This document shows positions 1-64,000 of a DNA stretch of 64,000 nucleotides, piece after piece. Origin of the DNA: Eledone cirrhosa (taxonomy: Eukaryota); contig OZ024744.1 in NCBI GenBank assembly GCA_964016885.1, positions 90,396,001 to 90,460,000 of the forward strand. The letters run 5' to 3'. Under the pieces are notes generated by a model, which saw nothing but the letters and a program-made list of their open reading frames with translations, did not search any database and had not been told where the DNA came from. Position numbers and translations under genes: made by a program. The stretch's first letter is position 1, and every line of letters starts with the position of its first letter.

Positions 1-788
1 ACCAATTGAAATAATGATTTCTACTTTAGGCACAAGGCCAGCAATGTTGGAGGAGAGGGAAAGTCAATTAAATTGATCCACCAGTGCATTACTGGTACTT
101 CATTTTATCGACCCCGTAAGAACGAAAGGCAAAGTTAACTTCAGCAGGATTTCAATTCAGAACTTTACTTAAAAGTATAACAGAAGGCATTCATGAGTTT
201 TATATCGAACTAGATCACTCACGACCCGTTGGGCCACGTTTACTTCAAAATATTTTTTTAAATCATGTTCACTTAAGAATAATTTTTAGATAATTAAAAT
301 ATACACAGACATGTATATAATGTGAAAGGAAACTGGAAGGCCCATGTATATATGTATGTGTATGTATATATATATATATATAAATGTGTGTGTATATTTA
401 TATATGTATGTGTATATATATATATAGGTGGGTGTCTGTGATCTATATACACTAGTCATAGCCACACACATATATATATACATACACACTTACATATATA
501 TATATTCACAACACTACCAGCTCTCTTCCATTCTCCTCCTCTGTCTGCTCTCCCTCTCTCTCTATGTCTCTCTTTCAATCTATTCTCTCACAACCACTAT
601 CTCTTTCTCTCTCTCTGTTTAATGAAGGTACCAGGAACTCGTGGTCTGATTTCGCAAAACTTGTTTTATTCCATTTGTATCCCCATTTCAGGGTCAACTC
701 CCTTTCAAAGTATTTTCACATTTTGCTCCCTTTTGTCTATATTACATTACAGACAAACAAGCAAGCAATCACAGAGTTTTATAGTATA

Positions 789-2084
789 CTAGCAGAATGG
801 CCCGGCGTTGCTCAGGATTTGCTCTACGGTTCTTATATATTTGATATATATTTATCCTTATCGAGCCTCGTGAAATAAATACGTTTGTTTATATTTTGTT
901 ATTGTGTATGCAAAAATATCTGTACACAAATATATAATTATATATATATATATATATAAATGTAAGTATGTATACGTAAATACATATATGTATACAGATG
1001 TACAGTAGTATGTATATATATACATACATGCACGTATCGATTTACCGAACATTTATTATAATGCTCGGTTTATTTGTTTGTAAACAAACAAACAGCCCGA
1101 ATTACGCCGTACAGTGTTTAGGCAACCACGTCACCTTTTTTGTTCAACACTGACAAAGGAACGATGTACTAGTTTCAAGCTTATTAGCTATCGTCAGCAT
1201 CATATACCTTCCTGCCAGATGGTTGAACGTCTGAAAGTATATACTTTCCTTATGCATATTAACATCTGAGCAGCCTAATTTGCATATCGAGTGAGTTCAG
1301 TCGGCCGGGCACATCGAAAACGATAAATGGAATAGAATGAAACGAAATTTCATTTCTCACTCTTAGTACGGCACTTACTTAAATGTAACGGGATCTTCTG
1401 AAACTAAAAAAATCAATCTGTGAACACAGAAAATGAATCGCTGCTTTCACCCTTAACGGGATCTTCTACCTAAAAGCAGTATGAAGTACACTAAGACTAA
1501 CTGATGTAATCGTTGGCCTTGTTTGTTTATATTTTGTTTTTGTGTATGCAAAAATATCTGTAGACGAATATCTATTAAAATAACATATTAATGTTTAAGC
1601 AAAAAATCGCTGCTTTCAACCTTAATGGGATCTTCTGAAACTAAAAAAATCAATCTGTGAACGCAGATCTAAATATTTCGAAAAATGTTGCAACCGAAGA
1701 AAAACAGGAAGACGATACTTTGGTTCATGAAGACGTTCCCTGGTATAAGAATATATATATATACACTCACACTCTATATACATATATACACACACACTGA
1801 TCGCCTCATAATATCGTAATGCAGACAGCCAGACATACAGACAGATATTATGAAGGCGCAGCGTCATATCTATGTATCTATCTAAAAAGAGAAAGACTAA
1901 GAGAAAGAGATCGCTAAATCGCCTAATGCGGTCCCTAAGGCATTGAAAATTTGAAATTTGTTTTGCTCAGAACACTCAATAGGACCATAAGTATTGCATG
2001 TGTAAGTTTGAAAAAAAACGTTTGGGTAGTTCTCGAGTTTTAGGGAAACAGATACACAGACAAGCTTTGTTTTATATATATAGA
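789..2084 (-). mobile_element. Non-autonomous Helitron (Lep1-like termini)
   Basis: Minus strand begins a|TCTATATATATAAAAC and ends with the GC hairpin cctgagcaacgccggg then CTAG|t. No TSD. Internal segments recur at 54440-54730. Confidence 0.65.
1161..1203 (-). ncRNA. Type-I minimal hammerhead ribozyme motif
   Basis: Minus strand: atgatg CTGACGA t agct aata agct t GAAA ctag TA catcgt. Stem I 6 bp (one G-U), intact core, stem II 4 bp closed by U-U, palindromic stem III ACTAGT, GUA cleavage triplet. Confidence 0.82.
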
Positions 2085-3485
2085 TAGATAATAGTAGTAT
2101 ATTGATTCGTTTTCAAGCAAACAGCTTCATTATGCTATGTTTTATAGATGACCATTCCCATCCTTTTGTTCTAGTGGTGACAGAGAAACAATCATTGTAA
2201 TTGTTTTTCTCTGTCTCAGTTAGAATGTAAAGGGCTACAACTCAATGCTGCAAAGCATGCCCAATTGCTCTACCGTTACTGCCAATCCACCACATAAATA
2301 ACATCAAAATCTAGTAGCTTCAATATTATGTGAGATAATTATGAGATAAAGCCATTACTGTGAAAATACAATAGTAAATATAGTAATGTAAATGCTAAAG
2401 TGTTAACTAGTTTTTATCTATCTAAAAATCTATCATAATTTTATGTAAGAACTTCTGTTACATTACATTATGTTTCAAACACCAGCGTAATAATGAAGAA
2501 GCTAGTTATATTATTAAATCCTTGCAAGGCAGTGGATTGGCAGTATCAGTAGAAGAACTATGCTTTCCAGCATAGTTACGTCCCTTTACGATCTGAGTTC
2601 AAATCCCGCCGAGGTTGACTTTGCCTTTCATCCTTACGGGGTCGATAAAATAAAGTACCAGTAATGCACTGGGTAATTGCTGGCCTTGTGCCTAAAGTAG
2701 AAACTATTATTAAATCCCTGCTAATTATTGATTATTTTCAAAATTGATTCTAAAATGGCAGCATTTTTCAAATATAATAATGCAAAGGTTAACAAACTAT
2801 TTTACTGTGTTTAAAATAATAGCCTGATCATAAAATTCCTATGCAAGTGCCTGAACATTCCCCAGATATGCATCCCCATTTCCTCTTAATGTAGTTCTTG
2901 AAGAGATTCATTATGACACCGTGTGTGACAAGACTTTTGAATCACAGGTACAATTCATTTTTGCCAGCTGAGCAGACTGGAGCAATGTGAAAGAAAGTGT
3001 CTTGCCCAAGGACACAACATGGCACCAGCAGAATTTATTTCTAACATTTACATTGAGTCAACAACCACTGTATGCTGAAACATTGTACAATGGAATTGAT
3101 GATTTTATCTCAATTTATACCTTTGTTTATATATATATATCATCATCATCATCATCATCACCGTTTTACGTCCGTTCTTCCATGCTAGCATGGGTTAGAC
3201 GGGTTGTCCTGTTGTGAGCAGTGTCTGGTCGGCTGACCCTGTCTTGCTCATACAGGAACTGATTCTGGCTTGATATCTACAGCTGGATGCCCTTCCTAAC
3301 ACCAACCTCATTTACAGTGAGTGCTGGGTGCTTTTTTTCTGTGGCGCCTACACGTCCACTTTACAGTGTGGGCTGGGTGCTTTTTTGCCATGGCACCTCC
3401 ACGACCACTTTGTAGTGGGAGGGTGTGGGGGCATATTGTCTATATGCTTCAGCTTGTACCCATGGGAGGTCGGGAACTCTGTATT

Positions 3486-3522
<37 letters not shown>

Positions 3523-3604
3523 GTTATTCCGGGTTGAATCGGAGGTAACCACAGTAAGTAAGGTACTCAATACATAGCAGAGTATAATAGTTTTAATATA
3601 GAAG

Positions 3605-3655
3605 AGATTCTACAGGACTAGAACTGTTTCATTCATTAGAAATCATCAGGAATCT
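3605..3655 (-). ncRNA. Type-I hammerhead ribozyme motif in a ~210-bp insertion between (TA)n tracts
   Basis: Minus strand: agattc CTGATGA t ttc taat gaa t GAAA cag ttctagtc ctg TA gaatct. Perfect 6-bp stem I, 3-bp stem II with U-U, 4-bp stem III, GUA triplet. Confidence 0.82.
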
Positions 3656-5398
3656 GGGTATCAAAAAATAAATATGGTATTTATAGGTCTCTACAAGTGG
3701 TAGGAGAGGGTGGGGAGTGGGATGGGTGCAGGTGTATATATATATATATATATACACATGTGTGTGTCTGTGTACATACATATGTGTGTGTATGCATATT
3801 TATGTGTCTGAGAAGGTGTGGTGTTTAGATGTGAAAATATTATAATTCAGAGCATACTCATATGATATTATTATGGAAACAACTATTATATATATGTAGT
3901 GAAAACTTGGATGGGAACAAAAACAGATTGTATATATATATTATATACAACTATATATATATATAAATATAAATTAGCGAGAATCGTATATTGGTTTAGG
4001 AATTAACGAAAAACAACTTCCGAGATGTGTGGCAAGCGCTCAATGATTCAGATGAACCAGAGCTACAACATACGTTAAAGGCCAAACACACTAAGACGAT
4101 GGTTAAACAATCATCCGCACAACCATAAAAACGATCAAGTAATTCGGGTCAAACAAATAAAAATGTGATTGAAAATATATATATATATATAACATGTTAA
4201 AATATCCCCCACACACGTACATACACATTCCTACTGACCAATCCCTCTACCACGAATTACTCTGCTACACACACACACACACGCTTGTCTTAATAGGCAC
4301 CTAAACTGTTGACCTGTCAACATGACTGCAATTCACACACACATCCCTACTGACCATTATCACAACAATGAACCTCTTTACTACTACACACACACACACA
4401 CACATATTTGTCTTAAAAGACTTATTTTTCAGTGACTTCTCAAACCTACATTTGGCACAAAATCAATTTTTAACATTCACATGACCTCTACCGACCAATC
4501 AAAATTGTTTTGACCACAAGAATTTTTGCAACACGAATTGGCGCGAAACTTATTTTAATACATCTGGAGCCACTTTTTTCACATAAAACAGGTAGAATTT
4601 CCAAAACTAATCAGATTAGAGCAAACATCACAGGCGCTCTATCTCAAAATTATTTTTGAAAATAATTAGAAATGCGCAACCGGTAAAAACTTAAAACCAA
4701 AACTGAATACTAACCAATACTTATTACTAATTTTTACTTATTCCTAATTAAACTATTTTTCACTGGGAACAATTTGTCAGCATTTTCTTTTCCTTTTACC
4801 AATATATATATGTATATATATATATATATATAAGTAATTATAATGGAGTAAGCAACACTTGTTGAGATTGAACATGAATTTGGATTAGCAACCTTGGTTT
4901 CATTTTGTATAACATATACATGAGAACTGTTTCAGCATACAGTGGTTGTTGACTCAATGTAAATGTTAGAAATAAATTCTACTGCATTGTTTATCTGTGT
5001 TAATCTCTTTTTACCTATCATCATCATCATCATTTCATTTTATGTCCGCTTTTTCCCTGCTTGCAAGGGTGGGACGGGAACTGATTCTGGCTTGATTTCT
5101 ACAGCTGGATGCCCTTCCTAACACCAACCTCATTTACAGTGAGTGCTGGGTGCTTTTTGCCGTGGCACCTCCATGAACAACTTTACAGTGGAATGATATG
5201 GACCCCAGTCCCTATCATCTCATTTCTACAGCTGAGTAAACTGGAGCAATGTGAAATAAAGTGTCTTGCTCAAGGAAACAACACATCACCCGGTCTGAGA
5301 ATTGAACTCACAACATTTCGATTGCAAGGCCAAAGCCATGTGCCTCCATATATATATATATATATAATTAGGATTTAGCTTCAGACATAGCTGTATAC

Positions 5399-5707
5399 AG
5401 ATATGTATAGAAATTTTGTATTTCTAAAGAAACAAGGTATGATTACAGGTAAACATTTAGAAAGCCGTAGCTATGCAAAAAAACACCTGGGCTAACACCC
5501 TCTGGTGGTGTCCAGCAGAAGCAAGGGGGACAATCGGTGATGCATTTCAAACTTAACTGGTTCTCATCAGGACGATCCCTCCCACACTTGCGACTGCTGG
5601 ACTTGAAAACAGTCGAGAATATATAGTCTTCTTGTCTGTTTAAATGAGGTGATTAATCTCATTTGCATATGAAGCTGCATAAGTTGGCTCAATTTATGAT
5701 AGAATAG
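5399..5707 (-). mobile_element. Penelope-like 3' fragment flanked by ~32-bp imperfect direct repeats
   Basis: Minus frame PHLNRQEDYIFSTVF (P-x-LNR end of GIY-YIG) precedes the hammerhead. Flanks aattaggatttagct(t)cag(a/g)catagctgtatac lie at 5366-5398 and 5708-5739. Confidence 0.55.
5532..5577 (-). ncRNA. Partly decayed type-I hammerhead motif in a Penelope-like 3' fragment
   Basis: Minus strand: gatcgtc CTGATGA gaac cagttaa gttt GAAA tgca TC accgatt. Core intact, palindromic stem III ATGCAT, stem I has two core-proximal mismatches. Confidence 0.6.
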
Positions 5708-6910
5708 AATTAGGATTTAGCTCAGGCATAGCTGTATACTGCTATCAATGTGGCCTTGAAGCGTTAGTTTCAGTCAGTAAAATTAAGCAGAGAGTCCTAT
5801 AGTTTTTGTGTTGGGTGCTCGCCGTATATAAAGGAAGACTTGGGATGAGGTGCAATTGTGCAAGACCAGCCTTTATCACACTGGGCTTTGGCATAGTTTC
5901 TATCAATAAAATTCCATCCACAAGTTATTGATCAACCTGAGGTAATAGTAAAAGACATCTGCCTAAGGTGCTGAATGGTGTGACTGAACAATGAACAACA
6001 TTACCATGCCAGGTTAACAACTTCTATGGTCCCTTTACAGACAGATAATTACATGAATGAATAGACACACATTTTGGTTTTGAAGTTAAATTTATTTATA
6101 TGTTATTAACATAAATTTTCATAAATAATAATCAACTATATACACACATATGTATATGTGTGCGTGTGTAAATACACATATATATATATATGCATATACA
6201 CACACACACACACACACACAAAATGGAAGCTGATATTTATTGCACATTTAAAATGAGCCCAGTGGCATATTTATCAGTTCTTATTTGGGAAAAAATAATG
6301 AAAAATACAAAGAAATATATGTGGCCTGTGTTTTACAGAGACATATATGTTTAAGGTATATATGTATATATATGTATACATATATATATCATCATATATA
6401 AATATATACATATATGTATGTTCACACACACACACATATATATATATATGTACATTTACACATATGTGTGTGTGTGTATTTATATATATATTGTATATTC
6501 CAGCATGCATATTTATATGAACAACATTAGTATATCTATCTATAGAAATCTATCTATATACATATATATATGTATGTATATACATATACAGAGAGAGAGA
6601 GAAATACACCAATATAATATATATTCAAATATTCACTGCTGTAGATTCATTCTCTTGTTACTATCACATTCTACAAGGCGGCCATTAATATCACATGCCT
6701 TAAGGAACAGGATAGTAACAGGAAATTTGGAGGGAAGCCTCAGCATCAAATATATGAATAAACTTTACTAGATATATGGTGTCTTTTCTCCCCTTGTTTG
6801 GACAAATACATACAAACACTGATGCACACACACACACATATATATGTATACATATATATATACACACACACATATATAGTTATATTTATATATATACAAA
6901 TATATATATA

Positions 6911-7095
6911 TTTGAAAAAAAGGAAAAGAATGACTTTACTTGTAGTTGGTATTCTATAACAATTTAATTTTATAATTTTACAATTTTATATTATAATTTC
7001 GCTATGTATCTACATAGCAAAATTATAACATTATAAAGTTAAATTGTTATAGAATACCAACTACAAGTGAAGTCATTCTTTTCCTTTTTACAAAT
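6911..7095. repeat. Imperfect ~90-bp-arm palindrome centred on gctatgta-tc-tacatagc
   Basis: aaaggaaaagaatgact..ttggtattctataacaattt is mirrored on the right arm. Confidence 0.85.
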
Positions 7096-7128
7096 ATACT
7101 TAATTGTACCAAAGATCTCATGCATTTC

Positions 7129-7163
<35 letters not shown>

Positions 7164-7377
7164 CATACATAAGAACACAGATTTCATATACAATATAATG
7201 TACTCAATAATTTAAGAGTGTGTGATATAGTTTATAAAATGACTAGTTTCCTGAAGTAATTGTTTTTTGTTTCCCATCCAACCTGTTCAAAAATAGCTGT
7301 AAACATATTATGGGAGCCAAAAAAGAGTGAATTCTGAAAACTAGTAACCGAATAAAGAATATATATACACACACCTA

Positions 7378-7410
<33 letters not shown>

Positions 7411-7888
7411 GAGAGAGGGCGGGACACACACATACATAAAATAAATGACTAATTTATATCTATTACATGTAGTGAATATCGATGTCAATTAGATACAAAG
7501 ACATTAGCTATCAATCAGATGAAACTAAATGTGATAACAATATCTAGATAAGTGTACATCTCACAGATATGTCAATTCATAAACTGCCACAACTATATGC
7601 TGTACATAAACTACCATAACTATATCCAGTATGTATAAAATCTAAATTATCAAAATAAACAAATATACAATATATTGCATTAATTAAAGTGTTTCTTTTA
7701 TCATCATCATCATCATAAAAACAAACAAACTTGTATCCTAGATCTGTCTATATTAAGCCATAGATTTAATAACCTCAGGTGCAAATGTTGAAAGGTGTTT
7801 CTTCTCTGAAGACCTTCTACTATCCAGCTCTCCTGAGAGTTTTCTACCACTGATCACTAACGTAACTGAAGGACAATCCAGCTATTAA

Positions 7889-8077
7889 CCCTTTAATGTT
7901 CAAACCGGCCAAAATTCTCTACCTCTTTCTGTTGAAACTGGCCACTCATACTGATGTTACGGTATTGTTCTCAAAATAAATACTTTCAAAATCTCATAGA
8001 TTCAATATTATGTGAGGTAAAGCCTTTACCATGAAAATATAATTGTATATATATAGAGTATTGTGAATGCTAAAGGG
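7889..8077. mobile_element. piggyBac-type MITE, family A
   Basis: TTAA|CCCTTTA....TAAAGGG|TTAA. Confidence 0.8.
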
Positions 8078-8635
8078 TTAAATTTATCACCCGGTCTGAG
8101 AATTGAACTCTCACAACCTTTCGATTGCAAGGCCAATGCTCTAACCACAAAGCCATATATATATATATATAAATGTATACATAGGCACACACACATATAT
8201 GTATATAAATGCATATACACTGACTCACAAATACACACGTATGCTGTGATCAGATTTTCTAAGAACATAGCATACTTTACCTCCTAAAGTATTGAGTACA
8301 TTATTTTGTATCTGTACACATATAAATGTGTCTGTATATATACACGCGCACACACACACACACAAATATGATGATATATACATATATGCATGTGTTTTAT
8401 TTTTAGTTGTATTTATTTGAATGGTCACTTCATTTCTGAAACAGAATGATGTAACTGAAATAAGTGCTTAGTGGTAGAGTCATAATAAACACAATAATTA
8501 AAACACACACTCATATAAACCGTATATATTTGTTTTAGATGATGGCATACTCTTTCACCACACACCTGTGTATGTATATATATATATACTACACACACAC
8601 ACACATATATATAATATTTACATAAATATACTATA

Positions 8636-8936
8636 GTTATGTAATAAACAACATAAGATAATTATTTCATTTACCAGTGGTTTCTTGAAAGCAAACAAAT
8701 CTGCTTTCAGTCATCAGAATGAAAAAATCCTGGTGTATTTATTGAATGTGGTTTTCAAATCCACATTCAATAAATACACCAGGATTTTTTCATTCTGATG
8801 ACTGAAAGCAGATTTGTTTGCTTTCAAGAAACCACTGGTAAATGAAATAATTATCTTATGTTGTTTATTACATAACTATTAAGCTCTGTAACCTATAGAG
8901 CACTCTTTTTCCTGGACCTTTCTGACGGAATTACTT
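8636..8936. mobile_element. Palindromic insertion with 15-bp target-site duplication (Penelope-type inverted structure)
   Basis: Perfect 119-bp inverted arms 8633-8751 / 8761-8879 with a 9-nt loop and a unique tail to 8936. TSD cataaatatactata at 8621-8635 and 8937-8951. Confidence 0.65.
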
Positions 8937-9010
8937 CATAAATATACTATATATATATATACACATACATATATACATATACTATATATATATACATACA
9001 CACATACATA

Positions 9011-9056
<46 letters not shown>

Positions 9057-11627
9057 GTGTGTGTTTGTGCTTATTTTTTTATTTATTTTTTTTTTTATTG
9101 AAGCTTGAGATGAAACTTGATCAGAAAAGCCTATGTATGACATAGGTAGTTGTTCAAGTGACATCAAATGTACCATACTCTCCACTTACATTCAGCGGTT
9201 TTATTGTACAGGCCTGTACAATTGTGCATGGCATGCAGCTGGTAACAGCAGGAAGAAAGTTTGCATAGGCTGTCATTTCCTTCATTGTCCAGCCTGTATT
9301 TCTTTTAAATCTTTAAGCTCTGGTAGTGACCAAGTATGTATGTGTGAAGTAAATGTGGTGTACTCTGTTAAAGCATGACTGTAGTTGAAACTATAATGGA
9401 GGTAAGCCTAATAATTGTTTCTACTTTAGGCACAAGGCCAGCAATTTGAAGGGGAAGGGGAAGTTGGTTAAATCAACCCCAGTGGTTACTGGTATTTTAT
9501 TTTATCAACCCCATAAGGATGAAAGGCAAAGCTAACCTTGGTGGGATTTGAACTCAGAACGTAAAGGGCCTTAACTCTATGCCGTGAAGCATGTTACACA
9601 GCACTCTACCGATACAGCCAACCCACAAATGTTATGATATTATTGTGGTTTAGCTTCTTGTGACAAAACGGGAGAGGGATTAATTCTCTACTCAATCAAA
9701 CAGATACCGAAGTGAACTCAGCTCAGTCAGTATGTGACATTTATATGAATGGACATATGAAGTTGCCATTGATGTGGTGTCTCCCCCTCATACACACACA
9801 CACATACACTTATGTCTGTTCTGCTTTAACAGAGGGACTCTTGTGACATATAGATAGTTGGTTTTGAATGACTAGTAGCATAGTAAACCACTCATTTCAG
9901 GTCCTTTGTTTTGTTGAGGACAGTCCTCTGTGTTCCTGTATGTGCGTAAGTTTCAATTCTCATGGCAACCAGAGGAAGTGGGTAAACTAGACTCCTGTTA
10001 GAACACATTTCCTGATCCTCTAAGCTTATTAGTGATATGCATCCAGCAGCAAAGTTTGATGGTGTTGTTAAGATTGTCTTTAGTCATTGGTTTGGTGCAG
10101 TCATAGGTTTAATCCAAGTTAAATACATGCACTCCAGTATAGATTCAGTTGAGCTGTGATAATTGTTAGGAGTACAGCTTATGATTATAAACATCGTTTT
10201 GTCTCTGATAAGCTCTGACCAAAGAAAACTATGATCAGAAGCATTCAAGCCATAACAGTTCTATTTTGTTTTCAGCATATCTACGACTATATTATCCATT
10301 ATGTCTTTTTATTTATAAGATGATAAGTGTGATTTGAAGGATATTTTCACTGCTATTTTTAGCACATTGAGCAACCATGTAGAGAAACCTCCAGGTTATT
10401 GTTGGTGAGTTATGAAGCCCCAATCAAAACAACTGGAGATTTGATCTGCAAATTCACTGCTCCAGATATTTTGTGGTGCTGTTATAGAGCCTCAAATCAA
10501 GCCTTGTCAAACAAGTTTCAACAGAATGTAGGGAGACTGTTCAAATACTTGATTTAGTGTGATTTTCAGAATGAACACTTGGAGAGAATCTTTGTCTAAG
10601 TTCCAGTTAATTGTTGCCTAATTGCCTGCAGTTAATCCTGATTGAGAAGATGCTTGCAACACATAGGAAATTGGCTTCAAATAGTTAGAGATGCGACATA
10701 CAGATCCAGTATTTTGAAAATATGCTATCGTTGTTATATATATATATATATATCCTTGAAATCAACAGAGATTGAATAGTGATCTACATACATTATGTTA
10801 GAGCATATCAACGTTTGTGCATGTGGAAACTATTAAGTTTAGCATTGGTGTGGTATTATTTCATGCTGACACTTCATTACACACTTATTTCATGCTGACA
10901 CTTTATAATTTCACATGTGCCTATAAAGTCCAGTTTTTTTAAAGTAATTTTTCCATTACTTATATGGTATTCAAACTGTTTTGTCTTTTTATTTACATGT
11001 GGGTTCATGGATTTATTCTCTTTTATCATCAATATTTTGATGGAGTTGTCTTGCACTTGTTTTGACATCAGTATTCGGTGCATCTTTGTGAATTAAATTG
11101 CTTCATGATATTCTTTCTTCAACTAAATTTTCCCTCGCAATCTTCTGTGTTGATGTAAATTGAAAAGTTTTTCAGTAATGTTTCTCCTTTAATCAATAGA
11201 ACAATTGTTTTGGCTTACTCACTGTAAAAGAACTGTGTGGTGATACAGTCAACTTTTGGCATAGTGATGTGTCTGGCCCGTCTCATTTGATACTTCTGCT
11301 CAAAATTATTATATGTGGATTCTTCCGAAATAAATCTTCTTTGACATCCTGTATGGTGCTATTCAATATGACTATAGGATATTCCATGGCCTTTAATCTG
11401 TTAAGGACTGAACCACGACTGGCCATATAGTTATTGTTGGAGTACAGCCCACAGTAGGTCCTGTTTAGATTAATTCATGTATATGTAACTGGTTAAAACA
11501 TCTGGGGTGGGATTTCCAGATCAGGCATTGCAGGGATATTTGATACCCTTTTGTCCTATGTCCCAAATATCCTATAGTATTGTTGTGAAGCTACTGACTG
11601 GTCCTGATAAAGTAGACAGATACCTAT

Positions 11628-11666
<39 letters not shown>

Positions 11667-12917
11667 CTGGTCTTAAATACCCGGTGTTGTGTTCCATAGA
11701 TCCAGTACTTCAGCATGTTTCATGCCATCCCTTTGCTGATGACTATATTATGTCCAGAGTATTGTTGGTATTGTGTGGTCCACATTCAGCTCTGCTCAAA
11801 CTATAGCTAGGTAGTTTGTATATCTAAGAGTGTCATTCAGATTCAGCACTCTCATACAGTATTCTCATTAAACATTTTCCTAACCACTGAGTTGAAATTT
11901 TGATGCTTTGAGCAAAAATATTTCAAATTCAAAGCTAATGAACAGCAATATTTTGATGTACACAATGCGAAGAAGGGACTGTTGTTCACAAATATTGTAT
12001 GCCTTCATATTGTTGATGATTGTACTATACTCAATATATTGTTGTTAGTATCATATTATGTAGCTCATATTCAGTTGTCTTGGAATGTGATTCACAGATT
12101 CAGCACTCACATATATTGTATGCCTCCATCATGTTCAGCTCTGCTCAAACTGTAAGTAGATTTTTTTAATATCTAGGAGTTCGACTTACATATATTGCAT
12201 ACCTTCATATTGTTATTGACTATATAACGTATGTTTTGCCAGTGGGTGATAATGATGTTGTGTATCTCATCTCATCACACGAGGTCAGACTAGGTAGCCA
12301 GTTCAAATGAAACACAACTCAGGATATTCCATAAAATTTGTATAGTGGACTGTGCAATACCTGTTATGTTTTATCAGTGTGGTTTATGTTTAATATATAA
12401 GCAGAGAAATCCATGACACATGAGTAACTGGTTTTAATTTTCAACAGTTTGGATATATAATACACTTGTTTATTTCAGAACTGTGACATATCCAGAATGT
12501 TGGGTCTATGTTCCTGTTGTAGACATTATGTAACACTCCTTCTATGTCATTCCTGATTTAGCAAGTAGGCCAATGCAATATAGATAATCAGTTTTAAAAA
12601 TCTAAGAGACTGATCCACAGATCCAGATATTCACCACTGGAACTGTGTGTGCTCACCATATTGTTAGTAAATTGTCTAGTCAGCAACCCCTCTCCTAGTT
12701 TCAATCTTTATTGTGAAAACAAAGCATTGTATGAAGATTGCCAGTCAAATATTTAGGATATGATCAACAGATACAGAATTCTAGGATATTTAAAGTTCTT
12801 CAGTTCATCTTGTTGAGGCCCTTTTATTTTTCAGGATAAAAAGTTTATAGTTTGCCTTTTAGTTTTAAAAAGTATGTAAAAAACACAGACTGTAGGGACT
12901 AATATAATAAGACAACA

Positions 12918-13080
12918 CTGTGCCAATGGTGGTGAGTAGGAAGGTGATCCTAGGGCCAAGGACACCAGAAGTCTCCACTACTACGGGCTCGACTGCAAAC
13001 CTGTCAGAGAGTGACCGATACTTGGAGAGTTTACCCTCCTCGGCCCGAAGTGCAGCAGAGCCTGGATTAGTGGCACGAGT
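12918..13080 (-). mobile_element. CRE-like non-LTR retrotransposon REL-endonuclease fragment (absent from the ORF track)
   Basis: Minus frame reads NPGSAALRAEEGKLSKYRSLSDRFAVEPVVVETSGVLGPRITFLLTTIG, matching the GSAA..AE..K..KY..L....F.P..VET.G..GP motif. Confidence 0.7.
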
Positions 13081-15134
13081 AGATATTTTGAGTAAGACAA
13101 CTGCTGTTAATTCATCTATAATTTTTACACAAGTTGTACAGGGTCAATTGTCTGAGAAAGAAATGTTTTCTTTGTGGTCTTCATAGGAATTTCCTCCTGC
13201 AAAGCGGAAATTTTTTAAAACATGGTTTTAGAGTTCAAAGTTTGACAATAACATACAATGGGCCATATACAGAGTATATAAAAACAATTCTAGTGTCAAT
13301 CAATATTTAATCATTATACACGTCTTAAGGTGTCCTTATATTTTAGAAATAATTTTTTGATAAGGATAAGAAATACTAAGGTTCTGTGTCTACATTAAAA
13401 TTAGTGGTCCTCGCTCTTTGTTGAATTCTGAGGTTCTCTCTTTAAATAGATATTATGAGGTTACTACAATTTGAGAAGATATACTATGGATTCAATGTTT
13501 GAAGTTTGAAAAACCACAGTTTAGTTTGGGAGTTTTATATACTAACAGATTTGCTGTCAATTCATCCTTAATTTTAGCGCAAGTATTAAGGAGCTGTTAC
13601 AGGCTGAAAATAAAAGGTTTTCATTGTGGCCCTTATAGAAATATTATGAGGTTTTCTTTTTTTTTTTTAGGTACACAATTTGGAGGTCTTCAGTTCTGAA
13701 ATCTGGATCCATATATTTTGCAGAAAGCTGAAGAGGTCAGAATAATTTGAGAAGGTTTTCCATGTGGTCTTTGTAAAATTCTCTTTTACAGGGTTCAGAG
13801 TATTAAGAAAAACTCCACAGATTTGTCAATCAAATGTTAGTTCATTAATGCATAAAGTTTGATTTTCATTCTACAATTAATTACAATTAAATAACTATAA
13901 AAATATACAGTATGGATGGAAAAGACACAAAAGGATGATTATACAGTAGTTATGATTCATCAAAATTAACATGTGAACAGTATTTTTCTAATAAGAAATC
14001 TGTAGTGAAAATAAAATCTGAAGATCAGAGATCACATTCAATTTTCACCTTTGATAGCCATTTTCAGGAGGATATTTTTGCATATTATTATTATTTTTTT
14101 TTTTTGGCAAAGTTGGTGAATAAAAGAGTAACAAATTTCTTTGAAATTGAGATTAAATTCTAAGGCAAAACTATATACATTTTTTTTCCTACTAAATTAC
14201 TCTCAAAATTACATTTCTGCTCAATCTATAAATTAAGAACAAAATAGGACTTCAATCCTTTTGATACCAAACTGCCTGAAACTGTTCCTGTTGGTTGGTT
14301 TAAAAGTGTTTATATATTTTTAAAAGCCTTCCACCATAATCATGCGTAAGAACCTCTGTTACATTATATTCCAAACATCTGCTTAATAATGAATGAGCCT
14401 GGAGAAAGTTAGTTATATTACTTAATCTCTCCAATTATATTAAAAATTAATTGAAAACTATAGGTGAAACATATTTAATTAGAAATATGGTAATGAAAAT
14501 GTTTTCAAAAAGTCATAATGGAATTTTTTTTTTCATTCCTACTAAAATTATGAATCCTTCACTTCCAATCTGGTTACTTTACAGTGAAAGAACAAAACAG
14601 AAATTAAAATGAAAAACAAAGGCCATAGACAATTAAATGATTGCTTGTCATTCAACCTTATTTTGGCTCAAAACTTCATGTTTATCTGTGGTTACAATTT
14701 TCATCACAAAACAATTAAGAAGAAAGAAAAGGAGAGGTCATAAACAAATATGGTCGATGTTTGACCCTTTTGAGGTAAAAATTATGGCAGATTTCATTTC
14801 ATCACTTCCAATGTAATTCGAAAATCAATGTCCATACATAATTCATATGTTTTCATTTTCATTACAATCCTCACATATCAACATCTTCTGGTCCAAGTTT
14901 GATGTCAAAGTTAATGCATAATCCTCTATCTTTTTTTCATTTATTTTTATTACATTTTCATTGAAATAAGAGTAGCCTCTAGTTCCATGAGTTGTAACTG
15001 GCAAACAGAATCAGCAATGGAAACATAGTTTCTTTGGTCCAATCTGATGATTGACTCTATTCCATTTTTCCTTTTTCTAGTTTCAGTTTATTCACAGAGA
15101 GAGAGACAGAGAGGGATGTTTATATCAGGTGTGG

Positions 15135-15186
<52 letters not shown>

Positions 15187-16408
15187 GTGTGTGTGAAAAT
15201 AAAGTTCAAAGTGGAAAACATTTTGGGTGAAATTTGAAGATCATATTTCATGCTCCTGATATGATTTATCAATAAGTTACATCTGGTCATTTTTGATTTT
15301 GGATGAGTCAAATGATTTTTTTTTACTCTTTTTCTTTCCACCATAAAATTATGGTTTTATCATTTCTGTAGTTTAGTTTTAATGATGAAGATGAAGAAGT
15401 GAAGATGGCAAAAAGAAAAAAAAAGAAGACCCCCCCCCCCAAAAAAAAAAAAAAACAACAAAAAAAACCAAACAAACCAGTTGTTAAATTCGAAGGTCGC
15501 AGTTCATACATGATATACCACATCTTTTAAAATTACAATTCTCCATGTTATGGTTGTAGCTTCTGCTTCATTTGATCAGTTAAAGAGGTTTAACACTTTT
15601 GATACTAAACCTCCTGAAACAGCCCCTTCTATGACACAAAGCTGTTTATTTTAAACTATCTATATCTATCTACAAACCTTTCATCATAATTTTATGTAAG
15701 AAACTTTAATTTATGTTTCAAACACCAGCCTAATAATGAGAAAGTTCATTATATTACTAAATCCCTCCAAATTCTTGATTATTTTCAAAATTTGAAAATT
15801 ATAGGCAGTGTCTTTCATTAGAAATATGGTAACGAAAGGTTCAAAGTCCAAGTTGATAATTTTTTTCTTTATGTATTCCTATAAAACGCTGTTAACTTCC
15901 TTCAAATCTGGTCAATTGTCATGCAACATTTCTTAAAAAACTTATTTGAGATTAAATTCAAAGGACAAAATCAAAAGCAATGGTGATAACAATCGAGCAG
16001 CATTTTTCATGTAGAACCATATTATAAACAGAATTCAAATAGTTCTATCAAACATGCCTGAGCTCCTTTCAGTCCTCATGACCAAGTAAGTTCTCTTCAA
16101 AAGTTTTAAATCTTAAGTTAATTTGAGATAAAACCTTTCTTTCACTTCAACTTGAAATGCAACATTGAATTTCTATAGACAACAACAACAACAACAATAA
16201 GAACAAAACAAAAGTCAAATTCATGCATGATTCACTTTCATGTTATATTCCTTCAATATTGAATGTATTCCCAGTGCATCTCTTCTAGTCAGAGTCCACA
16301 CATGGTTCATTATTTCCCTTTTCAATTTAATTTCTTCCAAAAATGATGGCATTTCGGTCCATCACTTCCACTTTAAATGTTAAGTTTATAGATAATCAAA
16401 TCCTTTAA

Positions 16409-16666
16409 CTCTTTTGATACCACACCACCTGAAATAGGCTCTGTTTTTATGATATAAAACTGTTGGTTTTTAAAGCATATATATTTATCTAAGTACTTTC
16501 CATCATAATTCTATGTAAGAAGCTTTGTTAAGTTATGTTCCAAACTTTTGCTTGTTAATGAGAAAATTAGTTATATTACTAAATCCCTCCAAATTTTTGA
16601 TTACTTTGAAAATTATTTGAAAAATCATAAGCAGTGTCTTTCATTTAAAAATATCGTAATGAAGGC
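16409..16666. mobile_element. Older piggyBac-type MITE, family B (also ~2400-2792, ~14255-14500, ~15590-15842)
   Basis: ttaa c(t/c)cttttgatac...ta(a)tgaa(a)gg ttaa termini and a shared body catcataattttatgtaagaa..agttatattactaaatccctcc. Confidence 0.6.
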
Positions 16667-18280
16667 TTAAACATTACATTCCATGAAAGTTCCAGTAACT
16701 CTCGGTCAGGTCAAGTAGTAGCATAAAAGCTGATGTCAAAGGTCAAAGTTGATACATGTTGCTCATTTTTTTGGAAATTATACTTTTGGTCAATCTTTTG
16801 GTTTTCTTTTGATTAGATAGAGTAGGTGAGGAATAGGGGGCATGTAGGAGAATGGAAAAACAAAAGGTCAAAAACTAAAAAAACAACAACAAAAAACAAA
16901 ACAAAGTTTATATTTGAAATCAAAGGTCAAAGGTCATAAATAGTTGTTTATGTTATCCTTCCCTAATACTAGTAGTTATTTAACCTTAATAAAATATGAG
17001 AGGATCTGACCTGCAGATTTACTGCTCCAGATATTTTGTGGTGTTATTGTTGTTATACAGCATCAGATTCAGCCATTGGGTTGGCTGCTCTCATCAAACT
17101 TGTACCCACACAGTGTAGTAGGTAGTCTGTTCAAATGTCTGAATGAAACCTTGGTGGTAGTAGTGAGGATTCTATGTCTTGAGAACTGTAACATGTCTAC
17201 AGAGGTTCATTTTTGGGTAGGATATAATCTCTTTACTTTATAATATTTGTTCTGATAGAATTAATAAAACAAAGGTTGAATTCATGCATGATTTTTATTT
17301 TGTAATCTAAATCCGCAGGCCCTGTCACTTTTCCAGTTGCTACTGTGGTTCTTTTAGGGGGTCAGGGTGTATGGGGGTGGGGGGTGGGGGGTATAGAAAG
17401 ATGGAGCTTGGAGTTTGGATTTAAAAAGACAAACATCAAAACCAAACCAAAGCTGAAGGAAAATATCTGACAGAAGTATAAAACTGAGGTCAAATTTGAT
17501 AAGCAAGGTCATATTAGGTTGATCTGTAGTTCTCTTTTGGTTACAGAAGATTGATGCTAAACGTCAGAAAACTAAGGTCAAAAGTAAAAAACCAAACAAA
17601 TATTTTGGAGTTCAGTCTGAAAGCCATACATGGTCACATCTGAATTAGCAGAGACATTAGAGAGTTGGATTAAATATCTGGCAGTATCTGTTCAGGCTCT
17701 CTGTACTCTGAGTTCAAATTCCACTCGAGATCAACTTTGCCTTTCATCCTTCCAGGGCCAATAAATAAAGCACCAGTCCAGGGCAGGGGCTAGGCAGAAT
17801 TATTACAGCATCAGACAGGACGCCTTGCAGTATCTATTCTGGCTCTGTGCATATTGCATTTAAATACTGCTCCCTGTCACTGGAAAAATGGTGACACGAT
17901 AGGGCTGGGGCCGCTATCATTAAAAAAACACCCAAGAAACCTCCAATGTGATGCAACATCATAGAAGGCTGGCGAAACTTGCACAGGTGTAAACTGTAGC
18001 AATAACAAAAACAACAACAGAGAGTTGGGGAATATAGTATGTTCAGACTAGGGTTAGCTTTAAGGTTAGACTTAAGGTTTAAAGGTTAAAGTAACATTTT
18101 TTTTTATTAAATTAGGTTTAGGTTTAGGATTAGCTTAAGGTTCAGATTCACAGTTGTAATTAGAGTTAGTTGTTTTAATGATTGTAGGTTAAGTCAAGGT
18201 TATGTTTCGCCTTGGTGTTTGGAGTCAGAGATCAAGATTGAGGGCTTGAATCACTGTTGATCCTGTGTTTGCGTACACTT

Positions 18281-20494
18281 TTATTGTTGACGAGAGCGGC
18301 GCTGTTGACCTTGTTCTTGTTGTTGTCGGTAGTGTCGGTGGCGGTTTTGGCGATGCTGAAATTTTGCTTCGCCACCGCCACCTCCGCTAGAAGCAATACT
18401 AGGGCCACCACTACCGTGATCGCTATCACGGTGAAGGCGGCGTTGATGCTGATGGTGGTGTTGTTTCTGAGGATGATGCTGCTGCTTCTGTTGCTTATGT
18501 GACGCGTATTCGTCATCGGCAACATCATCAGCAGCAGCATCAACAACTACATTGGGACCGGCGTCGGTGATCATTGTTCCATCGGCATCAGCAGCAGCAG
18601 CATCAGCATCAATACGAGAACGTGGAGGGAGTGGTGGTGGCGTTGGTGAAGCTGAGGAGGAGGTCAACTGTTGTTCTTGTTCTTGTTGAGTCACAGGTGT
18701 CGCTTCCACCACATAACCACCATGTCTTCCACCATTGTCATTGTGGTGGTACTGCTGGTCGCTATGACGACTACGATGATGTTCTTTGTGCTCATCATCA
18801 TCGTCGTCGTCGTTATTATAGTAATCGTAATAGTCATCGTAATCATCGTCAATGTGTATGTCAGCATCGTCGTAGTCATAAAACTCCCCGTATTCCGCTT
18901 CATCATGCTCCCCCACACCCGGTGGCACAGTCTGTTCATTACGGCCGATTCGGCCATGGCGAGCAGCACGCATGAGTAAAGCGTAGACCTCTCGATGCCC
19001 GCTCTTCAGTGCAACGCGCAGGGGTGTCCGACCGTAGCGGTCAGCGCGAGACGGGTCGGCGCCCCGCGCAAGCAACGCGCGCACCACGCCTGCATGTCCC
19101 TCCTGGGAGGCAACGCACAATGCTGTCGCTCCCTGGCTACATGCGCGGTCCACGGCAGCTCCCCGCCTCAGCAGGGCACGAGCCACGGCCGCGTGTCCAC
19201 GCCACGCGGCCGATTGTAACGGCGTGCGCCGCTCGTTGTCAGCTGCATCTAAATCTGCTCCGCCCACGTCTGCGAGCAGGCGCACCATGTCGACGTGGCC
19301 TTGCCAAGCAGCTACGTGCAGTGCCGTCCGACCTTCCGGATCTACGCCCTCCACATCTGCACCATTGGCCAGCAAAAAGGCGGCCATACGCACGCGGTTC
19401 TCTAGCGCCAGCACATAGAGTGTCGAGCGACCATCAGCATCACGGTAGTTCGGATCGGCCAAACATCCAGTACCCAGGATTGAACCTAGTGGACCAGCAC
19501 CACCACCACTACCACCGGGACCACCAACACCACCAGGACCACCAACACCACCACCACCACCACCACCAGAACCACCAGCGCCGCCTCCAGCAACACTACC
19601 AGCCACACCGTAGCTAATAGGTCCGCCACAATGGCGCTGTTTTCTCCTGGCCGGAAGCGGCACAGCAGCGGAGGCGACTGTGGAAGGGGTGGGGGAAGCG
19701 GTAACGGCGGCAGACAATGTGGAAGTGACAGCGGCGGCAGCAGTGAAAGCAGAACTAGTGGCTGGGTCAGTGGTGGCAGAAGAAGCAGGGTTCCGATGAC
19801 GAGCTCGGATTGGGGAGCGTCGACGCGGCGGCAATGGTGGAGGCGAGGGGGAAAAGTTACGACAGGTGTCTGCCTCTTCGTTCGCTCCTGGCACTCGATT
19901 TGGCGGCGGCGGCGGTGAGTGTGAGTGCTGCGAAGGCGAGTGCAACTCGGAATCTGGGTCCAACTGCAAATGGGAGTGAGGGTGTGAGTGCGAGTGCAGC
20001 TGTGAGTGAGACGGCGATTGTGTGGGCGAGTGCGATGGCGAGTGGAGCAACAGCGTCTCTGGTGAGTGGAGTGCTCGGGAGTGCAGCTGTGACTGAGGGT
20101 TGGGGTGGGGAATGTAACCACGTCGACGGCGTCGACGAACACCAAGCTGCGGTTGCGTCGGTGGGGAGGGAGAATACGGCTCACCATCCCCACCCTCTGC
20201 TACACCCCCACTTCCCCCTCCTCCTCCACCGACCATGATGAGGCCGCAGCCTCGTTCTGGTGGATAGGGGTGTCCAAGAAGCAAAAGGCTGGCCACAGCT
20301 TCATGGCCCTCCAAGCAGCTGACTCGCAGTGCTGTCTTGCCGTCATGCGAACGCTGATCCACGCTAGCACCATGCCGCAGTAGACCTTCCACTACAGAGA
20401 GATTCCCCTCCTGGGCCGCTAGGATAAGGGCATGGCGGCCGTCATTATCTGTTTCATTCACCTTTGCTCCATGCTCAATCAGGATGTCACAGAC
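18281..20494 (-). CDS. ANKRD50: ANKRD50-like last coding exon (737 aa + stop): C-terminal ankyrin repeats and low-complexity tail
   Basis: Acceptor tttctgtttatttgcag|GTC at 20495/20494. The splice gives EGHRK|VCDILIEHGAKVNETDNDGR, completing an ANK repeat. DADGRSTLYVLALEN, RTPLQSAAWRGH and QGATALCVASQEGH match ANKRD50. Confidence 0.9.
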   Translation of the reverse strand, partial: VCDILIEHGAKVNETDNDGRHALILAAQEGNLSVVEGLLRHGASVDQRSHDGKTALRVSCLEGHEAVASLLLLGHPYPPERGCGLIMVGGGGGGSGGVAEGGDGEPYSPSPPTQPQLGVRRRRRRGYIPHPNPQSQLHSRALHSPETLLLHSPSHSPTQSPSHSQLHSHSHPHSHLQLDPDSELHSPSQHSHSPPPPPNRVPGANEEADTCRNFSPSPPPLPPRRRSPIRARHRNPASSATTDPATSSAFTAAAAVTSTLSAAVTASPTPSTVASAAVPLPARRKQRHCGGPISYGVAGSVAGGGAGGSGGGGGGGVGGPGGVGGPGGSGGGAGPLGSILGTGCLADPNYRDADGRSTLYVLALENRVRMAAFLLANGADVEGVDPEGRTALHVAAWQGHVDMVRLLADVGGADLDAADNERRTPLQSAAWRGHAAVARALLRRGAAVDRACSQGATALCVASQEGHAGVVRALLARGADPSRADRYGRTPLRVALKSGHREVYALLMRAARHGRIGRNEQTVPPGVGEHDEAEYGEFYDYDDADIHIDDDYDDYYDYYNNDDDDDDEHKEHHRSRHSDQQYHHNDNGGRHGGYVVEATPVTQQEQEQQLTSSSASPTPPPLPPRSRIDADAAAADADGTMITDAGPNVVVDAAADDVADDEYASHKQQKQQHHPQKQHHHQHQRRLHRDSDHGSGGPSIASSGGGGGEAKFQHRQNRHRHYRQQQEQGQQRRSRQQ

Positions 20495-21430
20495 CTGCAA
20501 ATAAACAGAAATTTATATCATACACACATATATATATATATAAACATACATATGCATGCATTCAAATACCATATATAGTTGTATATGTGTGTATGCATGT
20601 GCGTGTGTGTATGTGGTTTCAGATTTAGGCACAAGACCAGCAATTTGGAGGGAAGGGGAAAGTCGATTAAATCGATCCCAGTGAATTACTGGTACTTTAT
20701 TTTATCGGCCCCGGAAGGCTGAAAAGCAAAGCTAACCTCAGCGGGATTTGAACTCAGAACACAAAGGGACATAACTCTACGCATGGTGTCCAACGCTCTA
20801 CTGATACTGCCAATCCGCCACCCTTTAATATCGAATAACAATATTTGATTCATTTACAAGCAAACAGCCTCATTATGCTATGTTTTATAGATGACCATTG
20901 CCATCCTTTTGTTCTAATGGTGACAGAGAGAAACAATCAGTAATTTTTCTCTGAGAAAAATTACAGAGTCAATAAAATAAAGTACCAGTCACACACTGGG
21001 GTCAATTTAATCGATTTGCCTCACCCCAAAAATTTCTGGCCTTGTGCCTAAATCAGAAACCATTATACTTTTATGTAATAGACTGAGTTAAGTTAGTTTC
21101 CGAATAATATCTTAATATTGAGAAAGTTAGTTATTTTATTAAATCCATCCAAATTCTTGATTATCTATATAAAAATTTCTGCGATTCTGTCACAACAAGT
21201 TTAAGAGAGAGGAGTAGTTTGACTACCTCATACTACTCCTCTCTTTTTCCGTCAACAGCCTGCATTAATGTATGTGTGTGTAAAAGTAAGGAAGTGGGTG
21301 GTGAAAAAACTTTAGCAAAATAGGGGCTGCCGTTCCATTTGTGTAAATGTGTGTATGTGTGAATGTATGTCTGTGAGTGTGTATTTTTGTAAGTGTGTCT
21401 GTGTTTGCGCATTTATATTTATAAACCCAT

Positions 21431-22765
21431 ATACAAGCCATGTATAAAGAAACGGTCTGCAAGGTTAGAATTAACAACGAATATAGTGAAGAATTTAGCG
21501 TAAAAGTTGGTGTCCATCAGGGCTCTGTCCTTAGCCCCCTCTTATTTATATTGCCCTTCAGGCTATAACAGAGGAGTTCAAGACCAGCTGCCCATGGGAA
21601 CTTCTCTATGCAGAAATTCCATTTTATGTCCCAAATGCAAAGTATGGGTGCATAAAAGATGTAGTGGGATCACAGGTAAGCTATCTAAGAATGTAGATTT
21701 TATATGTGGCCGGTGCTCAGGTGCAATAAGTAGCAAGTGCCCACAGGATACTAGCTCCTTCTATTGCCCAGATGGCTCTATAGAAATAGTGGACACCTTC
21801 CGTTACTTGGGTGACAAAATCGGCAGTGGTGGAGGGTGCTCTGAAAGTACAGTAGCTAGAGTCAGAACGGGATGGAAAAAGTTCAGAGAGCTTATACCAC
21901 TACTGGCCGCTAAAGGTTTCTCTCTAAAAATGAAAGGCAGGCTGTATGATGCCTGCATACGAACAGCAATGTTGCATGGCAGTGAGACCTGGGCATTGTG
22001 TGCAGAGAATTTGCGCAGACTGGAGAAGAACGAAGCTTGCATGCTCCGCTGGATGTGTAATAGTAATATACGTGATCGGCAAAGCATAAACGAACTAAGG
22101 AAAAAATTAGAAATAAGAGGGATTAGATGCTGTTTACACGAGAGAAGACTATGTTGGTATGGTCATGTGATGTGCATGAAAGACGAGAGCTGTATAAAAA
22201 AGTGCAGGGCGATCAAAATTGACGGAAGTTACGGAGTAGGTTGACCAAGAAAAACCTTGGACAATTTGATAAATTCCGACCTTACACACTTACACCTCTC
22301 TAAGACAATGTCACTGGACTGAGATCTTTGGCGCTACACAGTAATACAGAAAACCTGCCTTGCCTAAGTACAAAGCGAAACCTACAGTCAGTAGGCACCG
22401 CTTAACCAAAAATACACCCCATCCCACTACCCCTACTCCATCCTCCCACTCCCACCAACACCACCCTTTCTCTGTAAAGTTATGGTGGTACTACAACATC
22501 TTGTCCAAACTAAAGAGGTCGTGTAGGTGTCACGACAAAAAAAACACACAGTCCATGCTGTAATGTGGCCGTGTAGGTAACACGGTAAAAACCTCCCAGT
22601 CCCACACTGTAAACGTGGTTGGTGTTAGGAAGGGCATCCAGCCGTAGAAAACCTGCCAGACAGTCCTATATGAGGGAGACGACCATTCTTGCCTCAAGTG
22701 GGAAAATTCCTGTCTAAACTCATGCTAGCGTGGAAGATAGACGTTAAACGATGATGATGATGATA
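21431..22765 (+). mobile_element. 5'-truncated RTE LINE copy (same family as 56573-63640) with an internal deletion, in intron 2
   Basis: Near-identical translation (ILCPKCKVWVHKRCSGITG..RLEKNEACMLRWMC). CPWELLYA is joined to RNSILC at ~21614, losing ~190 bp that include the catalytic DD. (GAT)n tail. Confidence 0.9.
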
Positions 22766-22930
22766 ATAATATAAATGTATGCACATGCACAAACAAACAA
22801 ACGTGTCAGCGTGTTGAAAAAAAATCCTAGTTTTGAAAATTATTGGAAAAATCATAGGCTGTATATTTCAATAGAAGTATTGTACGAACAAGATAAATGT
22901 AAGAAAAAAAAAAATGAACCGGTCTCTCAC

Positions 22931-24778
22931 CTTTCTGTGTCCCTCATATGCAGCCATGTGTAACGGCGTCCATCCAGCATTATCCTTGTGCATTTCATCC
23001 AGACCTCGCTCCAGCAAAAGTCCCACAACGTCCGCATCACCCTGGGCGGCAGCTACGCTCAGCACGGTACGTCCTTCCCCATCAATGGCATCGACTGCAG
23101 CGTTCCAGTAAAGCAACTGACGAACAACACCTGCACGTCCAGCTGCGGCAGCTGCCAACAGTGGCGTGCGTCCAGCAGTGTCAGCGGCATCAACATCTGC
23201 ATCCCATTCTAAAAGCAGCTCACATGCCTCTTCGCGACCCTCATGAGCGGCCACCAGTAAAGGAGTGGCACCGTCAAGGTCTCTGTGATCAACAAATGCC
23301 CCTCGAGCAAGCAGCAATGCTACAACTGCGTCGTGGTTTTGACTCTGGTATTGCTGTTCTTCCTGTGCCATGCCATTGCTGACGGCAGCGGAGGAGGCAG
23401 TCTGGTGAGAGTAGCTTTGGCCGTGTTCTTGTCGGCCAAAAGCATTTGCTTGTCCTTCCCTTTGACTTTCTAGTTTGCCTACACTGTCCACCACTTCACC
23501 CTCTGTACCAACGTCATTGTCACTGACGATGGGGTATTTTTTTTTCCCCTTCATTTCCAGCCCTGCTCCTGGCTCTAAACATTCCCCTGTACCATCTTCA
23601 TCATCTTGTTCATCCCCATCATGAATATTTACATTCCCAAGCTGTGTATCATATTCACATTCATCAGCATCCTGGTTGATGGTTCCAGGAGAAACAAATG
23701 CAACAAAGCCTGTGCCACAAAGTGAAGCAGCCACAGATAAAGCGGTTCGGCCGTCAGCATCCTCGTGATCTACAGAGGCACCAACATCGAGGAGATGCTC
23801 CACGATGGAAGCATGTCCCATGTATGCAGCAGCAATGAGAGCAGTCCGTCCCTCGCTGTCACAGCGGTTCACATCAGCGTGGTGTGCAAGGAGACATCGA
23901 ACAGCAGATTCTCGGCCACCCCATGCAGCAGCACGCAGTGCCGTTCGTCCACCAGCGTCACAACGGTCAACCTCAGCACCAGCGGCCAGTAATGCTTCAA
24001 CAACACCAGTATGGCCACCCCAGGCTGCAGAACGGAGAGGTGTCCAGCCATCATTATCGGCCACATCGGTGAGCCCTGTAGCTTGTGGTGACTCCAGAAG
24101 CACTTTCACCACTGCCAGATGTCCCTGACGAGCAGCTATATTTAGTGCAGTCTGGCCATAGGCATCTGAAATGCAAGGATCAGCTCCAAGGTTGAGCAGG
24201 TCAGCAGTAGCTTTTGCATCTCCACGTGCTGAGCATTCATGCAGTATAGCAGAAATGTCTGCAGCTTCGTTGGTGGTCACATCAGTTGTTGCTATACTAT
24301 CTATTGCTTCTCCGCCGCAGCGGAGCTGCCTGAGTCTTTCCAGCGTTGCATTCAGCCGATGTTCGTATACGAAATCTTCGGCATCATCATTTACAAGAGA
24401 TACACGCCCATCCTCTGCTCTTGTCTCAGCTTCTAATTCACAACGCATGTTGATGCCAGTGGCAGTGGTGGGGCTAGCATTGGTGCTGGTGAGGTTGTTA
24501 TTGCTACCAGTAATACCACTGAAACCGAGATCATCATCGTCATCGTTGTTGTTATTGTTGTCACGGTTACGACTGGATGACATAGATGGAGTTGTCGTTG
24601 CCAGAGGAGGGAGTGGTTGGGAAGTTGCTGCTGCAGCCGAGATGGACATTTCATCAAGGAAAACACCATGAGACAAGCTATCGGTTTGGCTACAAGGGGA
24701 CACCCCTGTAGTACCAGAGCGATGGTGTTTGTGGTCATTGTTGTTGTTGGTGGGATTGTTTGTCATAGATTTATCATG
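22931..24778 (-). CDS. ANKRD50: ANKRD50-like coding exon 2 (616 codons): N-terminal ankyrin repeats
   Basis: Acceptor t(15)attgcag|CAT at 24779/24778 and donor AGA AAG|gtgaga at 22931/22930, both phase 0. ANK repeats [53 protein letters not shown] are typical of ANKRD50. Confidence 0.92.
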
Positions 24779-24872
24779 CTGCAATAAAAAAAAAAAAAAA
24801 GAGAAAATATAATAGAAGTGTGTGCCCGAACATGCTATATATATATACACACATATATATATATATATAAAG

Positions 24873-25264
24873 AGAGAGAGAACACATATGTTTCACATGA
24901 GTAAAAAGAATAGAAATCAATAAACATGTAGAATACACGGTAACTTTTGTTAACATATATACACTAAGAGAAATGCGTCGGTTTTCTACTAGAGTAAGTA
25001 TGTGTATGTGTATGTATTTCCTAATGCGTTTATCAATCTATACAAATGTATGAAAAGGGACAACGACAGAGAGAGAACACATATGTTTCACATGAGTAAA
25101 AAGAATAGAAATCAATAAACATGTAGAATACACAGTAACTTTTGTTAACATATATACACTAAGAGAAATGCGTTGGTTTTCTACTAGAGTAAGTATGTGT
25201 ATGTGTATATATTTCCTAATGCGTTTATCAATCTATACAAATGTATGAAAAGGGACAACGACAG
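24873..25264. repeat. 195-bp tandem duplication near the exon 2 acceptor
   Basis: aacacatatgtttcac at 24881 and 25076; only a few substitutions between the copies. Confidence 0.92.
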
Positions 25265-25299
25265 TTTTTTAAATGTAAATGATATGAACTCACTAAGTC

Positions 25300-25813
25300 A
25301 ATGGAAGCCCATGAAGTGTGGTGACCCAGGAAGACTTAGGACGAGGTGATAAAAGCTGACCTTGCCCAATTGCACCTCTCAAAGGTCATGACACAAGAGT
25401 GAGATCTCTGGTGTTATGCAATAATACAGAAGACCCAATTTCTCACAGGCACACGCGGAAGTTGAAGCATATATATATAGAGTATGCCCAATCCACTCTC
25501 ATACATCTCCCATGAGGACAAGTTGAAGTATACATCCAGTGAAGCCATCAGCCCACACTATAAAGTGGTTGCGATGGCAAAACGACAAAAGCCACCCAGT
25601 CCACACTGTAAAGTGGTCGTGTAGGTGTCACAACAAAAAGCACCCAGTACTCACTGTAAATGAGGTTGACGCCAGGAAGGGCATCTAGCTGTAGAAACCA
25701 AGCCCAAAACAGTTCTGTATAAGCGGAGCATGGCCACCTGACCTGGCATTGTTCATGACAGGATAACTCGTTTAACCCATGCTAACATGGAAAAATGGAC
25801 GTTAAACAGCAAC

Positions 25814-25852
<39 letters not shown>
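25300..25852 (+). mobile_element. Old RTE 3' end with (GAT)n tail
   Basis: Decayed PRKT.DEVIKADL..DLWCYAIIQKT followed by the shared ggaagggcatc..tagaaa..cccatgct..gacgttaaa (GAT)n tail. Confidence 0.7.
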
Positions 25853-26429
25853 ATATACATTTATGCATTAAATTATGATATATATATATATCTCATAATT
25901 TAATGCATATATGTTTGATAGTGGTTCAAGTAAATTAAGAAGAAAATTATTGTAATTAATTTAAATGAATGTAAAATGAAATATGTTGATTGCCAAAGTG
26001 ACAAGAGAGGAAAGGTCAAGGAAAACATGAAGATTCAAACATTTATATATAGAATAATGTAACCAAGGAATCATCAAATTAAAATATCTTTTTTACTGCA
26101 GTTAACGTCATTTTCAACAAGTACAATGTTAGTATATGTATTTATATACTCTTTACTAAATGGAAGACTGACAATATATATGGATGGCTTCCACAATTTC
26201 TGTCTATCAAATATAAATTGGATGGCTTCCACAATTTCTGTCTATCAAATCTCACACTAAAAATCTTGAGTTATCAGAAATTGTGGTTGGATAAATGCTT
26301 TATAGAATTTGTGCATGTACCTATTATATTTCTTTGCACTCATGGCAGCTTTCTCTTACAAAATCATTTTTAAAAAATCATCAGCAGACATATATATATA
26401 TAGCTTCAGCCAAAACTATCTGTCTGCTG

Positions 26430-26481
<52 letters not shown>

Positions 26482-26693
26482 TATACATACATTAATATAC
26501 AAACATCTAACTGTTTATATATCTACCTACCTATCAGTCTATATGTATATTTGCCAATGTATCTATCTTCAGACAAGAACAACAATAACAACAAATCACA
26601 AGATCTTTGAAGAACATATATGAATTATGAATATATGAGAGAGAGAGGAGGGGGGGGGGGGAAGAAGCAGAAGAAGAAGAAGAAGAAGAAGAA

Positions 26694-26738
<45 letters not shown>

Positions 26739-27109
26739 CACCATCATTATTAAATGGATAAGTGTTTCAAAGAATGACTGTAAAATGAAATACATCAATA
26801 GTTAGAGTGACAAGAAGGAGACAGTTAAAGAAAATCAAGGAATTATTATATTAAACTTTTACTATAAATTACATCATTTTTGATGGGTATTATGCAGTTT
26901 CAGATTAAATATTGATTTACAATGGCTTTGTCCCTTATTGGGACTTAACACAATTAAACATTTTATGAGCAAATGTCTAAACATATTGTCTCACCACACA
27001 ACATTTTTAAGGAGTATGAAGTGTTTATTATAATAAATTACCATATTTTGAGCTGTTTTACTTCTCCGCCCACTTCTTTCCAATTTTTATATTTAAAAAC
27101 ATAATTCTT

Positions 27110-27136
27110 TATATATATATATAAAGAATATGTATG

Positions 27137-27178
<42 letters not shown>

Positions 27179-27187
27179 GATACATAT

Positions 27188-27234
<47 letters not shown>

Positions 27235-27455
27235 TACATATATATATATACACATATACACACATACATATATATATATACACATATACACACATACATA
27301 TATATATATATACACATATACACACATACATATATATATATACACATATACACACATACATATATATATATATACACATATACACACATACATATATATA
27401 TATATACACATATACACACATACATATATATATAAATACACATATACACACATAC

Positions 27456-27486
<31 letters not shown>

Positions 27487-27489
27487 TAC

Positions 27490-27520
<31 letters not shown>

Positions 27521-27691
27521 TACATATATATATATATACACATATACACACATACATATATATATATATATACACATACATATATATATATATACATATA
27601 CACACATACATATATATATACACATATACACACATACATATATATATATATATATACACATATATATATATACACACATATACACACATAC

Positions 27692-27722
<31 letters not shown>

Positions 27723-27771
27723 TACATATATATATATACATATACACACATACATATATATATACACATAT

Positions 27772-27812
<41 letters not shown>

Positions 27813-27955
27813 TATATATACACATATACACACATACATATATATATATATACACATATACATACATATATATATACACACATACATATATATATATACA
27901 CATATACATACATATATATATACACACATATACATACATATATATATACACACAT

Positions 27956-28002
<47 letters not shown>

Positions 28003-28005
28003 TAC

Positions 28006-28038
<33 letters not shown>

Positions 28039-28087
28039 TACATACATATATATATATACACATATACATACATATATATATACACAT

Positions 28088-28136
<49 letters not shown>

Positions 28137-28177
28137 TATATATATATACACATATACATACATATATATATACACAT

Positions 28178-28248
<71 letters not shown>

Positions 28249-28395
28249 CACATATATATATATATACACATATACACACATACATATATATATATACACA
28301 TATACATACATATATATATACGCACATACATATATATATATACACATATACATATATATATATACACATATACATACATATATATATACACACAT

Positions 28396-28442
<47 letters not shown>

Positions 28443-28445
28443 TAC

Positions 28446-28478
<33 letters not shown>

Positions 28479-28535
28479 TACATATATATATATATACACA
28501 TATACATACATATATATATACACACATGTACATAC

Positions 28536-28570
<35 letters not shown>

Positions 28571-28573
28571 TAC

Positions 28574-28606
<33 letters not shown>

Positions 28607-28650
28607 TACATATATATATATATACACATATACACACATACATATATACA
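27110..28650. repeat. 1.5-kb compound (TA)n/(CA) microsatellite with the higher-order unit CACATATACACACATACA(TA)n
   Basis: Directly visible, almost purely alternating purine-pyrimidine. Confidence 0.97.
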
Positions 28651-28859
28651 TGGAAGACTGACATTATATATATATAAATTGGATGGCTTCCACAATTTCT
28701 GTCTATCAAATCTCACTAAAAATCTTAAGATATCAGAAATTGTGCTTGGAAAAATGTTTTATGGAATTTGCTGATGTACCTATTATATTTCTTTGCACTC
28801 ATAGCGGCTTTCTCTTGCAATATTATATAAAAAAAAAAGCCTCATGTGGATAGATTTCA

Positions 28860-29150
28860 CAAGACCATATAAATGGTGTACTCTGAGTATGGCTGAACGA
28901 CAAAGCAGGGACGAGTTGAGAGAGAAACTGTGTATAAGAGGAATAAACTGTAGTGGACAGGAGAGAAGACTGCTCTCCTATTGGTATCGCCATGTGATGC
29001 GCATGGAGGATGACCACTGGGTGAAGAAGTGCCAAGTAATCCCAGTGGAAGAAAGATGCAGTAGAGGAAGACCACGGAAAACATGGGCGGAGGTGGTGAA
29101 GACCAAAGTTCGCAGAGGAGTGGACAAAAGATTGTGACAAATGGAGAGAT
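28860..29150 (+). mobile_element. RTE C-terminal fragment
   Basis: ELREKLCIRGI..WYRHVMRMEDDHWVKKC..RGRPRKTWAEVV. Confidence 0.75.
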
Positions 29151-29152
29151 GC

Positions 29153-30152
<1,000 letters not shown>

Positions 30153-31497
30153 TATATATATATAGCTCAGTCATTGGACTGTAGCCATGCTCAGAGTACA
30201 TCCTTTATATATATATATATACCATTACATTATACCATTAGCATTTTAATGTCAGCTTTCCTAGCTATCAAGGGTTAGATAAGTCAACATAAAGCAAGTT
30301 AATACTGAAGCAGGGCTACTGATCGCCCAGGCAGGCCAGGAATCTGCGACTCGCTTATTTACTGTCTCACATTCTATTGAGTGTTCTCCCAACCTTTTGT
30401 TTGGCAAGCTTTCTACAGCTGGATGCCCTTCCTATCACCAACCATTTTTAGCATGTACTGGGTGCATTTATCATGTAGATCACCAATACCAGGGAGGCTG
30501 TCATGTCTTTGCATTACTGAAGGGTCCCCCTGACTCTTTGTTTGGCAAGTTTTTTTATGGCTGGATGTCCTTTCTTTCACCAACTACTTTACAGTGTGTA
30601 CTGGGTGTGTTTATCGTGTAGATCACCAACACTGGAGAGGCTGCCATGTCGTTGACATGACTGAATATTGAAATGTGTGCACCCCAATGCCAATGACTAT
30701 AATAATAGTAAATGACTAGAAATAATATTTGCCACCGTCCATAAAGTGTCCTTGAGCAAGACACTTTATTTCACATTGCTCCAGTTTACTCAGCTGTAGA
30801 AATGAGATGATAGGACTGGGGTCCCTATAATTCCACTGCAAAGTGATCGTGGAGGTGCCACGACAAAAAAGACACCCAGCACTCACTGTAAATGAGGTTG
30901 ATGTTAGGAAGGGCATCCAGCTGTAGAAATCAAGCCAGAATCAGTTCTCGTCCCACCCTAGCAAGCAGAGAAAAGCGGACGTAAAATGATGATGACGATG
31001 ATGATGATGATATACAGCCCATCCTGTTAGATGGTTGTTTTGGTGCTAAGATAGTCCACACTGTAATGTATTTGACATTAGGAAGGGCATCCAGCTGTAG
31101 AAACCAAGCCAAAATACAGATCTGTATGAGCAAGATGTGATCATCTGACCTGAATTGTTTTGACCTGTGTAACCCATGCAAGCATAGAAAAATAGACGTT
31201 AAATGATGATGATGAAAAATGGATACTAAAAAATCAGATGATGATGATGATGATATATAGCTTCAGCCATTGGACTGTAACCATGCCCGGAGTATACCCT
31301 TTATACGTTCTTGTCAAATATACCCATCTGCTGCTTCTTTTTTTTTTATAATATTGCAAGAGAAAGCCGCTATGAGTGCAAAGAAATATAATAGGTACAT
31401 CAGCAAATTCCATAAAACATTTTTCCAAGCACAATTTCTGATATCTTAAGATTTTTTTGTGTGAGATTTGATACACAGAAATTGTGGAAGCCATCCA

Positions 31498-31528
<31 letters not shown>

Positions 31529-31777
31529 CTAGCAGATTTACATTGCCTGGGATTTGAAAATCCCATAAGGATTTAGTTTTTATGGGTTTGCTGACACAGG
31601 CATGTGATTTTTTATTGCTCAACGTGGGTCGATTTGAAAATTGTTTGTGATGTGACCATCTTAGCAACAGGTGCAATGTGCACAGAAAATTTGGTCAAAT
31701 TCGGTTGGGAATTGTAAAAGCCTTAGCTGTCCAAAGTTGTCCACAGACACACACATCCTCGCTTTTATATATATAGA
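31529..31777 (-). mobile_element. Short non-autonomous Helitron
   Basis: a|TCTATATATATAAAAGC...CTAG|t termini. The paralogous locus at 28651-28690 lacks it (empty site), with no TSD. Confidence 0.7.
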
Positions 31778-32199
31778 TTGTCAGTCTTCCATGTAGGAAA
31801 GAATATATTTTTATACTAACGAAAGTATCTATAAAAAATGACATGCTTTATAATAAAAAAGAAATTTTAATTTAATAATTCCTCGATTATAATATTCTAT
31901 ATAACAATGTTTGAATCCTCGATTCAATGTTTGAATTACTCTAGCTATTGAAGAACTTCATTTTACTTTCATTTAAAACAATTACAATAATTTTATTCCT
32001 ATTTTTTTTGAAGCACTAAATTATGATGAATTTTTTTTCTACCTATGTACCAACCTATCTATATATCTATCTTTGGATTACTATTGTGAAGTGTTGTTAT
32101 TATAGTTGTTCTTGTCCGAAGATAGATATATTGGTGAGTATACATATATGTGCGATCTTCTTGAAGTGCTTAAGGAGATTGTACATGTGATAAGTATGG

Positions 32200-32733
32200 C
32201 AAAAGTAAAACCCATGTTATGAGAATCTCCAACAACATCTTATATGGCAAGGGGAAGCAAATCATGGCCAAGAACAGCTATGCCATACTGGGCTGGAGAT
32301 TGGGCCTTCTGGGTGGTGCAGACAACTGTGGGTGTACAGCAGACCTCTCAGATTCAGCAAAACAACCAGAAATCATCAGAAAGAGTGGTTTGAGGCCAGA
32401 TATCATACTCCATTCTAGGTCATCAAAACAGTTCATTTTGATTGAACTTACTGTGCCATTTGAAAGTAGATTAGAAGAAGCACACATATTCAAGACTGAA
32501 AAATATGCCAGTTTGGCCAACAGCTTGAGGGAAGCCGACTTCCGAGTCAATGTTCTCACCATAGAGGTTGGAGCCAGAAGCTTTGTGGGCAATTTCTCTA
32601 CAATCATATGAAACAACTTTCAGTGTCTAGGAAGACAAGGACCAAAGCCCTAAGGACAATATCAGAGGCAGTAGAAAGGATTTCTAGCTGGATCTGGTCG
32701 AAGAGGAACAAAACCAACCTCCACACCATGTGA
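32200..32733 (+). mobile_element. 3' fragment of a REL-endonuclease non-LTR retrotransposon (HERO/NeSL-like)
   Basis: LRPDIILHS..FILIELTVPFE..EEAHIFKTEKY..EVGARSFV, then ALRTISEAVERISSWIWSKR in a shifted frame. Confidence 0.8.
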
Positions 32734-32899
32734 GAGGCACCGTGTTTGTATTTTAATGGTTTGTGGTGTTGGTGACAATATCAGCAATACTGTTGATGTC
32801 TCACCACATCCATGGCTACCAATGTTATTTTTCCAATCCAAGAAAGTGTTTAAGTCTACCCCTTTGTTTACACTTATAGCTACAGGGTAGACCAATTTG

Positions 32900-33600
32900 G
32901 TTGCCAGTGGCTCATTAGTGAAGTGGTTAATACCCTCGCTTGACACCTGAGAGACGTGGGGGTTCAATTCCTTGCATGCACCTCTGTCCACGTTTTTCTC
33001 TATCTTCAGTTGTACTAAACTGACTTTCTCAACTAATATTTATAGTGGTTGACTATTATGATGGTCACTTACGTTGGGGTGCACACATGTTTCAAATTTT
33101 TCTAATGCTTCATAACTTTTCACTTCTAGCTACAAAGACGGAACTAATAGCCAGTGACTGTTTAGTGCAATGGTTAACACTTACTTGGCATCCAAGAAAT
33201 ATGGGTTTTGATTCCTTGCAGGCACCTTCCTACACATTTATCTGTCCCTAGGGGTACTTTACCCGATTTTCTAAACTATTATTTATAGTGATCAACTATT
33301 ATTATGGGACGCACACATTTCTAATGTTCCCACTGTTCCTCAAGTCAACCACTTTGTTTATGCTTCTAGTTACTGGCTTAAAATTTTCTAAAAAGATGGA
33401 ACTGGTGGCTGGAGAACTTTCACCTGGCATCGAAGAAATGAAGGGTTCAATCCCTTGCATGTGCCTGTCCACATTTTTTCTATCTCCAGGGGTACTTTAT
33501 CTGATTTTCTCAACTATTATTTATAGTGATCGACTATTATTATGGGACACACACATTTCAATTTTCAAATCTTCCTGATGATTAATAAGCCAACCTCTTT
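32900..33600 (+). repeat. About three tandem ~240-bp units with degenerate tRNA-like heads
   Basis: ttagtgaagtggttaa..ggggttcaattcc at 32916-32972, with similar heads at 33160-33215 and ~33420-33455 and the shared body actattatttatagtg..actattat..gcacacattt. Confidence 0.6.
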
Positions 33601-33696
33601 GTTAACACTTCTAGATACAATAAGACATGGAGAACACCATAACCCTCATATACTTTGTGCCTTATACATAAATATGTGAATGAAGAATTTGCCTAC

Positions 33697-36600
33697 CTTT
33701 CCAGGAGTTTTGCCACTCTCTTCATGATGTTCTTCAGTAAAGTGTACAGGTCTGTCAGATAATTTCTGAAAACTGCTAGCATCAATTCTACCATCGGATC
33801 TTCCTTTAGTAGAGGCAGTATCACTGAGGATGTCATCAATACCATCAACACATGTGTCACCGTCGTCTATGTAGTGATTGTCGTCAAACTGTGTGTCACT
33901 GTCAAGGTAATGAGTGGCATGGTCAGTGTCAACGTTCCTGTCAGCGCAGGTGTGTTCGTTATCATTGTCGTGATAGTGAGTCTCATCTACAATACAACCA
34001 CCAATGTCAACATGATGATTGCATGAGCAGTGGTCATATTCGCTGTCAGATGTTTCGTCAGGAGTGGGTTTCGAAGCTGTTGCTCCTGCATCCACGAGAA
34101 GACGAAGGAGTCTCTTGTCGGCGGGGCTGCCTATTCGCAAGCAGCCTTCCAGGTTGACACCCGATGCTAAAAGCCAAAGTACAAGGTGTTCATGATGAGT
34201 CATGTGACTCTGCAATGAATGTTGCTGTTGTTGTTGTTGCTGTTGTTGCACTTGTTGGCTGTTGTAGTGTTGGTGTTGATGCTGGTATTGTTGCTTGAGA
34301 TGTAGAAGGCGATGTTGTTTTGTTGTGTTTATTGGTGTCGGTTTTGTTTTGGGTTCTGAGGTGGAAGATGTTGTAGGGTTTGTAGTGGCAAGGTTTGCTT
34401 TATGGACGGATGAGGAGACATCATGGCAGGGTGGTGGTGGGACAAGTACAGCATCGTTAGCTATATCCAGTATATCAGCAGGATTGGAGCCTGTGGTGGT
34501 TTGATTCATCAGGAACGGGAGGGAAGTGGATGCAGTGGCAGTAACAGTATTGCTTGCAGAGGTAGTAGTGGTGACCATTGATGAACGTGTAACACCACTG
34601 GTGGCTGCATTTACCATTGCTGCTGTTGTTGTTGATGTTGTGGTTATCCCTGGGGGAGGAAACTTGGCCTGAACAAGATGCCAACCAAGTTCTTGAACCT
34701 CAGCTGCAGTCAGCCAGCCACGACTACGACCACATACCCGACCAGATTGACATCCGACACCATTGACTTTTTTAATCAACCCTAACTGGCCATTGCCTGG
34801 CATCAGAGATGGACATTTGCCAGGTACCATGAGTGATGTTGAAGCCAACATGGCCATGGCCAGTGCCCCATGACCTTCACCGGCTGAACACAAAAACCTT
34901 GGTGTACAGTGTTTCACATCAAGAAGCCATTCGGCGAAACTATGATGGAAAAATATGCATGCCGGCGAGCTTTCATAGGACTGTGTTGAAGAGAGATACT
35001 GATAGGGTTTGTTACTGCAACACATATGGTAGTGATTGTGTTGTTGTTGTTGTTGTTGTTGTTGGGGATGGTGGTGGTGTTGATTTTGGTGATGTTGATG
35101 GTAATGTTGCTGTTGTTGTTGTTGTTGTTGTTGTTCGTGGTAGTGTTGTTGTCGATGATGTGAAACAGCCATTATCGATGTTGTGATTGGCTTTCTACTC
35201 TCTCCCCTTCTACTACTTTCTCCTAATCTTACCTTCCCTCTTCTTACTTCTCCCATCTCTTCACCCCTTGCTGGTGCTACTACCTCCCCCAATCTATTTT
35301 CTCCGCTTCTACTATCTGCCCTTAATACTGCTGTTCTCCGTTCTCCTCTCGTTACGGACACTGACAATGGGTTAACACCAGGCACTGATGTTTTACCATC
35401 ACCACTGAAAGTCAGGTCAAGGTTAAGAGCTGACCATGATGACGAGAAATTTGATGACAAAGAAAACTTGTTGAATAGCTGACACTGACAAGGACAATGG
35501 TGATGGCAATGATTATAACGATGGCTCTTACAATGGTTATGACGATAAGGATGATGACTATGATGGTTGTGATGGTAATGGTGATGATTGGGAGGTGCTT
35601 TCTGCACAGATGAAGTAGCAGCTGTGGTTGTCGTAGTGGTGGTGGTGGTGACGATGGTGGTGACAAAGGATGATGCACTGTCAGAACAAAAACACGAAGA
35701 ACGAGAATGGGGAGAAGAACAACAATAGCAAGAGGAACTACGATCAGGCTTTGGCACCTGACTTGCTGTTTGGGCAAGAGGAAGTTCAGCGTCACATTGC
35801 CCAGATTCCTTCGGATTGGTAATGCCTAGCCCCTGGAAGGCGCTTTGCTCAACATCTTCAAGGTTGCCTATGCCTCTTGGATGGATGGGACCAGCATTGG
35901 GTTGTACATGGCCAGAGCCATTTTCTTCCTGGCCTCCAGCATTTCTGAGCTTGGCAGAGCTAGACTCCACATGGTTATGCTCTGTATTTCCAACACCTCT
36001 GAGTTGGTCAATGCTAGTCTCTATCTGGTCATGCCCACATTCATCTAAACTACCAATGGTTCCTGCTTGTGTAGAATGTGACTGCATGTGACCATGCCTG
36101 TCTTCTTCCAAACTCCCAATTCTTCTTAGCTGGGCAGCACGAGATTTTAAGTGGCTACGCCCACATTCTGCTAAATTAGCTTGATCTACCATTCGAGTGG
36201 GCCGAGGCTCAAGGCGGCAACGCCCATTTTCCTCTAGACTGCCCATGGATCCCCGCTGGGAATGGCACTGTTGAATGCGCTGACGCATGACTTCCTGCAG
36301 AACTTCTACACCACCCTCTCCTCCCACGCGGATACCAACAAGGAGGCGTGAGAGTGAGGCAAGACGGCGCTCAAAGTCACGGCGGGTGAGATTGACATCA
36401 CGCACAGTGGCACACAGATAAAGCTGGTCGATAGACAGGGGCCGTGCAGCAGCAGCAGCAGCTGCAAGCACGGCATCAAGCAGAGGGCGGGCTTCAGCAA
36501 AGCGACGTGGTGCATGGGAAAAGCGACGCTGGCAAAGCCATAAGTAAAGGCCATTAAGTGTGGGTGGAATGTGGCGCACTTCTGCCAGGCTTACCGAGCC

Positions 36601-39600
36601 ATCAGCGACCCCATCAAGCACCGTTTCCAGATAGAGCATACAGCCGTTGCTCTTGATGTGCAGTTGGTTGAGTGTGTGTGCCGCCTGCCGACTAAGGTGG
36701 CGACGCAGTGCCGGCTCAGCATCAAGTCGACACAGGATGTAACGTTGAACATCACGCACTACATGTGACCGGCGGAGATCGTCAAGCGCAATGCGACGCA
36801 AGCCAGAACCAGCAAAAAGTTTTGTCACAGTTTTGCAATGCTCGCGTGCTGAGCATAATAGGAATAACCAATCAGGAAAGAATGATCGTGTGGCAGCTAA
36901 TAACTCAGCAATCGTACTAACACCTGGGTTGGCTGTAGGCATTGATGTTGAAGATGAGGTTCGAACTCCAGACATTGATGGTGTGGACACAGTAGCTGCA
37001 TTTTCTATTGTTTGTGGTGTTGAGATTGGCTTTCGAATTCCAGGTGCAGTAGTGTACATTGCAGTTGTTTTGGTTGTTGTTGTTGTTGTAGTTTGAGATG
37101 TTGAGATTCGCATTGCAGGGGAAACAGGTGGAGTTGAAGTTGCTTTTGTTTTTTCTGTTGTTTCGGGAGTTGTTGAGGCTGAGTTTCGAATCCTGGGCAC
37201 AGATGGAGATGCTGCTGTTTTTGCTGTAGAGGTTTGAATTCCAGAAGCTGCTCTTGTTTTAGCTTGTATATCTGAGGTTGATGCTCGGTTCCCAAGTACT
37301 GCTCTGCTTTTTGCTGTTTTCCCTGAAGCTGATGAGGCTGGGTTTGGGATCCTGGATGGAACGAATGTTTTTCCTTTTGATTCCGAGGCTGATGCTCGAA
37401 TCCCGGATTGATGTTGTCGCCGGCAAGGGCTAGCCCTTGTCCCAGCTTCTGTTTCTTTGTTGTCATCGTGATGGTGGCGATGGTTCACTGCTTGACCTGA
37501 GCTCGGTCTTTGAAAATGGCGTGGTTGCTGTTGTTTTTGTTGCTTTTGTCGTCGGTGAGAAGGGCTTGTTTCTGTTTCCTCATCGTCATGGTTTGCTGAC
37601 TGACTTGAACTGGGTCTATGAAGATGGTGGCGTTGCTGTTGCTTCTCACCATCTCCATCTTTATAGCAATAATAATAATAATCTTCATCATCATCATCAT
37701 CACGATAATAGGAACTGTTGTCTTCCCCTTCTTCTGCCATCAGCGAACGTTTCGATTTGAGTTTACCAATCTTCAATTTTTTCGTCTCTTCATTTTCTGA
37801 CTTCTTCTCTTCTTCATCATGATAATAACAATAATAATCGTCATTTTCATCAAAATCCTCATTATCTTTTGCATTTGACACATGCTTTGGTTTCTCTTTG
37901 TTCATTGCCAGACCTTTCTTTTTCTCTTCATCTTCTGTCACTTTTTTTTTGTCTTCATCGTGATAATTATAATAATAATAATCTTTTTCTTCATAATACT
38001 CATCATCATCATCATTATTATCATATTTTGCATTCGGCAAACGCTTCACTTTGTCCTGGCTCATTTTCAGGTTTTGCTTTTTCTTATTTTCTTGGTCTTC
38101 TGTTTTCTTTTTCTCTTCTTTCTTCTTACTATCATAATAATATTCAGCATCAGCATCATCTTGACTATCTTTTCCAACTGCCAAACGCTTTACTTTGTCT
38201 TGGTAAATTTTCAGCATTTGCTTCTTCTTTTTAATTTCTTGTTCCTCCGTCTTTTTCGTTTCCTCTCTCTTCTTTCTCTCGCTCTCTAAATAATAATAAT
38301 AATTGTCGTCATCATTATAATCATCTTTCAAACTTGACAAATATTTCACTTTGTCCCGGTCAATTTGCAGCTTCAGTTTTCTCTTTTTATCTTCTTCTTC
38401 CTCTACCTTCTTATCATCTTCTACCCTTTTTATCCTAACATCTTCTTCATCGTCCTCAATATCATCGTCATCATAATAATAATCACAATAATCGTTATAA
38501 TAATCGTTATATTCCTCTACATTCAGCAAATGTTTTGTTTTGACTTCCACCGCCTTCTGCTTTTTCTCTTCTTCTTCGGCCTTTTTCTTCTTCTTCCTAT
38601 CATCATCGTCATCCTCGTCATCATAATAACCAGCACTATAATCACCGTAATCATCCCATACACTACTCTTTTGTTTATTTTTGCCATCTTCTACACCTGT
38701 CTTCTTTTTGCCGCCATTATCATCATATAAATATTCATCATCATAGTTGTAATCACCTTTACTATCATCATAACAATCTTGTACTTTCGGCAAATGTTTT
38801 GTTTTTTCTGCCAACATCATCAGCTTCCTGCTAATCTCATCTTCTTCTTCTTCCTCTGTTTTCTTCTTTTCCTTTTTCTTACTATCATAATAATGATCCT
38901 TGCCCTTAAAATCGTCATAAACTTCATCTAAATTCTGCAAACCTTTCACCACTTTATGGTCAACCAGTTTTTTCTTTTTTGCCTTTTCTGCTTTATTCTT
39001 ACCATCATCATGATCATCAACAATGTCCTCATTATAATCATCACCATCATCATAATTTTCACCTTTATAATCCTCATAATCACCGTCTACATTCTTCAAA
39101 CTTTTCAGTTTATGCTCACCCATTTTCAGCCTGTTTGTTTTCTCATCTTCTGTTTTTTCTTTTTTCTTCTTCCAGCCTCCATCATAATAGCTCTCCCCTT
39201 TACAATCATCATAGTCGTCTTCAAAATTCTGCAGACGTTTCACTTTGTAATCCACCATCGTCAGTTTCTCTTTCTTTTTCTTCTCCTCATCCTTCTTTCT
39301 ACCACTATAATCATCAAAACTTTCAGCATAATCATCTCCTAATTTTGCCAATCGTTTTACTTTGTCGTCCACCACCACCGGCTTCTTTTTGCTCTCTTCT
39401 TCTGCTTCTTCTCTTGTCTTCTTCTTTCTACTATCAATACAATAACTAACCTGATCCTTATAAATGTCGTAATCATCCTCTAAATTATGAAAATGTTTCG
39501 CTTTACCCTCCGTCATTTTTATTTCGTCATTAACATCTTCATCTTCTCCAAGTGCTATCTTCTCCTTTTCAACATCACCAGCACCACCACCACCTCCACC

Positions 39601-42600
39601 TCCACCACCACCATCACCGTCATCATCATAATAATTGTTATTGTCACCATTACCGTTACCATGACGACGATCGCAACAGTAACGGGGGTGACCATGAGGA
39701 CGATGATGATGAAGACGACGATGATGGTGATGATGATGATGATGATGATGGTTAGGGTCATCATATGGGTGTTCGCATTCACCACCCCCTCCCACTCCCA
39801 CGTCAATGCTGTTATTGTCATCAGTTTGATGATGACTGTGATGCCCATTTTCGTGATGGCAGTTTCCCTGGTGAGGATGATGATGATGATGATGATGATG
39901 ACGATGATGGTAGTGATGATGATTATAGTGGCTGTGGTGCTGACGACAACCACTATCATTCTGTCCTAGCTGATGTCGATGGTGGTGATGATGATGTTGA
40001 TGTTGCAGTGGTTGTTGTTGTTGTTGTTGCTCTTGAAAACTGCTATCATCAACAGCACCAACACTAACATCATTGGGGGATGCTAGCCAGCCAGGACGCA
40101 GGAAGGATTCATCAAGGGCGTCAACGATTAGGAGGAGGCTGTGTGGGGGTGGCGACACAAGTGTGGAAAGTGGCAACAGCACAAGACGACGAAATGCCTC
40201 AACGGCATTGCTCTCGATCATCTCTGCTTGAAGGTAGGCAGCCGTTGGCAATGTGTGGTGGTCATTGTCACTGCTACTGATACTGGTCATGTTGTTAGTA
40301 CAACCTGTTGAGCAACTGCCACCACAGCAACCCCAACAAGCTATACTGCTCCTTTTTCTAATATTTTCCCTCCTTGGGGTTGACACTGTGTCGTTTTCCA
40401 CCTCCTTGTTATCTCTCTTCTCCTTGATTAACTCTGTTTTCTCTTCAAAAACCATTAACGGTGCAGCAGTCACTGCCAAGTCGTCAGAATTGGAAGCAGA
40501 TGCTCTAGCAACAGCTGCGGTAATTGAGTTTCGAACTTCCTCATCATCTTTGAGATAGTGATAGCTATTGTTATCTTCTTCTAGGCTTGAAGGCACTTGT
40601 TCTCCAGCTTTCTTTTTCTTTTCCTGTTCTTTGTCCTTTCCTTGCTGCAGCTTGTCCCTTTTTTCATTTACTTCCTTCTTTACCTGCACCTTATCCTTCT
40701 TTATTTTTTTCTTCTCCTCATGATCCATTTCTTTCTTCGCCTGTAACTTATCCCTCTTCTCTTTATGCTCTTTCTCCTTCTCCAAAGCCTTTGTAACTTG
40801 CACTTTGTATCTTTTCTCAGTCTCTTTCCTTTTCTCATCTTGTGCCTTGATCCTCTTTCCTAACATCTCTTTTGCTGACAATGCTAACCCTTCCCCAGAT
40901 GATGTCTGTGTTAGTGGTACTGAAACATCTTTTGTCTGAACATGATCGCCGCCAGCATTAGTTAACCCTTTCAAGTTCTTACTACTACTACTACCACCCA
41001 ACCTCTCTTTCTTGTTCTCGTTACAAATCTCACTCTCACCAGGCACCCATTGGCTGTTGTTTTGACCATGTCCGCTCTTCCGTGTTACGCACAAACCAAG
41101 AGCAGCAAAATCGCTAGCTCTAGATGCATCCTCAAACCCTACTTTCACATCAACCCCTACTCCGGTGTCTTGATCATCATAATCATGTCTATTTTCCAAA
41201 ACAAAATAATCCCTTGTTCCAAATAACAACTCATCATCATCATCATCTATTTCTTCTTTGTTGTTTGCTCCTTGTTGTCTTTGCTCATGTTCTTCACTCT
41301 TTCCACATTGTTTTACTGGCGGCATTGTTTCCACTGCTTCACCTCTACTTCTTGCTGCCGGCATGGTGACTGCTTCTTCATTACCATAGTCACCATCTCT
41401 GTCGTTGTCGTCGCCGTGGTAACAACGGCGAACGGCGATATTTTGATCGTCGTGTTGTTTTTCTGCTTCTTCTTCTTCTTCTTCTTCGTTTTCTTCGTTT
41501 TCTTCGTTTTCTTCTTCTTCCTCCTCCTCCGCCCCGCGATAATCGTCATCGTTCACATTATGGCCGCAATAATAATAATATTCAGCATCGTTATTACTGT
41601 TGTTGTCTTTGTCTTCGTCATTATCATTATCATCATCATCATCATCGTCATCGTCATTGTCATCTCTGTTGCTACAGCAACAAAATCCACAACCAGCACT
41701 ATAACAATTATAACTACTACTACAACTACCAACACCGCCGCCACCACCGCCGCCGCCACCACTGTAACCAACGCCGTCTCCACCTCTACCACAGCAAGAA
41801 CATGCCATCTTGTCGTCAAGTTCTTCCATGGCATGTTCGAGAAATTCAGCGTAACCCTCAACTAGATTAGATCTCCTGAGCTGCTCAACTATGCTCAACA
41901 CAAAGCCAGATAGAGACAAGGTGCGTGCATCGTGCGCTTGACAGAAGTGGTAGGCGAGCACGCGCCTGTTTAAGGTGTGCTGTCGCTTTGTTTTGCCCTC
42001 CTCAGGTGGAGCCACTGTCCCTGCCACTAGCGGAGGCGGTGCGACTGCGGAGCCAGCCAAAGTGGTGCGAACTGTTGTTGTTGTTGTTGTTGTCGTCGTC
42101 GTCGGTGGCACTGGTGGTGCCAGTGCCACCGACGTAGCAGCGGTCGTGCTGACAACAGGTTCATGCTGCCACACGTTTGGCGGCGGGAGAGGCGAGGAAA
42201 CAGTAGAGGGCGCCTCTTGCTGTACCGGCGGGGGCAGCGGTGCTCGTGATGGTGGCGGCGGTGACCTCTGTAGTGAGCTTGGGTTAGTTGTATCGTCATC
42301 ATCGTCTTCATCGTCGTTATTGTTGTTGTTGTTGTTATTGTTGTTATTGTTATTGTTGTTGTTGTTGTTGTTATCATTGTTGCTGTTGTTGGTCGTGGTG
42401 GTGGTGTTGTTATAGCAACGCCAGCGCCGACAGCAGCAGCAACGCGAAGGCACACATGACCTGTGAGGGCGAGGATGAGCGTGAGTGTGAGGCTGAGGTT
42501 GAACAGGAGTCTGGGGTTGAGTATGGATGTGAGTTTGAGCGTGATGAGGGTGACTGTAAGGTTGAGTGTGATTGTGACTTGTATTATTCCCTGTGGTGGG

Positions 42601-44214
42601 TTCAGAGGTAGCAACAGACGTTGCCCTGGGGCTGGCGTTTGGGGTGGGCCTCGGATCATCAGCTGGAGATGTGGTATTCATGATGAGACCTTCATTATTT
42701 CTTGCTGATGTTGTGGCATTCATACTGAGCTCATCATTGTTATTTGTTGGTATTGTAGTGTTCATACTGAGGTTATTGTTTTTTGGTGATGTTGTGGCAT
42801 TCATGCCAGGTTCATCATCATTGTTGTTTGCTGCTGTGGAATTGATGCAAAGGTTAATGTTTTTAGGGAATGTTGTCGTCTTCATGCTTGAGTCATCATT
42901 GTTGTTTGGTGATGTTGCGGCGTTCATGCTGACATCATCATTGCTCTTTGGTGATGTTGTGTGCTTTATGTTTTGATCGTAGTTGTTGTTTGTTGATTTT
43001 GTGGTGTTCATGCTGAGATCATCATCACCGCTTGTTGTCTTTGTAACTGCATCTGCTGAAACACAGACAAAGGTAGGGACACAACTGGTATTGAAACCAC
43101 GTCCTCCTCCTCCTCCACCACCACCACCACCTCCATCTCTTCTTCCTTCACCTCCTCCTCCTCCTTCTCGTTGTTGTTGCCGTCGTCCTTGCCCTTCTTC
43201 CGATCCCCTTCCACTAATACCACCTGCTAGATTTGAAACCGCAATCCGGTTTCCATCTCTGTCTCTATCAACACCGGATCCACTACTAACATCACCAGAT
43301 CCACCATTAACATCGACAACACTACTACCAACAGCTGGACTTGAAACTGGGATCCGAGAGCCAGTATCTCTATTTCTACCAGATCCAATTCCGCTATCAC
43401 CATCAATGGAGTTGAATCGGTTCCCAGGGCCATGCGTGACACCTCCGCCAACAACTGGATTAAAAACTTTATTTCTTGTGGATCCGATACCACTGTCTCC
43501 ATCATTGGAGCTGAATCCAGGACGATAAATGACATTACCAACACCACCAACACCGACAGCTGAATTTGAAAGCGTAACCTGAGTGTCTCTGTCTCTACAT
43601 CTACTGTTTCCAATACCACTATCTCCATCATTGGAACCAAATCTAGCACCGGATCCACCTGCAACACTAACAACACCAGATCCTGTCCCAGAAACAGCAC
43701 TGCTGCCTAGAGCTGGGTTTGAAGCTGCAGCCCGTCCATCGCCGTCTCTATCCCTGTCTCGAGTGGACCCAATACCACTATCTCCATCGTTGGAGCCAAA
43801 TCCAGCTCCAGATCTAATTCCAGAACCATAACCAATACCACCAATACCAACATTGCTCACAGCAGGATTTGAAACCATGATCCAGCCATCTCGGTCTCTG
43901 CCACTGTCACTGTTTGAACCTGTGGATGCAGCAGTAACACCAGCTGGCCACACTAGTTCACAGAGCAGTGCAGACTTCCCACATCCGGCTCCACCAGTGA
44001 CTAGCACACCACCTCCTGGGGCTGTTGACGCTGCTGTCACCAGTGCATGTTCCCCTCCAGAACGGGGTCTGGCTTCGATTTCATTGCTACCACGAGCAAC
44101 CACCACCGACGATGAAGATACTGCCCCCTCGTGTCGTTCAAGTGAACTGAGGATTTTTGCATAGGCCCATTCACGCCCGTAGAAGCGCTTGCCTTGGAGA
44201 AGGCTGTGAGACAT
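33697..44214 (-). CDS. ANKRD50: ANKRD50-like protein, first coding exon (3,506 codons): STAND/NACHT-like NTPase region split by giant low-complexity inserts
   Basis: Colinear blocks match recalled ANKRD50: SLLQGKRFYGREW; Walker A GVLVTGGAGCGKSALLCELVWP; LAYHFCQAHD; EAFRRLVLLPL..LLIVDALDE (Walker B); FFPDWLFLLCSAR; LDDLRRSHVVRDVQRYILCRLD; LNQLHIKSNGCMLYLE; TLNGLYLWLCQR; FHHSFAEWLLDVKHCT. Donor GGA AAG|gtaggc at 33697/33696, phase 0. Confidence 0.9.
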
Positions 44215-44238
44215 GCTCGTCGTAGGTGTGTGTATCTA

Positions 44239-44273
<35 letters not shown>

Positions 44274-44947
44274 TGAGAGAGAGAGAGGGAGAGAGAGAGA
44301 GAAAGAAAGTGTCTGTGTATGTGTGTGTGTGTGTGTGGTAATGTATGTGTATATACAATGTATATATGTGTATGTTGTTAGAGAAGTGTATATATGTTTT
44401 AAAAGAAAGAAAGTTCTCCTCTAAAAAAAGTATAACTTGGGTCAATACTCAGATACTGTTTTGGGAGAAATATCATATTCTAAAAAAAAAAAAAGGATTT
44501 CCTTTAGATAAGAAGGATAACTGTAGTTAGAATAGGTTTTCAAGGAAATTTGTACTTTCACTTCACTTGCTCTCATGTGAAGTTGGTCATACACACTCAA
44601 AATGGCATAACTATGTGCCAAAATACACATTCGGGAGAAAAACAGGATTACATATCTAAATAAGCCTACATAAAATACAAGTTGACCCCATTAAAATAAA
44701 TAGGTTAAATATGGGTCTGTATTTAAAAGGATATGTGAGTGTGTGTATCTTTGTGTGCATGTGTGTGTGTCTGTGTGGGTGTGCATATGAGTGTGTATAT
44801 ATGTGTTTGTTTATATGTGTGTATTTGTGTATATATATATGTGCATAGAAAGGGCTGGCTGTGTATTTTACAGTAAGGATGGGTAAAATGTTTGTGAAAA
44901 GTCGTGGGAGCTCAGTCTTGTCTTGTCCGAGAATTCAGATAGATCAC
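44215..44947 (-). other. Putative 5' UTR portion of the giant exon
   Basis: Strong acceptor ttttttttctctgtctttacacag|GTG at 44948/44947 upstream of the ATG at 44214; no transcript evidence available. Confidence 0.4.
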
Positions 44948-44994
44948 CTGTGTAAAGACAGAGAAAAAAAAGAACATGTATATGTATGTATATG

Positions 44995-45039
<45 letters not shown>

Positions 45040-46350
45040 GGAATATTCAAGCATTACTTTTTGTCAATAAATGAACCATATACTCTATGTATAATTATGT
45101 GGTTTATATAAACTGAATCCTTTTCTTGTGATTTTAGTTTCATGCTATAGCAATCATCAGGTGATAACTGCTATTTGCTATTTTCAATATATTTTTTTCT
45201 TTTATATTCATTGATGTGAACCTGATCTTTAGCTTATGATTCTTGACTCTATAGGTTAGTTACTAGTGTTATGTCTTCATCATGGTGTTTATTGTCTGTG
45301 ACTGCAGTTTCTAATTATTTTGCTACATTTTTTCACTTATATGTTTATATTTTAGTCACATATGTTTTATTTTTGTTTATTTTAGTAAATTTATTTGTAA
45401 AATCCATCTTATTTTTAAGAAAGTTTTTCATTGTTTGAATATGAATGTTGACATTGTATATAATTTTTGCTGAAAACACAGCCCACAAAATCTTTTTATA
45501 GTCTGTGTTTTCAGCAGTAGTCTCATTAAGGATACAGCCTGTTTTTTGTTTGTTTGTTTTTTCTATTATTTTATAGTTTAATGGTTTTATGGATTTTCTA
45601 TGTATATATAAATGCGGCTGAATTAATTGTTTTTAATTTGATTCCAGTCAGCATTTATGTGTCTATGAGCTCTTTTGGAGTACAGGGTACTCTGTTTTGT
45701 TGGCATTAACATTCCCTGATGTTTCCACTGTGATTACTATTGTTGCTGTATCTTTAGTTGTCTTACATTATATGTAACTTTGCCTTTCATCCTTATGGGG
45801 TTGATAAAATAAAGTACCAGTAATACATCGGGTAATTGCTGGCCTTGTGCCAAAAGTAGAAGCAATTATTTGTAATTTGGAGTATTTTATGAAAATGCAT
45901 TTATTTTAGTGTCTGCAGCATGACATAATCTCATTTCTCTTGTTTAGCAAGTGTATGTATGCTTTATGAAATGGTGTGATATTTTTCCGAAATGCATAGT
46001 AGACATGACTAAGAACCATTTACATAAGAAGGGTGCGCAGAATATTATTTCCCTTTTTATATTTGTGTAAAGACTACCACTAAAACATAAACTAGATGAC
46101 CAAAAATATGCATGTCAATATTCATATTCATATTATAATCTGGCCAACAATAAAAACATTTCCCCAAATAACTCATAAAGGGTTATTGACAAATAAGTTT
46201 ATAAAAATAAAAACAAAACAACAAAGTAAAAAGAAAATGGAAACATTAGCAAACAATAAAACCTGAAAAAAAGCATCCTTACCTGATTAAAAAAAAAAAA
46301 AAATTAAACAAAATAACAAATAAAATAAACAGCCACAGACAACACCTTAA

Positions 46351-46764
46351 CCCTTTAATGTTCAAACCGGCCAGAATTCTCTACCTCTTTCTGTTAAAAC
46401 TGGCTGTAACTGGTCACTCATACGGATGTTAAGGTATTGTTCTCAAAATAAATACTTTCAAAATCTCATAGATTTGATATTCTGTGAGATAATTATGTGA
46501 GGTAAAGCCTTTACCATGAAAATATAATAGTATATATAGAGTAATGTAAATGCTAAAGGGTTAACCCTTTAGCATTCACATTACTTTATATGTATTTTCA
46601 TGGTAAAGGTTTTATCTAACATAATATCGAATCTATGAGATTTTAATATTATTTATTTTGAGAACAGTACCTTGACATCAGTATGAGTGGCCAGTTACAG
46701 CTGATTTGAACAGAAAGAAGTGAGAGAATTCTGGCCAGACATGGCCGGTTTAAATGCTAAAGGG
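46351..46764. mobile_element. Two family-A piggyBac MITEs in inverted orientation sharing a central TTAA (46561-46564)
   Basis: TTAA at 46347, 46561 and 46765, each adjoining CCCTTT/AAAGGG termini. Confidence 0.82.
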
Positions 46765-47619
46765 TTAAAACAAAACAGAAAGAACACCAGTGACAAACCA
46801 ACAGAATCAAGAATCAAATCAAAAGATCAGTTCCACATGAACTGATATAGTAGGGAACAGTAGTTCCCACTTGAAGATTGTGGTGACATGAAACTAGAGT
46901 TGGGAGAAAGGAATTACATTAAAATAAACTACACATACACACATTAACATATACATATTCCGCATGCATACACATACATATGTACATACATACACATGTA
47001 TATACATACATACTTATGTACATACATAATACTTAAAGCCAAAATCAGTTCTGTATGAGCAAGACATGGTCACCTGACCTAATATTGCCCACAACAGGAC
47101 AACTCGTCTAACCCATGCCAGCGTGGAAAAATGGATGTAAAATGATGATGATGCTACATAAACGCTATATCAAAGCTGACTGTGTCCACCTTTGAAGCTT
47201 TTTTTAAAAATTAAATATTTTTCATATTTCCTTTTTATTATTATTTCTTTATGTTGACTTTCGAATAATAACATTTCTAACATTTCTAAGTCCAGTAAAA
47301 TTTTGAGAACTTTCAGGCTTCATCTTCTGAATGAAAAGCAGATAGTAGTGTTGTTGGCATGTTTAGTAACAAGGGATTATTATCATAAGCTAAATAAAAC
47401 CAAGGATAAATAAAAGTCTGAATGGTTACAGTAGTGACCACACACATGCATTTTGCAGACACACAGGCCAGTTAGGGAAGAATACTTCAATCACTTGTTT
47501 TGCTTTGTTTTGAACTGTTTCAGCTTTGCATATGAAAAGAGGGTATTAGCCCTGAAATATGCTAAAATACACAGTGTAAAACATTACTTTGTCTTGTTTT
47601 ATTTTATTTATCATCATTT

Positions 47620-47880
47620 GCCCAGGTAGAGCCGCTACTTCTCTGATATTATGAACATGTGGTTAGAATGTCTCAAGAAAGAATCACTGGATAGATTTTA
47701 CAGGCAAAGCAGGAGAGCCAGGGGAAGACCCCCGAGCAAGATGATTGGATATCATCCATGAGCTTGTCTGGTCTTGCTTCGGAATCCAGCCAGATCAGAT
47801 GGAGATGGTTGCTTCTGACAGGACCTGCTGGAATTAGTATTTGAGGACTCTGCCTCCACAACCCTCCCAGGATTAAGTGG
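47620..47880 (+). mobile_element. Rex3/Expander-type RTE 3' fragment
   Basis: Broken frames VEPLLL..HVVRMSQER..RARGRPRAR..ELVWSCFGIQP..LRTLPPQP. Confidence 0.7.
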
Positions 47881-49936
47881 GCAAAGAAGATCATTTGCTC
47901 TTCATATTTTTCCATTGCTTTGTACCGGTTTTTTGAAAATTATTGGTCTTTTACTAAATATCTCACAATGCTTTGTATTAACTATACTACTCTATTATCA
48001 TAGTTATAATTTCTATTACAAAAACACCAGCATTAGAAATGATCCTCATTAACATGAAATCTCAAACCACAGAATGTACAGCACCCAACAAATGTAATAT
48101 AAAAATTTCAAATTGTTACATTAGTCACATAAGTTATGATCCTTTCTTGTAGGTTGACCATGTATTTACAACAAGGAGCCATTGCTGAGAGTGTCAGACA
48201 CCCTGCTTCGTAGAAGCGAGTTACAGCTTTTTATGTTCTGAGTTCAAATCCCACCAAGCTTAACTTTGCCTTTCATCCTTACGGGGTCAATAAAATGAAG
48301 CACCAATAAGTACTGGGGTCGATTTAATTGACTTTCCCCTCCCCTTCAAATTGCTGGCTTTGTTCCTAAAGTAGAATTAATTATAATATAGGAAATGCAA
48401 CTAAACTCACGAGAGAAAAAAAAACATAGTTGATAAAACTACCACCCTATATAAAATTCCACTAAAAGTAGATTAACTATGAATGCTTTATTCATAGCTA
48501 AAAACAAACCAAAAATCAACACACGATTTCAACAAACTATGAAGGTAACCTGGAGTTAACTGTTAAAGAATTTTAAGTCTGGCAATGAACATGTTACTTG
48601 TTACATCAGCTCCATGATCCCTTGTTGCTTAGTACAAAAGGCAACAACAACACACCACTGTCATCATTTCATTCAGAAGAAGAGGTCTAGAATATCATGA
48701 AATATTCACAAATTTAGGGATGTTATTGTTCCAAACTAAACATAAAGCAATGATTAATCAGAAAATATTTAAAAAACGGGTTTAGTGCTTGTAGTATCTT
48801 TACTACTGTACAGATTGTTGTGAAAATTTGGACTATTAGAGTAAGACTTTAATTACTAATGTGATACAATCATACTGGTGTTTTGTACTTTTCATGAACA
48901 TCCTCCTAATGTGGTTTTATGTGGTTTGTTAATTCAAATGTTTACAGGTGGACAGATCGTTGTGAAAATTTGCAGTAAACTAAAGACTTTAATTTTTAAT
49001 GTGATGCCATCATAATATGTTTTTTTGGGTTTTTTTTTTTAAGAATGTCTTGCTAATGTAGTTTGATGTGGTACAGGAGGTTCAGAGTTAAGGAAATTGG
49101 TGGATTGGCAGTATCGGTAGACGGTCAGACTACATGCTTTGCAGCATAGAGTTACGGCCCTTTATGATCTAAGTTGAAATCCCGCCGAAGTTAACTTTAG
49201 CTTTCATCCTTATGGGGTCGATAAAATAAAGTACCAGTCATGCACTGGGGTCGATTTAATTGACTTTCCCCTCCCCCAAAAATTGCTGGCTTTGTGCCTA
49301 TATAAAAAAAAAGGATCGATTGACTTTCATCAAATCGGACCGAGGAAACAATGTTTCCATTGGTCTTTCCAATTGCTAATACTATCTATCGGTCGCAACT
49401 CCTGGTAGAACGAGCAACATGAAGTAAAGTGTCTTGCTCAAGGACATAACGCATAGCCCGGTCCAGGAATCAAACTCACAACTTCAAGATTATGAATCCA
49501 ATTCTCTAACTACTCAGCCACATGCCTTCACTGTGCCTATATAAAAAAACCCATTATTACAGCCCTTTATGGTCTGAGTTCAAATCCCACCGAGGTTAAC
49601 TTTGCCTTTCATCCTTACAGGGTCGATAAAATAAAGTACCAGTAATACACTGGGATAATTTCTGGCCTTCTGCCAAAAGTAGAAACAATTAGAGTGTCAG
49701 ACACCATGCTTCACGGCATAGTTATGTCCCTTTAAGTTCTGAGTCCAAATCCCACTGAAATTAGATTTGCCTTTCATCCTTACGGGGTTGATAAAATAAA
49801 GCACCAGCAATGCACTGGGGTTGATTTAATCAATGTTCCCTTCCTGCCAAAAATATTGTTGGCCTTGTGCTTAAATCAGAAACCATTATTATTATTATTA
49901 CCAATGTTTAACAATCATTAAATTTGATTACAGTCA

Positions 49937-50124
49937 AGGGTGGTGGATTGGCAGTATCGGTAGAGGGTCGGACGCCATGCTTTGACGCATAGAGTTACGG
50001 CCCTTGCCATTCTGAGTTCAAATCCCGCCAAGGTTAACTTTGCCTTTCATCCTTACGGGGTCGATAAAATAAAGTACCAGTAATGCACTGGGTAATTGCT
50101 GGCCTTGTGCCTAACGTAGAAACA
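49937..50124 (+). mobile_element. tRNA-derived Nin/Deu-domain SINE with 20-bp TSD. Other copies at 10-165(-), 2525-2705, 9410-9625(-), 17660-17780, 20610-20822(-), 45775-45870, 48180-48385, 49095-49300, 49560-49690, 49690-49890, 51325-51520
   Basis: B box gagttcaaatcc; Nin-like tgcctttcatccttacggggtcgataaaataaagtaccag; TSD attaaatttgattacagtca at 49917-49936 and 50125-50144. Confidence 0.85.
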
Positions 50125-50458
50125 ATTAAATTTGATTACAGTCAGCTCCACAATGTAACATGCATAAATAAAAGCTGTTCCCTATTCATACAAATATTAA
50201 CATCATCATTGTCATACGTTTGCACATTGATTGGATGAAATCTGTTCCTATCAGATTTTGTATGGCCAAATGCCCTTCATGATAACAACCATTACCTTAT
50301 TCTAAACATGGTGTATGCTGCTGATGCCTGATGAACCACTATGCTGCTGGATATGTTGTCTATGGGTGACATAAACAACTGTTGTCACAAAAGTTTTTTT
50401 CTTTTTATAAGCAACAACATGTATAGATTTAATTTCATTTGCAACAACCAGCATAAAT

Positions 50459-50489
<31 letters not shown>

Positions 50490-50655
50490 CAGTCATCCCC
50501 GGTATTTGTGGGAATTACATTACTAGAGCACCCTCGAAGAGTGAAAAACCGCGAGTATTTGGACATGGTCCATAAAAATGCCTATAAATGTCAAAACGTA
50601 ATGTAAAATATAGGCCGGCAAATGGTGTATATTTTTATTAATAATTTAGCTTTAA

Positions 50656-51146
50656 CCCTTTAGCATTCACATTATTTTATATATACTTGTTTCCTTGAGC
50701 AAGACACTTTATTTCACATTGCTCCAGTTTACTCAGCTGTAAAAATGAGATGATAGGGACTGGGGTCCCTATCATTCCACTGTAAAGTGGTGTCATGGAG
50801 GTGCCACGGCAAAAAAGCACCCAGCACTCACTGTAAATGAGGTTGGTGTTAGGAAGGGCATCCAGCTGTAGAAATCAAGCCAGCATCAGTTCCCGTCCCA
50901 CCCTTGCAAGCAGGCAAAAAGCGGACGTAAAAATGAAATGATGATGATGATGATATTATTATATTTTAATGGTAAAGGCTTTACCTCGCATAATTATCTC
51001 ACATAATATTGAATCTATGAGATTCTGAAGGTATTTATTTTGAGAACAATACCTTAACATCAGTTTGAGTGACCAGTTACAGCCAGTTTCAACAGAAAGA
51101 GGTAGAAAATTCTGGCCGGTTTTGAGCCGGTTTGAACACTAAAGGG
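50656..51146. mobile_element. Family-A piggyBac MITE carrying a CORE-SINE insertion, itself inside a Tigger/pogo-like MITE starting at 50490
   Basis: TTAA|CCCTTTAGC ... TAAAGGG|TTAA; SINE at 50685-50955; outer TA|CAGTCATCCCCGGTATT terminus. Confidence 0.7.
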
Positions 51147-52660
51147 TTAAGAAGCGTGAAAAATTATATATTGCCATGAAAAAAGCCATAAAAAAAATCA
51201 TGGAAGATATTTACGATTCCTCGAATATGCGGTGGTTTCCATGAACAATTATTAGTTAGATTTGTAAGGAAAATTCCGCGAATTTCACATTAGTGTAATG
51301 CCACTAATTATTATAACATCATTAAGGGTGGTAGATTGGCAGTATCGTTAGAGCATCGGACATAGTTTACGTTCTGATTTCAAATCATACTGAGGTTAGC
51401 TTTGCCTTTCCTCCTTTTGGGGCCTTTGAAATAAAGTACCAGTAACACACTGGAGTCGATTTAATTGACTTTCCTCTTTCCCCAAATTGTTGGCCCTGTG
51501 CTTAAATCAGAAACCATTATATCATCATCATCACTATTTTATGTCCTTTTTCCACACTAGTATGATTAGATTGTCACATTCTGAAACCAGACAGGTCACA
51601 TGACCACATCTTGCTCAAGCTTCATTTTGATGCTCTTCCCATTGCCAATCACTTTACAGGATGTACTGGATGCATTTTATCATGACACCAGCACTACCAA
51701 CTTACTGATTGGACTGGGTGCATTTTTTTATATCACCAGCTCTATCCTTTACAAAGTGGACTGGGTGCATTTTATTGTGGCACCAAGTATATCCTTACTT
51801 TTGTCTATCTTTCTATCTCTTCTTCTCTCTTCTGATGAAGAACTAATGGTGGTAACATTAAGACTCTTTTCCTACTATATCAAGCATCAAACTAATATAT
51901 ATCTTTATTGTACTGTATTGTTTCCCTGTGTTGGTTTTCCTTGTTAACTTTTCCTATGAGGTAAATGGATGATGATGATGACAATATATATATATTTGTC
52001 TAATTATAGGATAACTAGCAGAAAAACGACCCCTCGGGTGGTTTTCTGCTAGTGTGTATTGTGTAGTGTGTATATTGATATTATACGCAAGTATATATAC
52101 ATGTAGATATGATACATCAAATAAAATCGTAATTGACAATATATAATACATAGAAATTGAACGAAGACCGTGTTACACTGTCTTATGTAATCAGTAACGT
52201 AATCCATGATACATTAAAAAAGACGATATTATATATAAACTGCATTAGGAGAAAATTAGTGACGGAAAATTAGTATGTTTATTTAAGCGATGGCCAACCG
52301 GAAGTGTTGACATTTCAGAAATTTTAAAGTGAATCTTTAAATAAACAAAATATAATCAACAGCCAAGAAATTTAGTAGATAAATTATGTAATATTCATTC
52401 ATTATTTATTCAAAGTAATCCAACTTATTTTACAAACGGGATAAAAAAAAAAACGTATGCAATCCCGCAAACCTTCCTTTATTATAGTTTAGATTTGGGG
52501 ATTACCTGCCCTTAGAATTTCCCATACCTTCTAAAATCTCCACGGATGGAAGCCATTTTTTTTTTTATTGAAGCAAACTGAATGAGTTAGGGGAAAAACA
52601 AATCAATGAAGTACCTGTATATGTCACAGTTGAAATTGACTATGTGTGTGTGTGTGTGTG

Positions 52661-52980
52661 TGTGTTAAACAATGAAAACAAAAGGTGAAGTTTAATACTT
52701 AATTAGTTCATTGTTTTACGATCGTTTCAGAAAATTGATTGAGCATGATAAATCGATAAAGTGACTAATCAATAGTAGTTACGGAATTCTATATTACTGT
52801 TTCTGACAAAGATGGTGAGATGGATCTACTGTATTGAGACTAATGATATAGAGTTACAAAAATACTATCGATTAGTCACTATATCGATTTTATCATGGCC
52901 AATCAATCTTCTGAAATAATCATAAAATAATGAACCAATTAAGCACTAAACTTTGCCTTTTGTTTTCATTGTTCAACACA
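52661..52980. repeat. Foldback element with ~145-bp imperfect inverted arms
   Basis: tgtgttaaacaatgaaaacaaaagg..atcgataaagtgactaatc is mirrored by gattagtcactatatcgat..ccttttgttttcattgttcaacaca. Confidence 0.8.
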
Positions 52981-53972
52981 TATATATGACTGTAGCTTGT
53001 TTGAATGTTCAATGAAATCCAATATGATGATATCCTACTACAAAAACAAAAACTCTCATCATCTGATCTCATTGGAAATAGGGTTACTGGCCTTACCTTA
53101 GACAGGTAGGCACCAATGAATATATATGGCTTAGTGGTTAGAGCATTGGCCTTGCAATCGAAAGGTTGTGAGTTCAATTCTCAGATCGGGTGATGTGTTG
53201 TGTCCTTGAGCAAGACACTTTATTTCACATTGCTCCAGTTTACTCAGCTGTAGAAATGAGGGGTCCCTATCATTTCCATGCAAAGTGGTCGTGGAGGTGC
53301 CACGGCAAAAAAGCACCCAGCCCACACTGTAAAGTGGGCGTGTAGGCGCCATGGAAAAAAAACACCCAGCACTCACGGTAAATGAGGTTGGTGTTAGGAA
53401 GGGCATCCAGCTTTAGAAATCAAGCCAGAATCAGTTCCCGTCCCACCCTTGCAAGCAGGGAAAAGCGGACGTAAAATGATGATGATGATGATGATATATA
53501 TATACAAACACACACATATTCATTTCCACCCTCACCACTCTCACAGGCACTAACGGGTCTTTTTGTTTCTGCCACTTCGTCACCCACACATCCATGATCA
53601 TAAACATCTTCTCTTACAACTAATACAGACCGACAAAATATGCACACTCCACTTTTACTCTCACTGCACTGTATATACACATACACACCCTTATATTAAC
53701 ATACTTTTGCTCATAGCTTCGTACTTACATGCACACACACTCTTTTACTTACTACACACACAAACACATGCTTATGCACACAGACAAGTATAGCTGTTTT
53801 TACAAAACTGTTTTTTCTTCTATTTCATGTAGACGCAATCCATCATCCACTTTTCTAAAAAAATAAATCATACACAAAACACCAGCACGAGCAGTTTTCC
53901 AAGAGATGTCAACCTGAATGGACCTGTTATTTTTATCTAAAGACATTTTTCCCAATTCCAACCTGCGCTTCA

Positions 53973-54414
<442 letters not shown>

Positions 54415-54415
<1 letters not shown>

Positions 54416-54680
54416 ATTTATTAAATAACAGATTAAAGTTTAAGCAAAGAATCGCTGCTTTCACCCTTAACGGGATATTCTGAAACTAACAAAGTCAATC
54501 TGTAAACGCAGAACTGGATATTTAAAAAAACGTTGCAACCGGAGGAAGACAGGAAGACGATACTTTTGGTTCGTGGAAACGTTCTGCGTTTACAGATTGA
54601 CTTTGTTAGTTTCAGAAGATCCCGTTAAGGGTGAAAGCAGCGATTCTTTGCTTAAACTTTAATCTGTTATTTAATAAATA
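54415..54680. repeat. ~100-bp near-perfect inverted repeat built from Helitron internal sequence
   Basis: Arms 54415-54514 and 54581-54680; the sequence matches 1435-1740. Confidence 0.85.
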
Positions 54681-54777
54681 TTTGCTCAACGGTTCTTATA
54701 TATTTGATATATATTTATCCTTATCGAGCCCTCTTTGGATTTTAGTCTTCAATTTTATTATTATTACTATATATACA

Positions 54778-54819
<42 letters not shown>

Positions 54820-55081
54820 TATATCATCATCATCATCATCGTTTAACGTCCATGTTCCACGCTTGCATGGGTTTGGACGGGAGTTTTCCCCCTTGAGGCA
54901 AGAGTGGTTGTCTCGCTCGCATAGGACTGTCTGGCGGGTTTTCTACAGCTGGATGCCCTTCCTAACACCAACCACATTTACAGTGTGGGTCTGGGAGGTT
55001 TTTACCGTGTTGCCTACACGGCTACATTACAGCGTGGACTGTCTGTTTTTTTGTCGTGACACCTACATATATATATATATA

Positions 55082-55115
<34 letters not shown>

Positions 55116-55479
55116 ATCATCATCATCATCATCGTTTAACGCCCGTGTTCCATGCTTGCATGGGTTTGGACGGGGGTAGTCCCACTTGAGGCAAGAGTGA
55201 TTGGCTTGCTCGCATAGGACTGTCTGGCGTGCAGCGTTCCACAGAAAGTAAAAACTATCAACATGTGTGAGTGTGTGCGTGAGTGTAAGTTTGCGTGCGT
55301 GTATGTGTGTGTGTACGTGCGGCATCCCACAATCGCCATGCAGTTTATCTGTTTGTGTGCCTGTCTGTTAGTCTAACATACACAGATTTGTGAAGGGAGT
55401 AAATAGGGACCTTTTTTTACATTGACGGACATCTTTTATATTAATTATCTATATCTATATCTACATATTATACCAGATT

Positions 55480-56090
55480 CTTCGTTGTACCGTTTGTGCA
55501 TAGTATATGAACAATTCAAGGTGCTCCCACCTAGAATAGTGGCCTCTAGGAGATGGTTCATCTTCTGCCTGACTGTAAAACTTGTATCATTTCATAGACG
55601 TGGTTGTTCCACGTTTCTCAAAAGGATGATGGAAGTTCCAATCTCTAACCATAATTTTCAGTAGCACCACTCCACATAAATTTCTCAATTTAAGAATAAT
55701 TTGTAGTATCTATTTCATACTATTAACCTTAATTGAATATATATCTGACCAGGAATGCTTTTTGTGAAAATCAGTCATATAGAACTATTGTCATCTTGCC
55801 TGACGGTTTGAACTTTACAACACCACCTGCCTCTTTGAGGTCAAATACCAACCCTACAAACTGACCAATGAAAATTAAGACTATTCCTGCTGACAGCATT
55901 AAATTATTCCTAACAAGCTCATATGTCCCAAGGCTCTGATACCAACAACACTATAAACACAGAGCTGGCATATCTAAGAACTGACTAACTGCCTGATGAG
56001 GTCATAGCCATTCAATGGCTATCATCGAAATATATATAGCAGTAAATAAAGGATTATGAGTTCATGCAATTTGTCTTGTTTCGTCACGAT
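55480..56090 (+). mobile_element. Decayed 3' end of a Penelope-like element (Neptune-type GIY-YIG C-terminus plus hammerhead-bearing terminal repeat)
   Basis: Broken frames read VPISNHNF and RTIVILPDGLNF, resembling the P-x-GLN end of Neptune endonucleases. They are followed by the hammerhead and end at a (TA)n tract. Confidence 0.55.
55988..56043 (+). ncRNA. Type-I minimal hammerhead ribozyme motif
   Basis: actgc CTGATGA ggtc atagccat tca atggctat catc GAAA tatata TA gcagt. Perfect stem I, long stem II with a G-C closing pair, palindromic AT stem III. Confidence 0.85.
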
Positions 56091-56106
56091 ATATAAATAA
56101 ATATAC

Positions 56107-56137
<31 letters not shown>

Positions 56138-56434
56138 AATATATATACATATATATATATATATAAATATATATACACATATATATATATATAAATATAT
56201 ATATATAAATATATATACATATATAAATATACATAAATATATATACATATATATATATATATAAATATATAAATATATATAAATATATAAATATATATAA
56301 ATATATAAATATAAATATATAAATATATATACATAAATATATATATATATAAATATATAAATATATATATATATAAATATATATACATATATATATATAA
56401 ATATATATACATATATATATATAAATATATATAC

Positions 56435-56479
<45 letters not shown>

Positions 56480-56572
56480 TATATAAATATATATATATAT
56501 ATATAAATATATATACATATATAAATATATACATATATATATATATATACATATATAAATAGATACATATAT
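56088..56572. repeat. (TA)n/TAAA compound microsatellite
   Basis: Directly visible. Confidence 0.95.
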
Positions 56573-56965
56573 ATCATCATCATCATCAACGTTTAACGTC
56601 CATGTTCCACGCTTGCATGGGTTTGGACGGGGGTAGTCCCACTTGAGGCAAGAGTGATTGGCTTGCTCGCATAGGACTGTCTGGCAGGTTTTCTACAGTT
56701 GGATGCCCTTCCTAACACCAACCACATTTACAGTGTGGGTCTGGGAGGTTTTTACCGTGTTGCCTACACGGCCACATTACAGCGTGGACTGTGTGTTTTT
56801 TTGTCGTGACACCTACACGATCTCATTTGTTTCGGCCTGGATGGCGCGGCACCAACATAACTTTACATAGAACGGGGTGGTGTGGATGGGGTGGGGGTGG
56901 GGGTGGTGGGACGGAGTGTATTTTGTTAGAGATGCCTACTGGCTGGAGTAGGTTTTACTATATAT

Positions 56966-59451
56966 TTAGGTAAGGCGGGTCTTCTCTGTTACTGAGTACC
57001 GCCAAAGGTCTCGGTCCAGTGACATTGTCTTGGAGAGGTGTAAGTGTGTGATGTCGGAGTTTATCAGCTCGTCCCAGGTTTTTCTAGGTCTGCCTATTCC
57101 GTGACTACCGTCTATCTTTATTGCCCTGCACTTTGTTATACAGCTATCGACTTTCATGCGCATCACGTGTCCATACCAACGTAGCCTTCTCTCGAGTAAA
57201 CAACATCTGATCCCTCTTATCTCTAATTTTTTCCTTAGTTCGTTTATGCTTTGCCGTTCACGTATATTACTGTTACACATCCAGCGGAGCATGCAAGCTT
57301 CGTTCCTCTCTAGTCTGCGTATATCCTCTGCACACAATGCCCAAGTCTCACTGCCATGCAGCATTGCTGTTCGTATGCAGGCATCGTACAACCTGCCTTT
57401 CATTTTTAGGGAGAACCCTTTAGCAGCTAATAGTGGTATAAGCTCTCTGAACTTTTTCCAACCAGTTCTGACTCTAGCTACAGTACTTTCAGAGCACCCT
57501 CCCCCACTGCTGATTTTATCGCCCAGGTAACGGAAGCTGTCCACTATTTCTATAGAACCCTCTGCGCAATTGAAAGAGCTAGTATTTTGTGGGCACTTGC
57601 TGCTACTTATTGCACCAGAACACCGGCCACATGTAAAATCTATGTTCTTAGTTAGCTTACCTGTGATCCCACTACATCTTTTATGCACCCATACTTTGCA
57701 TTTAGGACATAAAATGGAGTTTCTACCTACGCCTTTCCTACACACCGAGCACGACCATTTCCCAGAAGGGACCGCCGCCTTGTTTTCTTTCCTACAAACT
57801 AGAACTTTGGTCTTAGCCAGGTTAATTTTAAGTCCTTTTGACTCTAGGCCGTGCTTCCATGTTTGGAATTTCTTCTCTAGCTCAGCCATTGATTCCGCTA
57901 TGAGTGTCAGGTCGTCTGCGTATAGGAGTTCCCATGGGCAGCCTGTCTTGAACTCCTCTGTTATAGCCTGAAGGGCAATAATAAATAGTAGGGGGCTGAG
58001 AACAGAGCCCTGATGGACGCCAACTTTTACGCTAAACTCTTCACTATATTCGTTGTTAATTCTAACCTTGCTGACTGTTTCTTTATACATGGCTTGTATA
58101 GCCCTCATAAGCCATTCGTCAACGCCTAGTTTTCTAAGAGCCCACCAGATAATGGAGCGGGGGACTCTGTCGAAGGCCTTCTCCAAGTCGACAAAAGCTA
58201 AGTATAGGGGTTTACTTTTAGCAAGGTACTTCTCATGTAGTTGTCGTACAATGAAAAGAGCGTCTGTGGTACTTTTGCCTGACACAAACCCGAACTGCAT
58301 TTCATCTAGGTCAATTCTCTCTGATTAGTTGCGCTATTACTTTTTCCGTGACCTTCATGACCTGGTCGATTAATTTAATGCCTCTATAGTTGCTCCTATC
58401 TAGGGCGTCTCCTTTACCCTTATAACAGTTAACGATGATGCTGCTATGCCAGTCCTTCGGAACAACCCCATTCTGTACGACTTGGTTAACTATGCGGGTG
58501 ACCATGGTGTGTCCCACCGTGCCAGATGCCTTCAGCATCTCAGCAACTATTTCCGAAGGCCCAGCCGCCTTACCCGTCTTCATATCCTTGATTGCCTTAC
58601 TTATTATACTCCCCTCAACTAACACTGCTGGTCCCTCTATTGGGTCGATATGGGGGAGACTGTCTTTCTCCCATTTATTCTCCTCATTTAGTAGCCTTTC
58701 ATAGTGACAGTTCCAAGCTACCTTCTTATCAGCGTCGGTGATGGCAAGTGTGCCATCGTCGTTTAGTACACACTTCTCCCCGACAATATCACGGTTTTCC
58801 TTGACGCATTGCCTAGCAATCCTGAACACCTCACGTTTTTGGTCATCGCGTTGTAGAACATGCTTGAACTTTCTTTCCTCAGCTTCCCTTCTTGCTAAGT
58901 ACACTTGTCTCCTAGCTTCCCTCCTGGCCACTTGATAGTCTTCTCTACTTCCCCCATCCCGCCATACTTTCCAAGCCTGCTTTTTGGCCTTAATTGACCC
59001 CTCCACCTTACTGTTCCACCACCATGTTACTCTCCTCCTGCCTACAGGCCTGCTCCAGCCACAGACTTCGTCTGTCGCCAACAGCAGGTTTGCTTTCAGA
59101 AATTCCCACTCTCCCTCTATATTGTCCGACTCTAAATGTTCTTCCTTACTGTCGAAAGCATCAAGTAATATGCTTTGAAATTTATTCCTGGCTGTGGGGT
59201 CCTTTAGCTTCCATATTTTTCTCCTGAGGATAGTCCTCTTCTGCTGTCGAGTACGTCTCGTCCTGACTATGAGGTCGCTAATTATCAGTCTATGTTGGGA
59301 GGTGCATTCTTCATGGGGGAGGGATTTAGTGTTTACAACAGACACTCTGTCACGTCTTCTGGTAAGGATATAATCTACCTGGCTTGTGTGTTCCCCGGAT
59401 CTATAGGTGATCAGGTGATTGTCACGTTTTTTGAAGTTAGTGTTACAGATA
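56966..59451 (-). pseudogene. RTE ORF central and C-terminal part (end of APE, RT), with a 2-bp frameshift at ~58315
   Basis: ORFs 58311-59498 and 56966-58300 join as AQLIRE/RIDLDEMQFGF if one GA is restored in a (GA)n run. Confidence 0.88.
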
Positions 59452-62400
59452 TATTTCTTTATTAGCCACAGGGGCACAAAAGAAGGGGACAAATACAAAG
59501 GGGGAAGTTTACATACAATAAAAACGTGTAAAATGTTATCACAGATGGAATTTAAAAGTTAGTCGATTTTCCCCAATAGAGGGAGACAGTTTATATGGGT
59601 AACACAGACCCCCGAAAAAAATGTGCAACCCTCATCTCCAGGAGTACGAAGAGCTTGTACTCCTTTCCTCTCCTCCTCCTTTTCCTCAACCTACAGGCTG
59701 ATATAGAGAGAAGGCCCATTCACTCGGGCCATTCTCGCCACTTTCACCCACCTTTCATAAAACTTGCTGGGGTACAGCACCTCTCTCTCCATCCTGATTC
59801 TTCTTCCAAAGTGGTATTTGAAAAAAAGAATCAGTTGTTGGCCGGAGAGAAAGGTGTCTGACCTCAGCCCTTTCAACCTTGTCCACCATACAACCTCTTT
59901 CGCCATAGCTATCACACAAAGGAAAACCGCCTCTCCTTCGTTTTTGAAGGAGGGTGGCGGTTTGATCATGACAATGGACTCGGTGGTCAACTGGATTGGT
60001 CCCACCCGCGACAATAGTCGTTCCACATAGCCCCACAGGTCAGTGACGCCCGGGCAGTGTATGAATGCGTGCGCGACGGTTTCTTCGTCTCGCACGCACC
60101 TCGGACAGATCTTTTTTGCAGGGTCCCTGCCCGGGCGCCCATGTCTGTAGAGCTTGTCTCGAACTGGTAGAGCTCCTCGGTAGCACTGCCAGGCCAGGGA
60201 CTTTTGGAAGTTGTCCATCGGTCCCGGGCGGAAGGTCCTACCGAACAGACTGGCCAGTTCATCTTCCTCCACGCCTAGAGTTTCACCGAGCGCGTCGTCG
60301 CACTTGCTGCGGACCAACCCTCTATAGAATGACGAAGTGGAGTCTCCACTGATCGCCGGGTCCGCCTGCCAGAGGGCTGTGAGCGCCTGAGCACATTCGA
60401 TGTGCCAGTCGCCCATTTTCCTCGGTCTCTGCTTGACCCAGGACTGCAGCTCGGTCAGCGAGACGAGTCGTGGGAAGGCTCGCCTCACGAACGGGGCCCA
60501 CACCGGTTGTCCGGTGAGGAATACGTAGAGATGCCGCAGCCTGAGCGCGTGTTTGCGCATCGTCAACCACGGCATCCCCAGCCCTCCGTTAGAAGGGTGT
60601 TGGCAGCAGATGGATCTTCTTACCAAAGGAGCCCGCCTCTTCCAAAGGAATCGGAAGAGGGCGCGCTCCATTTTGGCGAGCGTTTTGGCTGGACAAGGCA
60701 CGACGGTCAAGCGGTAGTAGATGGCGGACGCTATAAAAGTGTTCGCCACCTCCGCTCGACCTTTCAAGGATAGTTTGCACTCGGCCCACTTCTGGGTGAG
60801 TGCAAACACCTTGGCCGTCACTTCGTTCCAGTTCTTCTCCACCTGGAGGTCCGGACCAAACCAGACCCCGAGCAGCTTTACCGGTCCTTCCGTCCAGCGT
60901 CCGACGACGCCATCGGAAGGCATCGGTCTGCCTCTCCACGATCCGAGTTGCAAACCGATGGACTTGTCCCGGTTCAGCTTCGCTCCTGTGAGACTTTCGT
61001 ATTCCTTTAGTAAGGTGCCGACTTCCTCGATTTGCGAGGCGCTCGACACCATTACTGTCACGTCGTCGGCGTAGGCCGACGCCGCTTTCCGCAGTCCCGG
61101 TTCCAGAGGGATGCCCTGCAATAGCTCCAGCTTCCGCAGTAGTGGCTCGAGAGTCAGTACGTACAGAAGGGAGGAGAGAGGGCATCCCTGTCGAATGGAT
61201 CGCGTAATATGGAACGGCTCCGAGAGGTAACCGTTCACCTTGACCCTTGAGCAGATGTTGCTGTTGTGCATTGCAGCAATCCAGCCCCTGAACACGGGTC
61301 CGAAGCCTGCCGCCTCGAGCACCGCATCCAGGTAACGATGGTCAACCCTATCGAAAGCCTTAGACTGATCCAAGTTGATCAGGGCCCCACCGAAGCCGGG
61401 TTTACACCCTACCCTCTCTATGATGTATCGCATGAGGTGGAGGTTGTCGTGTATGGACCTGGTCGGGATCGCGCATGTCTGCGCTTCTCCCACCAGGTTC
61501 TCGACGACAAGCGCCAGCCTCTTTGCCAACACCTTGGCCAAAATCTGTAACTCTGTGTTTAGCAGAGCTATGGGCCGGAAGTTGCCTATGTCATCCCCCT
61601 TATTCTCGTCCTTCCTGATTAGTGTGACCACGCCCCCGGTTACAGAATTGGGAATTCTCCCGTTCTGTTGCCAGTTGCAGTAGACCGCTTCCAGGAGACC
61701 GGAGAATAAGTCCGGCATTGCTACGTAAAATTCGTAGGGTAGACCGTCGAGACCTGGAGATTTGCGTTTGCCGCATTGGCTCAGCGCGTCCCCTATCTCA
61801 GTGGCTGAAATCGGCTTTTCGCAGAACTTCGCCTCGCTGTCCGAGAGTCGCGGTAGGCCGTCGAGGTATGGACCGAAATCCATAGCCTCTCCCGGCGCGC
61901 CGCTCCCCCCGAACAGCCGAGCAAAGTGCCGCTGAAAAGCCGCACACATCTGCTTCGGCTCACGTATCACGCGTCCGTTTTGGTCCTTCAAAGACCGAAT
62001 CGTGGACTTGTTGCCACTTTTTGCCTCCGTCACTCGGGTCCAGCTAACAGCTTTGGCTCCCTCGTTTCCCAGAGCACGTATTTTGCTTCTGACAACGCAG
62101 CCCTCGTGCTTTGCGTCGAAGAACTGGTCCAAGGCCGTTCTCGTTGCTAGCACGCTGGCTACGTTGCCACTTCTAATAGCCTCTTCTACTTTATCTACCA
62201 GTTCCTTCTCGGTTCTATTTCTATCTAACGCTAATTCTTTACTAAAAACTATCGAGTCTAATCTAACTGCCCTCTTGAGAGAGTACCACCATCTGTTGTT
62301 GACAATGGCCCCTGTCAAGTGCTGTTTAACTAAAGTGCTAATCCGTCTACTGTAGGCTTTGCTTGTCGGTAACGACAAGTTCAGCTTCCAGTAGCCGGGT

Positions 62401-62850
62401 CCTTGTCTATGGGTTCTATCAAGGTTGGCCATGCAGGTCACTAGTTTGTGATCTGAATAGGCAACCATGAACATTTGTGGACAGCTTAACATGTCCCTAT
62501 CCTTATTTCTAACTAGAACCCTATCTAGGTACGATCTAGATGTTCCGCTACGATTACTCCACGTCCACAGTGGCGCAGTCGGAAAATCTAGTCGATATCT
62601 ATCGGCCAGGTCAAATCGGTCGATTAACTGTTTGAGGCTGTTACACCCCCCTTTATCGGGACATGCTCCCACATAGTCCCAACGTGCATCTAGGATTCCA
62701 TTCCAGTCCCCCACTAAAAGCAAGGAGCGGGACGTTCCCAGAAAAGTCTCTAGACGTTTGAAGAAGTCTGGCCGCGGTGTCCCGGATGGGGCATATGCGG
62801 CCACCAGCCTGAACGCTCCACCTTCACTACCGTCAACGTCTAGGACCACC
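59452..62850 (-). mobile_element. 5'-truncated Tx1/L1-clade LINE inserted into the RTE element
   Basis: 17-bp TSD agttagtgttacagata at 59435-59451 and 62851-62867; 3' end ..GCTAATAAAGAAATA; GC- and CpG-rich relative to its flanks. Confidence 0.92.
59691..62849 (-). CDS. Tx1/L1-type ORF2, N-truncated (APE C-half, RT, zf-RVT), uninterrupted 1,052 aa
   Basis: AAYAPS, LVGDWN, SYLDRV, SDH, GPGYWKLN, KSPGLDG, FRPIALLN, DQSKAFDRV, RQGCPLS, YADD, GGLG, CPRC..ETVAHAFIHC. The ORF start is the truncation point, not a real initiator. Confidence 0.9.
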   Translation of the reverse strand: MVLDVDGSEGGAFRLVAAYAPSGTPRPDFFKRLETFLGTSRSLLLVGDWNGILDARWDYVGACPDKGGCNSLKQLIDRFDLADRYRLDFPTAPLWTWSNRSGTSRSYLDRVLVRNKDRDMLSCPQMFMVAYSDHKLVTCMANLDRTHRQGPGYWKLNLSLPTSKAYSRRISTLVKQHLTGAIVNNRWWYSLKRAVRLDSIVFSKELALDRNRTEKELVDKVEEAIRSGNVASVLATRTALDQFFDAKHEGCVVRSKIRALGNEGAKAVSWTRVTEAKSGNKSTIRSLKDQNGRVIREPKQMCAAFQRHFARLFGGSGAPGEAMDFGPYLDGLPRLSDSEAKFCEKPISATEIGDALSQCGKRKSPGLDGLPYEFYVAMPDLFSGLLEAVYCNWQQNGRIPNSVTGGVVTLIRKDENKGDDIGNFRPIALLNTELQILAKVLAKRLALVVENLVGEAQTCAIPTRSIHDNLHLMRYIIERVGCKPGFGGALINLDQSKAFDRVDHRYLDAVLEAAGFGPVFRGWIAAMHNSNICSRVKVNGYLSEPFHITRSIRQGCPLSSLLYVLTLEPLLRKLELLQGIPLEPGLRKAASAYADDVTVMVSSASQIEEVGTLLKEYESLTGAKLNRDKSIGLQLGSWRGRPMPSDGVVGRWTEGPVKLLGVWFGPDLQVEKNWNEVTAKVFALTQKWAECKLSLKGRAEVANTFIASAIYYRLTVVPCPAKTLAKMERALFRFLWKRRAPLVRRSICCQHPSNGGLGMPWLTMRKHALRLRHLYVFLTGQPVWAPFVRRAFPRLVSLTELQSWVKQRPRKMGDWHIECAQALTALWQADPAISGDSTSSFYRGLVRSKCDDALGETLGVEEDELASLFGRTFRPGPMDNFQKSLAWQCYRGALPVRDKLYRHGRPGRDPAKKICPRCVRDEETVAHAFIHCPGVTDLWGYVERLLSRVGPIQLTTESIVMIKPPPSFKNEGEAVFLCVIAMAKEVVWWTRLKGLRSDTFLSGQQLILFFKYHFGRRIRMEREVLYPSKFYERWVKVARMARVNGPSLYISL

Positions 62851-63420
62851 AGTTAGTGTTACAGATAGTTAGGTTATTTGCATCACAGAATTCCAGGATT
62901 CTGGAGCCTTCCTCATTTCTAGTACCAAACCCATAGCCTCCATGGATTTCGTCGTAGCCGTCACAATGTTGTCCAACGTGACCATTTAGGTCGCCTGCAA
63001 TAATTATATAGTCACTGTCGGATATTTGGGAGGTAGTTAGCATCAGTGTCTCATAGAATCTGTCTTTTATAGTGCCGGGCAGTCCGGATTGGGGTGCGTA
63101 CGCAGATATTACTGTCACCATAGTTCTATTGAGGACAAGTCGTATTTTAATTATTCTGTTGTTCACTCTATTTACGTCTATTATCTTATCTGCCCACTTT
63201 TCTGCTAACATGATTCCTACTCCACCCAGCCCATCGTCGTTTCCCACCCAGAAAAGCTTATAACATCGTTTTTTACCCTCAATGAACCTAGCAGACCCAC
63301 CCCTCCACCTGGTCTCTTGAATACAACAAACATCGACCTCCTTACGTTCAAGCATTTCTACAACCTCGTTAGCGCGACCCTTTAGGTACCGACTACATTT
63401 ATGGTACCAACTCTGAAGTT
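62851..63420 (-). pseudogene. RTE ORF N-terminal part (APE endonuclease), frameshifted near 63385
   Basis: FRVGTINVVGT then shifted LKGRANEVVEMLE..ANNLTICNTN; continues as FKKRDNHLITY after the nested insertion. Confidence 0.85.
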
Positions 63421-63773
63421 TTGGATTGCATTTGGGGGTTGGGGGCGGGGGGCGATGGGGATATGTTAGCCGTCCGCGGTCGAAACAATGAGGAGTGCTC
63501 ACATTCTCGTCGAAGAGGTGAATTTGTCTTTATCTTTGGCATTGTTGCTGAGCGTCCACATTTTTCTCTCTCTCCTCCACTCTCCAGGATTCCGCAGTCC
63601 ATCCATCCATCATATATCGAAAGGCAACCAGGCAAGCGATAGTATAGGCCTCTGGCTTCTGATTGGTCCGCGTAATAATAATACTGGTGATGCGTGGGGG
63701 CTCTAGCTTATGATTGGTCCACGTAATAGCAATGGTGGTGCGTGGGGGCGGGAGAGAGGGGTGTTGGGTAGCC

Positions 63774-63873
63774 TAGATAGAAGGTAATGATTGAATGGGG
63801 TCCTTGCACATTTAACAAGCGATTAGATAGAAGGTAATGATTGAATGGGGTCCTTGCACATTTAACAAGCGAT
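63774..63873. repeat. Perfect 50-bp tandem duplication
   Basis: tagatagaaggtaatgattgaatggggtccttgcacatttaacaagcgat x2. Confidence 0.9.
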
Positions 63874-64000
63874 TAACAAAAATACAAAATTTGTTCTGTT
63901 CAATACGACCAAAAACTTTCGTATCTAACAATTAATAAATACAAAAAATGTAGATTGTTTTAGCGATAGATTGGCTATTTGGACTTGATACGAAGTGTGG

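Follow-up and report, generated by a model that had tools for sequence, protein, structure and literature searches.

The 64,000-nt stretch of the Eledone cirrhosa genome analysed here (the window) carries on its minus strand a gene for ANKRD50 that encodes 4,859 aa (530 kDa) in three phase-0 exons, beginning with an ATG at 44214. The sequence-only reading of this DNA had proposed a protein of about this length from three phase-0 exons, and the proposal was borne out: the reading frame and splice ends check, with each of exons A, B and C having a length divisible by 3 and AG/GT ends (exon A with a GT donor). Compared with normal orthologues, the protein contains ten in-frame inserts (34, 648, 527, 1,050, 453, 39, 150, ~260, 122 and 270 aa) that total ~3,550 low-complexity residues, and its NTPase domain is interrupted by more than 2,200 inserted residues. 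At least eight inserts had been claimed; they are real and in frame, but their number is ten, since the insert ahead of Walker A and that within the pre-ankyrin linker had been missed. A second ANKRD50 copy was not found in the Eledone genome, leaving this as the only detected ANKRD50 gene, and a subtelomeric location was rejected, the locus lying at 90.4 of 136.5 Mb. The features of the gene are as follows.

33697..44214, minus strand: exon A, 10,518 nt (3,506 codons), covering the NTPase, lid and winged-helix blocks together with seven inserts and the initial half of the eighth
44011..44112, minus strand: insert 0, 34 aa, upstream of Walker A
43945..44010, minus strand: Walker A block GGAGCGKS, 100% identical to Argonauta
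41986..43929, minus strand: insert 1, 648 aa (574 in Argonauta)
40249..41829, minus strand: insert 2, 527 aa (454 in Argonauta), acidic
40105..40218, minus strand: Walker B block LLLIVDALDE
36946..40095, minus strand: insert 3, 1,050 aa (995 in Argonauta), after Walker B
36520..36915, minus strand: NTPase end and AAA lid (PF25520), 97% identical to Argonauta
34957..36315, minus strand: insert 4, 453 aa vs. 330 in Argonauta, placed in the winged-helix domain at its wing hairpin
34717..34833, minus strand: insert 5, 39 aa
34201..34650, minus strand: insert 6, 150 aa
24248..34071, minus strand: insert 7, ~260 aa net, in the pre-ankyrin linker, split by an intron
33696-24779, minus strand: intron within insert 7, 8,918 nt
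22931..24778, minus strand: exon B, 1,848 nt, with the remainder of the linker insert, ankyrin repeats and the 122-aa insert
23345..23710, minus strand: insert 8, 122 aa, within an irregular ankyrin loop
18281..20494, minus strand: exon C, 2,214 nt, with ankyrin repeats, the 270-aa insert, the divergent tail and the stop
19460..20269, minus strand: insert 9, 270 aa, P/S/G-rich, within the ankyrin array
18284..18973, minus strand: divergent 230-aa tail ending in RRSRQQ, without FTQQ, NGIVTNP or the KKETPL PDZ ligand

Domain order, Walker motifs and tree position agree with the earlier identification of the gene, and its assignment as an ANKRD50 orthologue is supported by these sequence comparisons. 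The conserved blocks had been described as present and in order, and this holds for the NTPase, AAA_lid_TANC1, HTH_TANC1 and the ankyrin array, with Walker A (GxxGxGK[ST], as GGAGCGKS) and Walker B (hhhhD, as LLLIVDALDE) both intact. Pfam misses the split NTPase in Eledone; NPHP3_N/NACHT was detected only in P0006, the nearest other sequence in the tree and one of normal size. In LG+C20 trees, built on 34 of 119 rows, the octopod pair of Eledone and Argonauta hians groups with the molluscs (99/98) and has normal-length P0006 as its sister (100/97). The core branch length of the octopod stem is about seven times that of the sister (0.77 vs. 0.11), with terminal branches of 0.05 and 0.035. The composition of Eledone ANKRD50 is atypical, and a FastTree position of the pair among arthropods (0.71) was set aside for the LG+C20 trees. 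Metazoan ANKRD50s share block order, Walker motifs, start position and tree place with the Eledone gene, and the intron at the exon B/C junction is common to Eledone and other lophotrochozoan ORFs; unlike metazoan ANKRD50, the Eledone gene has the ten inserts, an extra intron and a long stem, and lacks FTQQ, NGIVTNP and the PDZ ligand. A distant TANC-like paralogue on C4, ~30% identical to ANKRD50s, is not inflated.

The protein GAB1604566.1 of Argonauta hians (4,525 aa) carries inserts at the same sites as Eledone; it is an unstudied gene model annotated as 'uncharacterized protein LOC115222487' and was compared as protein only, so that small introns may be hidden in it. It shares the RRSRQQ end and 92% core identity (over 1,034 aa) with Eledone, whereas its inserts 1-4 are shorter by 55-123 aa. 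The Walker A, Walker B and lid blocks are 84-100% identical between the two species and the ankyrins 93-99%. Across inserts and tail, ~54% of aligned residues are identical, a level that may be near neutral divergence; by loop, identity is 35-62% vs. 16-25% for shuffles, and the exon A part is separated by 119 indel events. P0006 and all named bivalves and gastropods are of normal size, and thus the loops are not a documented feature of molluscs in general, only Argonauta having them among those compared. No named protein from squid, cuttlefish, Nautilus or Octopus came up in homologue searches or profile-free HMMER; the inserts are dated to the octopod stem from Eledone and Argonauta, and their timing within cephalopods is provisional. 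Homologues have a median length of 1,411 aa (range 1,014-2,241, n=154) vs. 4,859 aa in Eledone. The earlier description of the insert sites as short loops in vertebrates agrees with an excess of 0-3 aa at the big sites in seven vertebrate proteins, the eel P0045 being an exception with 91 additional residues after Walker B. The largest loop expansion among 267 other homologues is 357 aa, and at the insert-2 site 8 of 158 other homologues carry an additional 128-301 aa.

The DNA of the inserts shows both an open frame and a mode of growth in units of three. The four large inserts contain 0 in-frame stops each, compared with 12-161 in the other same-strand frames; because dinucleotide-matched random sequence leads to an expectation of 18-72 stops (minimum 7-50 in 200 draws), their stop-free coding frame is beyond chance. 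Every perfect exonic microsatellite (38 of 38) has a triplet unit, whereas 75 of 84 in the two introns are non-triplet, and for 16 of the 19 DNA duplications detected inside exon A the offset is divisible by 3. DNA self-comparison and 4-mer counts gave repeats in insert 1, a marginal signal in insert 3 and nothing clear in inserts 2 and 4; BLASTP self-comparison of the inserts gave no repeats. Insert 1 contains four DSGIG units, 14-aa tandem repeats, a Cys cluster and poly-N/T/G, insert 2 an invariant island of 23 residues, and insert 3 degenerate K/D/E/Y tandem units of ~50 aa; the inserts are unrelated to one another in composition. Overall, they carry a Cys-rich basic patch, PxxPxR sites, invariant islands of 14-23 residues and repeated DSGIGS units, the last of which, in insert 1, we take to resemble a beta-TrCP degron. 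No Pfam family was found in the four large inserts at E<=1, a search that would include the intein Hint domain, or in the exon A inserts at E<=0.01, and insert 3 had no match in the Atlas. Insert DNA recurs elsewhere in the genome only via simple triplet runs, among the matches listed (38 of 2,556 candidates scored). Two neighbouring ORFs are homopolymer-rich; 3 runs were counted over the 2,095 aa of five distant ORFs.

Where they reach, structural models are consistent with a core that folds around the inserts. In the model of a normal orthologue (pLDDT 89.6), all nine insert sites covered map to loops, turns or helix ends. The AlphaFold model of 36930-34078 gave 81-96 for most core blocks and 24-48 for most insert residues, with poly-Q stretches of the inserts modelled as confident helices; the winged helix is assembled across the 453-aa insert 4, and winged-helix matches lie on both of its sides. 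A VIA search with this model returned STAND proteins as its top four matches (Z 7.4-7.9, all <8, rmsd up to 6.2), Foldseek with it returned nothing at E<=0.001, and structure searches with the normal orthologue returned ankyrin matches only. The possibility, raised from the sequence, of an enzyme folding around disordered loops (here put at ~3,500 aa) is thus supported by alignments, tree, frame and models, as a prediction.

Of 154 homologues, 140 have a KKETPL-type C-terminal class I PDZ ligand, which both octopods lack. Neither a genome search nor inspection of 221 kb downstream revealed an exon encoding it; a small last exon with an altered ligand may have escaped detection. Human ANKRD50 is an accessory protein of SNX27-retromer-WASH, according to PMC4231307 and PMC5577995, and binding of SNX27, VPS29 and FAM21 and a requirement in cargo recycling are known for the human protein only. 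An intact role in this pathway had been assumed for the Eledone protein, but it has lost the ancestral tail motifs, the PDZ ligand among them. The Eledone genome has an SNX27 PX exon, on C3, which the PX search found and the PF21273 and PF00788 searches did not. It also retains a C12orf57 homologue; in human, C12orf57 is predicted to partner residues 1-505 of ANKRD50 (PMC13478489). Loss of the human VPS29 site as an octopod-specific trait was rejected, the segment being vertebrate-only in the alignment; the mammalian E1300 segment is unalignable in invertebrates too. The octopod absence of the C-terminal PDZ ligand appears to be newly found here and, with SNX27 retained, points to a possible rewiring of endosomal recycling in octopods.

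The sequence-only reading had offered removal of the inserts at the RNA level as an alternative, in which they would be exitrons or retained introns missing from most mRNA and the product a normal protein of ~1,300 aa. It can be judged from a set of assembled contigs from one study (run X1), not recorded as RNA, which we infer to be RNA because one contig ends exactly at the exon A donor: X1 record 1 aligns to 33697-34213, ends at 33697 and has a further 2,087 letters that are not on the intron. Contigs of runs X2 and X4 continue past the donor to 33516-33517. The X1 pieces listed extend over at least 8,899 nt of exon A (10,518 nt) and cross at least 13 of its 14 insert borders, with one contig spanning 35153-39565 and no joints in exon A among the X1 joints listed; contigs drop rare isoforms, and X1 is unable to show an absence of skipping. 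Contig depth in X1 varies along exon A between about 8 and 34, with none in one intron bin; these depths were not counted as evidence. No consensus-like donor/acceptor pair occurs at the five insert borders scored, the best acceptors there having a pyrimidine share of 0.61-0.72 and the best donors matching 2-4 of 6 positions; exon A does contain six GGTRAG donor-like and two strong acceptor-like sites, none of them at borders. Every insert is a multiple of three, by construction, and a genuine intron does sit within insert 7, but the genuine introns here are rich in dinucleotide repeats, of which the inserts have none, and the inserts are open and alignable as protein in Argonauta. Additionally, among 42 homologous proteins of 770-940 aa, at least 20 show no interruption between the start and the exon B/C junction, which makes it likely that the insert sites are not old introns. 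RNA-level removal is therefore unlikely as the main fate, and the exitron account as a whole is quite improbable; no relevant exitron work in cephalopods was found in the literature.

Among accounts in which the long protein is made, a rather unlikely one holds that the split NTPase is nonfunctional, the N-terminal half decaying while the ankyrin part alone matters. The long core stem relative to the sister, the mass of residues inside the NTPase domain and the lost tail motifs agree with it, but both Walker motifs are intact, Walker A/B and the lid are about as conserved against Argonauta as the ankyrins, the terminal branches are short and the C12orf57 homologue is retained. Removal or cleavage of the translated loops by protein splicing or proteolysis, with the core staying non-covalently joined, deserves very little credence: long disordered acidic loops would presumably be accessible to proteases and insert 1 has its DSGIGS motifs, but the inserts hold no Pfam family and hence no Hint/intein domain, are dissimilar in make-up and, for insert 3, have no Atlas match. 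An assembly artefact or transposon insertions can be given hardly any weight. The region is repeat-rich and the matched runs may be the assembly's own samples, but the independent species Argonauta has the same layout, which largely refutes such an origin; moreover, four runs agree with pieces of exon A at every letter (0 other letters), and the insert DNA was found elsewhere through simple triplet runs alone among the matches listed.

We consider translated loop inflation on the octopod stem, with the inserts kept in mRNA and protein and a ~530-kDa chain with a folded core, to be the best explanation (probability roughly 0.8). Ten predicted surface loops would have lengthened before the split of Eledone and Argonauta. 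Slippage at triplets and short tandem duplications in frame probably enlarged them in situ, selection presumably purging stops and frameshifts and tolerating length. The loops likely remain in mRNA and are likely translated, the NTPase, lid, winged-helix and ankyrin core would fold with the inserts protruding as disordered loops, and the protein may act as an endosomal ankyrin scaffold without direct PDZ contact to SNX27. A more far-reaching version, tentative and on balance doubtful, is that ANKRD50 was uncoupled from SNX27 on the octopod stem and rebuilt as a giant disordered scaffold with selected loop motifs, creating a new octopus branch of endosomal sorting and a STAND NTPase able to fold while more than 2,200 residues loop from one domain.

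Should the full-length chain be produced, a single NTPase domain would fold despite strands parted by 650-, 530- and 1,050-residue loops, providing a natural test of the loop length that a fold can tolerate. An ancestral exon of ~2.5 kb would have become 10.5 kb with a new intron and without transposons, and a PDZ ligand kept across vertebrates, bivalves and insects is missing in the two octopods while SNX27 stays. Such genes are annotated as 'uncharacterized', and Pfam overlooks their NTPase. Literature searches returned nothing on ANKRD50 in octopus or on octopus protein inserts.

Compared with known systems, the Eledone lid/winged-helix model has its top structural matches in STAND NTPases (APAF-1, NLRs, archaeal 6mfv), with middling scores, and nucleotide-driven switching of the Eledone protein is putative. 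Chironomus riparius P0002 and similar long insect-type ANKRD50s have expanded the insert-2 site independently (+238 in P0002), but in these a single NTPase loop is expanded, by at most ~300 aa, and the PDZ-type end is retained. The low-complexity insertions of Plasmodium falciparum and Dictyostelium resemble those of Eledone in their triplet-repeat origin and their loop-like or disordered nature, which in Eledone is by prediction; they average about 37 residues, are proteome-wide and are dominated by Asn/Gln (PMC3749963). Eledone differs from both in having single loops of up to 1,050 aa, mixed composition and tandem units of 14 and ~50 aa, and in that the distant paralogue in the same genome is uninflated.

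Canonical AG/GT splicing joins three open frames on the minus strand of the window (C28:90.40-90.46 Mb in the 3.0-Gb Eledone genome), with every junction in phase 0:

44214-33697, minus strand: exon A, 10,518 nt, phase 0
24778-22931, minus strand: exon B, phase 0
20494-18281, minus strand: exon C, phase 0

The predicted product has 4,859 aa and 530 kDa; frames and splice ends thus bear out the sequence-only reading of three phase-0 exons encoding about 4,859 aa, including a 10.5-kb exon. Alignment to orthologues likewise upheld its claim that the conserved ANKRD50 blocks are all present and in order; Walker A and Walker B are intact, and AAA_lid_TANC1, HTH_TANC1 (in two stretches) and ankyrin repeats were detected with Pfam. 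Two protein searches and one family search of the genome returned no second ANKRD50 copy. The remaining lid match (L023:1213-2403, minus strand, C4:151.19 Mb) belongs to a paralogue that shares about 30% identity with ANKRD50s and that we take to be likely TANC. Its NTPase-to-winged-helix stretch is of normal length and aligns without large inserts, providing a within-genome control for the inflation of the window gene.

At least eight giant insertions had been proposed; their presence was confirmed, and comparison with orthologues raises the count to ten (inserts 0-9 from the N-terminus), with net lengths of 34, 648, 527, 1,050, 453, 39, 150, ~260, 122 and 270 aa (sum ~3,550), the median length of near-full-length homologues being 1,411 aa (n=154). 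In a search for long homologues (1,933-6,152 aa), 2 of 3,003 candidates matched: one Chironomus protein and GAB1604566.1 of Argonauta hians (4,525 aa), whose inserts at the common sites measure 34, 574, 454, 995, 330, 47, ~120, 284, 119 and 266 aa. This sharing suggests an octopod source for the window. Across 267 other homologues (106-202 measurable per site), the median excess is ~0 at each insert site, with maxima of 74, 301, 91 and 175 aa at the four big sites. At the insert-2 site the excess is above 100 aa in 8 of 158 other homologues; this loop has thus been enlarged in further lineages as well.

In a tree of core blocks under LG+C20 (34 of 119 rows), the octopod pair groups with molluscs (support 99/98, stem 0.77), and its sister is P0006 (support 100/97, branch 0.11), a homologue of 1,453 aa with normal loops, no inserts and the KKETPL ending. 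FastTree on all 119 rows placed the pair among arthropods with weak support; this disagreement and the odd composition of the window protein mean that the sister relation needs care. P0006 may come from a non-octopod cephalopod; none of the named proteins from the homologue searches is of squid, cuttlefish or Nautilus.

The four large inserts (1-4) each contain no stop in the coding frame, and 12-161 stops in the other same-strand frames (18-72 expected by chance). Each of the 38 perfect microsatellites in the exons has a triplet unit, and 75 of 84 in the two introns are non-triplet. Measured at the protein level against the Argonauta gene model, core identity is 92% over 1,034 aa, 54% of aligned residues are identical in inserts plus tail, and the exon A part shows 119 indel events, none breaking the window frame. 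A decaying N-terminal half is considered unlikely. Identical runs of at least 12 residues in inserts plus tail number 14 (0.9 in shuffles), a count that alignment and uneven mutation rates raise, and they only hint at selected islands.

Another alternative, that the inserts are exitrons spliced out of the transcript, is considered quite improbable given the run contigs and the splice signals. Four matching sequencing runs come from one study, none annotated as RNA; X1 is small (88 million letters vs ~1,400 million in the others). In one X1 contig the alignment begins at 34213 and stops exactly at the predicted exon A donor, 33697; the contig continues for 2,087 letters off the intron, a length compatible with exon B joined to 239 nt of exon C, while contigs of X2 and X4 run past 33697 into the intron; X1 is therefore likely RNA. 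Within exon A (10,518 nt), the X1 pieces listed cover, without other letters, at least 8,899 nt and span at least 13 of the 14 insert borders, one contig (35153-39565) crossing inserts 3 and 4 together with the lid block; these are contigs, from which rare forms are dropped, and listed joints, so minor skipping is possible. Five inserts were scored for splice signals, and those at their borders are weak. Of 42 homologous proteins 770-940 aa long, at least 20, including Patella and Paralvinella, show no interruption from the start onward and stop just past the exon B/C junction, suggesting that the ancestral state was likely a single ~2.5-kb exon; the inserts would then not be old introns, and the 8.9-kb intron within insert 7 is likely new. 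Removal of the inserts at the protein level is rated very improbable, and an artefact is barely credible.

The structural predictions concern two proteins. In the model of the normal orthologue P0007 (pLDDT 89.6), the nine insert sites covered all lie in loops, in turns or at the ends of helices, with insert 3 in a low-confidence loop after the Walker B strand and insert 4 at the wing hairpin. The window protein was modelled over 36930-34078, the lid/winged-helix part; most core blocks score 81-96 and most insert residues 24-48, with poly-Q stretches appearing as confident helices. Four STAND proteins head its list of structural matches (Z 7.4-7.9, middling; rmsd 4.1-6.2), and winged-helix matches cover both flanks of the 453-aa insert (e.g., 6lui: Z 7.0, rmsd 2.5, 70 residues); Foldseek returned no significant match for this model.

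Insert DNA matches the rest of the genome via simple triplet runs only (38 of 2,556 candidates scored), and no Pfam family was found in the four large inserts. Exon A holds 19 internal duplications, 16 with an offset divisible by three, with units of 42/84 nt in insert 1 and ~150 nt in inserts 1 and 3. Slippage and tandem duplication in place are the simplest account of growth; the 4.6% microsatellite DNA given in the Argonauta argo genome preprint (10.1101/2021.11.08.467834) fits a slippage-prone background.

Other features were noted in the region. About 38 kb past the gene's stop, a 532-codon ORF (L004:453-2048, plus strand, C28:90376453) opens with a weak GCP60/ACBD3 Q-domain match (E 0.004) and runs on for ~450 residues rich in homopolymers, pointing to a neighbouring gene inflated in like manner; a homopolymer-rich 642-codon ORF (L017:6500-8425, plus strand, C28:90252500) without Pfam match is possibly another inflated exon. 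Upstream of the gene lie triplet arrays of ~0.7 kb with several frames open (C28:90511679-90512350, GAT-type; 90536784-90537500, AAC-type). Intron 1 carries a degenerate 2.7-kb TA-type array (27110-29807) and, beside the exon B acceptor, a 195-nt tandem repeat in two copies of 98% identity (24873-25264). A fragment with a PHD finger in intron 2 (21504-22241, plus strand) resembles the second of the LINE-type retroelement pieces (Pfam) at 56969-63529:

59694-63529, minus strand: endonuclease and RT with zf-RVT
56969-58324, minus strand: second RT and PHD finger

The tail also differs. In 140 of 154 homologues the C-terminus is a class I PDZ ligand, almost always of the KKETPL type; both octopods end in RRSRQQ and lack FTQQ and NGIVTNP. 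A faint SPxP remnant may persist. A profile of the tail, which picks up pangolin, locust and horseshoe crab, scored neither on the octopods nor on 221 kb downstream, a tail-query search gave no match, and none of six exact-pattern matches to the ligand in the genome lies on the gene's contig, C28. The genome keeps SNX27 (PX exon, L039, C3:45.086 Mb, E 7e-28 to human SNX27) and a C12orf57/P_C10 homologue (L068-L069, C20:8.62 Mb); a further gene (L025-L027, C4:185.35 Mb) is presumably SNX17-like. In human, SNX27-retromer recycling is reported to require ANKRD50 (PMC4231307), which binds VPS29, FAM21 and the PDZ domain of SNX27 (review, PMC5577995) and has a predicted C12orf57 contact involving residues 1-505 (PMC13478489); PMC11331091 mentions it only as a member of a multivalent network. 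Since human ANKRD50 binds the SNX27 PDZ domain and both octopods lack the ligand, the direct link was likely lost in octopods.

Combined, the results favour, with a probability of about 0.8, a gene that would yield a single ~530-kDa chain whose core folds like other ANKRD50s and whose inserts, having arisen as a burst along the octopod stem, would stay as disordered loops, retained mainly because they do little harm while in frame. Some islands may have acquired binding roles: DSGIGS-type motifs (four in the window protein, three in Argonauta, none in 58 others) are putative degrons, and a CCCCRRWRC patch and PPLPPR sites in the window protein are taken as a putative lipidation site and SH3 ligands.

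The ANKRD50 family is known, and a long model is already in NCBI as 'uncharacterized'. A literature search, with most subscription journals outside its scope, found nothing relevant on ANKRD50 and octopus together or on octopus protein inserts. Proteins of Plasmodium and Dictyostelium are known to carry low-complexity loop insertions, with a mean of ~37 residues in Plasmodium (PMC3749963); the inflation of octopod ANKRD50 is a real, new and extreme form of a known phenomenon.
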